The notes beneath the pieces were generated by a model. It made no database searches and had not been told where the DNA came from. It was given only the letters and a program-made list of their open reading frames with translations. DNA of 64,000 nt from an uncultured virus (IMG/VR IMGVR_UViG_3300018421_000009) (lineage: Duplodnaviria; Heunggongvirae; Uroviricota; Caudoviricetes), in the IMG/VR virus record IMGVR_UViG_3300018421_000009; one strand, given 5' to 3'. The position numbers and the translations under genes are program-made. Positions 1 to 64,000 of the stretch are shown here, piece after piece. Within the stretch, counting starts at the first letter, position 1. Every line of letters starts with the position of its first letter.

Positions 1-365
1 GCAGGCCACACATCTGTTAAAAACTTTTTAGTTACAGGGCATTGTTCTGCTACCCAAGTCCAGTCCAACTGTTTGATAGTTTCAGCACGATCGCCATAAC
101 TGTTTAGTGTTTGTGTATCTTCACTAAGTCCGTGTAGTGTAAGACTCTTCCAACCTTCTCCATAGTCAGTTCTGTGATCTTTAAAATATTCAAGTAACGC
201 TTCTGCCTCAATGTGCATCTCTTTCCAAGGTTGATTGTCTAATGCACTTAATTTAAAAAAAGGCCAGCCACTTTCCATTACAATCCATTTAGGATCGAAC
301 TGCTCTGGATACTTAAATTCGTATTCCTTGTTATTTTCTTGCCAGTACTGCTCTAGTTCTTTCAA
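1..365 (-). CDS. Partial ORF running off the left edge; probable Asp/Asn-beta-hydroxylase-like 2OG-Fe(II) oxygenase
   Basis: Not in the ORF track. Manual translation from TTG at 365 (GGAGG SD at 373-377, overlapping the TGA of the upstream gene) gives MKELEQYWQENNKEYEFKYPEQFDPKWIVMESGWPFFKL...GEGWKSLTLHGL...WTWVAEQCPVTKKFL, open to position 1. The W-x-S-L-x-L-H-G...CPVT pattern resembles the N-terminal part of AspH-like hydroxylases. The catalytic HxD lies outside the window. Confidence 0.6.
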   Translation of the reverse strand, partial: MKELEQYWQENNKEYEFKYPEQFDPKWIVMESGWPFFKLSALDNQPWKEMHIEAEALLEYFKDHRTDYGEGWKSLTLHGLSEDTQTLNSYGDRAETIKQLDWTWVAEQCPVTKKFLTDVWP

Positions 366-1141
366 AGCACTACCTCCATATTACACATTTTAACAATAGC
401 ATCTGTATGTGGTTTGCTTTGTAAATGACTGCGATTAATACCGCTACGATTAAATGTACCGTGGGGTACTGCGGCATTAATAATATATGCTTTACCTAAC
501 TGTAAATTATATTCTCTTTCTAGATTTTCTCCGTATGCAAATATAGCACCTTCGCCGGTTGTTACAGGAATATGTAATCGCTGTACGTTAGGACCGTCAA
601 TGTGTTTTCCTAATACTGCATCTGGTTGATGTTTTCTAATACTAACATCACGCAAAATATCCTCTCCAAAGTAATCTACTAGTTCTTTAAAATATCCAAA
701 CTTAAATTTTTCTTGTACACGTTTAGGTGCGTCAGTAGCAAGTTCAGGATATAGGTCTTCTCTGCCTGCCCATTTAGGAGGACAAGGAATATCTTTTTCA
801 ACAGGCCAACTAACTTCCATTACAAGTATTTCTTCTGGGTGTTCAAACTGTTCTTTAATGTAACGCACAATATGATAACCTTCGTCATGAACGCCTCTAC
901 CTTCTGCACCTACTTCTCCAGCAAATGCTGTTTCGATGTTTTTTAAATGATATTTGTCTTTAAGGTATTGTTCTTTACGCCAACTAAAATACAAGTTGTC
1001 ATATGTACTGTCTACTTGATTGTACCACTCTTGTAGTTTATCTATGTCTAGTTTCCAAGGTAGTTCAATAATGTCATATTCCAACCCATCTATAAAGTGT
1101 GGTGTAATTAGTTTCGGATCGTAATTTGATATGTACTTCAT
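362..1141 (-). CDS. 2OG-Fe(II) oxygenase / Asp-beta-hydroxylase-like cupin
   Basis: HID...RLHIPV...YIINAAVPHGTFN...RSHL gives an HxD...H iron triad plus a distal Arg. Confidence 0.75.
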   Translation of the reverse strand: MKYISNYDPKLITPHFIDGLEYDIIELPWKLDIDKLQEWYNQVDSTYDNLYFSWRKEQYLKDKYHLKNIETAFAGEVGAEGRGVHDEGYHIVRYIKEQFEHPEEILVMEVSWPVEKDIPCPPKWAGREDLYPELATDAPKRVQEKFKFGYFKELVDYFGEDILRDVSIRKHQPDAVLGKHIDGPNVQRLHIPVTTGEGAIFAYGENLEREYNLQLGKAYIINAAVPHGTFNRSGINRSHLQSKPHTDAIVKMCNMEVVL

Positions 1142-1151
1142 ATTGTACCCA

Positions 1152-1159
1152 TATTTATC
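1152..1159 (-). promoter_or_regulatory. Putative T4-like late promoter (GATAAATA)
   Basis: Reads GATAAATA on the minus strand, 10 nt upstream of the ATG at 1141. Confidence 0.5.
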
Positions 1160-2453
1160 AGCGATGATTTTGGCAATACTTATACCACGTCTCTAGTTCG
1201 GGGAATGTTTTTACTAGATCTAGATTACGTCTTATCTTTGTACGTTCTACCCATTTAACAACTTCAATCTTATCCGAGTTTGAATGTTTTCCAAAACTCT
1301 TTTTAATTGCTTTCATAAAGTCGGCATAGTAATTCCATTCAGGTGCGTTTTTGTTAATCCATTTAACAATATCATCAATGTAAGGTTTAAACTCTTTTGT
1401 TAGCATCCAAGGTGCTAGGTGTACCGGATATGAAACATTGCTTCTAATTAAATCAACATCACACCCTGTTTGTTCTTTTAACTGCTTTAACCATTGTAAA
1501 AAGTCTAAGCAACTTGTAATACTTAATGCACTGTGAGTTGTACTAAAACGTAGTCTAAAGTCTTTGCCTTCTGCAAACTCCATAATACGTTTTACATTAT
1601 TAGCAAACCTATCCCAGTTTAACCCAGTGCGAATAAATTCTGCTTTCTCTCCGTAACTTTCCATACTAATGTCCATTTGTACACTAGCATATTTTTCTAA
1701 CTCAGTAACCTTTTCAAACCACTTGTTTAGATATGCTTCCGGAGTATTGCCGTTACTAATTAAAATAATAACAGGTTTAATATTAAACTTGTTTGATTTC
1801 TTTTTAAACAATTCAATTAGTCTATCAAGATAATCATATAATTCATTTTGTATTAAAGGCTCTCCACCTAAAATATAATATTGTAGTACATTGTCAACAG
1901 CATCATCTAACCATTCATAAAAAGTATCTGCAAAGCCTTCCGGTGCTGTGTGCTTTTGTCTTGGTGTTTCTTCAAACTTGCGATTTTCAACTTCCCACTG
2001 ACTGCTGAATACATCATTACAGTATTGGCACTTTAAGTCGCAGGTGTTGTTAAAATAAACTTCAAGTTGACTAGGTAATGGCTCTAGCATATCTGCAGGA
2101 TTTTCAAAACGACCACGATGAAACTCAAAATACTTGCTAGGCAATCTTGGACTTCTTACTCCGCGTTTTTCGTTGCGCCAACAAGCACTACAATCTTTAT
2201 GTCTTATGTTATCTAGTTTTTCTTGTCTACGCTCTAGTTCGTATGGGTGTTTCATAAACACATCTTTGCCATACTTGTCTAGTTCTTCTTGTGTGATAAA
2301 ACGTTGCGGCACGTTATGACAATTCTTTACAATGCCTTCATTAAGGTGTACATAACAATGAATCCATTTCATTGCACACATAGCACTGTCGTCCATTACC
2401 TTGTCGCCAAGGTTGGCTTTCTTTATTGCTTCTGATAATGTTTCTTGTTTCAT
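1158..2453 (-). CDS. Radical SAM protein with N-terminal Cys-rich (twitch/SPASM-like) domain
   Basis: CDLKCQYC motif and GGEPL; N-terminal CAMKWIH..NCHN..CSACW. Start taken at ATG 2453 (MKQETL) rather than 2501, which overlaps the divergent gene. Confidence 0.9.
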   Translation of the reverse strand: MKQETLSEAIKKANLGDKVMDDSAMCAMKWIHCYVHLNEGIVKNCHNVPQRFITQEELDKYGKDVFMKHPYELERRQEKLDNIRHKDCSACWRNEKRGVRSPRLPSKYFEFHRGRFENPADMLEPLPSQLEVYFNNTCDLKCQYCNDVFSSQWEVENRKFEETPRQKHTAPEGFADTFYEWLDDAVDNVLQYYILGGEPLIQNELYDYLDRLIELFKKKSNKFNIKPVIILISNGNTPEAYLNKWFEKVTELEKYASVQMDISMESYGEKAEFIRTGLNWDRFANNVKRIMEFAEGKDFRLRFSTTHSALSITSCLDFLQWLKQLKEQTGCDVDLIRSNVSYPVHLAPWMLTKEFKPYIDDIVKWINKNAPEWNYYADFMKAIKKSFGKHSNSDKIEVVKWVERTKIRRNLDLVKTFPELETWYKYCQNHR

Positions 2454-2473
2454 AATTAAGTACGCACTTATTC

Positions 2474-2481
2474 TATAAATA
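2474..2481 (+). promoter_or_regulatory. T4-type late promoter TATAAATA
   Basis: Exact T4 late consensus 5 nt upstream of ATG 2487; no SD present. Confidence 0.75.
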
Positions 2482-2486
2482 TACTT

Positions 2487-3482
2487 ATGCCTTACTTGCA
2501 CCCAGACGAATTAGATACGATTGTAATTGATTTCACAAGTCATTGCAATTCAATGTGCGGAAATTGCAGTAGAAATCTAGACGGAGTTACAGTAAATCCT
2601 CGTATGCCTTTAGAGCATATGACACTAGACACTTGGTATAGTATCTTTACGCCAGATCTAAATATCAAAGAAGTTATCTTTAACGGTAGTTATGGTGATC
2701 CAATCTTTAATCCAAATTTAATTCCAGCACTAGAGCATCTAGCAAGTTACAAAAATCCACCCGTGGTTGTTATACACACAAACGGAGGATTAGGAACACA
2801 GTGGGCAGAACTAGCAACTGTATTACAATCTTTTCCTTTTGGTAGTCATGTTACATTTAGTATCGACGGATTAGAAGACACTAACCATTTATATCGCAGA
2901 GGAGTGTTATGGGATAAAGTAATGTCTAATGCTCGTACATTTATTGAAGCAGGTGGTATGGCTCGTTGGCGTATGTTGGTGTTTGAACACAACGCACACC
3001 AAATTGAACAGTGTGAACAACTAAGCATTGACATGGGTTTTAAATGTTTTGAAATTAATGGCGGACATACATTTAGTGCTATTAACAGTTTAACTAATAA
3101 AGCAATAGAAAGTTTTAAAGCAAACAAAAAAGAATCTGCACGTGAAATAAAATATGATTCAAAACATCTTGACAATGTAGAACGCATTAAAAACATTACA
3201 GACTTTTCTAAAACAACTGTTCAATGCAAATGGAAGGCAAAACGTAAAATACAAATTAGTCATATGGGCGAAGTATTTCCATGCTGTTATTTTTTAAGTG
3301 ATAGATATCCACGTAATCCGGACAGTCCTTATGCTGTAGACGTAGCAAGTATTGAATGGTTAAATGTAAAAGATTACAGTTTAGAAGAAATACTAAACAG
3401 CGAATGGTTTAGTAAGTATTTGCCTGAAAGTTGGAACAACGATAATAGATATGATATTTGTTCTAAGACTTGCGGTGTTTAG
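2487..3482 (+). CDS. Radical SAM protein with C-terminal twitch/SPASM-like domain (GxxGDP subtype)
   Basis: CNSMCGNC, GSYGDP, HTNGG, FSIDG; C-terminal QC...GEVFPCC...CSKTC. Confidence 0.9.
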   Translation: MPYLHPDELDTIVIDFTSHCNSMCGNCSRNLDGVTVNPRMPLEHMTLDTWYSIFTPDLNIKEVIFNGSYGDPIFNPNLIPALEHLASYKNPPVVVIHTNGGLGTQWAELATVLQSFPFGSHVTFSIDGLEDTNHLYRRGVLWDKVMSNARTFIEAGGMARWRMLVFEHNAHQIEQCEQLSIDMGFKCFEINGGHTFSAINSLTNKAIESFKANKKESAREIKYDSKHLDNVERIKNITDFSKTTVQCKWKAKRKIQISHMGEVFPCCYFLSDRYPRNPDSPYAVDVASIEWLNVKDYSLEEILNSEWFSKYLPESWNNDNRYDICSKTCGV

Positions 3483-4434
3483 GAAGTAAGAAACCTACTT
3501 GACACATACATTTTTCTTTTTCGCACGTAACAGGTTTTATAACAGGTTTAAATTTTTCTGCTAGTTGCGGATCGTATAAATTATATTCTCCAGATTTAAA
3601 CCCTAAAATATTATTCCCGCACACACTTCCTATACTTCCGTCAAAGTTTATAAACACTGTATCAACACCTAAGTTACATCTCCAACCTTTAAAGTTATTT
3701 AAATTGTTTATTAGAACATAGTTTTTTGATACTTCTTGTGTACTACCATCTTCATATGTTAATAACACTGGAGGTTTAGATTTCTTAGGTTTAAAAATTT
3801 CGTCTTGCTTAGGATTTCTTTTACGTTGGTTTAGTAGATACTGCGACTGTTCATATGTTGTGTCTTGTGTTGTATTTCCTAATTTAATAGGTTTAACATT
3901 TACAGGAAAACTTGTTTCACTTTCTAACAATCTATCTACAATAGTTACACAAGTGTCCCAATCCTTTGTATCCATAAGCACATCACAAATAACATTGTTA
4001 TGTTTACTCCATAACATATCTGCTAATTTACTAACGTGTTCTACATCAATACGTTCGTGATGACAACTAATGTAAACAGTGTCAAACTCACCGCCATTTT
4101 TCTCCCACCATGATAAAGTTCTGCTACCGTTTGTACTTAAATGAAACGTACAGCCGAGGTTACGAAAGTGTTGTGTAAATTTAATTAACTCTGGCCATAG
4201 TGTAGGTTCTCCACCAATTAGGTCTATTTGAAATTCTGTTTTACCAATTTTTTTATAGCAGTTAATAATATGTTCTAAATTTTTAGTTGCTAACTCTAGA
4301 TCAGGCCAGCGATATGTGCCTTCATGACTGCCAGGGAAACAGTACCAACAGGCATAATTACAAGTGTTACCCATTTGATAATTAATATCAATCCTATTTT
4401 TTGGATGATGGTTTGTAAGTGAAGTTAACTGCAT
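3463..4434 (-). CDS. Radical SAM protein (CNYxCxYC-P subtype, C-terminal Cys cluster)
   Basis: CNYACWYC, GGEPT, STNGS; C-terminal GWRCNLG...VC...CEKEKCMC. Confidence 0.9.
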   Translation of the reverse strand: MQLTSLTNHHPKNRIDINYQMGNTCNYACWYCFPGSHEGTYRWPDLELATKNLEHIINCYKKIGKTEFQIDLIGGEPTLWPELIKFTQHFRNLGCTFHLSTNGSRTLSWWEKNGGEFDTVYISCHHERIDVEHVSKLADMLWSKHNNVICDVLMDTKDWDTCVTIVDRLLESETSFPVNVKPIKLGNTTQDTTYEQSQYLLNQRKRNPKQDEIFKPKKSKPPVLLTYEDGSTQEVSKNYVLINNLNNFKGWRCNLGVDTVFINFDGSIGSVCGNNILGFKSGEYNLYDPQLAEKFKPVIKPVTCEKEKCMCQVGFLLPKHRKS

Positions 4435-5301
4435 ATGGAATATTTATTGCCTGAAAAAGTATATTGGAATAAGCCTGGTATTACAGTAACATATTCTAAC
4501 GGCGAAGATTTGCTTCCGTTAACTTACATATTATATGATCACCACCCAGCACAGAAATTCTTGTATTTGCTACAAGAAAATATTAATAAACCACTAGTGC
4601 AAGAAACAAGTTTTGTACTAGATACAAAAGATGAAGAAGAATTAAAGCAAGAAATTGTAAATCTTACAACTAGTTTAAATATCGATCCAAACACTTCGTT
4701 AAATGATTTACACAAACTTGTAGAAAATACAAAGTCCTCAAACGAGGATTATGATAAGTTAAATCGACTTATTCATACATACGAACAGTTTTTAAGTAAT
4801 CAAGACTCTCCTCGCATTAATAGTTTTTTTAGATTTGACGGTGCTACTACATTACCAATTGAGAATGAAGATTTATTATATTTTAGAATGGATAGAAGTT
4901 TTGGTGACTTGTGCATGGGTTATAACACTCTAGGCAAACATTGGTTAGAGATTTGTGGTAGAGGTGAAAGTGATAGAATTAACGAGATAGTTACCCAACA
5001 GCATATCAACTGCGAGGGATATATGTTATATCGTTCTGCATACGAAACTCCATTCACAGTTACAAAACACTTTGTTGATTGGTATAAGAAAAATGTAAAC
5101 AAGCCAATTACATTAGATATGGCATTAGGTTACATCGTTGTAGGAAAATTAGTTATGCCTTTAGAATGGAATAACGTGTATAACTTAGATAGAGATATCT
5201 GGACAAGAATGTTAAGCAAATATAAAAATATCGTAAGTGTTGAACTAACAGAAATCACTAACAACGCAAATGAATTAATGCACAAGGCTCGTATGCTATG
5301 A
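4435..5301 (+). CDS. Hypothetical protein
   Basis: 288-aa ORF, translationally coupled (ATGA) to the next radical SAM gene; contains GDLCMGYNTLGKHW; no family recognised. Confidence 0.7.
   Translation: MEYLLPEKVYWNKPGITVTYSNGEDLLPLTYILYDHHPAQKFLYLLQENINKPLVQETSFVLDTKDEEELKQEIVNLTTSLNIDPNTSLNDLHKLVENTKSSNEDYDKLNRLIHTYEQFLSNQDSPRINSFFRFDGATTLPIENEDLLYFRMDRSFGDLCMGYNTLGKHWLEICGRGESDRINEIVTQQHINCEGYMLYRSAYETPFTVTKHFVDWYKKNVNKPITLDMALGYIVVGKLVMPLEWNNVYNLDRDIWTRMLSKYKNIVSVELTEITNNANELMHKARML
4441..4448 (-). promoter_or_regulatory. Putative late promoter (AATAAATA) lying inside the divergent gene
   Basis: AATAAATA on the minus strand, 6 nt upstream of ATG 4434, within the first codons of the plus-strand ORF. 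Confidence 0.5.
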
Positions 5302-6332
5302 GATGTAAACTTTTAGAAAGTCATGTATACATTGCGGCTAACGGTCAATATCGATTATGTTGTACTAGCAACGAACCCAACAATGTAGAAACTGTACACA
5401 CTCATACTCCACAAGAGTGGCTTAACAGTCAACCTGTTGTAAATGCTAAAGAACTTCTAGCAAAGGACGAATGGCCTGATGCTTGTATTACTTGTAAGCG
5501 ACACGAAGAAGCAGGAATACCTAGTAGACGACAACAAAAAGATTTTTACGGTCCTGATATAACACACTTAGATTTACGGTTTGGAAATAGTTGTAACTTT
5601 AAATGTATAAGTTGTCATAGTGGTGCAAGTAGTAGCATCGCAGAAGAAGCCGCAGAGATGGCTAAACAAAATTTAAATCCATATCATACTGTACTAGATG
5701 TAAAAAATTACAACTGGTATGATGAAAAATTTTTACACTACTTTGAAAACTTGCCACTAAAAGAAGTTTATCTTACAGGCGGCGAGCCTATGATGGTTAA
5801 ACACTTGCCTCAGTTTTTAGAAAGGCTAGACTCAAGTGTTACTATTCGTTTTAATACAAACGGAAGTTTATTCAATCCTCGTGTACAAGACTTGCTCAAA
5901 CGCTTTAACCGTGTTATAATGAGTGTAAGTATGGATGCTGTAGGAAAAAGAATTGAATACATTAGATACGGTGCGGATTGGAAAACTGTAGAAGAAAATA
6001 CATTGCGTTATAAAGATATGTATAAGACAGATATTGCTCCTTGTTTAAGTATATTAAACAGCGCCTACCATAATGAATTATTAGAATGGAGTGATAAGCA
6101 TAACTTACAGGTTTGGGAAAATTATCTTTCTCAACCTGATTGGTTACACGTTAAAAATGCTCCAGATAGTTTAAAAGAACAATTTAAAATTAACACAAAC
6201 TGGTTTAGTGAAACTGCTGATACAAATCAACAAAGAATTTTTGTTGAAGAAATTACAAAATTAGATAAATTTAGACGTGTAAATATTAAGGACTACTTAC
6301 CAGAAGTAGCACAGGCATATGGAATTAATTAA
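5298..6332 (+). CDS. Radical SAM protein with N-terminal twitch-like domain
   Basis: CNFKCISC, GGEPM, NTNGS; N-terminal C...YRLCC...CITC. Confidence 0.9.
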   Translation: MRCKLLESHVYIAANGQYRLCCTSNEPNNVETVHTHTPQEWLNSQPVVNAKELLAKDEWPDACITCKRHEEAGIPSRRQQKDFYGPDITHLDLRFGNSCNFKCISCHSGASSSIAEEAAEMAKQNLNPYHTVLDVKNYNWYDEKFLHYFENLPLKEVYLTGGEPMMVKHLPQFLERLDSSVTIRFNTNGSLFNPRVQDLLKRFNRVIMSVSMDAVGKRIEYIRYGADWKTVEENTLRYKDMYKTDIAPCLSILNSAYHNELLEWSDKHNLQVWENYLSQPDWLHVKNAPDSLKEQFKINTNWFSETADTNQQRIFVEEITKLDKFRRVNIKDYLPEVAQAYGIN

Positions 6333-6774
6333 AGTTAATAAAGAAAAAGCACGTAGGGTTTACAAACTTGATAATTGCTATAAAAAAGTTTGGCACTACC
6401 TTGACGAAGAGTGGTTAGAATGGCACGTTGATGTTCTAGATGAATTAGTACCTGGATACGTACAATCACATGGCATTGAAGATGGAAATATGTATATTTG
6501 CTTTAATATTATTCCAGGTAAACCTGCAAGTGAGTTTGAACATACTCCAGAATTTGTAGATAAGATTTATAACTTCTGTGTTAGCAACATAAACGAAACT
6601 AGTCCATATGCACACGGAGATTGGGTGCTAAGTAATATTATTATCGACGGTGATAAAATATCTATGTGTGATTGGGATAACGTTGGCATATATAATCCTG
6701 AAGAAGTTTTAGAAAAACTAGATAAAGATTTAAAAAGTGCCTTTGGAGAAAAGATTGACACCACAAGCATTTAG
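6319..6774 (+). CDS. Small kinase/phosphotransferase (APH/protein-kinase-like fold)
   Basis: HGDWVLSNIII...CDWD matches the HGDxxxxN catalytic loop and Dx[D/E] metal-binding motif; only 151 aa. Confidence 0.7.
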   Translation: MELIKVNKEKARRVYKLDNCYKKVWHYLDEEWLEWHVDVLDELVPGYVQSHGIEDGNMYICFNIIPGKPASEFEHTPEFVDKIYNFCVSNINETSPYAHGDWVLSNIIIDGDKISMCDWDNVGIYNPEEVLEKLDKDLKSAFGEKIDTTSI

Positions 6775-7978
6775 TTATGCTACAGTAGGTAGCAACGGAA
6801 TGATATACGTTCCTCCTTACGGCCTTACAGAATCTCTTGACTATATGCTCAAGATGGATCCACGCACATATCGTATAGAAAAAATTAAACTAGATGTAGA
6901 TGATTCCACAGAAAAATGGCAGAAAGGTATTGTACATCGTGACAAGATCTATTTCTTGCCCTATAACGAAAGTCGTATCCTAATTGTAGATACCAAAGAC
7001 GACAGTGTTGATTATGTTGATTTAAGAATAAAAGGACGAGGCAAGTATGTACAAGGACACGTTTACGGTGATAGAATTATTGCTATTCCTTACGGAGAAC
7101 ACGAACCGTTTACCTATGTACTAGACTTTAATATGAAGTCACATAATTTTAAATTAATGGGTTTAGATATTCCTGTTACTGATACTAAAATGTGGCACAC
7201 TACACAAATGGTAGATGGTATTATTTACGGAATGCCCCGAGGTGAAAATCACGACACATTCTTTCCTTATAGAATAGAATATGATTGTTTTGACAGCAGT
7301 TATAAATTAATTGATATGAGTTCTTGGTGGGTAGACTACGATGAAGATCGAACCTGTAATAAAAAGTTTACCACACTAGCAAAAGTGGGGAACAAATTAT
7401 ATGCACCACCATATAGCGAAAGTCCTGTGTTTGACATCCTAGCAAAGTTTGACGGAAAAGGTTGGCAAGGTGTAAAAACAAAACAACAACAAACTAGTAG
7501 AAAATACTACTCACATACTGTTGCAAGAAACGGAAAAGTTTATTTTCCTCCAGCAGGCCACGATGAAGATTGGAGTGAGATGCTGGTTATTAACAGTGTT
7601 ACAGATGAGTGGTATATTAAAAATTTAGATATAGGAAAAGAAAGCAAGAAATATTTTACTGGCTTAGAAAATAGTCAAGGAAAAATCTATTATATTCCAA
7701 GAGGTGGATGTGTTTGTGAGCCCGAAGATACTTGGAAAAGTCAAGGTGATCTAGCAGAAGTATTAGTTGTCAATACCAGTGACGATAGCACGTACACTAT
7801 AGACATCAGTGACTATTTTAAAGACAGCACAACTATAGAAAAGTATAATGATTGTGTAATGATACAAGACACAATGTTTGCATTTCCATATGGTGAAAGC
7901 GAAACATTTCAAACAGTACTAGTATTTGATACAATATCCGGTACTGTATTAAACACGATAGATTTAAACAATGTATAA
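6755..7978 (+). CDS. Beta-propeller-like repeat protein
   Basis: Repeated G/DKIYxxP[Y/R]G units about 50 aa apart (GMIYVPPYG, DKIYFLPYN, GIIYGMPRG, KLYAPPYS, GKVYFPPAG, GKIYYIPRG). Start placed at TTG 6755 after GGAG; the ORF track starts at 6737. Confidence 0.7.
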   Translation: MTPQAFSYATVGSNGMIYVPPYGLTESLDYMLKMDPRTYRIEKIKLDVDDSTEKWQKGIVHRDKIYFLPYNESRILIVDTKDDSVDYVDLRIKGRGKYVQGHVYGDRIIAIPYGEHEPFTYVLDFNMKSHNFKLMGLDIPVTDTKMWHTTQMVDGIIYGMPRGENHDTFFPYRIEYDCFDSSYKLIDMSSWWVDYDEDRTCNKKFTTLAKVGNKLYAPPYSESPVFDILAKFDGKGWQGVKTKQQQTSRKYYSHTVARNGKVYFPPAGHDEDWSEMLVINSVTDEWYIKNLDIGKESKKYFTGLENSQGKIYYIPRGGCVCEPEDTWKSQGDLAEVLVVNTSDDSTYTIDISDYFKDSTTIEKYNDCVMIQDTMFAFPYGESETFQTVLVFDTISGTVLNTIDLNNV

Positions 7979-9107
7979 AGCATTTGAAGAATTTTATAAC
8001 GAAGCACGTATTAGACACCTTGTACTAGAAGTAAACAAGGACGAATTAATTAGTCCGCCTTTTGGTACTAGAAACAACGAAGAATATGATATGTGTGCGT
8101 TCTACAAAGACTACACCAGTCTTATTCCTTTAGATAACGTGCCACCTGCAACTAGTAAATTTAATGCTGTAGGAGTTACTGACGACAGCGTATGGCTTAT
8201 TCCATATGGCATTTACGATGACCTAAATGTTGTTGTACAACTAAAAGATAAAAAGCCAATATACCATACACTAGATAAAACAGGTAAGGGACAATTCTAT
8301 AGTGTTGCTAGTCACGGTAACACTGCTTGTAGTTTTCCTCTAGGCTACGAAGATACACAATTCTTAATTTATATCAAAGACAATAAAGTTAAAACCGTTG
8401 AAGTAGATACAAACGAAAAGAAAGCACATATGGGTACTGTGTATTGTAACGGAAGTTATTACAGTATGCCAAGAGGTGAAAGTGTTCACTATTCAAACAT
8501 ACTAGAGTTTGATGGCAAGAAAGTAATTAAGCACAAACTAGACCTACCAGAAGTATCACGCAAATACACTGATGCTGTTGTTGTAGGTGATAAACTTTTT
8601 AGTTTACCGTTCGGAGAAACTCCAGGACTAAACGAAGTAATTGAGTTTGATACAAAAACAAAAGGATGCCAACTACATAAATTAAATGTTGACGACTTTG
8701 CTAAAAAATATAATGCACAAGTACTAGTTGACGATGTTATTATTGGATTACCATACGGAACAGAACATGGAGAAAGTAATAAAGGTGTAGTGTTTAATAC
8801 TGTTACTAAAGAAAGTTTTCAATTTAGTATAAAAGAAACTTACGGTGGTAAGTTTAGATATCGTAGCGGTATTGCTTTTAAAGGCTATGCTTATTTCTTA
8901 CCAGCAGGAACTCCTGGATGTTCTTTATATAAAGTAGACCCTAACGGAATATGGATTTCAAAAACATATCCAGATAATTTAATGTTTGGGCGTCCTGTAA
9001 TTTACAAAGACAAAATACACACAATCGTTTATAATACACACGATGATAGTTCAACACTAGTTACTGTTAACGATTGGTTGGACATAGAAACGGTGGCTGT
9101 ACTATGA
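7971..9107 (+). CDS. Beta-propeller-like repeat protein, paralog of the upstream gene
   Basis: Same repeat type: WLIPYG, SFPLG, YYSMPRG, KLFSLPFG, IIGLPYG, YFLPAG. Confidence 0.7.
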   Translation: MYKAFEEFYNEARIRHLVLEVNKDELISPPFGTRNNEEYDMCAFYKDYTSLIPLDNVPPATSKFNAVGVTDDSVWLIPYGIYDDLNVVVQLKDKKPIYHTLDKTGKGQFYSVASHGNTACSFPLGYEDTQFLIYIKDNKVKTVEVDTNEKKAHMGTVYCNGSYYSMPRGESVHYSNILEFDGKKVIKHKLDLPEVSRKYTDAVVVGDKLFSLPFGETPGLNEVIEFDTKTKGCQLHKLNVDDFAKKYNAQVLVDDVIIGLPYGTEHGESNKGVVFNTVTKESFQFSIKETYGGKFRYRSGIAFKGYAYFLPAGTPGCSLYKVDPNGIWISKTYPDNLMFGRPVIYKDKIHTIVYNTHDDSSTLVTVNDWLDIETVAVL

Positions 9108-10189
9108 ACTGTTACGCTCCTTGGCACGCCTTAAGTATACGTTTCAACGGTGATGTTGTTCCTGACTGTGTTTATGAAGGAAGACACGGCAACTTGCTCA
9201 AAGACGACTTACCAACTATTCTACGCCACCCTGGATTAAACACAACTAAAAGAATTATTGCCTCAGGCGATTACCCTAGTAATTGTATACAATGTACAGC
9301 AAAAGAATGTGTCAATGGACACAGTAGACGTAAATTTTTTGAACAAGTTCTTAACCCTATGCTTAAACCAGAAAGCAAAGGCAAAGACGACATTTACTTT
9401 TTAGAATTTAATATGAGCAATGTTTGTAATTTAAAATGTCGTATGTGTAGTGGTGTAAACTCAACTGCTTGGATTAAAGAAGATTTAAAATTACAAGAAC
9501 TTGGCATTCCTCGTCCTATACACGAACCCGACTTTGGATATAGAAATCTATCACCTGACATTGTAGATAGATTGTTTGAATACCCCGAATATTTTAAAAA
9601 CTTGCAGTATGTTAATATTAAAGGTGGCGAACCTTATATGGAACCTGCTAATAAACAAATTATGCAGAAACTAATTGATTTAGATCTTGCTAAAAATATT
9701 ACACTTGATATTAGTACAAATGGCACTGTTATTGATTTAGAGTTTGACGAACTAGCACAACAGTTTAAAGAAACTAAATGGCATATTAGTATTGAAGGAG
9801 TGGGAAAACTATACGAATATATTCGTGGTGGTGCTAACTTTACATTTGAACAGTTTGAAGAAAATCTAAAACACTTTGATAAAATGGATCGTGTTATTTT
9901 TGCTGGAACTGTAATGACTTATAATGTTTGTCACTTAAACGAAATTCGCAGTTGGTTTGAAAGTGTACGCAAAGACAATTATGAATTATATCTTAACAAT
10001 GTAGTTACAACACCTGCATATCTAAATCCAAGAATACTTCCAACATTTATTCTAGAAGGCACAGGTTATACAGAAGGATATGATCCCGAGAACTTAGATA
10101 AGTTTATTGAGTTTACTCTAGAACTTGATAAGTTAAGAGGTACAAACGTACTAGATGTTTGTCCTGAACTAGACACTCTCTTTTCTTAA
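9104..10189 (+). CDS. Radical SAM protein with N-terminal twitch-like domain
   Basis: CNLKCRMC, GGEPY, STNGT; N-terminal CYAPW..PDC..CIQC. Start at ATG 9104 (ATGA overlap with the upstream stop). Confidence 0.9.
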   Translation: MNCYAPWHALSIRFNGDVVPDCVYEGRHGNLLKDDLPTILRHPGLNTTKRIIASGDYPSNCIQCTAKECVNGHSRRKFFEQVLNPMLKPESKGKDDIYFLEFNMSNVCNLKCRMCSGVNSTAWIKEDLKLQELGIPRPIHEPDFGYRNLSPDIVDRLFEYPEYFKNLQYVNIKGGEPYMEPANKQIMQKLIDLDLAKNITLDISTNGTVIDLEFDELAQQFKETKWHISIEGVGKLYEYIRGGANFTFEQFEENLKHFDKMDRVIFAGTVMTYNVCHLNEIRSWFESVRKDNYELYLNNVVTTPAYLNPRILPTFILEGTGYTEGYDPENLDKFIEFTLELDKLRGTNVLDVCPELDTLFS

Positions 10190-11074
10190 ATAGATATCGC
10201 TTAAACAAGCACATACACCTTTTCCGCATTGTACTGTTTCAGTTGGTAACTTATAACGCTCAATGTTTCCTAATGCGCCGCCTTCTTTACAATCTGCTCT
10301 ATATATGTTACCCCACATATCAACATTAATCATATGTAGTCCGGCCCAACATTTCCAACCATAGAATGTATTTTGATTTTTAGCAATTAGATCATTAGCA
10401 GTTACAGGTACTTCATCTAACAGCAATTCTCCTCTGTGTAAATGTGTGTCAGGAAGGTTTGTAAAGAAAGGCCAATTTTTAATTGTGTCTAATTGATCTT
10501 GTGTATAGTTTGCTGGTTTATTTGTAATTGCATCTATGTTAGACTTATCTAAAATAATTTTAGGCCATATACTAACGTTATCACTGCTTGAATATAATTC
10601 TTCTGCAATGTTAAACATTTCATTAAAGTTTTCTGGCGATAACATTAGATTAACAAATACAGGACAATAACTTTCTTGTATTACTTCTTTAATATGATCT
10701 AGTTCTGCATATTCAGGGTGGTATGAAATTATATAGCCATCTGTGTATTGAGATATTGTTTTGTAATATTCTGCACTCTTGCTACCGTTAGTTAAAAAAC
10801 TAAATGTGTGTCCTCTATCTTTAACAAGTTTAGCCAAGTCAAGAAAATGTTTCCAATGTGTAGGCTCGCCACCACTTAGTCTATAACAAATATCTTTTCC
10901 TGGTACATTAAAATTTTCAACAAAACGTTTTACAGTTTCCCATTGAGGTTGTCCTGTACTACCATTATGCAAATGGTCAGGACAATAAGAACAACGATAG
11001 TTGCACTTGTTAGAAAGTGTCCAACTAACAAGGAACCAGTTTTCTTTTTCAGGATTTTGATATGTTAACTTCAT
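10169..11074 (-). CDS. Radical SAM protein (CNYxCSYC-P subtype)
   Basis: CNYRCSYC, GGEPT, LTNGS; C-terminal GWKCWAG..C..CGKGVCAC. Confidence 0.9.
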   Translation of the reverse strand: MKLTYQNPEKENWFLVSWTLSNKCNYRCSYCPDHLHNGSTGQPQWETVKRFVENFNVPGKDICYRLSGGEPTHWKHFLDLAKLVKDRGHTFSFLTNGSKSAEYYKTISQYTDGYIISYHPEYAELDHIKEVIQESYCPVFVNLMLSPENFNEMFNIAEELYSSSDNVSIWPKIILDKSNIDAITNKPANYTQDQLDTIKNWPFFTNLPDTHLHRGELLLDEVPVTANDLIAKNQNTFYGWKCWAGLHMINVDMWGNIYRADCKEGGALGNIERYKLPTETVQCGKGVCACLSDIYLRKESV

Positions 11075-11727
11075 TCTGCCATTGTGTTGTCTAGTATAAG
11101 TTTCTGTGTACGGTCATTTAGTTTAACTGTTAAAATTAAACTGTATAAATTATCACTAAAACTAAACACACTGTGATCTAGTTGAAAGTTTGTAAAATAC
11201 ACATAACCAGGTTCGGGGTATCGAGGCTGTCCGTCTATCATCTGGACATAGTTTTCAGGACTACATCTACCAAACACAACTAGCAATCTAAAGTACTCTG
11301 GACTAGTTCCGTGAAAATCCCTATGAGGTGGAAAAAATCCACCTTGGTCAATACGTAGTAAATGTACACGCCCAATGTCTGGAGAAAATATATCTACTAG
11401 TTTTGCAATCTCTGGAATTTTATGATAAACTTCTGTAGGTGTGTTAAAGTTTTCTTCTTTCATCTCAACATCGTGATACTTTTGCATATACCCAAAACTG
11501 TTTAAATGATAGTTGTCCATAACATCACCAGTATGACTAGTTACCGGAAGACCCCAACGATTATTGTATTTGTCTTTTTTAACATTGTAAGGACACCAGT
11601 TATCTTTAAACTGTTCTAACTGTTGTTCAACTTGATTATGATCAATATGCCATTTAAGTTTTACTTGGTTTCCAAGGTTTACTAAACTTTGCCAACGCAA
11701 TGCTCTTTCAATTTCTGGGCTATACAT
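11071..11727 (-). CDS. 2OG-Fe(II) oxygenase / Asp-beta-hydroxylase-like
   Basis: GRVHLLRIDQGGFFPPHRD...HSVFS (HxD...H). Start at ATG 11727 (MYSPEI) with a GGAG SD. Confidence 0.75.
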   Translation of the reverse strand: MYSPEIERALRWQSLVNLGNQVKLKWHIDHNQVEQQLEQFKDNWCPYNVKKDKYNNRWGLPVTSHTGDVMDNYHLNSFGYMQKYHDVEMKEENFNTPTEVYHKIPEIAKLVDIFSPDIGRVHLLRIDQGGFFPPHRDFHGTSPEYFRLLVVFGRCSPENYVQMIDGQPRYPEPGYVYFTNFQLDHSVFSFSDNLYSLILTVKLNDRTQKLILDNTMAE

Positions 11728-13045
11728 ATATACTCTCCAATTCCGGAAACACACTAACAAAATCTTGTTCCCTAGTTTTGTCACTAATCTTTAAATACTC
11801 TTGCAATGCAGGAAGTTTGTGACTCCAATCTTCAGCATTCATATAATCAACAAGTCCTAACCAACGTTCTTTACCATAAGGATTTGTATTAAATTCAAAA
11901 TCACGTAAAAAATGTGTTGCAAAGTTAGTTATCTTTGCACTTACCTCTTGTTTAATGTCTTTGGGTAGTACTCTTACATTCATATAACTAGGCAAGTAGA
12001 CTAAATGTAATCCTATAACTCCAGCACCATAAGGAATTTGATTAATCTTTTTAAAATTCTGTGCTAGTTTCCATTCGGCTAAATCAACAATATGGTGTAC
12101 GTTCAATGCTTGTACTGCACAAGCAATGTTAACAGTAACGTTATCTGGGGTATTGTCCAAGACTTTTAAGTTTTGTTCAATTTGTGTAAACTTGCTAGGA
12201 TATCTTATATAGTCATTACGTTCGTTTATAGCATCAATACTAAAATTAAATTTAACGTGTTTAAAGTTATTCCATAGTTCTAATAATTCGTTGTTAATTT
12301 CTGTGCCGTTTGAGTTGTAACGTAAAATACAATTCTTCGCATACCCTTGTTCAACCATATATGTAAGAATAGCATAATGCTCTGGAATCATTAAAGGCTC
12401 ACCACCAGCAAAATATAATTCTTTAATATGCTGTGCTTGACTTTTCATTGTGTCAAGGAAACTGCCTTTCTTGTACCAAGTGTAATCAAAATTAGGATTC
12501 CAACCCTGATCTTCTTTTAATTGAGGATTTGTGTACAGTGGATATTGTAATTTCCAATCTTTAATCCAACTAGAACTATCGTGCGGACTACACATAACAC
12601 ATTTTAAATTACACATATTACCTAATCGTAAATCAAAGTATGGAATGTTTACAGGTAAACTTCCGTCATCGTTAGTTTGTGCTACTATACTGTCAACATC
12701 AATTCGTTCCTTCCAAACTTCTGTTTCCCAATTACGTTTACTTTTAATTCCTTTTGATTCTTCTTCAAAACATTTACGACAACTTGCAGGCACTTCACCG
12801 TTTAACATTTGTAATCTTGTGTTACGCATATGCTCTGAGTTCCACACTTCTTCAATAGTATGATCTCGAACGTTCATTGCAACGCCGTCGCGTTTTACAA
12901 GTCCAACTTCTTTGTCGTCAGTTACACCTGCGCCACTAGCATTAGCGGTACAGCATACACGCACATCGCCGTTAGGACGAGTTGCTAAATGTATCCACGG
13001 TAAAGGACAAAATGTCTTAGTTGAATTGTTCTTTGAATCTGTCAT
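11720..13045 (-). CDS. Twitch-domain radical SAM protein
   Basis: FCPLPWIH..NGDVRVCC..CRKC N-terminal domain; CNLKCVMC; AGGEPL; NSNGT. Confidence 0.92.
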   Translation of the reverse strand: MTDSKNNSTKTFCPLPWIHLATRPNGDVRVCCTANASGAGVTDDKEVGLVKRDGVAMNVRDHTIEEVWNSEHMRNTRLQMLNGEVPASCRKCFEEESKGIKSKRNWETEVWKERIDVDSIVAQTNDDGSLPVNIPYFDLRLGNMCNLKCVMCSPHDSSSWIKDWKLQYPLYTNPQLKEDQGWNPNFDYTWYKKGSFLDTMKSQAQHIKELYFAGGEPLMIPEHYAILTYMVEQGYAKNCILRYNSNGTEINNELLELWNNFKHVKFNFSIDAINERNDYIRYPSKFTQIEQNLKVLDNTPDNVTVNIACAVQALNVHHIVDLAEWKLAQNFKKINQIPYGAGVIGLHLVYLPSYMNVRVLPKDIKQEVSAKITNFATHFLRDFEFNTNPYGKERWLGLVDYMNAEDWSHKLPALQEYLKISDKTREQDFVSVFPELESIYV

Positions 13046-14003
13046 ATGTTCCGCACTGTTTTTTACATTCTTTTAATGGATTAGTTTTCCAACCACGTTC
13101 TATTGTATCAAAAAATCCGTCATCGAATATTTCTTGCATAGTATTACTATGCAAATTAGGGTAATTTCCAAAATGATTTAAAAAGTCAATTCTACTTGTT
13201 GATGTAGGTTGTATATAATCATGATCCAGCCAGCAACAAGGTAATAGATTTCCATTAGCACCTATATAAATTGCACGTTCTTCTTTTACTTTACATTTAA
13301 TAGTACACACCTCTTCAGATGCTTTTACTTGTTTAATTTTTTCTTTCTGTTGTGTACTTTTTTCTGTCGGGTATAGCACATCAACTTGTTTTCCGTTTTT
13401 GTCAAGTACAGGTAACGCATCATCTCTAAATCTGCTTGTGTTTTTACTATAGAATTCTTTAAACCCCATATCACCTGCCATATCTCTACAACGATCAACT
13501 TGATGAGAATTATGACTGAAGATCAACATATCCCATATAGCGTATCCGCCAGCATTAATAAATGCTCTTGCATTTTCTAAAATTTTATTCCAGTCTGTAC
13601 CAATACGATATTTGCTGTGTGTATCTTCTAATCCGTCAATACCAAAACGAACACGCACATTTAATTTAGCAAGTTTTTCAAACCACTTTGTATCTCTAGC
13701 ACTTCCGTTTGTATTCATACTTAGGCTAATTGATGAATTTGTTTCACGTAGATATTCAAATATTTCAAGTGTGTCTTTTGCAATAATAGGATCACCAAAG
13801 TTACCACACATATACAAACGATCTAGTTGTCGTACAATGTTTCTCGGTATCCAGTTAACAAAAGTTCCTAGGTCAACTTCATTTAATTTAAGAAAAGGAT
13901 TTAATGGGCCGCCTTGTAAATTTCTTGCACACATAGGACAAGAGGCTTGACACTTTGAAGTGACTTCTAAATGTATTGCTCTTATCTCGTCTAGTTTATA
14001 CAT
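13017..14003 (-). CDS. Radical SAM protein with C-terminal twitch/SPASM-like domain (GxxGDP subtype)
   Basis: CQASCPMC, GNFGDP, NTNGS, FGIDG; LLPCC...CKKQC. Clear paralog of 2487..3482. Confidence 0.9.
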   Translation of the reverse strand: MYKLDEIRAIHLEVTSKCQASCPMCARNLQGGPLNPFLKLNEVDLGTFVNWIPRNIVRQLDRLYMCGNFGDPIIAKDTLEIFEYLRETNSSISLSMNTNGSARDTKWFEKLAKLNVRVRFGIDGLEDTHSKYRIGTDWNKILENARAFINAGGYAIWDMLIFSHNSHQVDRCRDMAGDMGFKEFYSKNTSRFRDDALPVLDKNGKQVDVLYPTEKSTQQKEKIKQVKASEEVCTIKCKVKEERAIYIGANGNLLPCCWLDHDYIQPTSTSRIDFLNHFGNYPNLHSNTMQEIFDDGFFDTIERGWKTNPLKECKKQCGTYDRFKEQFN

Positions 14004-14602
14004 TACTGCTTCTTACCTATAATCATATAACGTTCGTATTTCTGTTGAGGGAATGTTCCTCTAAAGAAAGGTTTAATTTGACTTTGTGTTGTAAAGTGGT
14101 TGATACCTTTTGCACATCTAATATGTTCATCAAGTTCATCGTAATTATTACTTTGTAATATAATAGTAGCATTGTCAGGTACATTGTTTAACCACTGCTC
14201 ATATTGTTCCTGTGTAATATGTTCACAACTCGTGTTAATAACAATGTCTGCTTCGTACTTATAATCACACATATCTGCTGTAACGGCTGTAAATGCTCCG
14301 GACATTTCTTGACGTTTGTTTATTGTACTAGCAATTTGTTGGCATTCAGGATCAACATCAACTGATGTAATATGACTAACATTTACTTTACTGTTAAAAA
14401 TAAGACTAGCAAGTACTCCGTTCCAACCACCGTGTATTACAATTTTATTTTTAGTAGGCAAAGCAGACTCTTCTAATTGTTCAACTAACCAACGCTTACT
14501 ACGTAGTTGTCCTTTCCAAAAACTTTCTAATGTTCGATACTTGTCTTCGCTATTCCTAATAGCGTCCATCCAAAACATAATATCTTCTAATTCAATTCTC
14601 AT
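14003..14602 (-). CDS. Class I SAM-dependent methyltransferase-like protein
   Basis: IVIHGGWNG (motif I), SVDVD (motif II), TADM, VINTSCEH. Confidence 0.75.
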   Translation of the reverse strand: MRIELEDIMFWMDAIRNSEDKYRTLESFWKGQLRSKRWLVEQLEESALPTKNKIVIHGGWNGVLASLIFNSKVNVSHITSVDVDPECQQIASTINKRQEMSGAFTAVTADMCDYKYEADIVINTSCEHITQEQYEQWLNNVPDNATIILQSNNYDELDEHIRCAKGINHFTTQSQIKPFFRGTFPQQKYERYMIIGKKQ

Positions 14603-15576
14603 AACTTTACCTTTGGTATTTTGCTGTCTGCACTGCTTACACAGGTATCAGTAATGCATTTAGATGGTGCTTTAAACAGCGTAAAACCGTCGTACAGCGT
14701 GCCTAAAGGCTCTTCCGCACAACTGTATGCCCTCTTAACTTCTTCGCCGCGTATAATACAACTTTGATATCCTGCAGAGCAGTTCCATCCTTTAAAACGA
14801 TTAAAGTCAAAAGCATTGAAACGCTCTGCTTGGTCCATATAGTAATCCTGAATTCCGTCCGTAAGTTTTATTTGGTAGACTTCTTCGTCTTCGACTTTTT
14901 GGGGGAATCCTTCTTGCATGATTTTGATTTGCTCTTTGGTATATCCTTCCACCACGTAGGAGGCAGTTGGGTCGGATTGAGGCTTGAGAGTGACATTAAT
15001 ACCTCTGGCGGCAAATCGTTCACAACGTTCGAATAGTGTTTCGAAAAGCGTTGGAACCATGACTTGATTAATTGTAACATATACACCACCTTTCATGAGT
15101 TGTAAGCACTTATCACCAAACTCTTGTTCATTTGCAAATTCGGCATGATAACTTGCTGTTACGCTTCTGCGTGATAGATTTGCTGTTGCATCAATAAACC
15201 TACCCCACCATTTAGATCCAGGCGACAAGTTTGTTGTCATATGTAAACTTTGGTAAGGTGCTTCTGTATCGCTACAGTAATACTCTACGAGTTCGCCAAA
15301 ATTTTTGTATGCGGTTGGCTCGCCGCCTGAAAAACTGAAATGAAAATCTGTAAATCCGTTTGCTCTTGCTTGGCGTTTAATTTCATCAATCGTCTTAGTA
15401 TAAATTTCAAAAGGTTGATGATCTGGCTTATCAGTATTAGCATAAGGCCAACAGTAACTACATTTGTAATTACAAAAACGTCCAAGGATCCAACTAACGT
15501 TAAACAACTTAGTGTCTAACATTGTTTTTTGTCCGAACTTAACTATGTCTTTAAATGGAATCTGCATAATCGTCAA
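14599..15576 (-). CDS. Radical SAM protein (CNYxCSYC-P subtype)
   Basis: CNYKCSYC, SGGEPT, TTNLS; C-terminal GWNCSAG..YSC..CITDTC. Confidence 0.9.
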   Translation of the reverse strand: MTIMQIPFKDIVKFGQKTMLDTKLFNVSWILGRFCNYKCSYCWPYANTDKPDHQPFEIYTKTIDEIKRQARANGFTDFHFSFSGGEPTAYKNFGELVEYYCSDTEAPYQSLHMTTNLSPGSKWWGRFIDATANLSRRSVTASYHAEFANEQEFGDKCLQLMKGGVYVTINQVMVPTLFETLFERCERFAARGINVTLKPQSDPTASYVVEGYTKEQIKIMQEGFPQKVEDEEVYQIKLTDGIQDYYMDQAERFNAFDFNRFKGWNCSAGYQSCIIRGEEVKRAYSCAEEPLGTLYDGFTLFKAPSKCITDTCVSSADSKIPKVKL

Positions 15577-16237
15577 ATTGTTCCTTTAACCATTTAAAGT
15601 CATTAATCTTATATAACATTTCTTTATTGTCTTTATATTGTTCGCCCCAGTGCTTTCCTATTAGAGCACCATGAATAGCATATTTGCCGTACGGTCCGTT
15701 TCCTACTGTACACCAAGTTTCTAAACGTTTTTCTGTTTCTTCGTCTACTTGACCTTTAATAGTTCTACTTGCTAATTTTGCACATTCTCTAAATGCACTC
15801 TTCCAAGTTGAAAATTCATCAGTATCAAAAACAGTCATGTTGCTTACTTCAGGCATTGCTTTAAATTTACTACTAATACTAGTTGTCATGTCGGGTACGG
15901 TGGTGTCCATGTTCAGTGTGAGTGATCTAGGGAGAAGTTTAACACCACCGTATCCATATTCCAAGTTGTTTACAGGATTTAGACTTCTCCATACATGAAC
16001 TGTCTCTAAATCCCACTCGGAAACCTCGTAATCAAAATTAAAATCGTTTTGAAGTACTGCATCGCCATCAACTACCCAAAACATTTTAGTAAAACATTTT
16101 TTAGCCGCAAGTACGTGTGCTTGATGGATTCCGTCTACATCTTTTACACGCTTGACCATAGGAAATTTACTTTTTAACATTTCAAAGTTTTGGTCAGCGT
16201 GGGGTTCTCCATAACTAATAAAAACTATATCATACAT
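15551..16237 (-). CDS. GT-A-fold (GT2-like) glycosyltransferase
   Basis: DIVFISYGEP...WVVDGD (DxD motif)...YGYGGVKL...WKSAFRE; paralog of 24632..25522. Confidence 0.65.
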   Translation of the reverse strand: MYDIVFISYGEPHADQNFEMLKSKFPMVKRVKDVDGIHQAHVLAAKKCFTKMFWVVDGDAVLQNDFNFDYEVSEWDLETVHVWRSLNPVNNLEYGYGGVKLLPRSLTLNMDTTVPDMTTSISSKFKAMPEVSNMTVFDTDEFSTWKSAFRECAKLASRTIKGQVDEETEKRLETWCTVGNGPYGKYAIHGALIGKHWGEQYKDNKEMLYKINDFKWLKEQFDDYADSI

Positions 16238-17043
16238 CTTACGTTATCCCTAATTTTATCTACTACTTCCTGATGAATTAACGGACCGTCATGTGCGTTG
16301 TCTCGTGCTCTATCTTTATTATTTAAATTAATTTTGGCAAACATATCCTTATCATAAGAAGTAACATAGTCTCCTTGGAAGGTCCAATGAAAGACTGGAA
16401 CGCCTAGTGCGTTCCATAAGTTGTTTACACTATTAATATGTAAACTATTTTCAAACATCATTTGTCCGTCTTCTACTGCCCAACGCTTAAAATACCATTG
16501 TGAATCTCTCATTTCGTAAGTATCAGCAGGTTCGTCTAAAACATTATCCCATTGAATATTTCTATCTTCTAATCTAATTGCTTTTTTAAATAAACCTTCA
16601 CGTTCTATATAACCAAAACTTTTTCTCGATGATTGGGGCCATTGTACAACAACTGCTCGTGGTTTAACAAACTTATTTTTAACAAACAACTGTGTATTGA
16701 TATTAATGATATCGGGTCCTGTTCCGGCCTTTGCTAAATTAACAACTTCTATGTCTAAATCTTTACCTAGTACATTACACCAAATTTCGTCATCAAACAA
16801 CCCAACACCTTCAGTATAACTACACCCAAAGACTAAAATATAATCTCCTAAGTTATCTAATTCTTTTGTTCTATATCCTAAACTATTAAACTTGTATTCT
16901 AAACTTGCCGCTGTTTTAAAATATCTCCAATCAGGTTTATTGCTGGCGACAAAGTTTTCAAAGTCATCACCACAATACCAATTGAAAGACTTTCCTGCTA
17001 CTTCTGAAAAATACAACAGTGGTTTTGTTTTAGAATAAATCAT
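16225..17043 (-). CDS. SGNH/GDSL-hydrolase-like protein (possible acyltransferase/esterase)
   Basis: FGCSYTEG (block I Ser), NLAKAGTG (block II), C-terminal RDNAH (DxxH). Confidence 0.55.
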   Translation of the reverse strand: MIYSKTKPLLYFSEVAGKSFNWYCGDDFENFVASNKPDWRYFKTAASLEYKFNSLGYRTKELDNLGDYILVFGCSYTEGVGLFDDEIWCNVLGKDLDIEVVNLAKAGTGPDIININTQLFVKNKFVKPRAVVVQWPQSSRKSFGYIEREGLFKKAIRLEDRNIQWDNVLDEPADTYEMRDSQWYFKRWAVEDGQMMFENSLHINSVNNLWNALGVPVFHWTFQGDYVTSYDKDMFAKINLNNKDRARDNAHDGPLIHQEVVDKIRDNVRCMI

Positions 17044-18227
17044 CTAGTATTTCCGTAATGTATTACCATATACCTTGGATCCTTCTCTACTTGTCTCCAA
17101 GGATCAATAATAATACTGTCAGTTGAATAGTCTAAATACATTTCAGGATGGCACATTAAAACAATGCCTCCTATTGATGCCGCACTACTTGGCATTTCAC
17201 TTGCTAATGGATCGATATAAATTGCCGAGTGTCCTAACTCTTTAATATAATGATCAACAAGAAGTGCATAACTTCCGTCGATATAATTTACACCCGGTTT
17301 ATATGATATTCCATTTAATATAATATTGCCGCCGAATTTTTCTTTTGTTTCAATAACAAATTTTGCAAGATTTTTTGCTTGTACTTCTCTTGCTGTCATA
17401 ATACTATCAAAGATATCATACTGCAAGTCTAATTCTTTTGCCATATATCGCAATGCAATATTATCTCTTGGATGACAACTGCCACCGTCTCCCATGCCTG
17501 CTGTCATATAACGATCACTCATAATACGCATTGTTGAATCAGCAAGTGCTTTAGTAACTACATCAACATTAATGTTGCCTTGTTTTTGTGCTACATCTTG
17601 CATCATATTAACAAGACTTAGTTTTGTACTAATAAACGTATTGTAAAAAACTTTAATACATTCGCATTCGTCATATGTTCCTATAACGTAACGTGGATCG
17701 TTTTCCATTACTGTGTCGTAAAAATCACGCAACTGTTTTGCGTCACCTGTTTCGCTACCGTCGTCAGTACCAATCATAATCATTTCAGGATTTACCATAT
17801 CCCAACCTACAGTTCCCATAGCAATTAGATAAGGATTATAAACAAATCGTGTATTAGTTACAAGCGGAACAAATTCTCTACGTGTTGTTCCAGGCAATAC
17901 AGTTGATATTAAAACAAGCAACTGTTTTTTGTTCATATATTTGTTTGCTTCTTTTAATACATCGATCACAATAGAGTAGTTAAAGTCTTTAGGCTCTAAA
18001 TGACTTGTAGGACGTCTACCGTCATAGTCTGGATGATGTGGTGTTGGTACTGCAACAAATACAATATCTGCTCCTTTAACCGTTTCCTCGATAGTATCTT
18101 TCTGATTGATTAAATCAGAGGAAATAGTAGTAACGTCATATCCATTGACTGTATGTCCTTTTTTAATAATTTCTTCAGCACAAGGCACACCTAGTTTACC
18201 TACGCCAATGTAACCAATTACACTCAT
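17040..18227 (-). CDS. ugd: UDP-glucose/GDP-mannose dehydrogenase family protein
   Basis: GVGKLG Rossmann motif, FVAVPTP, STVLPGT, KVFYNTF, catalytic GGSCHPRD, GISYKP. Exact substrate unknown. Confidence 0.85.
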   Translation of the reverse strand: MSVIGYIGVGKLGVPCAEEIIKKGHTVNGYDVTTISSDLINQKDTIEETVKGADIVFVAVPTPHHPDYDGRRPTSHLEPKDFNYSIVIDVLKEANKYMNKKQLLVLISTVLPGTTRREFVPLVTNTRFVYNPYLIAMGTVGWDMVNPEMIMIGTDDGSETGDAKQLRDFYDTVMENDPRYVIGTYDECECIKVFYNTFISTKLSLVNMMQDVAQKQGNINVDVVTKALADSTMRIMSDRYMTAGMGDGGSCHPRDNIALRYMAKELDLQYDIFDSIMTAREVQAKNLAKFVIETKEKFGGNIILNGISYKPGVNYIDGSYALLVDHYIKELGHSAIYIDPLASEMPSSAASIGGIVLMCHPEMYLDYSTDSIIIDPWRQVEKDPRYMVIHYGNTR

Positions 18228-19183
18228 TTCATCTCCTTAATTAAATTCTCGTAACCGCCAAACTTTAAAACACTGTTTGGTACTAAACTTTTGTCTTGAC
18301 TAATAGACACTAGTATATTATAGTTTCTTTCTGCTTTTTTTGCAACCTTTTTATATAACTCATTATAATCCAAATTTGTAATTTTCTTAACCTGTTCGAC
18401 AAGTTTTTGTAATCTTAGTTGGTCATCTAAGATATTGTCAAAACTGTAATCAAAAATTTCGTCATATAATTCAAAACCGTGTTCTGTTAATGCTTTATGA
18501 AAGCCAGGTACACTCCAAACTAAAAAAGGTTTTTTAAAATAAATTGGTGTGTATGTTTTTTCAGTTGGAAATATTGTGTCCATAGTAGACTCATTAACTA
18601 AACTCATAAAACTTTGAAAAAAGGCCTGCGGAAATGATCCATATTGTTCTGTTGTTTTTGCATATTCTGAGTCAATGATTAATCGTTTCTGCTTCCAATG
18701 TTTAAAAGGATAATCTTTATTTGTTTCATTCCAACTAATTGCACCATAAGGTAACAAATTTTCTCGAGAAAGCATATCCATCATTTGACATCTGTGTTGC
18801 CACGGCTTGTTGTTTAATGATACATACGCCTGTGTAAAATCTTTATTGTTTGCAGTATGCCCAAATCTTGTTAGTTCATAATAAGTTTTTACAGGCCAAA
18901 AAGTCTTCCAATAGACAACGTTGTTACCTGGATGGAAAACTTTATCGGTAGGAAACCCTCCACACACAAATTCTACAGTGTTTGAACTATTACTAATGGC
19001 TTGTTTAATTTCTTGCAACAGATTGGAATTTTCTGGACTGTCCCAACCCATAATTGCAAATTCTTCTGCACCTAATACTCGTATAAGACTATCGGTGTTA
19101 TTTTGGATTGTGCTCAAAAGCCTTTCAAGACTCCAGGACCTATGCCATAACACTAAATTGATTATTTTCTCAAACTCACTCAC
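18224..19183 (-). CDS. Glycosyltransferase-like protein (GT10/GT-B-like C-terminal motif)
   Basis: LNNKPWQHR...LVNEST..FPTEKTY.PI..KPF...GFELYDEIFDYSFD. Start placed at in-frame GTG 19183, 5 nt after ATAAGTA; the ORF-track start at 19276 overlaps the divergent gene. Confidence 0.55.
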   Translation of the reverse strand: MSEFEKIINLVLWHRSWSLERLLSTIQNNTDSLIRVLGAEEFAIMGWDSPENSNLLQEIKQAISNSSNTVEFVCGGFPTDKVFHPGNNVVYWKTFWPVKTYYELTRFGHTANNKDFTQAYVSLNNKPWQHRCQMMDMLSRENLLPYGAISWNETNKDYPFKHWKQKRLIIDSEYAKTTEQYGSFPQAFFQSFMSLVNESTMDTIFPTEKTYTPIYFKKPFLVWSVPGFHKALTEHGFELYDEIFDYSFDNILDDQLRLQKLVEQVKKITNLDYNELYKKVAKKAERNYNILVSISQDKSLVPNSVLKFGGYENLIKEMK

Positions 19184-19188
19184 AATTA

Positions 19189-19195
19189 TACTTAT
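19189..19195 (-). promoter_or_regulatory. Putative late promoter variant ATAAGTA
   Basis: 5 nt upstream of in-frame GTG 19183; back-to-back with TATAAATA on the other strand. Confidence 0.5.
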
Positions 19196-19205
19196 TATCT
19201 GCGTA

Positions 19206-19213
19206 TATAAATA
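19206..19213 (+). promoter_or_regulatory. T4-type late promoter TATAAATA
   Basis: Exact consensus 5 nt upstream of ATG 19219. Confidence 0.75.
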
Positions 19214-19218
19214 TGTAT

Positions 19219-19803
19219 ATGTTTGAAACTGTGAAAAAATTTGAAAAAGCAATAGCAGAGTATTATGGTGCTCCATATGCTGTTGCTGTTGATAGTTGTA
19301 CCCATGCTATTGAATTATGCTTACGTTATTTGAATCCAACACACAAAATTACTATACCTAGTCGAACATATATTAGTATCCCGTTCACACTTGAGAAACT
19401 CGGTCTTGCGTGGGAGTTTGCAGATGTTGAATGGAGTAAAGCATATAACTTAGGTGGCACTAATATTATCGATGCCGCAACACTATTTGAAAAAGATTCT
19501 TATGTTAATAACTCTTTTATGTGTTTAAGTTTCCAATACAAGAAAGCACTAAGTTTAGGTAGAGGCGGTGCTATACTTTGTTCTAATGAACGCGATTATG
19601 AAACATTAAAACAAATGGCATATGACGGAAGAACAGATGACAAACCTTGGGCAGAACAAAATATCAAATACATTGGATATCATTATTACATGACTCCTGA
19701 AACTGCACAACTAGGATTAGAAAAAATTAAAGATTTAGAAACCGGTAAATTATGGACTAGTCAAGACTATCCTTACTTGCCAGACATGGAGGTTTTTAAA
19801 TGA
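19219..19803 (+). CDS. DegT/DnrJ/EryC1/StrS-family PLP aminotransferase (shortened)
   Basis: FEKAIAEYYGAPYAVAVDSCTHAIEL, IIDAA, LSFQYKK (PLP Lys) LGRGGAIL, GYHYYM; about 194 aa. Confidence 0.85.
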   Translation: MFETVKKFEKAIAEYYGAPYAVAVDSCTHAIELCLRYLNPTHKITIPSRTYISIPFTLEKLGLAWEFADVEWSKAYNLGGTNIIDAATLFEKDSYVNNSFMCLSFQYKKALSLGRGGAILCSNERDYETLKQMAYDGRTDDKPWAEQNIKYIGYHYYMTPETAQLGLEKIKDLETGKLWTSQDYPYLPDMEVFK

Positions 19804-20480
19804 GATTGTTTACCTTTGGATGTTCGTACACCGAATACATTTGGCCGACATGGAGTGATATAATTGCAAAAGATTTAGACTGCGAAAATCATAATTATGC
19901 AAAAGCAGGCATGGGCAATCAAGGTATTGCTTGCCGCACTATAGAAGCAAATGAAAAACATAATTTTAATCAAAATGATCTTGTTTGTATTTTATGGAGC
20001 AGTTGGCAAAGAGTTGATTTACTTAAAGAAGGCAAATGGGTAACTGAAGGTAATATTTTAAACAGTGACTATTACAGCGACGAATATCTAAGTAACCACT
20101 GGAGTGAAGAAAACGATATAATTAGAAACAAAACAGCAATATTGCAAACAAATGCATACTTAAAATCTTTTCATGTAGATTTATTTCAAGGACACAAAGA
20201 TAAAGTTGATGAAAATTTGCCAGGTGCTGAAAACGTATTTCCTAGAACAAAAAACGTTTATGTTACCGACTCGCACCCAAGTATATTAGAACATATGCGT
20301 TATGTAGAAAATACAATTTATCCGTACCTCGGATATACACTAAAACAAACAACTAAAGACTGGTGTAATGAAATGGAGATAATCGTACAACAAATCAAAG
20401 GTGAAAATTCTAGAATGAGTAATCTTGATTTAGAAGATTTAATTTTAAAACACTGGCCTGGAAGGGTTTCATATGTCTAG
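19800..20480 (+). CDS. SGNH/GDSL-hydrolase-like protein
   Basis: FGCSYT, NYAKAGMGN, DSHP; paralog of 16225..17043. Confidence 0.55.
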   Translation: MRLFTFGCSYTEYIWPTWSDIIAKDLDCENHNYAKAGMGNQGIACRTIEANEKHNFNQNDLVCILWSSWQRVDLLKEGKWVTEGNILNSDYYSDEYLSNHWSEENDIIRNKTAILQTNAYLKSFHVDLFQGHKDKVDENLPGAENVFPRTKNVYVTDSHPSILEHMRYVENTIYPYLGYTLKQTTKDWCNEMEIIVQQIKGENSRMSNLDLEDLILKHWPGRVSYV

Positions 20481-21441
20481 TAATGAATGGGGACAACTTC
20501 GTAAAGTAATTGTTGGCGTTGCAGATCATGCAAAAATTCCTACTGATATTGATATTAGTTTGCGTTGTGTAAATTTTGCAGACGTACGAGATGATAGTGA
20601 AATACAAAAAGGGCCTTACCCACAACAAGTAATAGACGAAGCAAACGAAGATTTACAAACCTTTGTAGATTTTTTAGAAGGAGAATCAATTGAAGTTGTA
20701 CGTCCTAATACTAATGATTGTAACTATTATAATTATTGCCCTCGAGACTCGGTATTTGTACACGGGGATTTAACACTTGCAACACCAATGCCTATTAGAG
20801 CAAGGAAGCACGAATGGAAGGCATTTGAACATCACCTAAAAAGTCCTGTTCAAGTTCCGTGCTATCACGAAAGTAAATTGTATAATACAGATTGCATAGG
20901 CAATAAGGACATACTAGCACTAAATGAGTTTGAGCCTGCGTTTGATGCCGCAAATATTATTCGTGCTAACGAACACGTTTTATATCTTGTAAGTAATAGC
21001 GGAAACAAACTCGGTGCAACACTATTGCAAGATGCACTAGGTGATACAGCACAAGTGCATTTATTACAAGATGTTTATAGTTATATGCACATTGACAGTA
21101 CTGTTGCTTTTTTACGTGATGGATTATTACTTGCTAATCCTAGTAGAATTAAAAGCAAAGAAGACTTGCCAATGCCTTTTAGAAATTGGGATATTTTATG
21201 GTGTCCCGAACCTGTTGACATTGGACATTATCCAGGTTGGTGTAATGCAAGTACGTGGATAAACATGAACTTGTTTAGTGTAAATACTAAATTAGTAGCA
21301 CTTGAAAAACATCAAGAGCCACTACGTAAAGCACTAGAAGCACAAGGTATTGAATGTGCTATGTTGCCAATGAGGCATCAAAGAACATTAGGCGGTGGTT
21401 TTCACTGCGTAACATTGGATATAGAACGAGATGTGGAGTAG
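20473..21441 (+). CDS. Amidinotransferase (glycine / inosamine-phosphate StrB1-like)
   Basis: NEWGQLRKVIVG, CPRD, FDAAN, MHIDST, C-terminal LGGGFHCVT (Asp-His-Cys catalytic set of pentein amidinotransferases). Confidence 0.88.
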   Translation: MSSNEWGQLRKVIVGVADHAKIPTDIDISLRCVNFADVRDDSEIQKGPYPQQVIDEANEDLQTFVDFLEGESIEVVRPNTNDCNYYNYCPRDSVFVHGDLTLATPMPIRARKHEWKAFEHHLKSPVQVPCYHESKLYNTDCIGNKDILALNEFEPAFDAANIIRANEHVLYLVSNSGNKLGATLLQDALGDTAQVHLLQDVYSYMHIDSTVAFLRDGLLLANPSRIKSKEDLPMPFRNWDILWCPEPVDIGHYPGWCNASTWINMNLFSVNTKLVALEKHQEPLRKALEAQGIECAMLPMRHQRTLGGGFHCVTLDIERDVE

Positions 21442-21925
21442 AGGATTTTTACCAGTCTTATGGGACGAAAGTTACAAAGACTTTGATTATATTAGACAAC
21501 CTATTACAGGTGAAGAATCGGATATGTGGCGTGAACAAGGTTACACTCACAACACAACAACAGGCAAAATGTACGACAGTCGAAACCCAATGCCTGAGTG
21601 GGTCAACGATGTTGCTAAACGTATTAACTTAAAAAATACAGGCTTTGTGTTTTACCGTATGGATACTCTAGACATTATGCCAACACACGTAGATCATTTT
21701 AATACCTACTGTCGTGTGTTTAATCAAGAACGTAATGATGTAAGACGTGCTATTGTATTTTTAGAAGACTGGAAGCCAGGACATTACTTTGAAATAGACG
21801 GCACTGCTGTTGTAAATTATAAAGCAGGTGAATATGTATTATGGAATCCAGATGTACCACACGCGGCTAGTAACATAGGCGTTGATCCAAGATATACACT
21901 ACAAATTACAGGCACATTTTTCTAA
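21431..21925 (+). CDS. 2OG-Fe(II) oxygenase
   Basis: PTHVD...RAIVFLEDWKPGHYF...PHAASN..RYTLQITG (HxD...H...R). Confidence 0.8.
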   Translation: MWSRGFLPVLWDESYKDFDYIRQPITGEESDMWREQGYTHNTTTGKMYDSRNPMPEWVNDVAKRINLKNTGFVFYRMDTLDIMPTHVDHFNTYCRVFNQERNDVRRAIVFLEDWKPGHYFEIDGTAVVNYKAGEYVLWNPDVPHAASNIGVDPRYTLQITGTFF

Positions 21926-23058
21926 TGTTTGTACAAGATTTGTTTTGGCAAAACATTCCTAGTATGCGAGATAAAAATAGAGGAATGTTAGCAGAACTAT
22001 TCTTAAAAAGTTTTCTAAAAGATTCAACCCGTCCTACGTTTGTTTACACAGGCACTAACCATATTAAACAGTTTAATGAGTTAGAATTTAGTATTAAAAC
22101 TATTAACAAGTTAAAAAGACGCGGTGTTGACATTTACTTGTACGAACCTGTTAGTCCTTACATAAAAGGAACTAAACATAATAATCATTTTTATAGCGAA
22201 TTCAATTCTAATGACAATTTATGTGCAGATGAATTAGACAGCATAGTTGAATGGCAAGAAAAATACGATATTAAAAACGTTAATGTGTACACAGGCGATT
22301 ATGATGTACAAAAATACTATTCTAAAAATTATCCTAGTTTAAATCTACACTGCTTAGATATTTTCCTACGTGATTTTTTTTGCGGTAGCGGAAGCCAATT
22401 AAACTTCAAATACAATAAAAAGTTTATTTGTCCTAATTGGCGTTACACTAAACATAGACATTTAGTTTCTGCATTTTTAGTTGATAAAGATTGTCATTTA
22501 AGTTGGAACTTTAGAACTAACTACGAGTTGTTAATGGATGGTACTTGGATTGATTTAGATGCGTGGAAGTATGAAAATATAATTAAAAAAAATATTAATA
22601 TACTTAATAAAAATACCCCGTATGTGTTAGATTACAACAATGCAGAAACAACCGACGCTGGTATGAAACATTGGCCTATGTTTGCTCCTGAAGGTAAAGG
22701 ACTAGAGGGATTTTATATAGACAGTATGTGTGCTATTGTTAATGAAACACGCTTTGCTCAACCAACTGCTAACTTTAGTGAAAAAACTTTTAACGCTATG
22801 TTATATGGACGACCTTTTATTATGGTCGGCCCACCTCACACACTAAAGTATCTACAAGAATTAGGATTTAAAACATTTAACGAGTTATGGAGTGAAGAAT
22901 ACGATTCAATTGAAAATCATACAGAACGTATGAATGCTATATTTGAGTTGATTGAAACTGTTGAAAAAGAAAATTACAATTTAGAAGATATTAAAGCAAC
23001 ATTATTACATAACCAAGCAATGGTTAGCAACTTTCACAAAAACGATAAAACTCTTTAA
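21925..23058 (+). CDS. Glycosyltransferase-like protein, paralog of 18224..19183
   Basis: NWRYTKHR...IVNETRF..FSEKTF..GRPFI...GFKTFNELWSEEYD. Confidence 0.55.
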   Translation: MFVQDLFWQNIPSMRDKNRGMLAELFLKSFLKDSTRPTFVYTGTNHIKQFNELEFSIKTINKLKRRGVDIYLYEPVSPYIKGTKHNNHFYSEFNSNDNLCADELDSIVEWQEKYDIKNVNVYTGDYDVQKYYSKNYPSLNLHCLDIFLRDFFCGSGSQLNFKYNKKFICPNWRYTKHRHLVSAFLVDKDCHLSWNFRTNYELLMDGTWIDLDAWKYENIIKKNINILNKNTPYVLDYNNAETTDAGMKHWPMFAPEGKGLEGFYIDSMCAIVNETRFAQPTANFSEKTFNAMLYGRPFIMVGPPHTLKYLQELGFKTFNELWSEEYDSIENHTERMNAIFELIETVEKENYNLEDIKATLLHNQAMVSNFHKNDKTL

Positions 23059-24391
23059 ACTCGGGAAATGTTTCTACTAGGTTGGTTCCTCTTCTTCTAT
23101 CATATTCTTTAAACCAACTAGCAAAATTACGCCTACCATTTAATAGTTTCTTTTCGTCATACTCTGTTTTACGCATATAATCAACTACACGTCTTAGACG
23201 TTCATATTCCAAACTACTAAATTTTGTTCTATCCTTATCGTCTACATTGTTTTGCATAAACAATAAATGATTCATCATGTATGGCATAAATTCATCTTTA
23301 GGAAGTATGTTCATATCAAACTGAATAGGCTCTTTTAAATAAGGTGTATCAAATCTAATACGTTGCCATTTAGTTTGTTCATCTGTATTATACTTCTTGC
23401 GCCACTCTAATATTTTATGTAATAAATCATCAAAACTTGTAACAACAAATAAATTAAATGTAACCATAAATGTTACAGGCCAACCTGTTTTAGTTAGATA
23501 ATAATCTAAGTTTGATTCCCATAATTTTAAATCTAATCCTGTACGTGTATACTCTGCACGAGGACCCCAGGTATCGATACTTGTATATAATTTAAAACTG
23601 TTAATACAGTTTTTATCTTTTAATACTTTTAAACGTTCTACAAGTTTTACTATACGTTCTGGCTTAACACCCATATTGCTATTAAGTTCTATATTGAGAT
23701 GTGGTTTAGGATTTGCTTCTAATTCGTCAAACAATCTCCAGGTACTATTGTGCATTAACGGTTCGCCTCCGGTAACACGTAAAATGTTTAGTGTCTTACT
23801 TACTTCAGGCCACCACTTCCACCATGCTTCTACATATGGGTTAGTTTCTTCTTTGTATAATTCAAAATAATCAATATCATTGCGATGTGCTGTACTGTCT
23901 TTATAAGGACCATGCTTTTTGATCTCGTTATAATATCTGCTACTAAACTTAGGATGACAGTAACCGCATTTAAAGTTACACTGGTTACTAAAATTAATTT
24001 CAATATACTCTGGATTAATATCATAATCCCAAGGATTACTTTTAATTTCTTCTATACGTTCCGGGGTGTATATACTCGCTGTTTTAATATGTCTATCGCT
24101 AATGTAATCTTTGCCCATACACTCAATATTCCAACAGTACTGACAACCACTAGGTTTTTCACCTTGCAACATTAAACCGCGTTCACGTTTCTTTTCAGGT
24201 GTGTTGTGTAATTGACTAGGATTATCTTGTAATCCTTCTAAGGGAATTTTATGTGGAGCCGGATGATAACAACTGTGTGTTTCACCAGTTTGTAAATAGA
24301 TAGTAACATGATGCCATTTAGCCAAACAAAAGGTAGGAGAGATTTCATCAATCTCTGGCATAATAGATTTTATTCGCTGTACTTCACTCAT
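23024..24391 (-). CDS. Twitch-domain radical SAM protein
   Basis: FCLAKWHH..SCYHP..CQYCW N-terminal domain; CNFKCGYC; TGGEPL. Closest in pattern to 1158..2453. Confidence 0.92.
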   Translation of the reverse strand: MSEVQRIKSIMPEIDEISPTFCLAKWHHVTIYLQTGETHSCYHPAPHKIPLEGLQDNPSQLHNTPEKKRERGLMLQGEKPSGCQYCWNIECMGKDYISDRHIKTASIYTPERIEEIKSNPWDYDINPEYIEINFSNQCNFKCGYCHPKFSSRYYNEIKKHGPYKDSTAHRNDIDYFELYKEETNPYVEAWWKWWPEVSKTLNILRVTGGEPLMHNSTWRLFDELEANPKPHLNIELNSNMGVKPERIVKLVERLKVLKDKNCINSFKLYTSIDTWGPRAEYTRTGLDLKLWESNLDYYLTKTGWPVTFMVTFNLFVVTSFDDLLHKILEWRKKYNTDEQTKWQRIRFDTPYLKEPIQFDMNILPKDEFMPYMMNHLLFMQNNVDDKDRTKFSSLEYERLRRVVDYMRKTEYDEKKLLNGRRNFASWFKEYDRRRGTNLVETFPEFKEFYRFCESC

Positions 24392-24635
24392 ATTCTATCC
24401 AGTTAAATATACCACGTATTGCTAACAGCAAATAAAACAATTCCATGAGTGCTCTCGGCACATCCTTGTCCTTAATTCCCATCCAAATCCATATTGTACA
24501 ACTTAGGCAAGCAACTGCCCAACCTATCCATTGCAGTTTGGCATTACCGCCACTAAGTATAAAAGCACCTACCATAGCCAAGACGAATCCTAGCCAACGC
24601 CAGCCATCTATGTTATGATAGTATCTAATTTTCAT
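24384..24635 (-). CDS. Small membrane protein (about 3 TM helices; PnuC/SemiSWEET-like size)
   Basis: 83 aa with three hydrophobic segments (WLGFVLAMVGAFIL; WIGWAVACLSCTIWIWMG; LMELFYLLLAIRGIFNW); overlaps both neighbours. Confidence 0.65.
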   Translation of the reverse strand: MKIRYYHNIDGWRWLGFVLAMVGAFILSGGNAKLQWIGWAVACLSCTIWIWMGIKDKDVPRALMELFYLLLAIRGIFNWIEYE

Positions 24636-25522
24636 TTACGTCTAATAACCCTATCACTATTTACATAAACAGTTTTAAAAAATTTACTTTGCAAACTATC
24701 GTATGGAACAACTGCAATAGGTAAGTCTAATTCGTTAATTAATTTTTTACCAACTTCTTTTGCTTCTTCTGCTGGATTAACAGTTTCATGTTCTTTCCAT
24801 AATTCTTTAAGATATTCAAAGTCACGTGTTTGTGTATGATCCCAATCAGTACACATTGTTTTATAACAGCCTAGTCTTGCTCCGTAGATTGCCCATATGC
24901 CGTCTGGCACATCACAACCTACCATTTGCCATATGTAAAGTCTATGTCTATTTTGCCACCATAACTGTTCTTCAATATCAGTTACCTTAGTACCCCTATC
25001 TAATGACATCTTTACACCTTCACGAAAGCCTGCTCTCCATGCTTGTAAAGGACTGCCTGTAATAATACTGCTACTATAGTTTTCGTTTAGTTGATAATAG
25101 TTGTCAAAATAACAAAACTCAATACTAGTTTCGTTTGTACCGTCTGTATTTTCGTGTGTACGCATATTCTTTACAAACTCTTTTGTCCACATCTTCAAAC
25201 TTCCGTTACCGTACATAAGTCCGTTAACATCAATTTTACCGCACCAACTAAATTGATAGTCGTCATCTACACCTAGTTTGTCTAAGTCTAATTCAACTTG
25301 CATAAATCGAGGATCAACAATAGTGTCACCGTCAACTGTTACAAAATGTTTTGTATCTGATAAATCGGCACAGGCTTTATGTGCGGCATCACTGCCTTCA
25401 ACACCGTGTACTCTTTTTGCCCAAGGCACTTTACGTTTTAAGTCTGCCCAATTTTCTTCAGCATTAGGCTCGTCATAACTTAAAAAGATAATATCAACAT
25501 CTTGTATTTTAATTTTTGACAA
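24632..25522 (-). CDS. GT-A-fold (GT2-like) glycosyltransferase
   Basis: DIIFLSYDEP...VTVDGD...YGNGSLK...AWRAGFREG. Start at TTG 25522 with a GGAG SD; the ORF track starts at 25567. Confidence 0.65.
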   Translation of the reverse strand: MSKIKIQDVDIIFLSYDEPNAEENWADLKRKVPWAKRVHGVEGSDAAHKACADLSDTKHFVTVDGDTIVDPRFMQVELDLDKLGVDDDYQFSWCGKIDVNGLMYGNGSLKMWTKEFVKNMRTHENTDGTNETSIEFCYFDNYYQLNENYSSSIITGSPLQAWRAGFREGVKMSLDRGTKVTDIEEQLWWQNRHRLYIWQMVGCDVPDGIWAIYGARLGCYKTMCTDWDHTQTRDFEYLKELWKEHETVNPAEEAKEVGKKLINELDLPIAVVPYDSLQSKFFKTVYVNSDRVIRRK

Positions 25523-26090
25523 CTTGTACTCCGTAACTGTTAAAGACTTTAGTAGTGTAAACGTCAAACTCTATTATACTATCATTTTCATTAAATTGCA
25601 AGACTAAATCGTTTGAACTTAAATCAAAATTTAATTCTCTATATAGAACATATGGGTCATTTTTCTTTACAATACTAAATTGTTTTTTAGTTTGTAATGT
25701 TACATTGTTTTTATCTAGTGTTTTTTGAAACAATTTACCAAATGTTAATTCCCATTGTTGCGTTATGTAATTTTTAACTAAAATAATATCTGCACTATCA
25801 TTTTCTTGTACTTTGTAAAAACTATTATTAACATTGTACTCGTATGCTTTTTCTTCGTGTACATTTACAAGTTCATACATAGTTGATGCAGGATTAAACA
25901 ATACTTTGTAGTGTTTGTAAAATGCTTTGCCTTCGATAATATCTCTAACACTATCGTATTCAACTTCAATACTATGTTCGCCAAGAGGCGAGTCGCTAAA
26001 ACTATCAATGTAACCAGTAGTTACATTAAAGTTAGCATATGTTGGTGCTGGTTTTATAGGAACTTCAGTCCAATCTTTTAAATCTGTCAT
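25509..26090 (-). CDS. Hypothetical protein
   Basis: Fills the gap between glycosyltransferase genes; start at ATG 26090 (MTDLKD). No motif recognised. Confidence 0.65.
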   Translation of the reverse strand: MTDLKDWTEVPIKPAPTYANFNVTTGYIDSFSDSPLGEHSIEVEYDSVRDIIEGKAFYKHYKVLFNPASTMYELVNVHEEKAYEYNVNNSFYKVQENDSADIILVKNYITQQWELTFGKLFQKTLDKNNVTLQTKKQFSIVKKNDPYVLYRELNFDLSSNDLVLQFNENDSIIEFDVYTTKVFNSYGVQVVKN

Positions 26091-26883
26091 AAAACTTTCC
26101 TGTAAAATCTTTTTCTGTATAGTGGAACACTGTGTTTTGTAACCAACCACCAACTCTTAAATTTAAATCGTCATCAACAAAACAAGTAATTCTGTCTTGC
26201 CATTTCTTTGTTTGTGTTTTCCAACTTTGTAAGTATGGCTTCATGTGTACAAAAGTAGGAAACGGTAACTTTTTGTTAGTAACTAAATGTTCACAGTCTA
26301 AAACTCTAATAGTAATTGCTGTACATACATCTACACTTAAAAACTTTTGCATTTTCTTAGGAGCATACTTTTCATAATAGTATTCCCAGTTCTTCATTAC
26401 TTCTTCTAAGCAAGTATAAAACTTTTTTGCAAAGTCTGACTTCTTAAAGTAGTGCAATGCTACATAAGTGTCTGGTAATTTGTTTTCTATAAACATTTTT
26501 CTATAGTAACTTGTGTCAGGTTTTTCAAACTTGTAGTCTGTAACTGCTGTTGTATAGAACACATCATAATTTTGCATCAAGTTCCACCAGTTTGACAGAT
26601 CTTGTTGTACTAACATATCAGTATCTAGCACAAAAGTTGCGTCATATGGACAAGCATGATATATCTTCCAACGGTTTTGTACTTTCCATTTGTGTTCTTC
26701 GCCGGCATCTTCCCAAGGAATAGGTACAATGTCGTCAAACAGTTCTTTGTTTTCTACTACATCATTTGTAATTAGGCATATTTTACTTTTAGGGTTAGTA
26801 TTCCTAATACTCATTGCTAGTAATTCTGCTTGACGTATGTAATTGTCTTCGTTATTTTGTGCAAGGACTGTAAAATTAGGCAT
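26065..26883 (-). CDS. GT8-like glycosyltransferase
   Basis: LLAMSIR...RWKIYHACPYDATFVLDTDML (DxD)...FVHMK. Confidence 0.7.
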   Translation of the reverse strand: MPNFTVLAQNNEDNYIRQAELLAMSIRNTNPKSKICLITNDVVENKELFDDIVPIPWEDAGEEHKWKVQNRWKIYHACPYDATFVLDTDMLVQQDLSNWWNLMQNYDVFYTTAVTDYKFEKPDTSYYRKMFIENKLPDTYVALHYFKKSDFAKKFYTCLEEVMKNWEYYYEKYAPKKMQKFLSVDVCTAITIRVLDCEHLVTNKKLPFPTFVHMKPYLQSWKTQTKKWQDRITCFVDDDLNLRVGGWLQNTVFHYTEKDFTGKFYDRFKRLD

Positions 26884-27694
26884 TGGCTATTTCCCTGTTT
26901 AAACTAAACTTGTTCATAACGTGAATATTAATGCCACTTGTTTTTAATAATGTATATTCGCCTGTTCTATTTTGTTTTTCAACAAGCAACTTTATGTTTT
27001 CGTTATCAATTTTATTCAGTACATCGTTATGTGTACTATAAATCATTCTTCCTGGTAACTCTTTTACACCACCAACAATGTGTGCCGCAATACTAAACGC
27101 ATAGTCATTGCGATACACTGTGCTTGTAATTTGATATAGGTTACGATAGTGTTGATAGTTTTCTTTAATGTGTTTTAATAAGTTAAAGAAAATCTTATTT
27201 TTGTTGTTTTTTCTAAAAAATACACAAGTTGCCCAATAAAATTTTATACTTGTTTCACTAATTAATTTAAATTCGTCTGTATTGCGCCAGCCTGTAATAT
27301 CAACTGCACTTGAATACATCATTAAATCGTTTACACTGTCAAAACAGTTTGCTAATAAACTGTTTGAAATAATATAATCTGTATCAAGTATTAGCGTATT
27401 ATCATATGGTGTTACATCGTATGCATCTGTACGATTATAATTTTTAAAGTCTAGTGTTTTTTTAGATAAACTACCATCAGCATATGTTTTTTTATTCCAG
27501 CGTTTGTTATCTAGTACAACAATATTGTCAAATACACTAGAGTCGTAGTATTCTTCTACACGTTTTTTATCGTCAGTAACAAGAGTTGTAGGAAGGTTAA
27601 GGTACTGTGTTACACGCTTTGCTAAAAAGCAAGCCTGTGCAACATAATCTATTTGAGCATTGTTGTATGCAAATAAAAGTACACCATTTGTCAT
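26876..27694 (-). CDS. GT8-like glycosyltransferase, tandem paralog
   Basis: RTDAYDVTPYDNTLILDTDY (DxD)...RNDYAFSIA...HVMNK. Confidence 0.7.
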   Translation of the reverse strand: MTNGVLLFAYNNAQIDYVAQACFLAKRVTQYLNLPTTLVTDDKKRVEEYYDSSVFDNIVVLDNKRWNKKTYADGSLSKKTLDFKNYNRTDAYDVTPYDNTLILDTDYIISNSLLANCFDSVNDLMMYSSAVDITGWRNTDEFKLISETSIKFYWATCVFFRKNNKNKIFFNLLKHIKENYQHYRNLYQITSTVYRNDYAFSIAAHIVGGVKELPGRMIYSTHNDVLNKIDNENIKLLVEKQNRTGEYTLLKTSGINIHVMNKFSLNREIANA

Positions 27695-28035
27695 TCTACT
27701 AAGCCGTCAACCGTTCTGCTTGACTCTAACTTTTTATATGCTATATGATAATCGTTTAGAGCAACAAAGTATTTGTTTGTGATGTTTGAATAGAAGTCTT
27801 CAACATCTGCTATCTCAATCGGAATATCGTTGTCGTCAATCAAAACAGATGACTCTTGCCCAGTGTTAACCAAAATGTTAACATAGTTAATAAGTTCTTT
27901 TGATATAGTGAATTGGCCGCCGTTGGTAAAATAGATAGAGTCTGTTACAAACTTTTCGTGTAACATACGTTTTTGGTTATCTAACGTGGCAGAATAATTG
28001 CCAAATTCCAAGGCTTTTTCTAACTTCTCATCCAT
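27691..28035 (-). CDS. Hypothetical protein
   Basis: 114-aa ORF heading the glycosyltransferase operon, with a late-promoter motif directly upstream. Confidence 0.7.
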   Translation of the reverse strand: MDEKLEKALEFGNYSATLDNQKRMLHEKFVTDSIYFTNGGQFTISKELINYVNILVNTGQESSVLIDDNDIPIEIADVEDFYSNITNKYFVALNDYHIAYKKLESSRTVDGLVE

Positions 28036-28040
28036 AGCAA

Positions 28041-28047
28041 TATTTAC
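28041..28047 (-). promoter_or_regulatory. Putative late promoter GTAAATA
   Basis: 5 nt upstream of ATG 28035 in a 23-nt intergenic gap. Confidence 0.6.
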
Positions 28048-28058
28048 TATGTTTTAAG

Positions 28059-28991
28059 TTATGCTAGGTTGTTTGTGGTTGCGTATGCTGGAGTAGAAAG
28101 AGAAACATTAGCACCAGTAGGCAGTCTTTCGCCTACAACACTTTCTAGTGTACCTGTTACGCTTTCGTCAATTGGGTTAATTGCACCGTCATTGTTTGAG
28201 TCGCCTGCGTCATCGCCTGCGTCATCATCACGGAATTGAATTGTAAATTGTAGTTGTAGGGCACTAAGTTCTTTAACTTTAATGTTGTAATCGTTTTCTG
28301 CATATACGCCCGAACCGTCTTTTTGGAATACTAATTGATCTGTACTAGTTATATCAAAATTTCCAAGATTGAAACTTGTGCCTGGTGAAGTACCATTTGA
28401 TGTACAAGTTTGTGCTTTAAAACTTACTACTCCCATTTGAGAAAGTAAGTTATTCCAGTCATTGTTTTTACCGTTTGAAACATCTGGATCTAAATCTGCT
28501 GTAAAACGAATTTCGCCGCCGGCATTAAAAAAGTGTCTACGTGCATCTGCACTTGGCCATGTTACTGTAACAATATGGTCAACAACACCTGCCCATGATG
28601 CAGTTCTTGTTGATGCTACTTTTGAAGCAGTAATTGTGCTCTGTGATGTATCAGCAGTATAAATTAAGTCTTTGTCGTCAACAATAGTATCAGCAAGTGC
28701 TTCGTACTGTACAATACCACGTGCTGTACCTGTATCGGAACTGTCTTCTTCAATTACGTTACCTACAGAAACAGTAGCAATTGATTGAGGAACACTACCA
28801 ACTTGGTGTACTCTACATTTGACCATGTCAGTATATAAGTCTGACATATGTTGAGAGTCAATAACAGTTTCAGCGGCTACTTGAGAACTTGTTAAAGTTT
28901 GTCCATAACCTTGTTCGCCACTACCGTTGCCTAAAATATTAGCAACTTTGGCTTGTAAATCGTTATATCTTGCCGCTGTAATAATTGCCAT
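28059..28991 (-). CDS. Putative virion structural protein (tail/fibre-associated)
   Basis: Thr/Ser/Gly/Asp-rich; GYGQT and ARRHFFNAGGEIRF motifs; directly downstream of the fibre genes. Confidence 0.6.
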   Translation of the reverse strand: MAIITAARYNDLQAKVANILGNGSGEQGYGQTLTSSQVAAETVIDSQHMSDLYTDMVKCRVHQVGSVPQSIATVSVGNVIEEDSSDTGTARGIVQYEALADTIVDDKDLIYTADTSQSTITASKVASTRTASWAGVVDHIVTVTWPSADARRHFFNAGGEIRFTADLDPDVSNGKNNDWNNLLSQMGVVSFKAQTCTSNGTSPGTSFNLGNFDITSTDQLVFQKDGSGVYAENDYNIKVKELSALQLQFTIQFRDDDAGDDAGDSNNDGAINPIDESVTGTLESVVGERLPTGANVSLSTPAYATTNNLA

Positions 28992-29005
28992 TTTCTACTT
29001 CTTCC

Positions 29006-30484
29006 TTATACTTTTAGAACTGCTTCTACTAGTTTTTCTTCATGTCTATCGTTTGACTCTAATGCAACACCAACTAAATCACCTTCATTGGCTTTTTGTG
29101 CTGTACCATTAGGACCTGCATATAACTTGTCACCTTTATTAACTGGACCAATTACTCTTACAGGAACTCGACCTTTTAGTGCAACTGCTTGGCCTTCTGC
29201 CTCAGCATTCATTAAGAATGCAGGTTTGCCAGAAATAACACCAATTGGTGTGTCATCAATACCACAAGCATCAACTTCGTGTGCATCGTGATTGCAAACT
29301 GAAACAATAGTACCAACTGGTAATTCTTCGCCAGTAGTATATTTTTCTGCTAAGTCAGCGTAACGTGCTTCTGTAGCAACACCTTGGAATAGGTTTGCCG
29401 ATAAGTTACCTGAACTGTCACGAACTGCTACTGTGTCATTAGTAGCACTTGTACTTGCAGTTCTATTGTTTTGTCCAACAACCATTGCGTTGGCTGATGT
29501 TGCTGTACCGTTAAATGTAGTAGCATGAATATTTGCCCATTTAGTGTTTGCACTACCTAAATTGTAGGTATTGTTAGCACCTGGTAAAATACCTTCTGCT
29601 TTAATTTGTACTGACTCTGTTGATTGTGCTTGTGCATTATCAACTTTAAATCTAATTACTGTACCAACTTCGTTTGAAATAACTGCTTGGTTGTCGTTTT
29701 CAATAGCAACTTTTAAATCGTTTGAGTTACCAACTGTAAAGCCTGCATCTGAAAATCTTACAATTTCAGTAAATGATGATTCTTGTCCTGGAATTGATAC
29801 AACATACTCACTAGCATCTCTACCACCAAGTTTATCAGAGTCTGTAGCAGTACCCCACCATCTGTGTGCAGTGGATGTAACACCTTGCTGTGCATTAGTT
29901 GTATTCTTTAGGGTCATACCTCTATGTACTACGTCAAATCCTGTAATGGCATTGTCGGGGTCGGATGAGTCAATAGTAAAGTCTGAAGCCGAAAGTACAA
30001 CAACTACTTCGTCGTTAACAGTACCTTTGATAACTGTTCTTTGCGTTTGAGCAATATCTCTAATAGTATCAGTGATCCACGATGTAACTGTGCTACCTTG
30101 AGATTGTGGACCAATTAATATAAATCCTGCACCAGTGTTTGCATACAACTGATTGTTTTGATTATCCCACCAAAAATCACCTTCTGTTAAACCCGAAGGC
30201 TGTGTAGCACTTACTTCTGCACCACCTGTTGTACGGAACTTAGTACCGTCATAAAATTTTAATTTGCTAGTACCGGCGTCAAACCAAATTTGACCTCGGA
30301 TTGCTCTGCTTGGCTGATTAGCACTAGAAAAGTTTTCTAGTAGGTGAACAAAGTTTTCGTTTTGTATTTCACCGTAACCAGCGTAGTTTTTACCAACTAG
30401 TTTAAGGTCGGTAGTCTGGTCGATAGTACCGTCTTCGACTACTGAAATCTGCGAACCGTCGGTTTTGTTAATAATGTATGCCAT
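29006..30484 (-). CDS. Tail fibre/baseplate protein with C-terminal intramolecular-chaperone (peptidase G2-like) domain
   Basis: Shared N-terminus MAYIINKTDG..LVGKNYAGYGE..NENFVHLLENF..GQIWFD; C-terminal YADLAEKY...GVIS..PAFLMN...ALKGRVPVRV. Confidence 0.7.
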   Translation of the reverse strand: MAYIINKTDGSQISVVEDGTIDQTTDLKLVGKNYAGYGEIQNENFVHLLENFSSANQPSRAIRGQIWFDAGTSKLKFYDGTKFRTTGGAEVSATQPSGLTEGDFWWDNQNNQLYANTGAGFILIGPQSQGSTVTSWITDTIRDIAQTQRTVIKGTVNDEVVVVLSASDFTIDSSDPDNAITGFDVVHRGMTLKNTTNAQQGVTSTAHRWWGTATDSDKLGGRDASEYVVSIPGQESSFTEIVRFSDAGFTVGNSNDLKVAIENDNQAVISNEVGTVIRFKVDNAQAQSTESVQIKAEGILPGANNTYNLGSANTKWANIHATTFNGTATSANAMVVGQNNRTASTSATNDTVAVRDSSGNLSANLFQGVATEARYADLAEKYTTGEELPVGTIVSVCNHDAHEVDACGIDDTPIGVISGKPAFLMNAEAEGQAVALKGRVPVRVIGPVNKGDKLYAGPNGTAQKANEGDLVGVALESNDRHEEKLVEAVLKV

Positions 30485-30509
30485 AGTTAAAAACCCCTTT
30501 TATTGTTTG

Positions 30510-30517
30510 TATTTATC
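30510..30517 (-). promoter_or_regulatory. Putative late promoter GATAAATA
   Basis: Intergenic; upstream of an AGGGG SD and ATG 30484. Confidence 0.65.
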
Positions 30518-30518
30518 G

Positions 30519-32636
30519 TCATACCGCTGAGTTTGCACCGCTTGTAAATGTCCAAGCACCCCCGTTTACTGTGCAAGTAACGACATATCTGTTAACTGTT
30601 AGTGTTACCGATCCAGTTACATCACTAAATTCTACGTCTTTTAGCACATCTTCGTTTTCTTGGCCGACTTCTGTAACACGTTGCGTAGTACCACTTGAAG
30701 CATCGTAAGCAAATGCACCATCAGTACTAGTGTTTGCTGACACTTCTATTTCAGTTGAACTAACAATTCTGTCAATATTCCATGTTCCATTTAAGTTTGC
30801 CCATGCTGTTCCTGTATTATATGTTGCTCCTGCGATAATTACGCTACGGCCTGCATCATATCCGTGAACTGCATCTAATTGTAAAATAGTTGTAACACCT
30901 GTTGTTACACCTATAATTGTTCTTGTTGATACTGTAACAGTTTTATCAACTGATACTGTACTTTCTTCTAGTGCATTATTCATGTCTGCCGCCGATAGAG
31001 TTGCTACTGCCGCCGTTTGGTCTGTAGCATGAATCTTTGCTTGGCTTCCATTTTTCTTAGTACTTGCTGGAACAATTTCTTCTAGCAATGTAGTAATATT
31101 ATTTGCAAATGTGGTACCACCATTTTGATTAGGATCATAACCTAATCCAGTGATATTCAATGCCATAACAACACCTTCGTTATCAATCGAATCGTCAACA
31201 TATTTTTTAGTTGCCGCATCAGCATCAACTGTTGGTGTGCCTAGATTTGTAATTCTATTGTTTAATACACTAATTTCATTTGTTGAACTTGTTAATTGAA
31301 GTTCATTAGTAGTTGTACTAATTGTTGGTCCGTTAATATTAACATTGTCAACTTGTAGTTCTGTTAGTGTTCCAACTGTTTGTAAATCAGGTGCGTCAAT
31401 AATATGATTAAGTGTTGGAACAGCAGGACTACCTGCCATTGAAACCATTGTGTTACCGTTAAACTTGTAACCTTGTGTTGAATCATAATATGTATTTGTT
31501 GTAAATGCGTTTGTTGCATTCTTCCATAAAAACTCTTTATCATTAGGTGTTGAACGAACAATAATACCTGCGTTATCAACTTGAGCATCTGTTAACAATG
31601 TACTATCAGATGCTAGTGCAAGTTCAATATTAATATCTTTAATTCTTAAGTTTTCAACATCTGTATTAAATGTTTCACCTTGTACTGACAAGTTACCTGA
31701 AATAATAACATCACCACCAACATCTAGTGTTGCTTGTGGACTTGAATTAAAAATACCTAAGTAACTTTGAGCAGTATTAACTTTAATTGCACTTGTTGTA
31801 CCGCTTGATTTTCTTACTGTTAATTCAAAGTTTCTATCACGTACAGCATTTGATAACACTGTTTGGTTGTTTACAATCTTAAGAGCAACGTTGTCTTCTG
31901 GTCCTACTGTAATACCGCCATTGTTAATTGTAGTGATAGTACCATTGGTAGTTGAGTTAGCATCAGTGGCCATAAACTGTGATGCATTTTTCTTAACGCC
32001 TTGTGCGTTAATAATTGTATCTGCCGATGTTGCTGTACCGTGTAATTTAAAATCACTATCAAGGATATTAATACCTTTTTCTACAACACCAGTAATACCG
32101 TTAATAGGATTACTTGTGTTTGGTGTAAATCTAATATTAGAAAGGACTGCTTCTACTTGTCCGCCAACATTTAATTTAACAATAGTTCTGTTAGTTTGTG
32201 TAGTATCTAAAATTGTTTCTGTTGTGAAACCACTTGTGCCTTCAGAAGTTGCAAAGTCCGGACCAACTAATACTAAATCAGTTCCATCGTAAAAATATAA
32301 TTTGTTGTTTTGATTGTCAATCCAAAGGTCTCCAGCAACTAATTGAGGTTGTGTTGGACTAACAATTGGTCCGCCTGCACTTTTAAATTGACTACCGTTA
32401 AAAATTTTAAGTCTTGCTTCACCTGTGTCATACCAAAGTTGACCTGTAAGTGGATTAGCAGGTGCTTGTGAATTAGAAAAGTTTTCTAATATTTTAACAA
32501 AGTTTTCATTAATAGGCTCACCAAAACCAGAGTAGTTACGACCAATTAGTGAAATGTCAGTAGTTTGTGTATTAAGTTGTCCATCAACTAATTCTACTAG
32601 TAAGTCGCCGTCTGTCTTATTAATCTGATATGCCAT
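30519..32636 (-). CDS. Tail fibre/baseplate protein (paralog)
   Basis: Same N-terminal module (MAYQINKTDG..GRNYSGFGE..NENF..LENF..GQLWYD); fibre-type DAATKKYVD motif. Confidence 0.7.
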   Translation of the reverse strand: MAYQINKTDGDLLVELVDGQLNTQTTDISLIGRNYSGFGEPINENFVKILENFSNSQAPANPLTGQLWYDTGEARLKIFNGSQFKSAGGPIVSPTQPQLVAGDLWIDNQNNKLYFYDGTDLVLVGPDFATSEGTSGFTTETILDTTQTNRTIVKLNVGGQVEAVLSNIRFTPNTSNPINGITGVVEKGINILDSDFKLHGTATSADTIINAQGVKKNASQFMATDANSTTNGTITTINNGGITVGPEDNVALKIVNNQTVLSNAVRDRNFELTVRKSSGTTSAIKVNTAQSYLGIFNSSPQATLDVGGDVIISGNLSVQGETFNTDVENLRIKDINIELALASDSTLLTDAQVDNAGIIVRSTPNDKEFLWKNATNAFTTNTYYDSTQGYKFNGNTMVSMAGSPAVPTLNHIIDAPDLQTVGTLTELQVDNVNINGPTISTTTNELQLTSSTNEISVLNNRITNLGTPTVDADAATKKYVDDSIDNEGVVMALNITGLGYDPNQNGGTTFANNITTLLEEIVPASTKKNGSQAKIHATDQTAAVATLSAADMNNALEESTVSVDKTVTVSTRTIIGVTTGVTTILQLDAVHGYDAGRSVIIAGATYNTGTAWANLNGTWNIDRIVSSTEIEVSANTSTDGAFAYDASSGTTQRVTEVGQENEDVLKDVEFSDVTGSVTLTVNRYVVTCTVNGGAWTFTSGANSAV

Positions 32637-34711
32637 TATTTTGCCCCCGCGTAAATTAGATAGTTAACAGCCAAGTAAGGATTCATAATATTAAAATCTT
32701 GTCCTACTGCTGTGTTACTTACCACGCCGCCTGAGAATGGGAATTTCTGTCCTGCATTAGTACCAGTTGGTGCATCTGAAACTGTTGCATCTGCATCTTG
32801 TGTTGCACCTGATACATCTCGTGAAACATAATATTGTGTTCCGCTTGGTCCACGTAAATCGTGTTCGTGTTCTGGTAAGTTTTTAACTTCAATTGGTTTT
32901 GCTTCAACACCTGCTGTACCGCCTAGTGTATCAGCGTTTTCGTCTGTTACTCTATTTGCCGGTCCTTGGGTTGTACCCATGTTATCTTGACCTAGTGGGA
33001 ATCTACCACGCAAGTCGGGTAAAGCAAATTTACCTAATGCAGGGTTTGCTTTATACTTAGTACCAATGACAGCATATAATTCAGGCCATTCTGTAATAAA
33101 CAATTCTCTACCATCGCAGAATAACCAACCTGCAATTTCAAGTGTATCTTCGTTTGATACATCACCTGCGTAAGGTGTAATAATACCTACCGGATTAACT
33201 GGTAATGCTGAAAACAAGTTACTGCGTGAAATCTTTTTAAGACCTGTACCGCTACCATTTTCGTCATTAAGTCTGTTAATTAAAAATTCGTCATCAAATC
33301 TTGATGTTGGAACACTAGGTTTATTTGTAACAAAAGTACTGTTTACACTAATTTCAAAATTCTTTACAAGTGTTGTTTCGCCTGGTGCTGTATATTGACC
33401 ATCAAAAATAATGTTTGGTGCTGTAACATCACCACTAACCGTAAATGTTGTTCTACTTGCTAGTTTATCTGAACTACCTGAACGTCCTGTAACTGTACCT
33501 GTTACGTTACCAACTAGGTTACCTCTAAATGTGTTTGCGTTAATTTCTGCAAATTTAAAATCTGTTGAGCCAATACTAATAGAGTTTGTAACATCTGGCA
33601 ATACATTATCACCAATAGTTGTTGGTCCATTAACTTCTAATGCGTTTCCAATTCTAACACTCTTGGCAACACCTAAACCACCTTTAGCAATAATAGAACC
33701 TGTTCCGATGTTTACTGCTTCTGCAATACCATTAACAATTAAATTGTTTGAAATAATAGCATTACCATTAACATCAAGTGCTTCTGCTGGTGATAAATTG
33801 TTAATACCAACTTTTTGTGTTGAGTCAATTCTAACTACCGGCTGTAAGTCGCCTGCATTATTAACTCTTAAATCAATATTTGCACCCGAAGTGTTATTTG
33901 AAATAATAGCGTTCTGGCCTTCGATACCAATTTGCATAACAGCATCACTACCAACTAATACACCTGTATTATTTTTAATTGTTAAAGATTGATTTGATGT
34001 TGATGCTTTGTCGCCTCTTAAAAAGTTAGAAGCAAGTACAGGCTCTGATTCACCTGAAACAATTAGTGATTCTGCTTTCTCTGCAATACCATAATACTTA
34101 GGAACACCTGCACCTGTAATGTTTACGGTGCTCATGTTAAAACCTGGTTTTAATGAACTAAATCCTTGAATAGTTGCTTTAGGTGTAAACGCACTTGAAG
34201 TATAAATTGCAAGAACTTTACCACCAATCTCAACTTGTAATGCAGTATAGTTTACGTTGTCAGTGCCTGTCAATGTTGTAGGTTTAACACCAGCCGCTAG
34301 TCCTTCACTAAATTCTGGTCCTACTAAAATCCAACCCGAACCAGTAAACAAATAAAGTTGTTGGTTATCAGTATCTGCCCAAAGGTCACCTGCTACTGAA
34401 TTAGCAACATTAGGAGCAACATCTCCACGCTTTAAGCCGCCGGCTTCGATCCAGTTGGTGCCATCATATAATTTAAGTAAGTTAACACCAACGTTTGTAT
34501 CATACCATAACTGACCTTCAATTGGTCTTGGGGGTGCTGAACTGTTAGCGAAATTTTCTAATAGTTGTAAAAAGTTTTGTCCTATTAGAGTTCCGTAATC
34601 TGTTGTAAATCTACCCGGAATATTTAAACTTGTTGTAGTGTCAACTGTGTTATCTTCAATGACAATACTACCCTTGTTAGTTATATCCGTGTAATTAATA
34701 GTATATGCCAT
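32636..34711 (-). CDS. Tail fibre protein with phage tail-collar domain (short-tail-fibre-like)
   Basis: Same N-terminal module; C-terminal PVGIITPYAG..GWLFCDG..LYAVIG..FALPDLRGRFPLG..HEH..NPYLAVNYLI. Confidence 0.8.
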   Translation of the reverse strand: MAYTINYTDITNKGSIVIEDNTVDTTTSLNIPGRFTTDYGTLIGQNFLQLLENFANSSAPPRPIEGQLWYDTNVGVNLLKLYDGTNWIEAGGLKRGDVAPNVANSVAGDLWADTDNQQLYLFTGSGWILVGPEFSEGLAAGVKPTTLTGTDNVNYTALQVEIGGKVLAIYTSSAFTPKATIQGFSSLKPGFNMSTVNITGAGVPKYYGIAEKAESLIVSGESEPVLASNFLRGDKASTSNQSLTIKNNTGVLVGSDAVMQIGIEGQNAIISNNTSGANIDLRVNNAGDLQPVVRIDSTQKVGINNLSPAEALDVNGNAIISNNLIVNGIAEAVNIGTGSIIAKGGLGVAKSVRIGNALEVNGPTTIGDNVLPDVTNSISIGSTDFKFAEINANTFRGNLVGNVTGTVTGRSGSSDKLASRTTFTVSGDVTAPNIIFDGQYTAPGETTLVKNFEISVNSTFVTNKPSVPTSRFDDEFLINRLNDENGSGTGLKKISRSNLFSALPVNPVGIITPYAGDVSNEDTLEIAGWLFCDGRELFITEWPELYAVIGTKYKANPALGKFALPDLRGRFPLGQDNMGTTQGPANRVTDENADTLGGTAGVEAKPIEVKNLPEHEHDLRGPSGTQYYVSRDVSGATQDADATVSDAPTGTNAGQKFPFSGGVVSNTAVGQDFNIMNPYLAVNYLIYAGAK

Positions 34712-34715
34712 CTAA

Positions 34716-35330
34716 TTACCCCTCGTTAAAACCTGTTAAACTTTGTACTCTTACTGTGTAATCAATTTGAATAAGTCTGTTTAAAGATTTCTGTACAGGG
34801 TGGAAAATAACGTGTGTAAGTAGTCTGCCTTGCCCTGTAGGTGAATAACTTAAAAGTCCTAGTTCGTCAAACACAAATGCACTTTCTGTATCAGTAGCAG
34901 TATCGTTTGCTTCTTGGCCATTTGGCTCGCCGTAATCTAGCAAACACTGTACTAAAATATCTGTGTAGTTAGTACCACTTACGTGGCGTGTTTCAATTTT
35001 GTTTCTGTTAGGATCGACGTTATTTACTGACTGATCATCAACGATCTTTTTGTAAGTTTGGTTGTATAAACTAGCGTTTGTACCTGTGCTGTTTGGTGTC
35101 AAGTAAGTAATAATGCCTGTAGGATCAACACTAGTACCCCCGTTACCAAAAGCCATTTCGTACACAAATCCCTGGCCTGCATTGGCTAGCGATTCAGCAA
35201 GAGCAATACTCATATTCTCATAATGAATAGCATTGCGTTTATCAATATAAACTTCGTTAGTTTCGGGGTTAAAAATCTTAATATGCCCTTGCACTAACAC
35301 TCCGTTTTTGTCTAGTAAATTATCTGTCAT
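34716..35330 (-). CDS. Putative baseplate/tail structural protein
   Basis: GHIKI..NAIH..MAFGNGG..FDELGL..LLTHVIFHPVQK..IDYTVR, a beta-rich pattern typical of fibre-attachment proteins; sits in the structural module. Confidence 0.6.
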   Translation of the reverse strand: MTDNLLDKNGVLVQGHIKIFNPETNEVYIDKRNAIHYENMSIALAESLANAGQGFVYEMAFGNGGTSVDPTGIITYLTPNSTGTNASLYNQTYKKIVDDQSVNNVDPNRNKIETRHVSGTNYTDILVQCLLDYGEPNGQEANDTATDTESAFVFDELGLLSYSPTGQGRLLTHVIFHPVQKSLNRLIQIDYTVRVQSLTGFNEG

Positions 35331-35348
35331 TTTTGTTTTCCTACATTG

Positions 35349-35356
35349 TATTTATT
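35349..35356 (-). promoter_or_regulatory. Putative late promoter AATAAATA
   Basis: Overlaps the stop codon of the giant ORF; upstream of an AGGA SD and ATG 35330. Confidence 0.55.
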
Positions 35357-38300
35357 TAGGTAAGTCAACCTCTTCTGCTCTTAAGAACTGTGCAATAGCA
35401 TTTTCTGTCTTACCTAGTGTTTTTCCAGGGTCATTCCATACTTTACCAACCCTTCTAACCACTGTTATTCTTACACCGTCACTTGGTGCTGTTACTAGTG
35501 TCAATACACCTGTGCTGACACTAAATTCTGCCGGTGCTGTTACGTCACCTTCTGGCGAGTCTTGATTAAGTGTAGCATCAAACATTGGTATTGCCGCTTT
35601 TCTTAATCGTTTACCGCCCACAAACACTTCAAATTCATTTACTGATCGTGGCATCCAATCTAAGTTAAAGTCTGTTGTTACGCCATCACCATTAAATGTG
35701 TTAACAAGAGTCTTATCTTGATATGGCACTGTCTGTTGGAATCCTTGGTCAAATAACTCATCACCTATATTATGAATGTCCTTAACACCAGTACCTAACG
35801 TTCCTCTACGTAATTGCTGTAGAGAATTGCCATCTTTTACAAGATATTCAATACGCTCGCCATTAATAAACACTACCCCTGGAACATTGTTAGTTTTATC
35901 AGGAATAAACATACTATCACCATTTTCTACAATAATTTCTTTGTCCAATGGTGCAAGATCTCTTAGTAATCTGTATTTGTTAACATCGCCTAAACGCTTG
36001 TAAACTACTCTATTTAACATATCTTTAAATTGTCTAAATCCAAACTTAGCAACCGTTGGACCATCTTCTGCAAATTGGATAACTTCAACTACATCATTTT
36101 CGTTTAATGGTTGAGCCATACGTACAAATAGTCTGTCATTAGTAACTTTGTAATCAACACTCGGAGTTTGTAGTACACCATTTACAACAATCCAAACATA
36201 TTCAGCATCAATTGTTTGTCTTTCAAGTCTAATTAAACCTGCTAGTAAATGATTATACTCAATTTCTCCTGCACTTTCAAAGTTAAGTGTAGTTCTTGTT
36301 ACAATATCATAATTTTTACGATTAATCTGTTGTACATCATGTTTACTAAAATGCGTAACTCTAATAGGTGTAAACTCTGCAGGTACATCGTTGAGTGTAA
36401 CTGCATTTCCACTTACAGTGTATTCGCCATCTGTAGTTACATAGATATCTAATTTTGCTCCAGGTATCTTAACATTTTCAAAAATTTCAATACTAGAGTT
36501 TGCTGGACGGAAAATATAGTCTGAAGTGTATGTAAGTTCTACACCGTTAAGTAATACTAAGATATCGTTAGCACCTAATGTACCACCTGGCTGTTGCCAG
36601 TTACGTAATGGATATTCAACTCTATTATCAACAATAAATGATTCGTTATATCCTGCGTTAAGAATTTTATCACCAACTTTAACAATTAAGTTATGACTTG
36701 ATGGTAAAGAACTAAACGGAGTAATACTTAGATTATAAGTTGCTGTACTACCGTCTGCTTCGAGAACATCAGTTTTAATTTCACTAAATGTTTGTGCGTT
36801 ACTTGCATAAACAGCGTAATTAATTACCGAACCTTCTGCAGGTGGCGCACCAAAACTAATAACAACTTTATTTGCAGTATCATAAGAACTGTCTGTTGTT
36901 TCTAATACATAGTTGACTCTTTCGCCATTAACAGTTACTATACTATTAAGATTTTCTTTCCAATCAACCCTTGTTACAAACTGAATAGTTGATCCGTCGC
37001 CCTCAAACACATCCATATCAAGAATTAAGTTACCGTTACCACTCATTGTAACGATATTAACTTCGTCGTTCAATGCAGGTGCAGTTGCAAATGTAATTTG
37101 TTTGTTTTTATAATCTACTGTATAGTTGTAAATTATAATGTTATTAACTTTTACAAAAACAGCATCCTTGCTTTGTGGCAAGCCTAAAAAGTCATAAACT
37201 TTCTTAGTTCCGTTTCCTACGTAGGAAACACTTTCAATAATACTACCACCTTCACCGACTCTATCAAATACTTTAATATCAAGTGTGTCTAACACCTGTC
37301 CTGGAATTAATTCCTCAGGACCTTTAGAAGTTGTTGGAGTAACAAAACCGTCACCGTCAATATTAATATCTTCTGGATTAATACCACTTGCAGTTGAGTA
37401 TGCTAAATCGCCGCCTGTTATAATAGTATCATATGCTCTTGGATCAGGAACAAAAGAACCATCTGATGTATTTTTACGAATAACTAGTACATCACTGCTT
37501 TGAACTGTAACGATTTCTTCGTCAAATTTAATAACAGTTGACTCAACTTGTGTTCCGTCATCTATTAAAATAAATCCGGTTTGTCCTGCTCCAGTAATAC
37601 TTGGAATAAGTGCATTAGGATTAGTTTGATTAACTGTGTTAAAGTTTGGATCGTCAATACGTGTTCCATTTAGATAAACATTGTATTCAATACCAGTTTC
37701 TAATGGGTTAGAAAAGTCGTAAACTCTAGTGCTATCATCGCCAATACGGAATACTTCGTCTTCGAATGTATTATCGTATGTGTCGTATGCTGACGTAAAC
37801 CAAGCATCTGCACTCCAACCAGAGCCGCCACCAAAGTCAAAACTCTTAACTTGTACACCACCATAATCAATACCATCTAATAACTGACCTAAATCATTGG
37901 CAAGTTGGCCTGTTTGTGGATCGTAGAATAAATTAATTCTATCTGCGGCTGTTAATAGGTTAATATCTTTACGGTATTCAATTACAATTGATTTATTGTT
38001 TGCTGGAGGAGCATCAAATGTAAGTTGTCCAATTTTACGAGAGTGTGTTCTTCCGTTACTGTCGTCAATGTTAGTAACATTATATTCGCCTGATAATACT
38101 TCATCGCCAGCCACTGTTACTGTGACCTTGTCTGTTCTTACATCAATAGGCCATTTAAGTTTAAAACTGTACTTGCCGCCTGTGCCTACAAATGATTCTG
38201 TTTCTTCTAACGATGTAATAAAGAACGTTCCGGTAACTCTATCAAACTTAACAGTCATATGAGTTGTACGTAGATTAGTGTCGCCAATAATTGCTACTGC

Positions 38301-41300
38301 TCTACCTACTTTGCCGCCATCTGCAACACTGCCATTTAGAATAATCTCTGGAGCACTTAAATAACCTGTTCCTGGATTTGTAATTTTAATTTCAGTAATT
38401 TTTCCGCCGCCAACATATGCTATTGCTTTTGCTCCTGATCCACCGCCGCCGACAAATTCAACACCTGGAGCATTTTCGTAGCCACTGCCTGCATCAGCAA
38501 TGTCGATATCTTTAATCTTGAAACTTGCATTATCTAACCAATGTTTAGCAGGGTAATCAGTAATTGCTGTTCCTTGAATAGTATCATCAATTACTTTTTC
38601 AGTTCTTGGAATAATTCTTCCTTTAACATCACTGTAAAATGGTGCAAGATCAAAGTCAGTTACAGTAGTACCTGTTTCTTCCAAACTTTCGTATGTTGAT
38701 AGGTATTCTCTAATCTTAGTTTTGTAAGGTTTAACTTCTTCAACGTATGCTTCATAACTTGGTAACCAGTCATTGTTAAATGTAATATCTTTTCTTAACT
38801 TTCCAACATTATGTTTTGCCTTGATGAAACTTGTTTTAAACATCCAATCAACAAAGTTTTGCTCAGTTAAAACATAACGCATTTGAGCAAAGAACAATTC
38901 GTTATAATGAATTGCTAGATTATCAATAAAAATATTATCTCTAATAGTTTGAAGGATAATTCTTAATTCTTGTACAGGTATTAAATCAAACGCACTATCG
39001 TCATAACCAAACGAATCATAACCAACTAGGTCTTCACTAAAATCATATAATGCTTTACTAAATTGAATAGTTGCATTTTCTCTACCAATTGTTTGATAGT
39101 TAACAGTATAATCAACATTAGGTTGATCATCTATTTTACGCAACATTAACCAACCGCCCGATCCAACATTATTAATCTTAACAATATCACCAAAAGTATC
39201 ATTTATTGATTCTAGTTCGTAAGGATTATCAATTACAAAGTCTGTTTTTGTAAGTGCATTCCAATTTTCTGCATACCAATCAGTATAATACCAATAAGGA
39301 TCTACGTCGAAACTTTGACTTACAATTCTGTTCCAAGGAATAGTTCCTCCTACATATTCATATAAAGACCATCTGTTAGAATATGTTGAATCTGATGTTA
39401 CTAAGACTGTAAATTTCCTTACTGAAATTCTATCTGTTTGAAGATAATTTTGTCCTTGATTAATAACTTCTGCTTCTGTTACAGCACCAACATTATTAAT
39501 AGTTAATCTAATATCAGCACCCTCGCCAGTTGCAGATACAAGTTCTACTGTAGGTACTGTTTTATATCCTCTACCACTACTAATAATATCAACTCGTAAA
39601 ACTCTGCCGTCTTGAATTGTTGCACTTAGTACAGCAGGTTGAACTTTACCTACTGAAACATAATCTAATTCTTTTTCAGAGTCGATTTCAAGATCATATC
39701 TTCTTGATGCTAGTGTTGGTTTAGGATCACTAGATGTTAATGGTGATAAATCAAATTCATCAATTAAAATGTATTTTAACATTACAGAGTTTACTCTTTC
39801 AATAAACTGCTTTAATGCTTCAATTCTGTTTACAAACATTCCTTGTCTTGGATTATTCAAAATACCGTATTTGTCTTTAAGACTTAGGAATCTATCTGGA
39901 ACTTCACGGCCTTGGCCGTCAAAACCAATTAAACTGTCAAACCATTTAAGTTCTAAATCTGACTTAGGTCTGCTAGTTTCTAAACCATCTGTAAGAATCC
40001 TATATTGGTTATGGACGTTTCTATCTGTGTATGGAATTGTCCAGTAACTAAATTTAAGAATAGTACTGTCACCTTTAATAGAACTTTGTAAATTATGTAG
40101 TGTCCACTCGTTGTTTTTCAACATTGTAGCAAACTTATATCCAGCACCGGAAGGATTACTGATTAATTGTTGTACACTTGCGGCGCTTAATGTTCTTCCA
40201 GGAACATTTGGCACTGTAACTTTATTTCTTACCCAGAAATAATTATAAGTTGTAAACTTTTGTGCTGGTTCGTCATAAACACGTCTAGTTGAATATGCTT
40301 CCATTCCATACTTAGACTTGCCGCTGATTCCTTGTGTTAATCCTTCTTCGGAATCTGCTTGTTCGTCCCATTGCTCAGGTGTTAGTTCTGTTTCTACCCA
40401 TTCATAAATTTCTACTTCTGTTCCTGGGAAAACTGTGTTAAAGGTGTTACTTACGCTAAAGATACTTCCTGTATTTGCATAAGGATTAATAAATCTAACA
40501 GCATCAATGTCCCACCATAATTTTCCAACTAAGTTAGTAGTATTGTATGTTGTTACGTCTTTAACAACAGCATTTGTTGTCGCAACATTATATGATGCAG
40601 GGTCGTATGTTGTTTTAAACGATAATTCAACTTCTGCAGGACCTGCAATTTTTCCTTGTAATGGATCAATAAAGTCAATATATTCATCTGTTTGTTTAGT
40701 AGTTTCGTCATAAAGAAGAATACCCTTAAACTTGTCTAGATCTACAACCTGTCTATCTTGTCTAATCTTTTCCCACAATCTTGCATTTGGACTTGATCTA
40801 AAATCAATTACACTGCCAGGAACTGTAGTTTCTTCTCTTACATAACTAGGAAGTCCTGCATATATGTGATTTCCTTTAGCATAAAGAATCTTACCAAAAT
40901 ATAATGCTCTCGGATCAGATAATTCTAATTTGTCGCCGTAAACATATCTATCACCAGTTAATTCAAATACAAACACTTCTCCAGTATCAGTTAATGTTGT
41001 GTTAAACAAAGTTGTTCCATTATCAAATACAGTGGTATTGTCGTCAAACTCTGTTACACTTGTTAAATCACCGCCTGCAGAACTAATAACTAATCTGTCT
41101 GTATCGTATACAACTGTTGATCCAAACTTCTCATTAGATAAGCCTTTCGGACCAGTTAATATTTGAACTTGTTGGAATCTACCATTGATTGATTGATAAA
41201 CAAAAACAGCGCCTTGGTTGGTATATTCTTCACTATATCTAGGTGCACCAACAACAACCCATCTTCCATTTTTAGAAACACTTACACACTCACCAAAACC

Positions 41301-44300
41301 GATTCCAGCATTTGGAGCATCAATTAATTGATCAAACAAGAAATGTCCGTTTAACTTTCTGTATATTGCTAATTTAGGTGTAGCAATGGAACTATCAATT
41401 GTATCTCCATATTTTACAATAGTTGCTAATACTTGACCATTATCACTTACATCGTAGTTTACGCCAAACTCATATAAGTTTGTCGAATCAATAGCACTAT
41501 CTTCCCCAACAATAAATCCAGTATTGTTAGGAATAAATCCGTTGAGGTCTACACCTGTTTGAATTTCTGTCCAATCATTTGAGTCAAATGCTCCGGGGAT
41601 TAAGTTAGTATTGGCTTGATAAATCTTATCAGCATATTTTGTGTACTCTCCTTCAAAATAAGAAACTGTAGTATTAAAATCACCTCTATAATTTTCATCA
41701 ACACCTAATACCCAACCTTTTGAACTACTATAATTGTATGTGTTAATTCGTCCTGGTTGAACAAACGTGCTGTTTCCTCTGCTTGAAATATAAGCAGAAT
41801 ATGTTCCGTCTGCATTTGTAACTAGATCAATTTTGCTACCAAAATGTCTGTAGTTATCTGCATCAGGAGTAATTAAAACTTCTAACAAATTATAAAAATT
41901 ACTGTTATTCTTTTCATAAATTGCAACTGCACCTTGACGTGTGTAATTACTTGCTGTTCCCACTGAAGTAGCGGTAACATTATAAACACGAGCCCAATCA
42001 TTATTTGTTGCCGAAGGCGGATTTGCACTACGTGGAATACCTTGTAATATATCTGTCTTATAAACCCAATATTCAAAGTTTTGTAAAGTTCTAGCAGTAC
42101 CTACAGTTAGGTTTTCACCTCTGTTTACTACAATAATCGGTCCTAGGCTGTTACTGTTAAAGTAACGTGCTTTAGTTGTACCTACAAGTCTAATGACTCC
42201 TGCACCTTGTGAACCTTCAACAATACTAATACTTGAGATATTACCGAATTCGCTTCCCTTCTTAAAGGTTCCTGAAACATTTTTAAGCCATAGTCTTAAA
42301 TCGTTAAACACCTTTTCAACATATGTAACTTCTGCTGTTGCTAGTGTATCATTATCTCTAACAATATCTCCTACAACAGGAATATATGGATTACCATAAT
42401 TAGGGTTATAATCTTGGTCGCCTTCAGTCGGTGATCCGCTGTTATCAAAGTTAGTAAGATTAATTTCAATCCAACCATTCCAAATGTCATCAACAACATG
42501 ATCTGTTCTGTTTAGATAAGCAAATGTTAGTTCGGGACTTAAAACTGTAGGTTGTTGTAAACTATTGTCTAGTCCTCTTAATTCGTTAAACCAGAATTTA
42601 AATGTATCGCCAACTGCAAAATCTGTTTCAATTGATTTAGGTAATCTAAACGCCCATCTGTCAGAGATCTCAAAACCAGAATCTCCAATAAAGGTTAATG
42701 TTTCAATATAAGACGGAACACCTGGATCAAGTAAGTCATCAACACTATCATATGTGTTTGCATACGAGTTCGGTGTTCTAGGTTGACTTGCTGTAACAAT
42801 GTCTTTTATAACTAAAAATGGTTTTGATTCAATTGTTATAGTTGATACAAACGATGATCCTACATCAATTCTCCACCAACCACCAAATGCTGGGTCATCT
42901 TGTTGTACGGGTCTTTCGTAATCACCAACGACAATATCCCCAAGTTCTAATGTTCCTGTGTTTGCAAAGTCACCGTTAGTTTCTTTAAGGTATATAATAG
43001 TTCGATTATCACCTGTTGTATAAGCATACGCAACTTTACCCACTGCAACATCACTAGACACAGTTTCATTTACACTCGGTATTGCCTGTGTATTGTCGAT
43101 TAATAAAATGTCGTCAACTTTTTCAGTAATTAAATGTTCGCCTGTAAAGAAATCTCCGCTTAGAGTTTGATTACCATTAAACGGCTGTACTCCTGAAGGA
43201 TACCGTGTATTTTTGTCATTCCATTTTAAATGTAATGTGTCACCGATTTGTGTTCCGTCGTATTGTAATTTAGGTGCTCTAATTAATACGTGGTCTGCTA
43301 AATCCTCAACAAATGTATGATTACCTCTAAGAATAAAATAGAAGTCATCGTAGTTTTCACCGTCATATGTAGTAACTTGTTGTTCTACATGGGAACTAAA
43401 ACTATTAAAATCTAAACTTGGATCTTCAGGTTCTACTGTTGCTTTTGCTCTCCAAAATTGATTTGTATATTTTACAATAGATCCGTCTTCGTATGTTGCT
43501 CCAGGATTAAAATTACCTTTGTAATTAGTTTTTGCATTTGATGCATATGGAATACCAACGAATATAAACTTACCGTCAGTAGTAACTGCTGTAGACTGAC
43601 CGAAACTTTCCTCGCCTGTGAATAAGTTAGGTGGACAATCTAGTTCTTGAGATAACACTAGAGGCAAATTCTCAGATGCTCTAAAGTGTAAATCAACTCT
43701 TCCTGGAAGGGTAACTCCGGGAGCACCAATAGCCACGATCGAATTAATTTCGTTTGCACTAATGCTAGTACCAAAACCTCTTTCGTCTGTTCCTAATACT
43801 CCGGCTAAAGTTGCATTAAAAGATTGTTTTTGTACACTGTATGAATTAGAATTTTGAATTACAGACCAACTTCCGTTTTCGTCTGAGTCAATCCAAATCT
43901 TTTCATTGGGTGTGTAATTATTTCTTGTTACTTTCTCATTAATGTTAGACAAGTTAGGCACTCTAACACTTTCAAGTCGCACAATAAATCCGCTTGTTTC
44001 TTCTGCATCTTCAATTTCGCCCGAAGTCTCAGCATAAATTGTATTCAAACTAACACGTTTAACTTTATAGAATCTATTAGTACTTGGTGTTGTTCCTAGA
44101 ACACCTATAATGTCGTCTTTTTCTAACTTAGGAGTTTTTCTAGTTGTAATCTCAATAGATTGCGAACTGTCTGAATTAATAATTTTAGTTACTTTAAGAT
44201 CTGTTTCACTTTGACGCAATACATCAAATGTTTGGAAACGTTTAGCAACCCAAATATATTGTCCCACTGAAATAGATTTAACATCTAGATCTAAGATATC

Positions 44301-47300
44301 ATCGTAATTAGTAACTTTAAAATCAATATCGTCTTCTGTTACATAACCTGCTGTTTTAATATAAGTCTTAGATTCGTCTAAAGTTTTAGTAGGAAACGGT
44401 GCATGATTATAGTTTGTGGGTTTGCTATAAACATCACTTGGAATATATCTATAAACTAAGTCAGTTGCTAATGGATCAATTTGATTAACCAACTGGAATG
44501 GTTGTGGTTGTAGTCTAAGATCTGCTTCGTTAATCTTAAATTCTACTTCATCAAATCCTTCACTTGCGCCATATTGACCTACTTTAAATGCCCACTCTTC
44601 AAAGAATTCTAAACTTGATTTATCAGTATTCGAAAGTGCATCAAAGAACTTAATTAAACTATTCTTTGTTCCCTTGTCTTGAATCATTCCTTGATAAAAC
44701 TTATACTGAGATACATCATCATTAATAACGTTTTCTAAATATGTTCTATTTTGATAACCAATTAAATGTTGGGCAAACTTTTGTTGCTCACTATCAAAGT
44801 TTGATGTATCTAAATCATAAAAGTCAGCAAACTGATTTGCTTTATAATCAAAGTTTGGAATCATGTATGACTTAGGTTCTTCTGGTAGTCTAATCCAGTC
44901 TTCGTCATTGAAATCTGTTGTGCCAGGAATTTTATACTTGGCACTGTAATAGAATGTTTTGTGTTTAACTACTGTTGCAATAGCATAATCTGTATTAGGC
45001 TCCCAGTCTTTAATTACAACGTTATCATATGTAAAACCTGGAATATCAAAACTTCCGTTCCAGCCGGTGCTTCTATAACCTAGAACTTTAATCCTTGCTT
45101 GTCTATATCCTGGAGCAGGATTATAAATTACGTCATTGAAAACAGTTTTGTTGTCAATAAGGACAACGTGTTCTTTTTGTACTAACGGTAACTTAACAAA
45201 ATAAATGCCATCTGCTGTATTTTTAAGTGTTAGGCCAAATTCGTTTTTGTTACTTCTAATTGTGTTAGCAAAATCTTCTCTTAACTTACGACCATCTGCT
45301 TTTAACAATGTATAATCATAAAAGTTGTCAAACAGATTATCTACAATAGCATTATCTCTTGCAAACTGCAATTTAATAGCACTAGGTGACAGTGTAATTA
45401 ATGAACCGTCATTCCATGCTTGAGTTGTCCAGAATAAAAATTCTCTTGCACTAAGTTCCCAGTTTTCAATAGTTTCAATTTCTTGATTAAAATTCTCAAA
45501 GGAAAATCCTTGTTTTTCTAAATATTTTCCATAACCTAATAAGAAATCAATTACATCTTGTCTAGTTGGTAACAGAGTTCCATATAATAACTTAGATTCA
45601 CCAAGTTCAAATGTTCTTCTTAGTATTCCCTCTGCACCACCGTCAATTGGTAGTTCAGCAAGTTTAACAAAGTTATTAGTATTAAATGAATCAAACGTTC
45701 CGGATACTTGTACCCTGAAGAAAGTATCTCCATTGCGAACAATTTGTCCTTTCTGGTATCTTTCTCCCGGAACCCACTCTAAGAAGTTTGCACTTACACC
45801 ACCAATGTTAATTACAGGATCCGCCGCACGTTCTAAATGTTTAAAGTATGTAAAATAAGGTTTGCTTTTATCATAGCCTTTTAATACATAACCGTTTGGT
45901 CTTTTTTCAACAATAACACCGCTGTATGCAACTGTTTCAACCGGTGAACTTACATTAAAGAATATATCATAGTTCTCTTCCGGAATAAACACATTACCTT
46001 TATTGCTAGGTGTTCTACTGTCAAGTAGTAATTTAAATTTAGATTTTTGCGTAAATCCGCCAACCTTGAAACCTAATTGACACTTAATATTAGTTACTTC
46101 TTCGCTATAAGTTTCATTTAGTTTAGTTACATCAGCATTGATATAGTTAAACAAATAGTTTACAAGACCAGCAGTTGTTACTCTAACTGTTGCGTCTGTA
46201 CCGTTTGGAAATACAATACTACTTGGTGTAACTCGTTTAGAAGTAGTAGAATATACAACTTGATTTGCTGTGTTTCTGATTATTCTTGCTCTATCAAATC
46301 CAAGTCCAATAAGTTTTGCAGGTTGATGTATTAACCATGCTGTTAGTATAGAGAACGGATATTCGCTACCTCTACGCCATGCAGTTTCTACAGGTGCTTC
46401 GTCGCCAAATACAAATTGTTTATTTGTTTCTGGAACAATAAGTCCTCTAGCATAACCGCTTTCATAAGGACTTACTAGATTTCCTCTATCATCTACAGGA
46501 ATAGTTTTAGAAAGACCTTTTCTTGCATAGTTAGGACGATATCTAATAGGCTTATTAGGTTCTCTAACTCTGCCTGCTTCTAAGTCTTCCCAAAGAATTG
46601 CATTATTATTTGTATAAGGTGCCGGACCGTAAACTTCTTCCCACCAACTTGGCATTTCAACATAACCTAAAATTTTCCAAGGTGTTGTATGAGGAGTGTC
46701 TGTACTTAGATATTCATTATAAATTGCTCTCCAGAATCCAGGCAATGCTTTGCCATCTGGATCTTGCATAGTAGAATAGTTCCATGTAAATTGATTTGTT
46801 CTATCATAAAAATCTACAGCAGAATAATCTGGATCACCTGCAATTGATAACCATTCAATAAAGTCTGTAATAATAATATCGTTGACATCTTGTCTTGTAA
46901 ATCCTGTATCTCTATTTTTATGTCCTACAAAACTATCAATATCAAGAATATTAACATCATATTTTACTTTAATATTATTATAGATTCTAAATTCTAATTC
47001 TAAAATAAGATCGTCACGGTAATCGCCGTATGCTTTTGTAATACTGCCATCGTGACCCTTAATCACTGTTTGCGGTGTTTGATAAGAATTATCAACAAAC
47101 TTTCTTGGTATATGTAACGGCCATAAACCTAATTTAGTAGGAGTAGGCGGAATATATGAAGCATCTGTTGACTCGTATTCATATATTAAAATAGTATCTT
47201 CTAGTTGTAGATCTACACTATCAGTAATTTTAATAAATCCTTCACTAGTAAATGTATAATCTCTATTGTGTAACAACTGAGTATCATTTAGATAAACGTA

Positions 47301-50216
47301 AACTGCTTTAGCAGAAATTGTATCTAAATTAAAAGGTGTTTCTAAACTGTAAAATTTATTACCGGTATCAACAACAGTGAACTCTCTAGTCTTATTAGCA
47401 CCCGACCCTATCATGTCAGTCCAATAAAATGCTGATTGTTTAGATTTGTCTGATTGCCATTGTTTAATAATTTCGTTTACAACTGTTTTAGCATTTCCGT
47501 CAATGCCAATGTTCGTTGCAATATCAATAAACGAACGTTTGAACTTTGCATATTCTTTTCTTGCATAGCGAAGTGCTTTAATAATATTAAAGTTTTTGTT
47601 AGTAATATGATACATTGCAAGAGGTAAAGCACCACTATGTTGTACAAATTTAGTACCATACTCTGATAAGTCACCAATATCTCTTAGATTGCTTAAACCC
47701 GGAAACTTGCCGCTGAAATTATTAACATTTTCGATAATAGATGCAACATGGTCATTAACTTCACCATATGTAAAATCAACAACATTTTCGTTCAGTGGAT
47801 TATTTTGTAAGTTAATAGGAAATTCGTATTTTCCGTTTTCGTTCTTGTCGGCTTCACTAGTACAGTGTAAAACTAAAATATCGCCATTTGCAAGATTAGA
47901 AGTAAAATGAACATATGCAACGCCGTTCTCTCTATTAAGTTCCCAATCAGTGCGTCTATCATTATTAACAAACACCTTGACATTTAACTCATTAAGATCA
48001 CCACTACGGTCATAAACGTCTACAGCAAAGTCATTACGCTGACCTTCAACAATATATTGTCTAACAACCTTTTGTGTGCTTTCTTGGTATGCTGTTTTCC
48101 AACCACTTACATTTTCATATGTTGTTAAGTCTGTATACTTTCTTAAAGTTGCAACGTCTGTTTGTTGTGTGTAATCTTTTTGATTTTCTTGGTATGTGAA
48201 TTTGTCTGTTAGTAAGTTAAAATTAAAAACAATATCACCACTGTTTTCAATATTTCTATAACTTAATGGAAATCCTAAAACTGTGTCATTTGTACCAGTA
48301 CCTTGTTTATAAGAAAATATTTTTGTTCCAGTAAACGTGTTACTATTATATGTGTCAAACGAGATATCGTCTGCATCATATAAGTTAAACTTCGGTGCTT
48401 GGTTTGATTTTGTCTTTTCTTGTGCTTTTACCCACTTAGTTCCGTTAAACCAATAAATCTGTCCTTGGTTTTGAACTCCTGATGTAACTAGTACAGTTTC
48501 ATCTAACAACGGCTCTGTATCTGGTTCTTCTTTTAATGCAATCTGTCTTTGTCCGTTGTACGAAATAAAAGTAACTTTATAAATTCTACCATTAACACGT
48601 TGGTCAGGGTCTGCTGTAAATAAAACACGCAAACCTTCTGCAAGATCTATACCGTCAACATTATAACCTATCGATCCTTCAATAGTTGAAAACACATCAT
48701 ATGTTTGGGTATCAACAAGGTCAACATTTGATTTAAACTTAGATCCATAATTGTATAATCTTAATCCTGGATCAAATTCAATAATAGGCCTTGTTGCTCT
48801 TGCACTTTGATCAAGATCAACTACTGTATCGTTTGCTTTTGCAACTCTTTCAACAATATCTCTATGGAACCATCTATTATGTCTTGACCATTGGTTTCCG
48901 TCAATTGCCGCACGGTTAATTGTAATATAGTCTTTATCCTTTGGATAGTTTAATGCTTGTCCAAAAGGAAGTCTATCAAAGTTTTCACTATCAAATGGTA
49001 CATACACGTTTGCACTGTAAGGACCAGTAATTTCAAGGTCTGCTTTATTGATTAGTTTAATAGAATCACCAACTCCTTCAACATACCATAACCCTTCACT
49101 ATATTTTGTAGGAGTTACATCACCTAAAAATTCAACAAGCATACCATTTGATAGTTCAACATCAGTACGTGTCTGATAAGTTTTCTTTTGTAAAATCTCC
49201 TCTTCTACATTAATTTCTGTATTCTCTTCGATGTTATAGATAGTAATCAAACCACTTGTGTTAACATCGTCTTTGCTAATATAAAACAACTTGTCTGGTG
49301 CATCCAAAGGAACTGTAAATTTAATAGTACCTTTTTCAACATAAACAGTTGCGGCTTCTACGCCATCTGTAAACAGCGTAGAGATATTTTCTCCATCTGT
49401 AAATCCAGTGATACCTCCTTCTACTGGTTGTACTATGTATTCTCCAGTGTCGTACCCGTCTGCTTCATAAAGTTCAGCATCAAACTTACCTGGTGCTAGA
49501 ACGCCTTCAACAGTCTCTGTGATCAATGCTTGACCTGGGGTAAATGCTCTGTTGGTTGCAAACGCAATAGGATACCCCGGAGTGTCAACTTCAAAGATGT
49601 AAGTTTGACCTTTGTAAAGTTTTAAAGTAGGATTTTGTGTGAGACCATTTGGCGTAAATTTGTATGCTACATTGTCTTCATTCTCCTCTATAGTAACTTT
49701 GAAAGTTGAAACTATTTCTTTGTTTTGACCATATATAGGTAAAACTTGTGGACCATTTGGTAACCAATAGTACTCTCGGAAGTTTGTAAACTTGTCCCAA
49801 TCAATATGCGGATTCCATGCATAATATTCTTGGGCATTAATTTTACTATGATCTTTGTTAGTGTTACCAAACGAACGAAGTTGATTAATATAGTCATTAT
49901 AGTCTTTATAGAAATCTATATTATCAAAATTGTCTTTAATAACAATGGCTGGTTCTAGTTGGTAATCATCACGTTGTTTGCTTACATCATCAACATAATT
50001 GTCAGATGCTGTACGTGCTCTTGCATCACGTCTACCGTAATAGGAATTAAGTTTTTCTACTTCACCTGGTTGGATTAGTTGGTCAAGTGTGCTTGTTAAA
50101 AACTTTTTGTTTGCTGGTGTTCTAAAGTAACGAGGTAGGTGCTTTAAACTGGTTCTGTTTTCTTTTTCATTGCCAGATTCAATTGGAAACTCGTTTTGAT
50201 CATTATCAAAAGCCAT
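35352..50216 (-). CDS. Giant 4954-aa virion structural protein (baseplate wedge gp7-position protein with many accessory domains)
   Basis: Single 14.9-kb ORF directly downstream of the gp6 homolog; FG-GAP-like repeats, short W/F-x-P-x-x-x-Y-x-x-G-x-x-V modules, GxGY..P.V repeats and F-x-GDG-x-T-x-x-F repeats. Confidence 0.8.
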   Translation of the reverse strand: MAFDNDQNEFPIESGNEKENRTSLKHLPRYFRTPANKKFLTSTLDQLIQPGEVEKLNSYYGRRDARARTASDNYVDDVSKQRDDYQLEPAIVIKDNFDNIDFYKDYNDYINQLRSFGNTNKDHSKINAQEYYAWNPHIDWDKFTNFREYYWLPNGPQVLPIYGQNKEIVSTFKVTIEENEDNVAYKFTPNGLTQNPTLKLYKGQTYIFEVDTPGYPIAFATNRAFTPGQALITETVEGVLAPGKFDAELYEADGYDTGEYIVQPVEGGITGFTDGENISTLFTDGVEAATVYVEKGTIKFTVPLDAPDKLFYISKDDVNTSGLITIYNIEENTEINVEEEILQKKTYQTRTDVELSNGMLVEFLGDVTPTKYSEGLWYVEGVGDSIKLINKADLEITGPYSANVYVPFDSENFDRLPFGQALNYPKDKDYITINRAAIDGNQWSRHNRWFHRDIVERVAKANDTVVDLDQSARATRPIIEFDPGLRLYNYGSKFKSNVDLVDTQTYDVFSTIEGSIGYNVDGIDLAEGLRVLFTADPDQRVNGRIYKVTFISYNGQRQIALKEEPDTEPLLDETVLVTSGVQNQGQIYWFNGTKWVKAQEKTKSNQAPKFNLYDADDISFDTYNSNTFTGTKIFSYKQGTGTNDTVLGFPLSYRNIENSGDIVFNFNLLTDKFTYQENQKDYTQQTDVATLRKYTDLTTYENVSGWKTAYQESTQKVVRQYIVEGQRNDFAVDVYDRSGDLNELNVKVFVNNDRRTDWELNRENGVAYVHFTSNLANGDILVLHCTSEADKNENGKYEFPINLQNNPLNENVVDFTYGEVNDHVASIIENVNNFSGKFPGLSNLRDIGDLSEYGTKFVQHSGALPLAMYHITNKNFNIIKALRYARKEYAKFKRSFIDIATNIGIDGNAKTVVNEIIKQWQSDKSKQSAFYWTDMIGSGANKTREFTVVDTGNKFYSLETPFNLDTISAKAVYVYLNDTQLLHNRDYTFTSEGFIKITDSVDLQLEDTILIYEYESTDASYIPPTPTKLGLWPLHIPRKFVDNSYQTPQTVIKGHDGSITKAYGDYRDDLILELEFRIYNNIKVKYDVNILDIDSFVGHKNRDTGFTRQDVNDIIITDFIEWLSIAGDPDYSAVDFYDRTNQFTWNYSTMQDPDGKALPGFWRAIYNEYLSTDTPHTTPWKILGYVEMPSWWEEVYGPAPYTNNNAILWEDLEAGRVREPNKPIRYRPNYARKGLSKTIPVDDRGNLVSPYESGYARGLIVPETNKQFVFGDEAPVETAWRRGSEYPFSILTAWLIHQPAKLIGLGFDRARIIRNTANQVVYSTTSKRVTPSSIVFPNGTDATVRVTTAGLVNYLFNYINADVTKLNETYSEEVTNIKCQLGFKVGGFTQKSKFKLLLDSRTPSNKGNVFIPEENYDIFFNVSSPVETVAYSGVIVEKRPNGYVLKGYDKSKPYFTYFKHLERAADPVINIGGVSANFLEWVPGERYQKGQIVRNGDTFFRVQVSGTFDSFNTNNFVKLAELPIDGGAEGILRRTFELGESKLLYGTLLPTRQDVIDFLLGYGKYLEKQGFSFENFNQEIETIENWELSAREFLFWTTQAWNDGSLITLSPSAIKLQFARDNAIVDNLFDNFYDYTLLKADGRKLREDFANTIRSNKNEFGLTLKNTADGIYFVKLPLVQKEHVVLIDNKTVFNDVIYNPAPGYRQARIKVLGYRSTGWNGSFDIPGFTYDNVVIKDWEPNTDYAIATVVKHKTFYYSAKYKIPGTTDFNDEDWIRLPEEPKSYMIPNFDYKANQFADFYDLDTSNFDSEQQKFAQHLIGYQNRTYLENVINDDVSQYKFYQGMIQDKGTKNSLIKFFDALSNTDKSSLEFFEEWAFKVGQYGASEGFDEVEFKINEADLRLQPQPFQLVNQIDPLATDLVYRYIPSDVYSKPTNYNHAPFPTKTLDESKTYIKTAGYVTEDDIDFKVTNYDDILDLDVKSISVGQYIWVAKRFQTFDVLRQSETDLKVTKIINSDSSQSIEITTRKTPKLEKDDIIGVLGTTPSTNRFYKVKRVSLNTIYAETSGEIEDAEETSGFIVRLESVRVPNLSNINEKVTRNNYTPNEKIWIDSDENGSWSVIQNSNSYSVQKQSFNATLAGVLGTDERGFGTSISANEINSIVAIGAPGVTLPGRVDLHFRASENLPLVLSQELDCPPNLFTGEESFGQSTAVTTDGKFIFVGIPYASNAKTNYKGNFNPGATYEDGSIVKYTNQFWRAKATVEPEDPSLDFNSFSSHVEQQVTTYDGENYDDFYFILRGNHTFVEDLADHVLIRAPKLQYDGTQIGDTLHLKWNDKNTRYPSGVQPFNGNQTLSGDFFTGEHLITEKVDDILLIDNTQAIPSVNETVSSDVAVGKVAYAYTTGDNRTIIYLKETNGDFANTGTLELGDIVVGDYERPVQQDDPAFGGWWRIDVGSSFVSTITIESKPFLVIKDIVTASQPRTPNSYANTYDSVDDLLDPGVPSYIETLTFIGDSGFEISDRWAFRLPKSIETDFAVGDTFKFWFNELRGLDNSLQQPTVLSPELTFAYLNRTDHVVDDIWNGWIEINLTNFDNSGSPTEGDQDYNPNYGNPYIPVVGDIVRDNDTLATAEVTYVEKVFNDLRLWLKNVSGTFKKGSEFGNISSISIVEGSQGAGVIRLVGTTKARYFNSNSLGPIIVVNRGENLTVGTARTLQNFEYWVYKTDILQGIPRSANPPSATNNDWARVYNVTATSVGTASNYTRQGAVAIYEKNNSNFYNLLEVLITPDADNYRHFGSKIDLVTNADGTYSAYISSRGNSTFVQPGRINTYNYSSSKGWVLGVDENYRGDFNTTVSYFEGEYTKYADKIYQANTNLIPGAFDSNDWTEIQTGVDLNGFIPNNTGFIVGEDSAIDSTNLYEFGVNYDVSDNGQVLATIVKYGDTIDSSIATPKLAIYRKLNGHFLFDQLIDAPNAGIGFGECVSVSKNGRWVVVGAPRYSEEYTNQGAVFVYQSINGRFQQVQILTGPKGLSNEKFGSTVVYDTDRLVISSAGGDLTSVTEFDDNTTVFDNGTTLFNTTLTDTGEVFVFELTGDRYVYGDKLELSDPRALYFGKILYAKGNHIYAGLPSYVREETTVPGSVIDFRSSPNARLWEKIRQDRQVVDLDKFKGILLYDETTKQTDEYIDFIDPLQGKIAGPAEVELSFKTTYDPASYNVATTNAVVKDVTTYNTTNLVGKLWWDIDAVRFINPYANTGSIFSVSNTFNTVFPGTEVEIYEWVETELTPEQWDEQADSEEGLTQGISGKSKYGMEAYSTRRVYDEPAQKFTTYNYFWVRNKVTVPNVPGRTLSAASVQQLISNPSGAGYKFATMLKNNEWTLHNLQSSIKGDSTILKFSYWTIPYTDRNVHNQYRILTDGLETSRPKSDLELKWFDSLIGFDGQGREVPDRFLSLKDKYGILNNPRQGMFVNRIEALKQFIERVNSVMLKYILIDEFDLSPLTSSDPKPTLASRRYDLEIDSEKELDYVSVGKVQPAVLSATIQDGRVLRVDIISSGRGYKTVPTVELVSATGEGADIRLTINNVGAVTEAEVINQGQNYLQTDRISVRKFTVLVTSDSTYSNRWSLYEYVGGTIPWNRIVSQSFDVDPYWYYTDWYAENWNALTKTDFVIDNPYELESINDTFGDIVKINNVGSGGWLMLRKIDDQPNVDYTVNYQTIGRENATIQFSKALYDFSEDLVGYDSFGYDDSAFDLIPVQELRIILQTIRDNIFIDNLAIHYNELFFAQMRYVLTEQNFVDWMFKTSFIKAKHNVGKLRKDITFNNDWLPSYEAYVEEVKPYKTKIREYLSTYESLEETGTTVTDFDLAPFYSDVKGRIIPRTEKVIDDTIQGTAITDYPAKHWLDNASFKIKDIDIADAGSGYENAPGVEFVGGGGSGAKAIAYVGGGKITEIKITNPGTGYLSAPEIILNGSVADGGKVGRAVAIIGDTNLRTTHMTVKFDRVTGTFFITSLEETESFVGTGGKYSFKLKWPIDVRTDKVTVTVAGDEVLSGEYNVTNIDDSNGRTHSRKIGQLTFDAPPANNKSIVIEYRKDINLLTAADRINLFYDPQTGQLANDLGQLLDGIDYGGVQVKSFDFGGGSGWSADAWFTSAYDTYDNTFEDEVFRIGDDSTRVYDFSNPLETGIEYNVYLNGTRIDDPNFNTVNQTNPNALIPSITGAGQTGFILIDDGTQVESTVIKFDEEIVTVQSSDVLVIRKNTSDGSFVPDPRAYDTIITGGDLAYSTASGINPEDINIDGDGFVTPTTSKGPEELIPGQVLDTLDIKVFDRVGEGGSIIESVSYVGNGTKKVYDFLGLPQSKDAVFVKVNNIIIYNYTVDYKNKQITFATAPALNDEVNIVTMSGNGNLILDMDVFEGDGSTIQFVTRVDWKENLNSIVTVNGERVNYVLETTDSSYDTANKVVISFGAPPAEGSVINYAVYASNAQTFSEIKTDVLEADGSTATYNLSITPFSSLPSSHNLIVKVGDKILNAGYNESFIVDNRVEYPLRNWQQPGGTLGANDILVLLNGVELTYTSDYIFRPANSSIEIFENVKIPGAKLDIYVTTDGEYTVSGNAVTLNDVPAEFTPIRVTHFSKHDVQQINRKNYDIVTRTTLNFESAGEIEYNHLLAGLIRLERQTIDAEYVWIVVNGVLQTPSVDYKVTNDRLFVRMAQPLNENDVVEVIQFAEDGPTVAKFGFRQFKDMLNRVVYKRLGDVNKYRLLRDLAPLDKEIIVENGDSMFIPDKTNNVPGVVFINGERIEYLVKDGNSLQQLRRGTLGTGVKDIHNIGDELFDQGFQQTVPYQDKTLVNTFNGDGVTTDFNLDWMPRSVNEFEVFVGGKRLRKAAIPMFDATLNQDSPEGDVTAPAEFSVSTGVLTLVTAPSDGVRITVVRRVGKVWNDPGKTLGKTENAIAQFLRAEEVDLPK

Positions 50217-50221
50217 TACTT

Positions 50222-53200
50222 TTAACTTCCCCCAGTATTAGTAGATGATTGAATTCCAGCATTATCGCTTGTAGCATTTGTTACTACTGCACCTGATGCT
50301 TTCAATCTTGATGCTGTAACGCTGTCAATAATTTCAACGTTATCAACTGTGGCACCTGAAATAAAAATTTCGTCATTTTCTGATGTAATTTCATATAAAC
50401 TACCAAACGCTCTTCCGGTTTGGTTTGGAACTAGAACAACAGTTTGTATATCTGGAGTTAAACTTGTCATGATATATGTTGCTAGTTCTGAAAAACTAAA
50501 CTTATCTCCAAAGTCCCAAAATTCTAAACTAAAGAATTCATTTACTGCTTGAATTAAACGTAACTTAACATCATTGTCATTTGTTACAATATCAGGGTTC
50601 TTAACAACTTTAAATGTTGCTTGTAAATCAACGTCTGCTTTGTCTCCAAATAACACTTTGTACTTAACTGGATGATAAATTACTTCGTCACTAATTGATT
50701 TAATCTTATTAATATCTTGACCAAAGTTTTGAAACAGTTCATCGCTACTTGGCGGTAATGGTTTACTAGATGTTACACCACGTAGGTATTCTCTAAAGTT
50801 TCTGTCATATGTTTTAGTTAACAAGTATGTGTCTATCATGTTAGTACTACTTGGATCTAATCTATTATTTTCATCTGCACTATGAACATATTGGAATTTA
50901 ATATCGCTTCTTCCAACATATGCTTTATAGTTTGTAATTAACGTTAACGATGATGTTGTTTCGCTATATTGCTTAAACACATCAGCATCCATAAAGTAAA
51001 AAATTGTACCGTCATTGTACGCCGATAAAGGACCTGTTGCTGTTTCACTAGTTCTTACAATAATGTTATAAGCAGTAGGATTAACTAAATTAAAGTTTGT
51101 TGACTTGTTATTAGAAATTTCTTCTTTTAAGAATACAAATTTATCTGCTGGATTCACGCTAGGAGCAACAAAATCTAAAAACAGATCCGGATTATCAATA
51201 ATTCCATCAGAGTCGGAATCAAAAAATCCTACTTCAACCTTTTTACTGTTTACATAATTCTCTTCATCTCTATACTCTTTTGTAACTTGCCAAGGGTAGT
51301 CAACCGTTAGTGGTTGAATACTATCTGGTTGTTTGTTAATTGACATAATGTTAATTTTGTCTTTAATAATTTTTCCTGTTTTACTATCATAAATCTTATC
51401 TGTTTCATCATAGTAGAACTTAACCTCTTTGTCACTTTCAAAGATATAGCGTACACCTCTGTATGTTACAGTATATTTTTCACCGTCAGTTTCAAATAGC
51501 AGTAACCAACTTGAATCTAAATTTTGATTTGAGTTATCACCGGATTTACCCATGTTAAACGCATTACTAATATTAAGGTTATTGTTTAAAATTACTCGCC
51601 ATTCTCTATCAGTTAAACTATAGCGTAAACCAAATGTTTTGTAAGCAAAGATTTGTTCAATCATTTGTGAAATAACACTTGCTGTTAAATTTGTTGCAAA
51701 CTTAGGTTTAATCTCATTAAGAATTGCCCCTGTCGGAATAATATCATTAAGGATGATTGCGCCTTCGCCATCTACAGTATTTTCTGTTCCGTCATCGTTT
51801 ACACGAATAACTTTAGTCCAAAGATATGTAACTGCTCCTGGATAGTTTGCATCACCAGTTACAATAGTATTATTGTCTCTAGTATCAAAATGTGAACCTG
51901 TAGGTGCTACAAATTTAACAATAGACCCTGGTTCTAAAAATCTTAATGTACTACCTGTAAATGTTCCAACAGTGTATTTTACATCAGCATTATCAGTTAG
52001 GTAACCGCTAGAGTTATTAGTTTGGCTTGCTACTTGTGTCCAACTTGCAGATAAGTCGCCTGCTGATGTTTTTGGAAATTGACTTAGGTAAAAGTTTTGT
52101 ACAAGAGTGTTTGTTAGAGTAGGTTCAATTACGTTTATAACTGCACCTTCAACATCAGTTCTTGTTTGAAAATTAAAACTAATTTTTTTATCTAATATTT
52201 GACGATAAACTGCACCATCATCACCGTATATATTTGTGCTTGAATATTTTCCTGTAGAATCAATTAGATCAAAGTATCGACTAATACCACTTGATGTTCT
52301 GTTTATTGCTTTAACTTTAACAACTTCTTGGCTAACACTTAACGGTGCTACTTGATAGTCTTCGCCAGTAATCATTCTATTTTGTGTATAGAAAGTTGCA
52401 GGAGCATTCTGTTTAATACTTGTGCTTGTTTCTGTAGCACTAGCATTATCAACAGTATACTTTAATGCCATTGTTATGTTTAATGTTTCGCCTTGGCCTG
52501 CTCTGCTAACATAAGGAATAGTAATATTAATGTTAGTCATTGTTGCAGGAGTAACTGTAATCTTACTTCCTAAGCCTTTTCTAAAATAACATCTAAAAGT
52601 TCCTTTTGGCATTTCACCAAATGTACCGTCAGCAAATAATAAAGTAATGCGATCGTCAATTCTACTTAAAACTGTGTAAATGTTTTTTTGATTTTTACTT
52701 AAACTATTGTAGATAACATTGTTGCCTTCTACTGCATCAACTTTAGTCCATAGGTTTTGTTCGTTACCATTAGAATCTAATTGGTATAACCAAACGTCAC
52801 TATTGTTAATTCCAGTTGTGTCAATTTGCACTGCTTGATTTGGTGTAGGATTCTTAACTGTAAATCCACCAGTATCTAAAACACCTTGACGGAAATGTGC
52901 AAAATATCCACTGTTAGATGATCCTGCACCTTTGCCATCTTCTCTATATAAGAATGCAAAACTATTTCCTGGTAATGGATCTTCTTCATAAATTTTGTCA
53001 GCATCAATTGAACAACTTGTTACTTCAAATGTTACATTCTTTTCGCCTACGTTTTTATTAAAACTGTAAACTGGCAAGTTTGTATTTGAAGCATTAAATC
53101 TATATTGTTCTGTTGTAATGCCATTAATTATTTCTTTCTTAATTGGTTTACCAATAATACCGTTTTGAGGTAAAGCAGAATTTAAGATTTTACGGAACTG

Positions 53201-53662
53201 TTCTGGCCATTCAGGATTACTCGGATCATTCCAAATAATTGTTTGGCCGGATAAATTAATACCGTTTGAATCTGTAATATCTTCTGTTGTACTAATTGAT
53301 TCAAATTTTAATAAACCGTTAGCAGACTGGTTACGCTTAGGATTATAGGAAAGTAGTCGTGCTAAACGTAACACAGATTCTCTACGTTCTGCTAATTCAA
53401 GGAAATTTTCTCTTGCATTTAGATCTGTTCTGAACGCTAGGTTTTGCCCGAGGTAAGCAATAAGGTCAATTAGTGCAAGATATTCTGAGGATTCGATGTA
53501 ATCATTAAAATCTTCAGGATAATTTTCCCTTAGATAGTTGATCATTGTTCTACGTAGACTGTCAAAGTCATATGACTTAAAGTCTGCGTTTCTAAATGTT
53601 TGGTATACTCGCTTCCAATCTTCTGCAAGTAATAGCCTATTTTGTCTATCAGTTGTTGACAT
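50222..53662 (-). CDS. Baseplate wedge protein, T4 gp6-like
   Basis: DFDSLRRTMINYLR..FNDYIESSE..LIDLIAY..ENFLELAERRESVLRLARLLSYNPKR; FADGTFG..P; ET..SIKQNAP..YTQNRMITGEDY. Confidence 0.88.
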   Translation of the reverse strand: MSTTDRQNRLLLAEDWKRVYQTFRNADFKSYDFDSLRRTMINYLRENYPEDFNDYIESSEYLALIDLIAYLGQNLAFRTDLNARENFLELAERRESVLRLARLLSYNPKRNQSANGLLKFESISTTEDITDSNGINLSGQTIIWNDPSNPEWPEQFRKILNSALPQNGIIGKPIKKEIINGITTEQYRFNASNTNLPVYSFNKNVGEKNVTFEVTSCSIDADKIYEEDPLPGNSFAFLYREDGKGAGSSNSGYFAHFRQGVLDTGGFTVKNPTPNQAVQIDTTGINNSDVWLYQLDSNGNEQNLWTKVDAVEGNNVIYNSLSKNQKNIYTVLSRIDDRITLLFADGTFGEMPKGTFRCYFRKGLGSKITVTPATMTNINITIPYVSRAGQGETLNITMALKYTVDNASATETSTSIKQNAPATFYTQNRMITGEDYQVAPLSVSQEVVKVKAINRTSSGISRYFDLIDSTGKYSSTNIYGDDGAVYRQILDKKISFNFQTRTDVEGAVINVIEPTLTNTLVQNFYLSQFPKTSAGDLSASWTQVASQTNNSSGYLTDNADVKYTVGTFTGSTLRFLEPGSIVKFVAPTGSHFDTRDNNTIVTGDANYPGAVTYLWTKVIRVNDDGTENTVDGEGAIILNDIIPTGAILNEIKPKFATNLTASVISQMIEQIFAYKTFGLRYSLTDREWRVILNNNLNISNAFNMGKSGDNSNQNLDSSWLLLFETDGEKYTVTYRGVRYIFESDKEVKFYYDETDKIYDSKTGKIIKDKINIMSINKQPDSIQPLTVDYPWQVTKEYRDEENYVNSKKVEVGFFDSDSDGIIDNPDLFLDFVAPSVNPADKFVFLKEEISNNKSTNFNLVNPTAYNIIVRTSETATGPLSAYNDGTIFYFMDADVFKQYSETTSSLTLITNYKAYVGRSDIKFQYVHSADENNRLDPSSTNMIDTYLLTKTYDRNFREYLRGVTSSKPLPPSSDELFQNFGQDINKIKSISDEVIYHPVKYKVLFGDKADVDLQATFKVVKNPDIVTNDNDVKLRLIQAVNEFFSLEFWDFGDKFSFSELATYIMTSLTPDIQTVVLVPNQTGRAFGSLYEITSENDEIFISGATVDNVEIIDSVTASRLKASGAVVTNATSDNAGIQSSTNTGGS

Positions 53663-53683
53663 CTACTTTCCTCGTTGTATTAG

Positions 53684-53691
53684 TATTTATT
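53684..53691 (-). promoter_or_regulatory. Putative late promoter AATAAATA
   Basis: Intergenic; upstream of a GAGG SD and ATG 53662. Confidence 0.65.
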
Positions 53692-53717
53692 TGTTTGAAT
53701 TATCTGAACACTTAATT

Positions 53718-54164
53718 CTATACTATAAATCCAGCGTTCTGATCAAACGAGAATTTCAACTGTTCTGAGATATTATATGGTAGGTATGTTAACTCGCACT
53801 CAATTTGAATGCCACTTTCATATTGGTCAACAATAACCCTTTGAGCGTTAACTCTTGGATCCGCATTAATAATATCTGTTACATTAGTTACTATAGCGTT
53901 TTTAAGCGTTTCAGTCATAGGTTCAAACAAAACGTCCCAAATAATTGTTCCGAATTCAGGGTTTTCTAACTTCTCTCCTTGTCTAATATGAAAATGGTTT
54001 AGAAGATCTTGCTTGATAAGACCTATATCGTACAAAGTATAACTTGTGTTGTCAGGATTTACAGTACTGAGACCTCTGTAAGCACTTTGCTTAACAGGTA
54101 CCTTAGGAGTTTGCTTATCCGGAACTTTAACTGTTAATACTGTATTTTTTTCTAAACTGCTCAT
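53718..54164 (-). CDS. Baseplate wedge protein, gp25/GPW family
   Basis: IKQDLLNHFHIRQGEKLENPEFGTIIWDVLFEP...DPRV. Confidence 0.9.
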   Translation of the reverse strand: MSSLEKNTVLTVKVPDKQTPKVPVKQSAYRGLSTVNPDNTSYTLYDIGLIKQDLLNHFHIRQGEKLENPEFGTIIWDVLFEPMTETLKNAIVTNVTDIINADPRVNAQRVIVDQYESGIQIECELTYLPYNISEQLKFSFDQNAGFIV

Positions 54165-54169
54165 ATCAA

Positions 54170-54177
54170 TATTTATC
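54170..54177 (-). promoter_or_regulatory. Putative late promoter GATAAATA
   Basis: 5 nt upstream of ATG 54164. Confidence 0.7.
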
Positions 54178-54182
54178 CGTCA

Positions 54183-55790
54183 TTAAGTACCCGACTTTTT
54201 AAATGTATCAACCCTGTCTAAACCAACGTCTGGCTTAGCAGGGCCTTCACCTGTGCTGGAAACACTACCTACTAAATCGTCTGTGTTAGTTCTGTCAGTT
54301 TGTATCGCTGTGTATATCATTGGGTCTACGTTTTCGTGGTTATGCCACGGCTCCGCCTGCGGTAAACGCTTGTGTAGCGACGCTTCGTCGGTCGCGGTAG
54401 CGCCGGGTACGCTAGTTTGCGAAGGACCAGGCACAACGTGCTTGGCTAACGGAGTTAGCGGTAAAACAGAAGATGCCTCTGGGCCGTTCATATGAATGTT
54501 TGGTGCTGTTTCAATAATGTTTCCGTTGGCTTTGGTTTCATTCGTTCCAATGCTAGTTTCCCAAATATGTCCACCTGCGAATGTTTCATGATCTTTCAGT
54601 GTAGTCCACTTTGAATTTCCCTTAACAAACTGTTGGAAGTTTGCTGGTGTTTCAATTTGTATATCACTTTCACTTAGTATATTTGTATTACGTCCAGCAT
54701 GAAGGTTAATGTCTCTGTCGGCAGTAATATTAAGATCTACTGCGGTGTGCATACTAATACTATCCTGTGCAAAAATATCAATTTTACCATTGGCACTTAG
54801 TTCAATCCAAGCATTACCACTACCATGGTTAATGTAGATTAAATCTTCTGTGTTATGCATTAGGATTTGATGACCTGTTCTAGTACGCAGTCTCAACAAC
54901 TCATTGTGCGGTAGTGTTACATCACCGCCTTTCTCACCCGCTTCAACATTAACATATTCCTTTGGTGTAGTTGCCGCCGGACCTTTACGTAAAAGTTTAT
55001 CATCACCGTCATCCATCACAAAGTGATGTCCGCTTAGTCTACTAAAAGGAACTTTTGCACTAGCATCTTTTGTTCCGTAGGACACTGTAGGACTGCCAGG
55101 ACGTTTGTCATAAGGTCCCGGAGTGTTAATACCAAATACCATACTAGGTAATTCACGCCTTGCACTTGATGTTGTAAGTCCTCTAGTAGAATCTGCCGAA
55201 AGTCCTGATTTTACTAGAACATTAAAATGATCTACATCAAAGGGTTTAGGAAACTTTGTAGGATCCACACCTTGGTTTGATGCTAGTTTCTTATTGATTT
55301 CTCCTGCAGGTAATTTTCCTGCTAGTTGAAGAGTCGCAGTCGCAAACAAACTTGTGTCAATTTGACTAATTTTTTCTTTGGTAACATAGGAAGTTGCCGC
55401 TTTATCTGGAACAGCAAAGTTAGTGTAATTGTCAGGTAAACAAGCAAACCAGTAACCGGAATTAGGTTGGCCTTCAACAAATGTAACCAAAACTCTTGTG
55501 CCAACATCTGGTGGAATAAACCACATACCATATGCTTGTTGTCCATATTTAAATTCTACGTTGTTTGTTACACCACTATAGGGAGTTTGTCCGTAAAAAG
55601 GACTAGCATATTTTACTTGGAAAGTTTGTCCGTCTGCTCTTGTATCATTATTACTGCCTGTTGCTTTTAATATTTCAACTTCAAGCGTACCCATGTAATT
55701 TTTATCAAGGTGACTAATGACGCGACCGATGTACGGACCTGCATTAAGTCCGGTTTGATTTATACCGCCTGATCGTTTTTCATTTGCCAT
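54183..55790 (-). CDS. Baseplate central spike, gp5/VgrG-like (OB-fold + beta-helix, no lysozyme domain seen)
   Basis: GMWFIPPDVGTRVLVTF..GYW (OB fold); SGHHFVMDD, RTRTGHQI, WIELSANGKIDI and beta-helix repeats; located upstream of gp25. Confidence 0.8.
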   Translation of the reverse strand: MANEKRSGGINQTGLNAGPYIGRVISHLDKNYMGTLEVEILKATGSNNDTRADGQTFQVKYASPFYGQTPYSGVTNNVEFKYGQQAYGMWFIPPDVGTRVLVTFVEGQPNSGYWFACLPDNYTNFAVPDKAATSYVTKEKISQIDTSLFATATLQLAGKLPAGEINKKLASNQGVDPTKFPKPFDVDHFNVLVKSGLSADSTRGLTTSSARRELPSMVFGINTPGPYDKRPGSPTVSYGTKDASAKVPFSRLSGHHFVMDDGDDKLLRKGPAATTPKEYVNVEAGEKGGDVTLPHNELLRLRTRTGHQILMHNTEDLIYINHGSGNAWIELSANGKIDIFAQDSISMHTAVDLNITADRDINLHAGRNTNILSESDIQIETPANFQQFVKGNSKWTTLKDHETFAGGHIWETSIGTNETKANGNIIETAPNIHMNGPEASSVLPLTPLAKHVVPGPSQTSVPGATATDEASLHKRLPQAEPWHNHENVDPMIYTAIQTDRTNTDDLVGSVSSTGEGPAKPDVGLDRVDTFKKSGT

Positions 55791-58267
55791 TAGAACGGAT
55801 CTCCTTGATCTGCTTTAATTTCTGTCGACTTCTTATCACTTTGATCAGATTCCAATTTAGGATGCTGATTACTGCGTCTTACAAGACTTAGTGTTTGTTT
55901 AAACTGTCCGTCTTGGAAATTGTTTAATACATTAATTACCTGATATAGTCCACTGAACTGGTTAACTGCGACTTGATCGCTTGGAAATCCCATAATGCCA
56001 TTATCTCTAATATCAATAGGTGTTCTAAAGTTTAATTCAATATCAACTTCACCTTGTTGATAATCAACGTTACCATTTGCATCAACGTTAATTAACAGTG
56101 AGTTTTCTGAGTTGTAGTTACCCATACCACTGTCTGCAATATAATAGGGGTCGCCCCATATGGTCATGTCAACTGTTAGCAAGTCAACATCTGAGTTAAC
56201 AATCGCTTCGTTAAAACTTCTTGCTATTTCAATTTTAAAATCATCTGGGTTAACAGCACCTGCTGTCATAGATGTTGTTATCTGATTGTCAACTGCTCTA
56301 ATACCTGGATTACTCATTACAGTTGTAGCATCGCCTTCGTCAGTTTCAATTGCATCATTTTTTTCTTCAGCAGATTTAAGTGCGTCCTGTCCGCTAGTTT
56401 TAGGAAGGTTACCAGGAGAAATGCTTTTAAAGAATGTTGTATCTAGATTAATTTGTAGATCTATAATATCATCGTTTGCGCCACTATAAATGTAGTCATA
56501 ACTCTTACATACTTGTTTACGTAGTGCTTCAATACCGTAACTGTTTTTACTAGGCTGTACAAAACGTGCTTCGTGTACTTTGTAAGGTAAAACTCTATAA
56601 ACATAAATTCTAGGCTTTCGACCATACTGTGCTTCTGTGTCGTTATCAGAAATTTGAAACACCTGAGTGTCAATCTTAAACCAATCTTTCATACCGTTCT
56701 CATCTGGTGTAGCATCAACAAGTTGTTTACCCCAATCACTGATAAGAACAAGTTCTTGAATAACATCTTGTATTTTTGCACCTTTAAGAAATTTAAGTTG
56801 ACCTATACTTGGATCTATCTGTAATTGTGATCCGCCACGTTTCCAAACTTTGTCATTCTTATCCCAAGCAAATCCTGCAAGACCAAATGGTTGGTTAGTA
56901 ACACCAACTGCGTTAGGATCAAATACGTTTTGCGTTCCTATTGAATTAGAATTTTTCTCGCCAGTTTGTTTTTCTAAAATATCTTGACCTAGTGTAGTTT
57001 TAGTAACAGATGTCATCAAACGCTGTTCAAGATATACAGATGCTTCTGTTGAAAGTTCACCTTTTTGAATTGCATTCCATAACTTTTGTTTTTCCTCAAC
57101 ACTGTAATTAAATCCACCACTGTTTGTGCTTGACTGAATTGTTCCGTCTTGGTTTGACTGTGTAGTTGCTCCTTGCCCGTCACCTGAAGACTTTGTTAGT
57201 TTTCCTTTTGATGCACGTTGAATTGGAAATACAACAAAGTATTGATCTGCTGTAAGTACTTTGTTTTCTAATGCTCTTTTAGCGTGATATTTGTTGACCT
57301 CAGTCATTAAACTTAATGGTCCACTTTGTAATAGTTGTTCTAGTGTTCTACCTGATATTGAAACATCAACTGGAAGTCTTTGTACAATATCTGTAAGTGC
57401 CGCTTCGTTAAAGGGATATCCCGATACTTGATAAGAACTGCCACCTTCTGTAACTTGTAGATCACTGCCTGATAGTTTAAAAGGTAATAATTTTTTAGCA
57501 CTAGGAACAACATATCTATTACCATCGTCGTCCCAACCTACAAAATCAATCTTTAATAGGAATGGTGATTCAAGATAGTTTTTATGTCCTGCTTGTAATG
57601 CTCCAATTTGCAATGCCTGTAAGAATAATCCCATACTGTATGGTTCTAATACTTCAAGCGTAAATCCTGTTGCGTTTGTTCCTGATTTTTTTCTGTTAGG
57701 TGCAATTACAGATTCAATTGCCAAATTGTTAATAAAGAATTCTACTTTCTTACCATTAATTTCATATGCTGTTGTAACTTTTCGATCACCTAACCCACCA
57801 CCGCTTCGCATAATAGCAACTTGTGGATCACGCTTTCTATACGTTTCATCAGGATTATTAATTTCTTCATCTGTAAGAGCAAACATTGATATTCTATAAT
57901 TGTAACTTGCATAGCCTTTAAGTTTGTTAGGCATAGGCAAATCAATCTGTCGTCCGTCTGCTGTGTAAGCAACTCTACGTGCCGCTACACGAACATACTC
58001 TGTAGGTTTAGTTTTTTTAGTGGTTGCAGTTTTTGTTTTTTCTTCTGTGTCAACTGCAAGTGAATCTGCTTTTACTTTGGCTTGTTTTTCTTCACGTGCC
58101 TTTTGTGCTAGATAAAGATTGGCTTCTGTTTCATATGACAACGTGCCTCTGTCACTGTATGACTGTGCTTGTCTGTAGTCTTCGTCATAGACATCAAGGC
58201 CATCTCTTTTATTGAACTCTACTTTACCTTCTGGAGTTTGCCAAGGGTATAGTTTCTTATCAGCCAT
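55790..58267 (-). CDS. Putative baseplate hub protein (gp27-like position)
   Basis: 825 aa between gp53-like and gp5-like genes; EPYSMGLF, YDYIYSG, MTIWGDP, FSGLYQVINVLNNF..GQFKQTL (hub-type C-terminus). Confidence 0.6.
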   Translation of the reverse strand: MADKKLYPWQTPEGKVEFNKRDGLDVYDEDYRQAQSYSDRGTLSYETEANLYLAQKAREEKQAKVKADSLAVDTEEKTKTATTKKTKPTEYVRVAARRVAYTADGRQIDLPMPNKLKGYASYNYRISMFALTDEEINNPDETYRKRDPQVAIMRSGGGLGDRKVTTAYEINGKKVEFFINNLAIESVIAPNRKKSGTNATGFTLEVLEPYSMGLFLQALQIGALQAGHKNYLESPFLLKIDFVGWDDDGNRYVVPSAKKLLPFKLSGSDLQVTEGGSSYQVSGYPFNEAALTDIVQRLPVDVSISGRTLEQLLQSGPLSLMTEVNKYHAKRALENKVLTADQYFVVFPIQRASKGKLTKSSGDGQGATTQSNQDGTIQSSTNSGGFNYSVEEKQKLWNAIQKGELSTEASVYLEQRLMTSVTKTTLGQDILEKQTGEKNSNSIGTQNVFDPNAVGVTNQPFGLAGFAWDKNDKVWKRGGSQLQIDPSIGQLKFLKGAKIQDVIQELVLISDWGKQLVDATPDENGMKDWFKIDTQVFQISDNDTEAQYGRKPRIYVYRVLPYKVHEARFVQPSKNSYGIEALRKQVCKSYDYIYSGANDDIIDLQINLDTTFFKSISPGNLPKTSGQDALKSAEEKNDAIETDEGDATTVMSNPGIRAVDNQITTSMTAGAVNPDDFKIEIARSFNEAIVNSDVDLLTVDMTIWGDPYYIADSGMGNYNSENSLLINVDANGNVDYQQGEVDIELNFRTPIDIRDNGIMGFPSDQVAVNQFSGLYQVINVLNNFQDGQFKQTLSLVRRSNQHPKLESDQSDKKSTEIKADQGDPF

Positions 58268-58268
58268 A

Positions 58269-58559
58269 CTAGGCTCCTAATATTTTTCTTAGTTGGCTAC
58301 CCTTAGGAACAAAAATTTCCAGCCCTGATCTAAAATCATAAACAGGATCTTTTAGAACATCCATATTTCGTTGTGCATACACCCACCATAACTTTGGAGT
58401 GCCATACATATCATAGGCTAACAAATCTGGACGTTGATGATACTGTGATTGGATTACGTATTTTATATCGTCACTCTCTTCAGGAACGGGTCTAATTGAC
58501 AATATGTCAAGAAACTCACCGTTAAAAATTCTTGTATCTGCCCATGGTGATTCTTGCAT
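58269..58559 (-). CDS. Baseplate wedge protein gp53/LysM-like
   Basis: RPDLLAYDMYGTPKLWWVYAQRN..DP..G.EIFVP. Confidence 0.8.
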   Translation of the reverse strand: MQESPWADTRIFNGEFLDILSIRPVPEESDDIKYVIQSQYHQRPDLLAYDMYGTPKLWWVYAQRNMDVLKDPVYDFRSGLEIFVPKGSQLRKILGA

Positions 58560-59437
58560 TAGATATATCCTTTTCCAGTGCCTAGGTAATCGCCTCTAGC
58601 AAATGCACCTAAACTAAATTTCTCTACTTTGTCTCTTGAGTAGATTGGCTGTAGTGTTACTGTTACTGTGCTGTCAACAGGAACATATGCTAGTTCTTGA
58701 CCAAATCCTTCTGTTAGTGCTTGGCGTTCAAAGTCCTCTTGTTGCTTTCTATCATTTCCCGCTAATCCCATCAACGCCATATTAACAGCAACATAGTCAA
58801 CGTCTGTTGGCATATCAAGAGTAAAGTTTGTAATAATTACAGGAACATCTTTGAAAACATAATCGCCATAACCATTCAACTTAACAATTGGTGGAGGTGC
58901 ACCTTGATCAGCGCCGGCTCCATAAAACATCTTAGTTATTGATCTTAGATAGTGTAGCATTCCAATCCAATACTCGCCTTCTAGAGCATTTTGAACAATA
59001 AACTGTCCGGTAAGTGTCATAGCATCCACACTTGAGTTCTGGTACGTAAAGAACGGATAATTACTATGTACAGGTGTTAATGCGTTATAAGATGCTTGAT
59101 GACTCATAATAATAGTCGGTGTGTATGGAAAAGCCAATCCGCCTGTTTCAATAAGTCTAGTCATCATCTTGCTTTTTGTAAAAGCGTCAATAGGAGGTAA
59201 ACTTAATTTGACTCTCCAATCTTTTCCTTCTGGGTCTGCTGACCAACGTGCAGACGCTAATTCAACTTCTTCTGGTTCGCCGTCTGTAGGAATAGTTCGA
59301 GCACGAATTGCTTTCATAAAGCCTTTAGCGTTATCTTTAAAAGACTCGCCAATATCTGCCACAAGTTTTTTACCATCATTAATGATGGAGCCAGCACCTG
59401 AAATAGGTTTTTTAAAAATGTCGAATGTATCTGCCAT
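58559..59437 (-). CDS. Tail tube initiator/baseplate protein (gp48/gp54-like)
   Basis: FPYTPTI...YLRSITKMFYG..GAPPPIVKLNGYGDYVFKDVPVIITNF; first gene of the baseplate operon. Confidence 0.65.
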   Translation of the reverse strand: MADTFDIFKKPISGAGSIINDGKKLVADIGESFKDNAKGFMKAIRARTIPTDGEPEEVELASARWSADPEGKDWRVKLSLPPIDAFTKSKMMTRLIETGGLAFPYTPTIIMSHQASYNALTPVHSNYPFFTYQNSSVDAMTLTGQFIVQNALEGEYWIGMLHYLRSITKMFYGAGADQGAPPPIVKLNGYGDYVFKDVPVIITNFTLDMPTDVDYVAVNMALMGLAGNDRKQQEDFERQALTEGFGQELAYVPVDSTVTVTLQPIYSRDKVEKFSLGAFARGDYLGTGKGYI

Positions 59438-59462
59438 AATTTTTGGTAATCCTCGTTACAAG

Positions 59463-59470
59463 TATTTATT
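59463..59470 (-). promoter_or_regulatory. Putative late promoter AATAAATA for the baseplate operon
   Basis: Intergenic; upstream of a GAGG SD and ATG 59437; overlaps the -35 box of the divergent sigma70 promoter. Confidence 0.65.
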
Positions 59471-59497
59471 GACAAAATTATCAGAGTACATTATAAT
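59469..59497 (+). promoter_or_regulatory. Sigma70-type promoter, perfect consensus
   Basis: TTGACA (59469-59474), 17-nt spacer, TATAAT (59492-59497); upstream of a GGAG SD and GTG 59522. Confidence 0.85.
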
Positions 59498-59521
59498 AAG
59501 ACATATTATCGGAGTTTCTAA

Positions 59522-60439
59522 GTGAAAAAAGTAAATTATTTGAACAATAAAGACATACTTGCTGAAATACACAAGTCAAAGTCTAGTTTTTGCAGTTTTG
59601 TTGATGATTCTTACAATCAATACGACATTATACTACCTAGTATAGAAAAAATTAACGTAAGAACCATTGCTGAAGCAAAGCGTAATAAAGCAAAACGCTT
59701 ATCGCAAGAAGCCTATGCTACACGCAAGGAAGCAGGGGAAAAGGTAAAACAAGCAGACTGCGAGATACCTTACACTAAAATTACCAAAGAAGAATTAATT
59801 TTTAGGATTATGACATTTGATCATATTCCAGATGAAAAAGGCCGCAAAAAGAATCCAAAGAGTGTTGCTGATCGTAAAGTAAAATTAAATTTTCCGCCAT
59901 TCCAACACTACAAGTTTGACGAAAATGACGAACTTGTTTGCGTAGGAAAGAGTCACTGGAAGGGTGGCATGGAAAACGGATATTTTGATGGAAAAACCGG
60001 AACAGCAACAGAAAAATTAGCACGTATGTGGATGAAACTGTGCGATCGTTATGCAACTAGAGGTAACGTTCGTGGTTACACCTACAATGACGAAATGCGT
60101 GGACAGGCAATTCTACAACTTGCACAAATCGGGTTACAGTTTGATGAAAGTAAATCGCAGAATCCTTTTGCGTACTATACCGCGGCTGTTACCAATTCTT
60201 TTGTAAGAGTTATTAATATTGAAAAACGTAATCAAAACATACGTGATGATATCTTAGAAATGAATGATATGACTCCAAGTTATACAAGGCAAATGGAAGG
60301 CGAATGGGAAAGGCAAATAGAAGACCAAAGAAAGAAAATGGCTGAAGAAGGTAATGGTGCAAAAATCGTTTACCGTAGTGAGGATCCGCCGGAATCTGTT
60401 GATGAAGATGACGATGATTCTAACACAAACGATGATTGA
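59522..60439 (+). CDS. Late-transcription sigma factor, T4 gp55-like
   Basis: NYLNNKDIL..; RGNVRGYTYNDEM...QFDESKSQNPFAYYT..NSFVRVINIEKR; acidic C-terminal tail; directly upstream of gp47/gp46, as in T4-like phages. Confidence 0.85.
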   Translation: MKKVNYLNNKDILAEIHKSKSSFCSFVDDSYNQYDIILPSIEKINVRTIAEAKRNKAKRLSQEAYATRKEAGEKVKQADCEIPYTKITKEELIFRIMTFDHIPDEKGRKKNPKSVADRKVKLNFPPFQHYKFDENDELVCVGKSHWKGGMENGYFDGKTGTATEKLARMWMKLCDRYATRGNVRGYTYNDEMRGQAILQLAQIGLQFDESKSQNPFAYYTAAVTNSFVRVINIEKRNQNIRDDILEMNDMTPSYTRQMEGEWERQIEDQRKKMAEEGNGAKIVYRSEDPPESVDEDDDDSNTNDD

Positions 60440-60464
60440 CATTTACACTTTTTTAGTGTACTAT
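60436..60464 (+). promoter_or_regulatory. Sigma70-type promoter
   Basis: TTGACA (60436-60441), 17-nt spacer, TACTAT (60459-60464); contains the inverted repeat TACACT-N5-AGTGTA (60444-60460). Confidence 0.75.
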
Positions 60465-60483
60465 AAAACTAGAGGTATAAAAA

Positions 60484-61503
60484 TTGTTTAAAAAAGCCGC
60501 CGTATTTACTGATATCCATTTTGGCTTAAAATCTAACTCTAAAGTTCACAACGAAGATTGTGAAGAGTTTGTTGATTGGTATATTGAACAAGCCAAAGCA
60601 AATGGTTGTGAAACAGGCATCTTTATGGGTGACTGGCATCACAATCGAAATTCACTTAACATTATTACAATGGATCATTCAATCCGTTCGTTAGAAAAAC
60701 TAGGAAAGGCATTTGAACAATTCTTTTATTTTCCAGGTAACCACGATTTGTACTACAAAGACAAACGTGATATCCATTCTGTAGAGTTTGCTAATCATAT
60801 AGAAGGTATAACAGTTATCAATAAAATGACTACACTAGGCGACACAACACTTGTTCCTTGGTTAGTAGGCGAAGAATGGAAACAAATTCCTAAAATTAAA
60901 AGCAAATATATGTTTGGTCACTTTGAACTTCCGCACTTTTATATGAATGCAATGGTGCAAATGCCGGACACAGGCGAACTACAAGCAGATCATTTTAAAC
61001 ATCAGGAATATGTGTTTAGTGGACACTTTCACAAAAGACAAACACTAGGCAACATTACATATATTGGTAATGCTTTCCCACATAACTATGCCGATGCTTG
61101 GGACGACAAACGAGGTATGATGATTCTAGAACACGGCGGTGAACCACAATATCTTGATTGGGATAATTGCCCCAAGTATCGCACAGTTAAACTAAGCGAA
61201 CTTATTGATAAAAAAGATACACTTATTAAAAAGAAAATGTATCTTAGAGTAACACTTGACATTCCAATTTCATACGAAGAAGCAAGTTTTATCAAAGAAG
61301 AATTTATGAGGAATTATGACTGTAGAGAAATTACACTAATTCCAAGTACGCAAGATGATGAGATTAATACTGATATTGATATTACAAAATTTGAAAGTAT
61401 TGATCAAATTGTAGCACAAGAAATTAATGCTATCGAAAGCGATAGTTACAACAAACAAACATTATTAAACATTTACGACGAGTTATCATATGATTCTAAT
61501 TAA
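60484..61503 (+). CDS. Recombination endonuclease subunit, T4 gp47 / Mre11 / SbcD-like
   Basis: Metallophosphoesterase motifs DIHFG, GDWHH, GNHD, GHFE, SGHFH; TTG start with a GAGG SD. Confidence 0.93.
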   Translation: MFKKAAVFTDIHFGLKSNSKVHNEDCEEFVDWYIEQAKANGCETGIFMGDWHHNRNSLNIITMDHSIRSLEKLGKAFEQFFYFPGNHDLYYKDKRDIHSVEFANHIEGITVINKMTTLGDTTLVPWLVGEEWKQIPKIKSKYMFGHFELPHFYMNAMVQMPDTGELQADHFKHQEYVFSGHFHKRQTLGNITYIGNAFPHNYADAWDDKRGMMILEHGGEPQYLDWDNCPKYRTVKLSELIDKKDTLIKKKMYLRVTLDIPISYEEASFIKEEFMRNYDCREITLIPSTQDDEINTDIDITKFESIDQIVAQEINAIESDSYNKQTLLNIYDELSYDSN

Positions 61504-63262
61504 AGATCTAACAGTTAAGAACTTTATGAGCGTGGGTAATCAAACCCAAGCAGTAGATTTTAGTAATCGACAATTAACATTGGTACTAGGTGAAAACTTA
61601 GACCAAGGAGGCGATGATAGTGGCTCCCGAAACGGAACTGGTAAGACCACTATCATTAATGCCCTTTCTTATGCACTGTACGGACAAGCATTAACAAACA
61701 TTAAACGCAACAACCTTATTAACAAAACAAACGGCAAGGGTATGTTAGTTACTCTTGAGTTTGAAAAAAATGGTACAAAATATAGAATTGAACGTGGACG
61801 TAGTCCAAATGTACTAAAGTTTTTTGTTGATGATGCTGAACAAGAAGTAACAGACGAGTCACAGGGTGATTCAAGAGAAACACAAAAAGAAATTGATCAT
61901 TTGTTACAAATGAGTCACGATATGTTTAAGCATTTAGTTGCATTAAACACTTATACAGAACCATTTTTAAGTTTAAAACCAAACGATCAACGTGCTATTA
62001 TCGAGCAGTTACTTGGTATTACTATACTTTCTGAAAAAGCAGAACAGTTAAAAGTTAAGCAAAAAGAAGTTCGCGACGGTATTACTGAAGAAACTGCTCG
62101 AATTAATGCTGTTCAATCAAGTAACGAGCGTATTAAAGAAACTATTGAAAGTTTAAAAGTAAAATCAAGTGCTTGGCGTCAACAAAATGCAAAAGATTGC
62201 GAACGTTTGCAAAACGGAATTGACGAACTAGAACATTTAGATATTGATCAAGAACTTGAAGCACACGAGTTACTTTCTAAATGGGCAGAAAACGACAAGC
62301 ATAAACGCAACTTAGAAAAAGAACGTGCTACACTAGAAAGTGCATTAAGTCAAACTGACAAACAAGTTGCAAAATATACAAAAGATTTAGAAAATCTTGT
62401 TGATGCAAAGTGCCATAGTTGTGGTCAAGACTTACACGAAGAAAAGAAACTAGAAATTGAACTTAAACTTCAAGAAGAGTATGGCGAAACAATGACATAC
62501 TTAATGGAGATTAATGAAAAGTTTGAAAAAGTGCAAACTAAACTTGAAGAACTAGGAGATCTAACTTCTAAACCTCTTACATTTTATGAAACTGCTAAAG
62601 AAGCATACGATCATAGAAGCAATGTTGAAAATTTAAAACAAGCACTAAAATCAAAAGAAACAGAAAGCGACCCTTATGTTGACCAAATAACAGAATTAGA
62701 AAACACTGCTATTCAAGAAGTACATTGGGAAACTGTTAACGAATTAAATTCTTTACTAGAACATCAAAATTTCTTGTATAAGTTACTTACAAACAAAGAT
62801 AGTTTTATTCGTAAGAAAATTATTGAACAAAATCTTGCATATCTAAACAATAGACTTACATATTATTTAGATCGTATAGGATTACCACATCAAGTTGTAT
62901 TCCAAAACGACTTGAATGTAGAAATTACACAATTAGGACAAGACTTAGACTTTGATAATTTGTCAAGAGGTGAACGTAACAGATTAATTTTAGGTTTAAG
63001 TTTTGCGTTCCGTGATGTTTGGGAAAGTTTATATCAAAATATCAACTTAATGTTTATTGACGAACTTATTGATAGCGGTATGGACACAGCAGGTGTTGAA
63101 AGTAGTCTTGCTATTCTTAAGAAAATGGGTCGTGAACGTAAAAAGAACATTTACTTAATTTCACACAAAGACGAACTTGTAGGTCGTGTTAATAACGTAT
63201 TAAAAGTTGTAAAAGAAAACGGCTTTACAAGTTATGCAAACGATATTGATATTATAGAATGA
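61490..63262 (+). CDS. Recombination ATPase subunit, T4 gp46 / Rad50 / SbcC-like
   Basis: KNFMSVG, Walker A NGTGKTT, coiled coil with CHSCGQ zinc hook, LSRGE signature, FIDE Walker B, ISH. Confidence 0.95.
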   Translation: MILIKDLTVKNFMSVGNQTQAVDFSNRQLTLVLGENLDQGGDDSGSRNGTGKTTIINALSYALYGQALTNIKRNNLINKTNGKGMLVTLEFEKNGTKYRIERGRSPNVLKFFVDDAEQEVTDESQGDSRETQKEIDHLLQMSHDMFKHLVALNTYTEPFLSLKPNDQRAIIEQLLGITILSEKAEQLKVKQKEVRDGITEETARINAVQSSNERIKETIESLKVKSSAWRQQNAKDCERLQNGIDELEHLDIDQELEAHELLSKWAENDKHKRNLEKERATLESALSQTDKQVAKYTKDLENLVDAKCHSCGQDLHEEKKLEIELKLQEEYGETMTYLMEINEKFEKVQTKLEELGDLTSKPLTFYETAKEAYDHRSNVENLKQALKSKETESDPYVDQITELENTAIQEVHWETVNELNSLLEHQNFLYKLLTNKDSFIRKKIIEQNLAYLNNRLTYYLDRIGLPHQVVFQNDLNVEITQLGQDLDFDNLSRGERNRLILGLSFAFRDVWESLYQNINLMFIDELIDSGMDTAGVESSLAILKKMGRERKKNIYLISHKDELVGRVNNVLKVVKENGFTSYANDIDIIE

Positions 63263-63480
63263 GCATAAACGACGACACACACGACAAATTAACAAAGGCT
63301 TACATAGAATACTTTAAAAATAACGAAAAGTATGAACGCTTCAGAGGCCATGAAACCATGCAGGCTACTCGAAAACAACTCCGCTTGATTAGAACGTTGG
63401 CTAAATTACGTATGGATGAAATTATCAACGACTATCAAGAACGCAAAAACCAAAAACAAGAGGCTAAAGATACAGACTAG
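63259..63480 (+). CDS. Small hypothetical protein
   Basis: 73 aa, helical and charged; ATGA overlap with the gp46 stop. Confidence 0.65.
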   Translation: MSINDDTHDKLTKAYIEYFKNNEKYERFRGHETMQATRKQLRLIRTLAKLRMDEIINDYQERKNQKQEAKDTD

Positions 63481-63487
63481 GTAAGTA
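63481..63487 (+). promoter_or_regulatory. Putative late promoter variant GTAAGTA
   Basis: 5 nt upstream of ATG 63493; no SD. Confidence 0.5.
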
Positions 63488-63492
63488 CCAGT

Positions 63493-63933
63493 ATGAACTG
63501 GACTTATCAAGGACAAGAGATAAACACAATACCTGAAGAATATGAAGGCTTTGTTTATCTAATCACAAATACAACCACTGGGCAAAAGTATATAGGCAAG
63601 AAATTAGCCAAATTTAAAACCACTAAGCCACCCCTTAAAGGCAAAAAGAACAAACGCAGAGGCACTAAAGAAAGCGACTGGCAGGACTATTGGGGTTCTT
63701 CTGATCGTTTACAAGCAGATGTCGAAGCACTAGGTCCAAAAAACTTCACAAGAGAAATACTTTATCTGTGTAAAAGCAGAGCAGAAATGAGTTACATTGA
63801 GGCTAGAGAGCAATTTGACCGCCGTGTATTAGAACGAGATGACTATTATAACGGAATTATTAATTGTAGAGTAGGCGGTTCAGACAAATTACGCAAGGCT
63901 TTATTGGAACAAGATATTAAGGCAAAGACATAG
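63493..63933 (+). CDS. GIY-YIG family nuclease (Seg-like catalytic domain only)
   Basis: GFVYLITN..GQKYIGKK...YWGSS...F.REIL...E...YYN. Confidence 0.8.
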   Translation: MNWTYQGQEINTIPEEYEGFVYLITNTTTGQKYIGKKLAKFKTTKPPLKGKKNKRRGTKESDWQDYWGSSDRLQADVEALGPKNFTREILYLCKSRAEMSYIEAREQFDRRVLERDDYYNGIINCRVGGSDKLRKALLEQDIKAKT

Positions 63934-63944
63934 TAACGCTGTTT

Positions 63945-63992
63945 GGTCGAGGATGCTCGACTCACCTTGAGGATATGTGAGAGACCATATTC
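63945..63992 (+). ncRNA. Possible structured RNA (5' part; truncated by the window end)
   Basis: Two adjacent stem-loops: GGTCGAG-GATG-CTCGACT (63945-63962) and GGATATG-N8-CATATTC (63971-63992). Neither is followed by a U-tract. Confidence 0.35.
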
Positions 63993-64000
63993 AGATACTG

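Follow-up and report, generated by a model that had tools for sequence, protein, structure and literature searches.

The first 28,035 nucleotides of a 64,000-nucleotide stretch of DNA (hereafter the window) from an uncultured, giant, marine T4-like phage hold an island that our analysis supports as truly carried by the phage, a cluster of tailoring enzymes built on a core of sugar-nucleotide and glycosyltransferase functions. Our reading of the whole, advanced tentatively and as a possibility that falls a little short of even, is that the island would encode a late, cytoplasmic pathway for an unusual amino/guanidino-sugar glycan that decorates virion proteins, most likely the fibres. The phage genome is roughly 350 kb, as extrapolated from CheckV completeness.

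Layout of the island and its linkage to the fibre genes

Positions 1–28035 comprise 33 non-nested ORFs (o1–o33; positions are those of the window, with + or − for the strand), which are packed with almost no spacers, as the first-pass annotation had said: just two intergenic gaps, of 16 nt (1142–1157) and 23 nt (28036–28058), interrupt the island, and all other neighbours abut or overlap. Its description of an island that spans 1–28035 and runs on the same strand as the fibre genes was right in part. The right side does lie at the fibre genes, but the left boundary is outside the window, with the island extending ~7.7 kb past the window start; and only o33–o27 (28035 down to 23024) continue directly from the fibre genes, whereas the island elsewhere has three + strand segments (2487–3482, 4435–10189 and 19213–23058).

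The flanking fibre module (28059–35330, −), recognized by PHROG tail fibre and tail collar matches and by Pfam Collar (2.4e-15), contains a 310-aa protein, three fibre paralogues with a common N-terminal part of ~290 aa (paralogy 1e-34 to 1e-51) and a 204-aa conserved protein. A synteny comparison, suggested in the first pass, found that the island tracks with these genes: in five of five related records it lies 11–13 kb after the homologue of o38, a gene of the fibre module, and in each of them the fibre-adjacent island has 8–10 radical SAM genes. Viral contigs supplied 180 candidate stretches, of which 161 encode relatives, and all 22 genes from o4 to o25 occur in order in four loci. Misassembly of a host-derived LPS locus into the phage contig is excluded, because the same junctions recur across independent contigs and GC content is uniform (0.31–0.37 in the island, 0.33–0.40 elsewhere).

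Ten radical SAM enzymes of three classes

Pfam Radical_SAM matched 10 of the 36 proteins submitted, nine of them reaching the 29.5-bit cut-off, and a scan of 38 ORFs found CX3CX2C in precisely the same ten, in agreement with the number first proposed. The tenth, o27 (23024–24391, −), scored 28.7 bits against Pfam yet 314.4 bits against NF033640, an N-terminal-twitch family (cut-off 170 bits) that is, to our knowledge, unstudied. This family, our class A, accounts for five of the ten: besides o27, whose clade is nested within bacterial rows, it includes o3 (1158–2501, −; 222.9 bits; CX3CX2C at residue 154), o7 (5298–6332, +; 231.2 bits), o11 (9074–10189, +; 237.6 bits), whose clade has bacterial sisters of its own, and o14 (11720–13045, −; 426 bits), the island's most conserved gene, with 4382 homologues and 47–51% identity to Bdellovibrionota genes.

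Class B consists of o4 (2487–3482, +; 29.9 bits each for Radical_SAM and SPASM) and o15 (13017–14003, −; Pfam 43.5 bits), both with a C-terminal SPASM domain and 31% identical to each other; the best PDB matches of the o15 profile were SkfB (8.5e-9) and BlsE (1.2e-7). The short class C enzymes are the paralogues o5 (3463–4434, −; Pfam 41.3 bits), o12 (10169–11074, −; 42 bits) and o17 (14599–15576, −; 52 bits). In o17 there are four extra, invariant C-terminal cysteines (C266, C286, C307 and C312), and the protein is ~50% identical to the products of genes on a bacterial chromosome (L151) and on the 558-kb contig behind locus L140. Among solved radical SAM relatives, anSME and viperin gave weak scores.

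A sugar-nucleotide, amino and guanidino module

Three further assignments of the first pass, a nucleotide-sugar dehydrogenase, a DegT aminotransferase and an amidinotransferase, were borne out. The divergent NDP-sugar 6-dehydrogenase o20 (17040–18227, −) has three UDPG_MGDP_dh domains, matches phrog_9148 (5e-95), scores 156.6 bits against TIGR03026 (under the 189.8-bit cut-off) and keeps the GGSCxPxD catalytic cysteine motif in a stretch that aligns to the UGDH structure 3vtf. The PLP aminotransferase o22 (19213–19803, +; Pfam DegT 2.4e-20) is, at 196 aa, a half-size member of its family and may be inactive; its lysine-bearing SFQ..K..G.GGA stretch aligns to AHBA synthase, and it is 45–47% identical to Bdellovibrio genes and 55% identical to ORF305 of cyanophage S-SCSM2R. 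A Pfam search with o24 (20473–21441, +) gave no match, and its family profile identifies it as a StrB1-type amidinotransferase (StrB1, 1bwd, 1.5e-108; further PDB matches to AGAT, 1e-70, SxtG and HsvA) with an invariant H311–C312 pair and 64% identity to S-SCSM2R ORF309.

Glycosyltransferase-like proteins

Pfam called none of the six ORFs proposed as glycosyltransferase-like a glycosyltransferase. Structural models stand behind two of them. The AF2 model of o18 (15551–16237, −; pLDDT 91.5) points to a GT-A-fold nucleotide-sugar-dependent transferase with an invariant D57xD59; Foldseek returned 48 matches at E<=1e-3, those listed being GT-A glycosyltransferases and the nucleotidyltransferase HddC. 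That of o26 (21925–23058, +; pLDDT 89.9), from a family of 430 homologues that lacks a Pfam model, has the GT-B fold, with VIA Z values of 11.4–9.3 tied across many GT-B enzymes. Two more follow by paralogy: o29 (24632–25567, −) matches o18 (BLASTP 8e-22, 32% over 209 aa) and retains the DxD in alignment A4, and o21 (18224–19276, −), a weak paralogue of o26 (5e-7 over 89 aa), is a probable GT-B glycosyltransferase that also has the invariant columns of alignment A3. The paralogues o31 and o32 (26065–27694, −; 1e-6), neither of which matched Pfam, are leads to nucleotide-diphospho-sugar-transferase-like proteins: their nearest Atlas clusters bear that name, followed by PF03407/PF01501, and a DTD motif was seen by eye.

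Oxygenases and other proteins

The four Fe/2OG oxygenases first counted as probable were recovered. The 121 N-terminal residues encoded by o1 (3–365, −), a gene that leaves the window, are 99% identical to an orthologue in genome G003 (L159:1500–2195, 231 aa), which at full length matches Pfam Asp_Arg_Hydrox (7e-15), the Asp/Asn beta-hydroxylase type; and the beta-hydroxylase-like o13 (11071–11784, −; profile match to 7v4o, 2e-4) has H154, D156 and H204 invariant among 16 sequences. The other two matched weakly: o2 (362–1141, −), a probable Asp_Arg_Hydrox-like oxygenase (1.3e-3; 19.1 bits, under the 22.6-bit cut-off), has HxD...H by eye and is paralogous to three G003 hydroxylases encoded left of the window, and o25 (21431–21925, +) is a small cupin or Fe/2OG-like protein (Cupin_2 0.015, PhyH 0.13) with 29% identity to S-SCSM2R ORF308, annotated as a 2OG oxygenase.

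The methyltransferase, kinase and two SGNH-like ORFs of the first pass fared similarly, with weak profile or motif-level evidence for each. For methyltransferase-like o16 (14003–14602, −; Methyltransf_25 1.5e-3, under cut-off), conservation extends over 91 related ORFs, of which bacterial-collection loci contribute 11. For the small kinase-like o8 (6319–6774, +) the evidence is motifs: weak catalytic-loop matches (PDB 0.035; Pfam APH/RIO 0.06–0.08) and invariant H99, D101, N106, D118 and D120 (17 sequences). The SGNH-like pair, o19 (16225–17043, −; DUF6473 6e-4, under cut-off) and its paralogue o23 (19800–20480, +; BLASTP 4e-7; no match in family searches), is likewise assigned at the motif level and has a GCSYTEG block in common.

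Among the remaining ORFs, o9 and o10 (6737–9107, +) are paralogous proteins (2e-16) with internal repeats and are probably beta-propellers, with a weak Kelch match (0.08) and just a Reg_prop lead in Atlas. Neither o6 (4435–5301, +), which is conserved in 14 related ORFs and whose start abuts that of o5 with zero spacer, nor o30 (25509–26153, −), which has an orthologue in G003 at 62% identity, matched Pfam, PHROGs or NCBIfam, and o33 (27691–28035, −), the first gene past the fibre block, matched no family. The 83-aa o28 (24384–24635, −; NMN_transporter 3.5e-3, sub-cut-off; hydrophobic stretches by eye) is the sole candidate membrane protein that the island encodes, and family searches of the island found no flippase, polymerase or ligase, a composition that favours a cytoplasmic setting. 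No sugar-1-phosphate nucleotidyltransferase was recognized either, with the possible exception of o18, since HddC has the same fold.

A motif common to island and structural genes

ATAAATA has been purged from the 64 kb (9 copies, compared with 35.4 ± 5.6 expected), and all nine copies lie 6–32 nt upstream of same-strand starts. Four precede island genes, namely o2 (1152–1158, −; 17 nt upstream), o4 (2475–2481, +; 12 nt), o5 (4441–4447, −, inside o6; 13 nt) and o22 (19207–19213, +; 6 nt), and five precede structural genes; none in the window precedes the homologues of gp55, gp47 or gp46. These four sites match late-promoter positions listed in the first pass (1152, 2474, 4441 and 19206); a fifth, 28041, is GTAAATA, 12 nt upstream of o33, and the sixth, 19189, has no match. 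Nor does the exact motif precede the + block that opens at 4435 or the − block that opens at 19276. Across 80 related loci we counted 101 copies; an ORF start follows within 45 nt for 56 of them, including copies before orthologues of o22 (13), o21 (10), o5 (6) and o4 (6). The presence of a purged motif before four island and five structural genes, and before no replication gene, suggests from sequence that the island is expressed late.

Bacterial counterparts

The closest cellular relatives of the o14/o15/o17 core and of the sugar module are in glycan-type loci of Bdellovibrionota. In one Bdellovibrio locus (L085) the homologues form a single tight operon with overlapping ends, encoding an N-terminal-twitch radical SAM enzyme, an o20-like protein (47%), an SDR epimerase and o22-like (47%), o26-like (30%) and o24-like (45%) proteins, adjoined by YdjC, GT2 and an o15-like gene. 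The same set recurs in an isolate genome (L100), adjoining a UDP-glucose dehydrogenase, a UXS-like SDR and a polysaccharide lyase. Locus L103 keeps the core together with o16 and the GT-A protein o18 (35–51% identity), L111 has the same core without o18, and the L151 chromosome has ten radical SAM genes beside GT2 and GT-C. Unlike the Bdellovibrio operon, the phage island has no SDR.

Discussion

The pathway that we propose would start with o20 oxidizing an NDP-hexose to a uronate. A keto intermediate would then be made, for which the phage may use a radical SAM enzyme in place of the SDR; o22 would aminate the keto sugar, and o24 would convert the amine to a guanidino group with arginine as the amidino donor. 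Further edits could come from the radical SAM enzymes, Fe/2OG oxygenases and methyltransferase-, kinase- and SGNH-like proteins, after which the six glycosyltransferase-like proteins would transfer the sugars to an acceptor.

Other targets and products are conceivable. SPASM and twitch radical SAM enzymes are known chiefly for maturing peptides, which counts against the preferred reading, and the nearest solved relatives (SkfB, BlsE, anSME and viperin) are uninformative. DNA might be the target, in that the best Foldseek match of the o26 model was the DNA-modifying T4 beta-glucosyltransferase (5.4e-5). The decoration might instead act on the host surface: that the bacterial counterparts lie beside envelope-type GT2 and GT-C enzymes would fit surface glycans rather than virions, and passages in two papers on related clusters favour host-surface modification (PMC7029224, PMC12801897). 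A passage in another reads such clusters as making secondary metabolites (PMC2938197), which could also be the product here. Our preferred reading remains decoration of virion proteins, most likely fibres, in the cytoplasm during late assembly. The late cluster for virion glycosylation proposed in the first pass stands as far as its sugar and glycosyltransferase core, its fibre linkage and its shared motif are concerned; the virion acceptor we infer.

The idea of a cluster with nothing comparable to it was overstated, as similar modules, none with an assigned function, have been in print from 2010 to 2025. The T4-like Campylobacter phages CP220 and CPt10 (2010) have radical SAM, amidinotransferase and glycosyltransferase modules of unknown function (PMC2853527), and a T4-like genome of marine origin (2017) has 12 radical SAM genes, again with no function assigned. 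Passages describing pelagimyophages (2020) place radical SAM cassettes of unknown function in a fibre-side hypervariable region with host-recognition clusters (PMC7029224), and passages on S-SCSM2R (2025) report a DegT, radical SAM, amidinotransferase and glycosyltransferase set, also of unknown function (PMC12801897). The island described here is a large further example of these published modules.

A fiber-linked island borne by a T4-like phage

The right half of the window carries a virion and replication gene set of the T4-like kind, as judged by PHROG matches: a gp6-type baseplate wedge gene (50222–53662; phrog_10646, 6.5e-291), genes for gp25-, gp5- and gp53-type proteins, a gp55-type late sigma factor gene (59522–60439; 4.8e-79), and genes for gp47- and gp46-type nuclease subunits. 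Between the baseplate and fiber genes lies an ORF of 4954 amino acids (35352–50216, minus strand), whose sole Pfam match is one FG-GAP repeat (1.4e-5) and which is probably the counterpart of the giant 'VrlC' protein of pelagimyophage host-recognition clusters. Three consecutive paralogous fiber genes (29006–34711, minus strand) encode a common N-terminal part of ~290 amino acids (31–39% identity) followed by differing C-terminal parts, one with a Peptidase_G2/IMC-type end and one (32636–34711) with a Tail Collar domain. The fiber region had no match among GenBank phages by blastn, and the gp6 homolog is ~35% identical to jumbo-phage versions such as those of Phosso, GAP32 and Atu_ph07. The nearest related viral record (G001) is 61 kb long, and two longer ones, G002 (156.6 kb) and G003 (98.7 kb), were assigned completeness values of 44% and 28% by CheckV, from which we extrapolate a phage genome of roughly 350 kb. 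G002 also contains a gene for an A-type Fe-S carrier. A 146-amino-acid protein encoded at 63493–63933 (plus strand) matches phrog_447, which is labeled NAD synthetase (5.8e-40), with weaker matches to homing endonuclease families.

The island (positions 1–28035) comprises 33 non-nested ORFs, numbered o1–o33 from the start of the window, with just two gaps between them, of 16 and 23 nt, in agreement with the almost spacerless packing reported in the first-pass annotation. Two other parts of that description did not hold. The genes had been placed on a single strand, and we found three plus-strand blocks; the island had been started at position 1, and G003 carries further island genes to the left of o1, namely a 489-amino-acid protein of unknown function, three more Asp/Asn beta-hydroxylase paralogs and a tryptophan-halogenase-like gene (8e-72), after which the strand switches. 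The stretch of G003 just past the left end of the window (L159:6621–7721 and L159:8198–10202, in the G003 locus) holds this halogenase-like gene, a fragment of an AMP-binding enzyme and a protein with the N-terminal domain of Mtd, the major tropism determinant. Fifteen of the 33 island ORFs had no match in Pfam (E 0.01), PHROGs (1e-4) or NCBIfam (0.001).

Relatives of o14, one of the radical SAM genes, were confirmed in 161 of 180 candidate stretches of viral contigs, and o14 has 4382 protein homologs. All 22 genes from o4 to o25 are collinear in four loci, at 51–97% identity, and more distant loci retain a core of o4, o7, o8, o11, o12, o14–o18, o20 and o1 among variable inserts. In each of five related records, 8–10 radical SAM genes fall within one stretch of ~22–26 kb that begins 11–13 kb past the homolog of the gene adjoining the giant ORF, and this check of synteny establishes that the position of the island behind the fiber module is fixed. 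The gene order in G003 runs from the fibers through o34–o30 and the island to o3–o1, and GC content is even across the window. We also considered whether a host locus had been misassembled onto the phage contig, which is ruled out by the even GC, the recurring gene order, the fixed position in five of five records and the order in G003. The island is real and phage-borne. The stretch was found in 18 salt-marsh DNA runs, and four RNA-library runs gave short contigs that match at least eight island genes and the fibers exactly; DNA carry-over is a possible source of these, so they do not demonstrate transcription, its strand or its timing. Among the isolate phages tested, none had a close o14, the best being that of RsoM2USA at 25% identity.

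A putative promoter motif common to island and structural genes

The heptamer ATAAATA, which we take to be the core of the T4 late promoter, occurs only nine times on the two strands of the 64 kb, versus 35.4 ± 5.6 expected from shuffles, and all nine copies lie 6–32 nt upstream of a start codon on the same strand. Four precede island genes (o2, o4, o5 and o22) and five precede structural genes (a fiber gene, a 204-amino-acid gene, the gp6-type and gp25-type genes, and the gene at 58559–59437), with none before the gp55, gp47 or gp46 homologs and none in two of the island blocks. The full T4 octamer, TATAAATA, has only two exact copies (10 expected), and we treat the heptamer as the informative motif. 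Six positions had been named as late promoters in the first-pass annotation; four have the exact motif and the other two do not.

The related loci, 80 in number and 1.04 Mb in total, hold 101 copies of ATAAATA, and 56 of these fall at most 45 nt upstream of an ORF that is 80 amino acids or longer. Most of the ORFs so preceded are orthologs of o22 (13), o21 (10), o5 (6) and o4 (6); 14 copies stand before ORFs that match nothing in the island, and 45 were left unplaced. The window itself encodes the gp55 homolog, the reader of T4-type late promoters. Judged from sequence, the pattern appears to be that of a functional, purged promoter element, and it would tie the structural genes to the island, or at least to a part of it. 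Scans of the window for sigma-70 promoters (81 versus 85.1 ± 9.8) and for terminators (14 versus 9.9 ± 3.0) came out at chance.

Where divergent gene pairs meet (4434/4435, 2487–2501 and 19213–19276), the starts are back to back without a spacer or the coding ends overlap, and promoters must therefore sit within the neighboring gene; the ATAAATA motif of o5 is located inside o6. Purified virions of the cultured cyanophage S-SCSM2R were reported to contain a second amidinotransferase (ORF266) and a prolyl dihydroxylase (ORF269) (PMC12801897), so such tailoring enzymes are either abundant late in infection or packaged.

Three classes of radical SAM enzymes

The Pfam model Radical_SAM (PF04055) matched ten of the 36 proteins submitted, nine of which reached its gathering cut-off of 29.5 bits; the tenth, o27, scored 28.7 bits and yet reached 314 bits on the NCBIfam model NF033640. 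The same ten contain CX3CX2C, the motif for the 4Fe-4S cluster that cleaves SAM, which was found in none of the other 28 of 38 ORFs scanned, and the count of ten given in the first-pass annotation is thereby confirmed. Five of them (class A: o3, o7, o11, o14 and o27) are members of NF033640 (N_Twi_rSAM), with a twitch domain before the catalytic core, and score 223–426 bits on that model, the cut-off of which is 170 bits. Four N-terminal cysteines are invariant across these five paralogs, and Pfam places a SPASM domain at residues 3–92, ahead of the core, in o7, o11 and o14. The other five, which score 18.5–65 bits on NF033640 where listed, are not members: o4 and o15 (class B) have a C-terminal SPASM domain, and o5, o12 and o17 (class C) are short, the o17 family having four extra invariant cysteines at its C terminus.

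NF033640 is a named family without a known reaction, and a full-text search of the literature found no functional paper on it and none describing its expansion in Bdellovibrionota or linking Bdellovibrio to these enzymes; neither did a literature search find a paper on marine jumbo phages and radical SAM enzymes. Profile searches against the PDB did not reveal the substrate class of the ten. Cytosylglucuronate decarboxylase BlsE was the second-best solved relative of the class B profile (1.2e-7), and a twitch radical SAM profile matched BtrN at 5.5e-4. SPASM/twitch radical SAM enzymes are typically peptide maturases, and the sub-threshold NCBIfam matches are mostly to families of that kind. 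The gaps of 16 and 23 nt leave no room for a precursor peptide gene beside a maturase, in a screen that covered ORFs nested in other frames from 80 amino acids upward.

Radical SAM arrays in Bdellovibrionota

A scan of prokaryotes with the class A alignment, in which each species was represented by one genome, confirmed relatives in 358 of 421 candidate stretches. Bdellovibrionota-type labels, counted from record titles, apply to 70 of the 78 loci retained, a proportion that describes a biased sample, as these loci were the best matches. Locus L151, on a 2.9-Mb chromosome, has ten radical SAM genes in a row (among them o14-like, o17-like and o15-like genes at 48%, 50% and 38% identity) adjoining a GT2 gene, a PMT_2 GT-C gene and an amine oxidase gene, and L140, which adjoins dnaG, belongs to a contig of 558 kb. 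L091 packs one class C and nine class A genes into 21 kb. At L103, o16-, o18-, o14-, o15-, o17- and o4-like genes occur together, and L111 has the same set minus o18. The bacterial homologs are genuine. At L151, L091 and L103, each array has seven to ten radical SAM genes, and these belong to the three classes seen in the island.

The link to sugar chemistry comes from an operon with overlapping gene ends at L085, which encodes a class A radical SAM enzyme, an o20-like dehydrogenase, an SDR epimerase, an o22-like protein, an o26-like protein and an o24-like protein, and which is flanked by YdjC, a GT2 gene and an o15-like gene. This gene set recurs in the isolate Bdellovibrio sp. HCB2-146 (L100), where a polysaccharide lyase, a UDP-glucose dehydrogenase and a UXS-like SDR are encoded nearby.

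When 41 class A proteins were placed in a maximum-likelihood tree, each of the five window paralogs fell in a separate clade, with o14, o11 and o27 each grouping with bacterial neighbors of its own at starred support. The paralogs are thus older than the exchange between phage and bacterium. Some bacterial rows of the tree come from short MAG contigs and could be mis-binned phage DNA. The Bdellovibrionota arrays look like a lineage-specific expansion. Because the nearest cellular homologs are found there, we considered Bdellovibrionota as the phage host and do not claim it; neither the identity of the cellular homologs (45–54%) nor GC content (0.34 versus 0.43–0.48) settles the host.

Sugar, transferase and tailoring enzymes of the island

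The enzyme inventory in the first-pass annotation survives, with support that is uneven from ORF to ORF. Pfam does not see o24, but a profile of ten sequences matches the amidinotransferase StrB1 (1bwd) at 1.5e-108 over positions 2–341 of 342, compared with ~1e-70 for AGAT, SxtG and HsvA, and H311-C312, which we take as the counterpart of the catalytic cysteine of StrB1 in its C-terminal His-Cys motif, is invariant in ten of ten sequences. Its sequence thus identifies o24 as a putative StrB1-type amidinotransferase.

The DegT-family protein o22 (196 amino acids) has a lysine-bearing motif that aligns to positions 178–213 of AHBA synthase, and its matches in the PDB include 2-deoxy-scyllo-inosose aminotransferase (4.7e-6). 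It lacks ~55 internal residues and the C-terminal domain, and it falls short of a complete PLP fold of type I (~360–390 amino acids). A half-length DegT of 196–222 amino acids is conserved at 19213–19803 (plus strand) in the window, L085:13275–13934, L100:13270–13938 and L161:9287–9874; the short form measures 219–222 amino acids in Bdellovibrio and occurs in S-SCSM2R (L161) too. This short form may act as an enzyme of minimal size, or as a subunit in need of a partner. In o20, the N-terminal and central domains of UDPG/GDP-mannose dehydrogenases scored above the Pfam cut-off and the C-terminal domain below it, and a GGSCxPxD motif with the catalytic cysteine aligns to 3vtf. We regard o20 as a divergent NDP-sugar 6-dehydrogenase because its score on TIGR03026 (156.6 bits) is under the cut-off of 189.8.

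No Pfam glycosyltransferase family matched any island ORF, even at E up to 5, and the family profiles of o18 and o26 found no match among PDB sequences, so we relied on predicted folds for these two. The model of o18 (pLDDT 91.5) has a GT-A fold; its top Foldseek hit is 9omm (4e-5, with a TM-score of just 0.42), and D57xD59 is invariant in 16 of 16 family members. This fold is also that of sugar nucleotidyltransferases, of which HddC ranked 24. On the model, o18 and its paralog o29 are predicted to be GT-A-type proteins bearing DxD. No sequence family recognizes o26, the model of which (pLDDT 89.9) has a GT-B fold, with VIA Z-scores that range, over at least 50 GT-B entries, from 11.4 (rmsd 4.8, 261 residues aligned) to 9.3; the best Foldseek hit is the DNA-acting T4 beta-glucosyltransferase, and the Z-scores are tied over GT-B enzymes of many acceptor types. 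With its weak paralog o21, o26 is predicted to be a GT-B protein of two Rossmann domains. Of the six glycosyltransferase-like ORFs first listed, o18, o29, o26 and o21 are backed by fold or paralogy. For o31 and o32, which had no Pfam hit at E up to 5, a GT8-type GT-A assignment comes from an Atlas feature lead and a DxD seen by eye.

Among the remaining ORFs, two of the four Fe/2OG candidates (o1, o2, o13 and o25) proved reasonably supported and the other two weak, and six or more Asp/Asn beta-hydroxylase-type paralogs lie in and beside the island. Weak hits or motifs underlie the readings of o16 as a methyltransferase, o8 as a kinase (an APH-like kinase motif, with a best E of 0.035 for its profile on kinase catalytic loops) and o19 and o23 as SGNH-like proteins, and an Atlas lead makes o9 a candidate beta-propeller. 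The 83-amino-acid hydrophobic protein o28 (24384–24635, minus strand), the island's sole candidate for a membrane protein, resembles the first helices of the nicotinamide riboside transporter PnuC at 3.5e-3, below the cut-off. Searches of the 33 ORFs with Pfam, NCBIfam and PHROGs recognized no membrane initiating transferase, flippase, polymerase or GT-C, and Pfam and NCBIfam recognized no inositol-phosphate synthase, 2-deoxy-scyllo-inosose synthase, exporter or resistance gene in the island.

Discussion

We conclude that the island is a large, well-preserved member of a kind of phage module that has already been published and is uncharacterized. The T4-like Campylobacter myoviruses CP220 and CPt10 have 11–12 radical SAM genes per genome, with an interchangeable cluster of unknown function in which a putative glycine amidinotransferase accompanies five radical SAM genes (Timms et al., 2010, PMC2853527). 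In the CP220 record (L162), this cluster includes two nucleotide-diphospho-sugar transferases and has baseplate genes alongside; three CP220 genes align along their entire length with class B (o15), at 21–26% identity, and its pentein amidinotransferase is 24% identical to o24. We found no N-terminal-twitch member, DegT or dehydrogenase in the CP220 cluster, which differs also in its much lower identity and its other host and habitat, and the window's island is ~3 times larger. The same sugar module occurs in S-SCSM2R, a T4-like phage of Synechococcus described in 2025 (PMC12801897). Its ORF301–310 (L161) encode a half-size 'AHBA synthase' (55% identical to o22), an inosamine amidinotransferase (64% to o24), a radical SAM enzyme, glycosyltransferases including a GT2, and a small 2OG protein (29% to o25), with a PrnA halogenase near the module. 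Unlike the island, the block has a single radical SAM gene instead of ten and, within the stretch at L161, is not beside fiber genes. Its authors refer to 'antibiotic synthesis genes' and state that the reason for their presence is unclear (PMC12801897).

In marine phages, the hypervariable host-recognition cluster of pelagimyophages and cyanomyophages combines a giant protein, tail fibers, glycosyltransferases, UDP-glucose dehydrogenase and radical SAM cassettes, and modification of the host O-chain has been proposed as its role (Zaragoza-Solas et al., 2020, PMC7029224). A 183-kb T4-like marine genome has 12 radical SAM genes, with an Fe-S carrier elsewhere (Nishimura et al., 2017, PMC5332604). 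The cluster descriptions in these two papers list gene classes, and contain no dissection of the families, amidinotransferase module, promoter analysis or link to Bdellovibrionota; by its gp6 homolog, the window's phage is nearer to jumbo phages of the GAP32/Atu_ph07 type. Syn9-type cyanophages carry arrays of distinct Fe/2OG dioxygenases and tryptophan halogenases in a plastic region of T4-like marine genomes (Iyer et al., 2010, PMC2938197). Genes of this array type lie directly left of the window in G003, and the published analysis, in its treatment of these arrays, concerns dioxygenases and halogenases and not the radical SAM and sugar core of the island.

We read the island as sugar chemistry because the bacterial operon ties class A to sugar enzymes and glycosyltransferases and because the radical SAM core travels with GT-A. 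In the route that we propose, o20 would oxidize an NDP-hexose; a keto sugar would then be formed, by the SDR in the bacteria and, in the phage, which has no SDR, perhaps by a radical SAM enzyme, for which the BlsE match of class B is a weak hint. Amination of the keto sugar by o22 would be followed by amidination of the amine to a guanidino group by o24, and the remaining enzymes would edit sugars that the glycosyltransferases attach. Elements of this scheme resemble known pathways. The match of the o24 profile to StrB1 over its whole length, better than that to AGAT (1.5e-108 versus 1e-70), recalls the streptidine branch of streptomycin, and the Bdellovibrio operon order of dehydrogenase, SDR and DegT resembles the logic of UDP-Ara4N synthesis, which proceeds through Ugd, ArnA and ArnB. 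Compared with both, the island has no cyclitol synthase and no SDR, its DegT is half-size, and we infer rather than observe the guanidino sugar product. Viruses are known to glycosylate their own virions, as in the capsids and tails of mycobacteriophages and the fibril glycan clusters of mimivirus, using soluble glycosyltransferases and sugar-nucleotide enzymes that act in the cytoplasm on structural proteins; to our knowledge, these systems include no radical SAM enzymes or amidinotransferase.

What the sugar would be attached to is a separate question, to which we give a tentative answer: virion decoration seems to us plausible, though somewhat short of an even chance. Virion proteins are favored as the acceptor because the promoter motif is common to the structural genes, because the place behind the fibers is fixed, and because membrane-bound glycan machinery is absent from the recognized proteins. 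The first-pass annotation had proposed a late-expressed cluster for virion decoration, and it is borne out in so far as the island is a phage-borne, fiber-linked cluster for sugar tailoring that shares a motif with structural genes. Against a virion acceptor, the bacterial loci resemble envelope-glycan loci, the published readings of similar clusters differ, and the best Foldseek hit of o26 is a DNA glucosyltransferase, though its Z-scores are tied across acceptor types. The bacterial neighbors (GT2, the PMT_2 GT-C, YdjC and the polysaccharide lyase) would suit remodeling of the LPS, capsule or other surface glycan of the infected cell, for instance to block superinfection, and the glycosyltransferase genes of this region have been so read in pelagimyophages (PMC7029224) and S-SCSM2R (PMC12801897). 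We consider such remodeling unlikely, since among the island proteins there is no recognizable initiating phosphoglycosyltransferase, flippase, polymerase, ligase or Gtr-type membrane enzyme, and o28 is the only membrane candidate. The island's motif is also the one found before structural genes, whereas exclusion functions are expected early, as in T4.

Three further readings would alter the product or the acceptor. The StrB1-type amidinotransferase, DegT, APH-like kinase motif, twitch radical SAM enzymes and glycosyltransferases make up an aminoglycoside-like set, to which G003 adds the tryptophan-halogenase-like gene and the AMP-binding fragment, and they could produce a soluble aminoglycoside- or nucleoside-like cationic pseudo-oligosaccharide, released or intracellular, that acts on the host, competitors or other phages. 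Synthesis of metabolites was proposed for the dioxygenase and halogenase arrays of cyanophages (Iyer et al., 2010, PMC2938197), and the term chosen by the S-SCSM2R authors points the same way (PMC12801897). We nonetheless judge a metabolite quite unlikely: no cyclitol-type synthase, exporter or resistance gene was recognized in the island, the matches to aminoglycoside enzymes besides StrB1 are all weak and generic, and the late-type motif and fixed place behind the fibers suit a virion function better. We would also be surprised if the radical SAM enzymes and hydroxylases modified virion proteins directly, through cross-links, epimerization or hydroxylation, and the sugar genes formed a side module of their own, even though the SPASM/twitch affinities to maturases and the abundance of beta-hydroxylase-type paralogs favor it. 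Tail-collar proteins have been proposed as dioxygenase substrates (Iyer et al., 2010, PMC2938197), and the fiber gene at 32636–34711 encodes a Collar domain. However, the N-terminal-twitch enzyme of L085 is translationally coupled to a sugar operon, the radical SAM core accompanies GT-A genes, and a precursor peptide gene has no room. Modification of the phage DNA, in which the glycosyltransferases would attach the tailored sugar to a modified base much as T4 glucosylates hydroxymethylcytosine, strikes us as highly improbable, although the structures that o26 matches best include the T4 beta- and alpha-glucosyltransferases. Fully modified DNA is reported for Campylobacter phages with an analogous module (PMC10516641). 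The Z-scores of o26, however, are tied over many GT-B enzymes, including ones with protein or teichoic-acid acceptors, the same GT-B family occurs in the chromosomal Bdellovibrio sugar operon, and the thymidylate-synthase/hydroxymethylase family appears in none of five related records, which is weak evidence from records each 16–44% complete. DNA-modifying genes are also expected to be expressed ahead of late transcription.

A broader version of virion decoration takes in the bacterial relatives as well. Marine giant phages and predatory Bdellovibrionota might have in common a pathway, so far undescribed, whose N-terminal-twitch radical SAM enzymes carry out new radical chemistry on nucleotide sugars; a StrB1-type enzyme would then make a guanidino sugar, a positively charged glycan unit unreported for any glycoconjugate, and this sugar would be attached to the adhesive fibers with which both predators seize Gram-negative prey. 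We offer this as a speculation that we ourselves hold to be doubtful.

Relatives of the phage are abundant, as the homologs of o14 and the salt-marsh runs attest. The island takes up about a tenth of the estimated genome and so must pay for itself. Five of its proteins belong to a radical SAM family for which no reaction is known, and it offers a candidate route to a guanidino sugar, which, if made, would be new chemistry. Because S-SCSM2R and CP220 carry parts of the module and a Bdellovibrio isolate carries the operon, the role of the many radical SAM genes of T4-like phages, a question since 2010, can be tested at the bench. If the product is on the fibers, it would matter for the recognition of hosts and for the ways in which phage particles escape surface chemistry or turn it to use.
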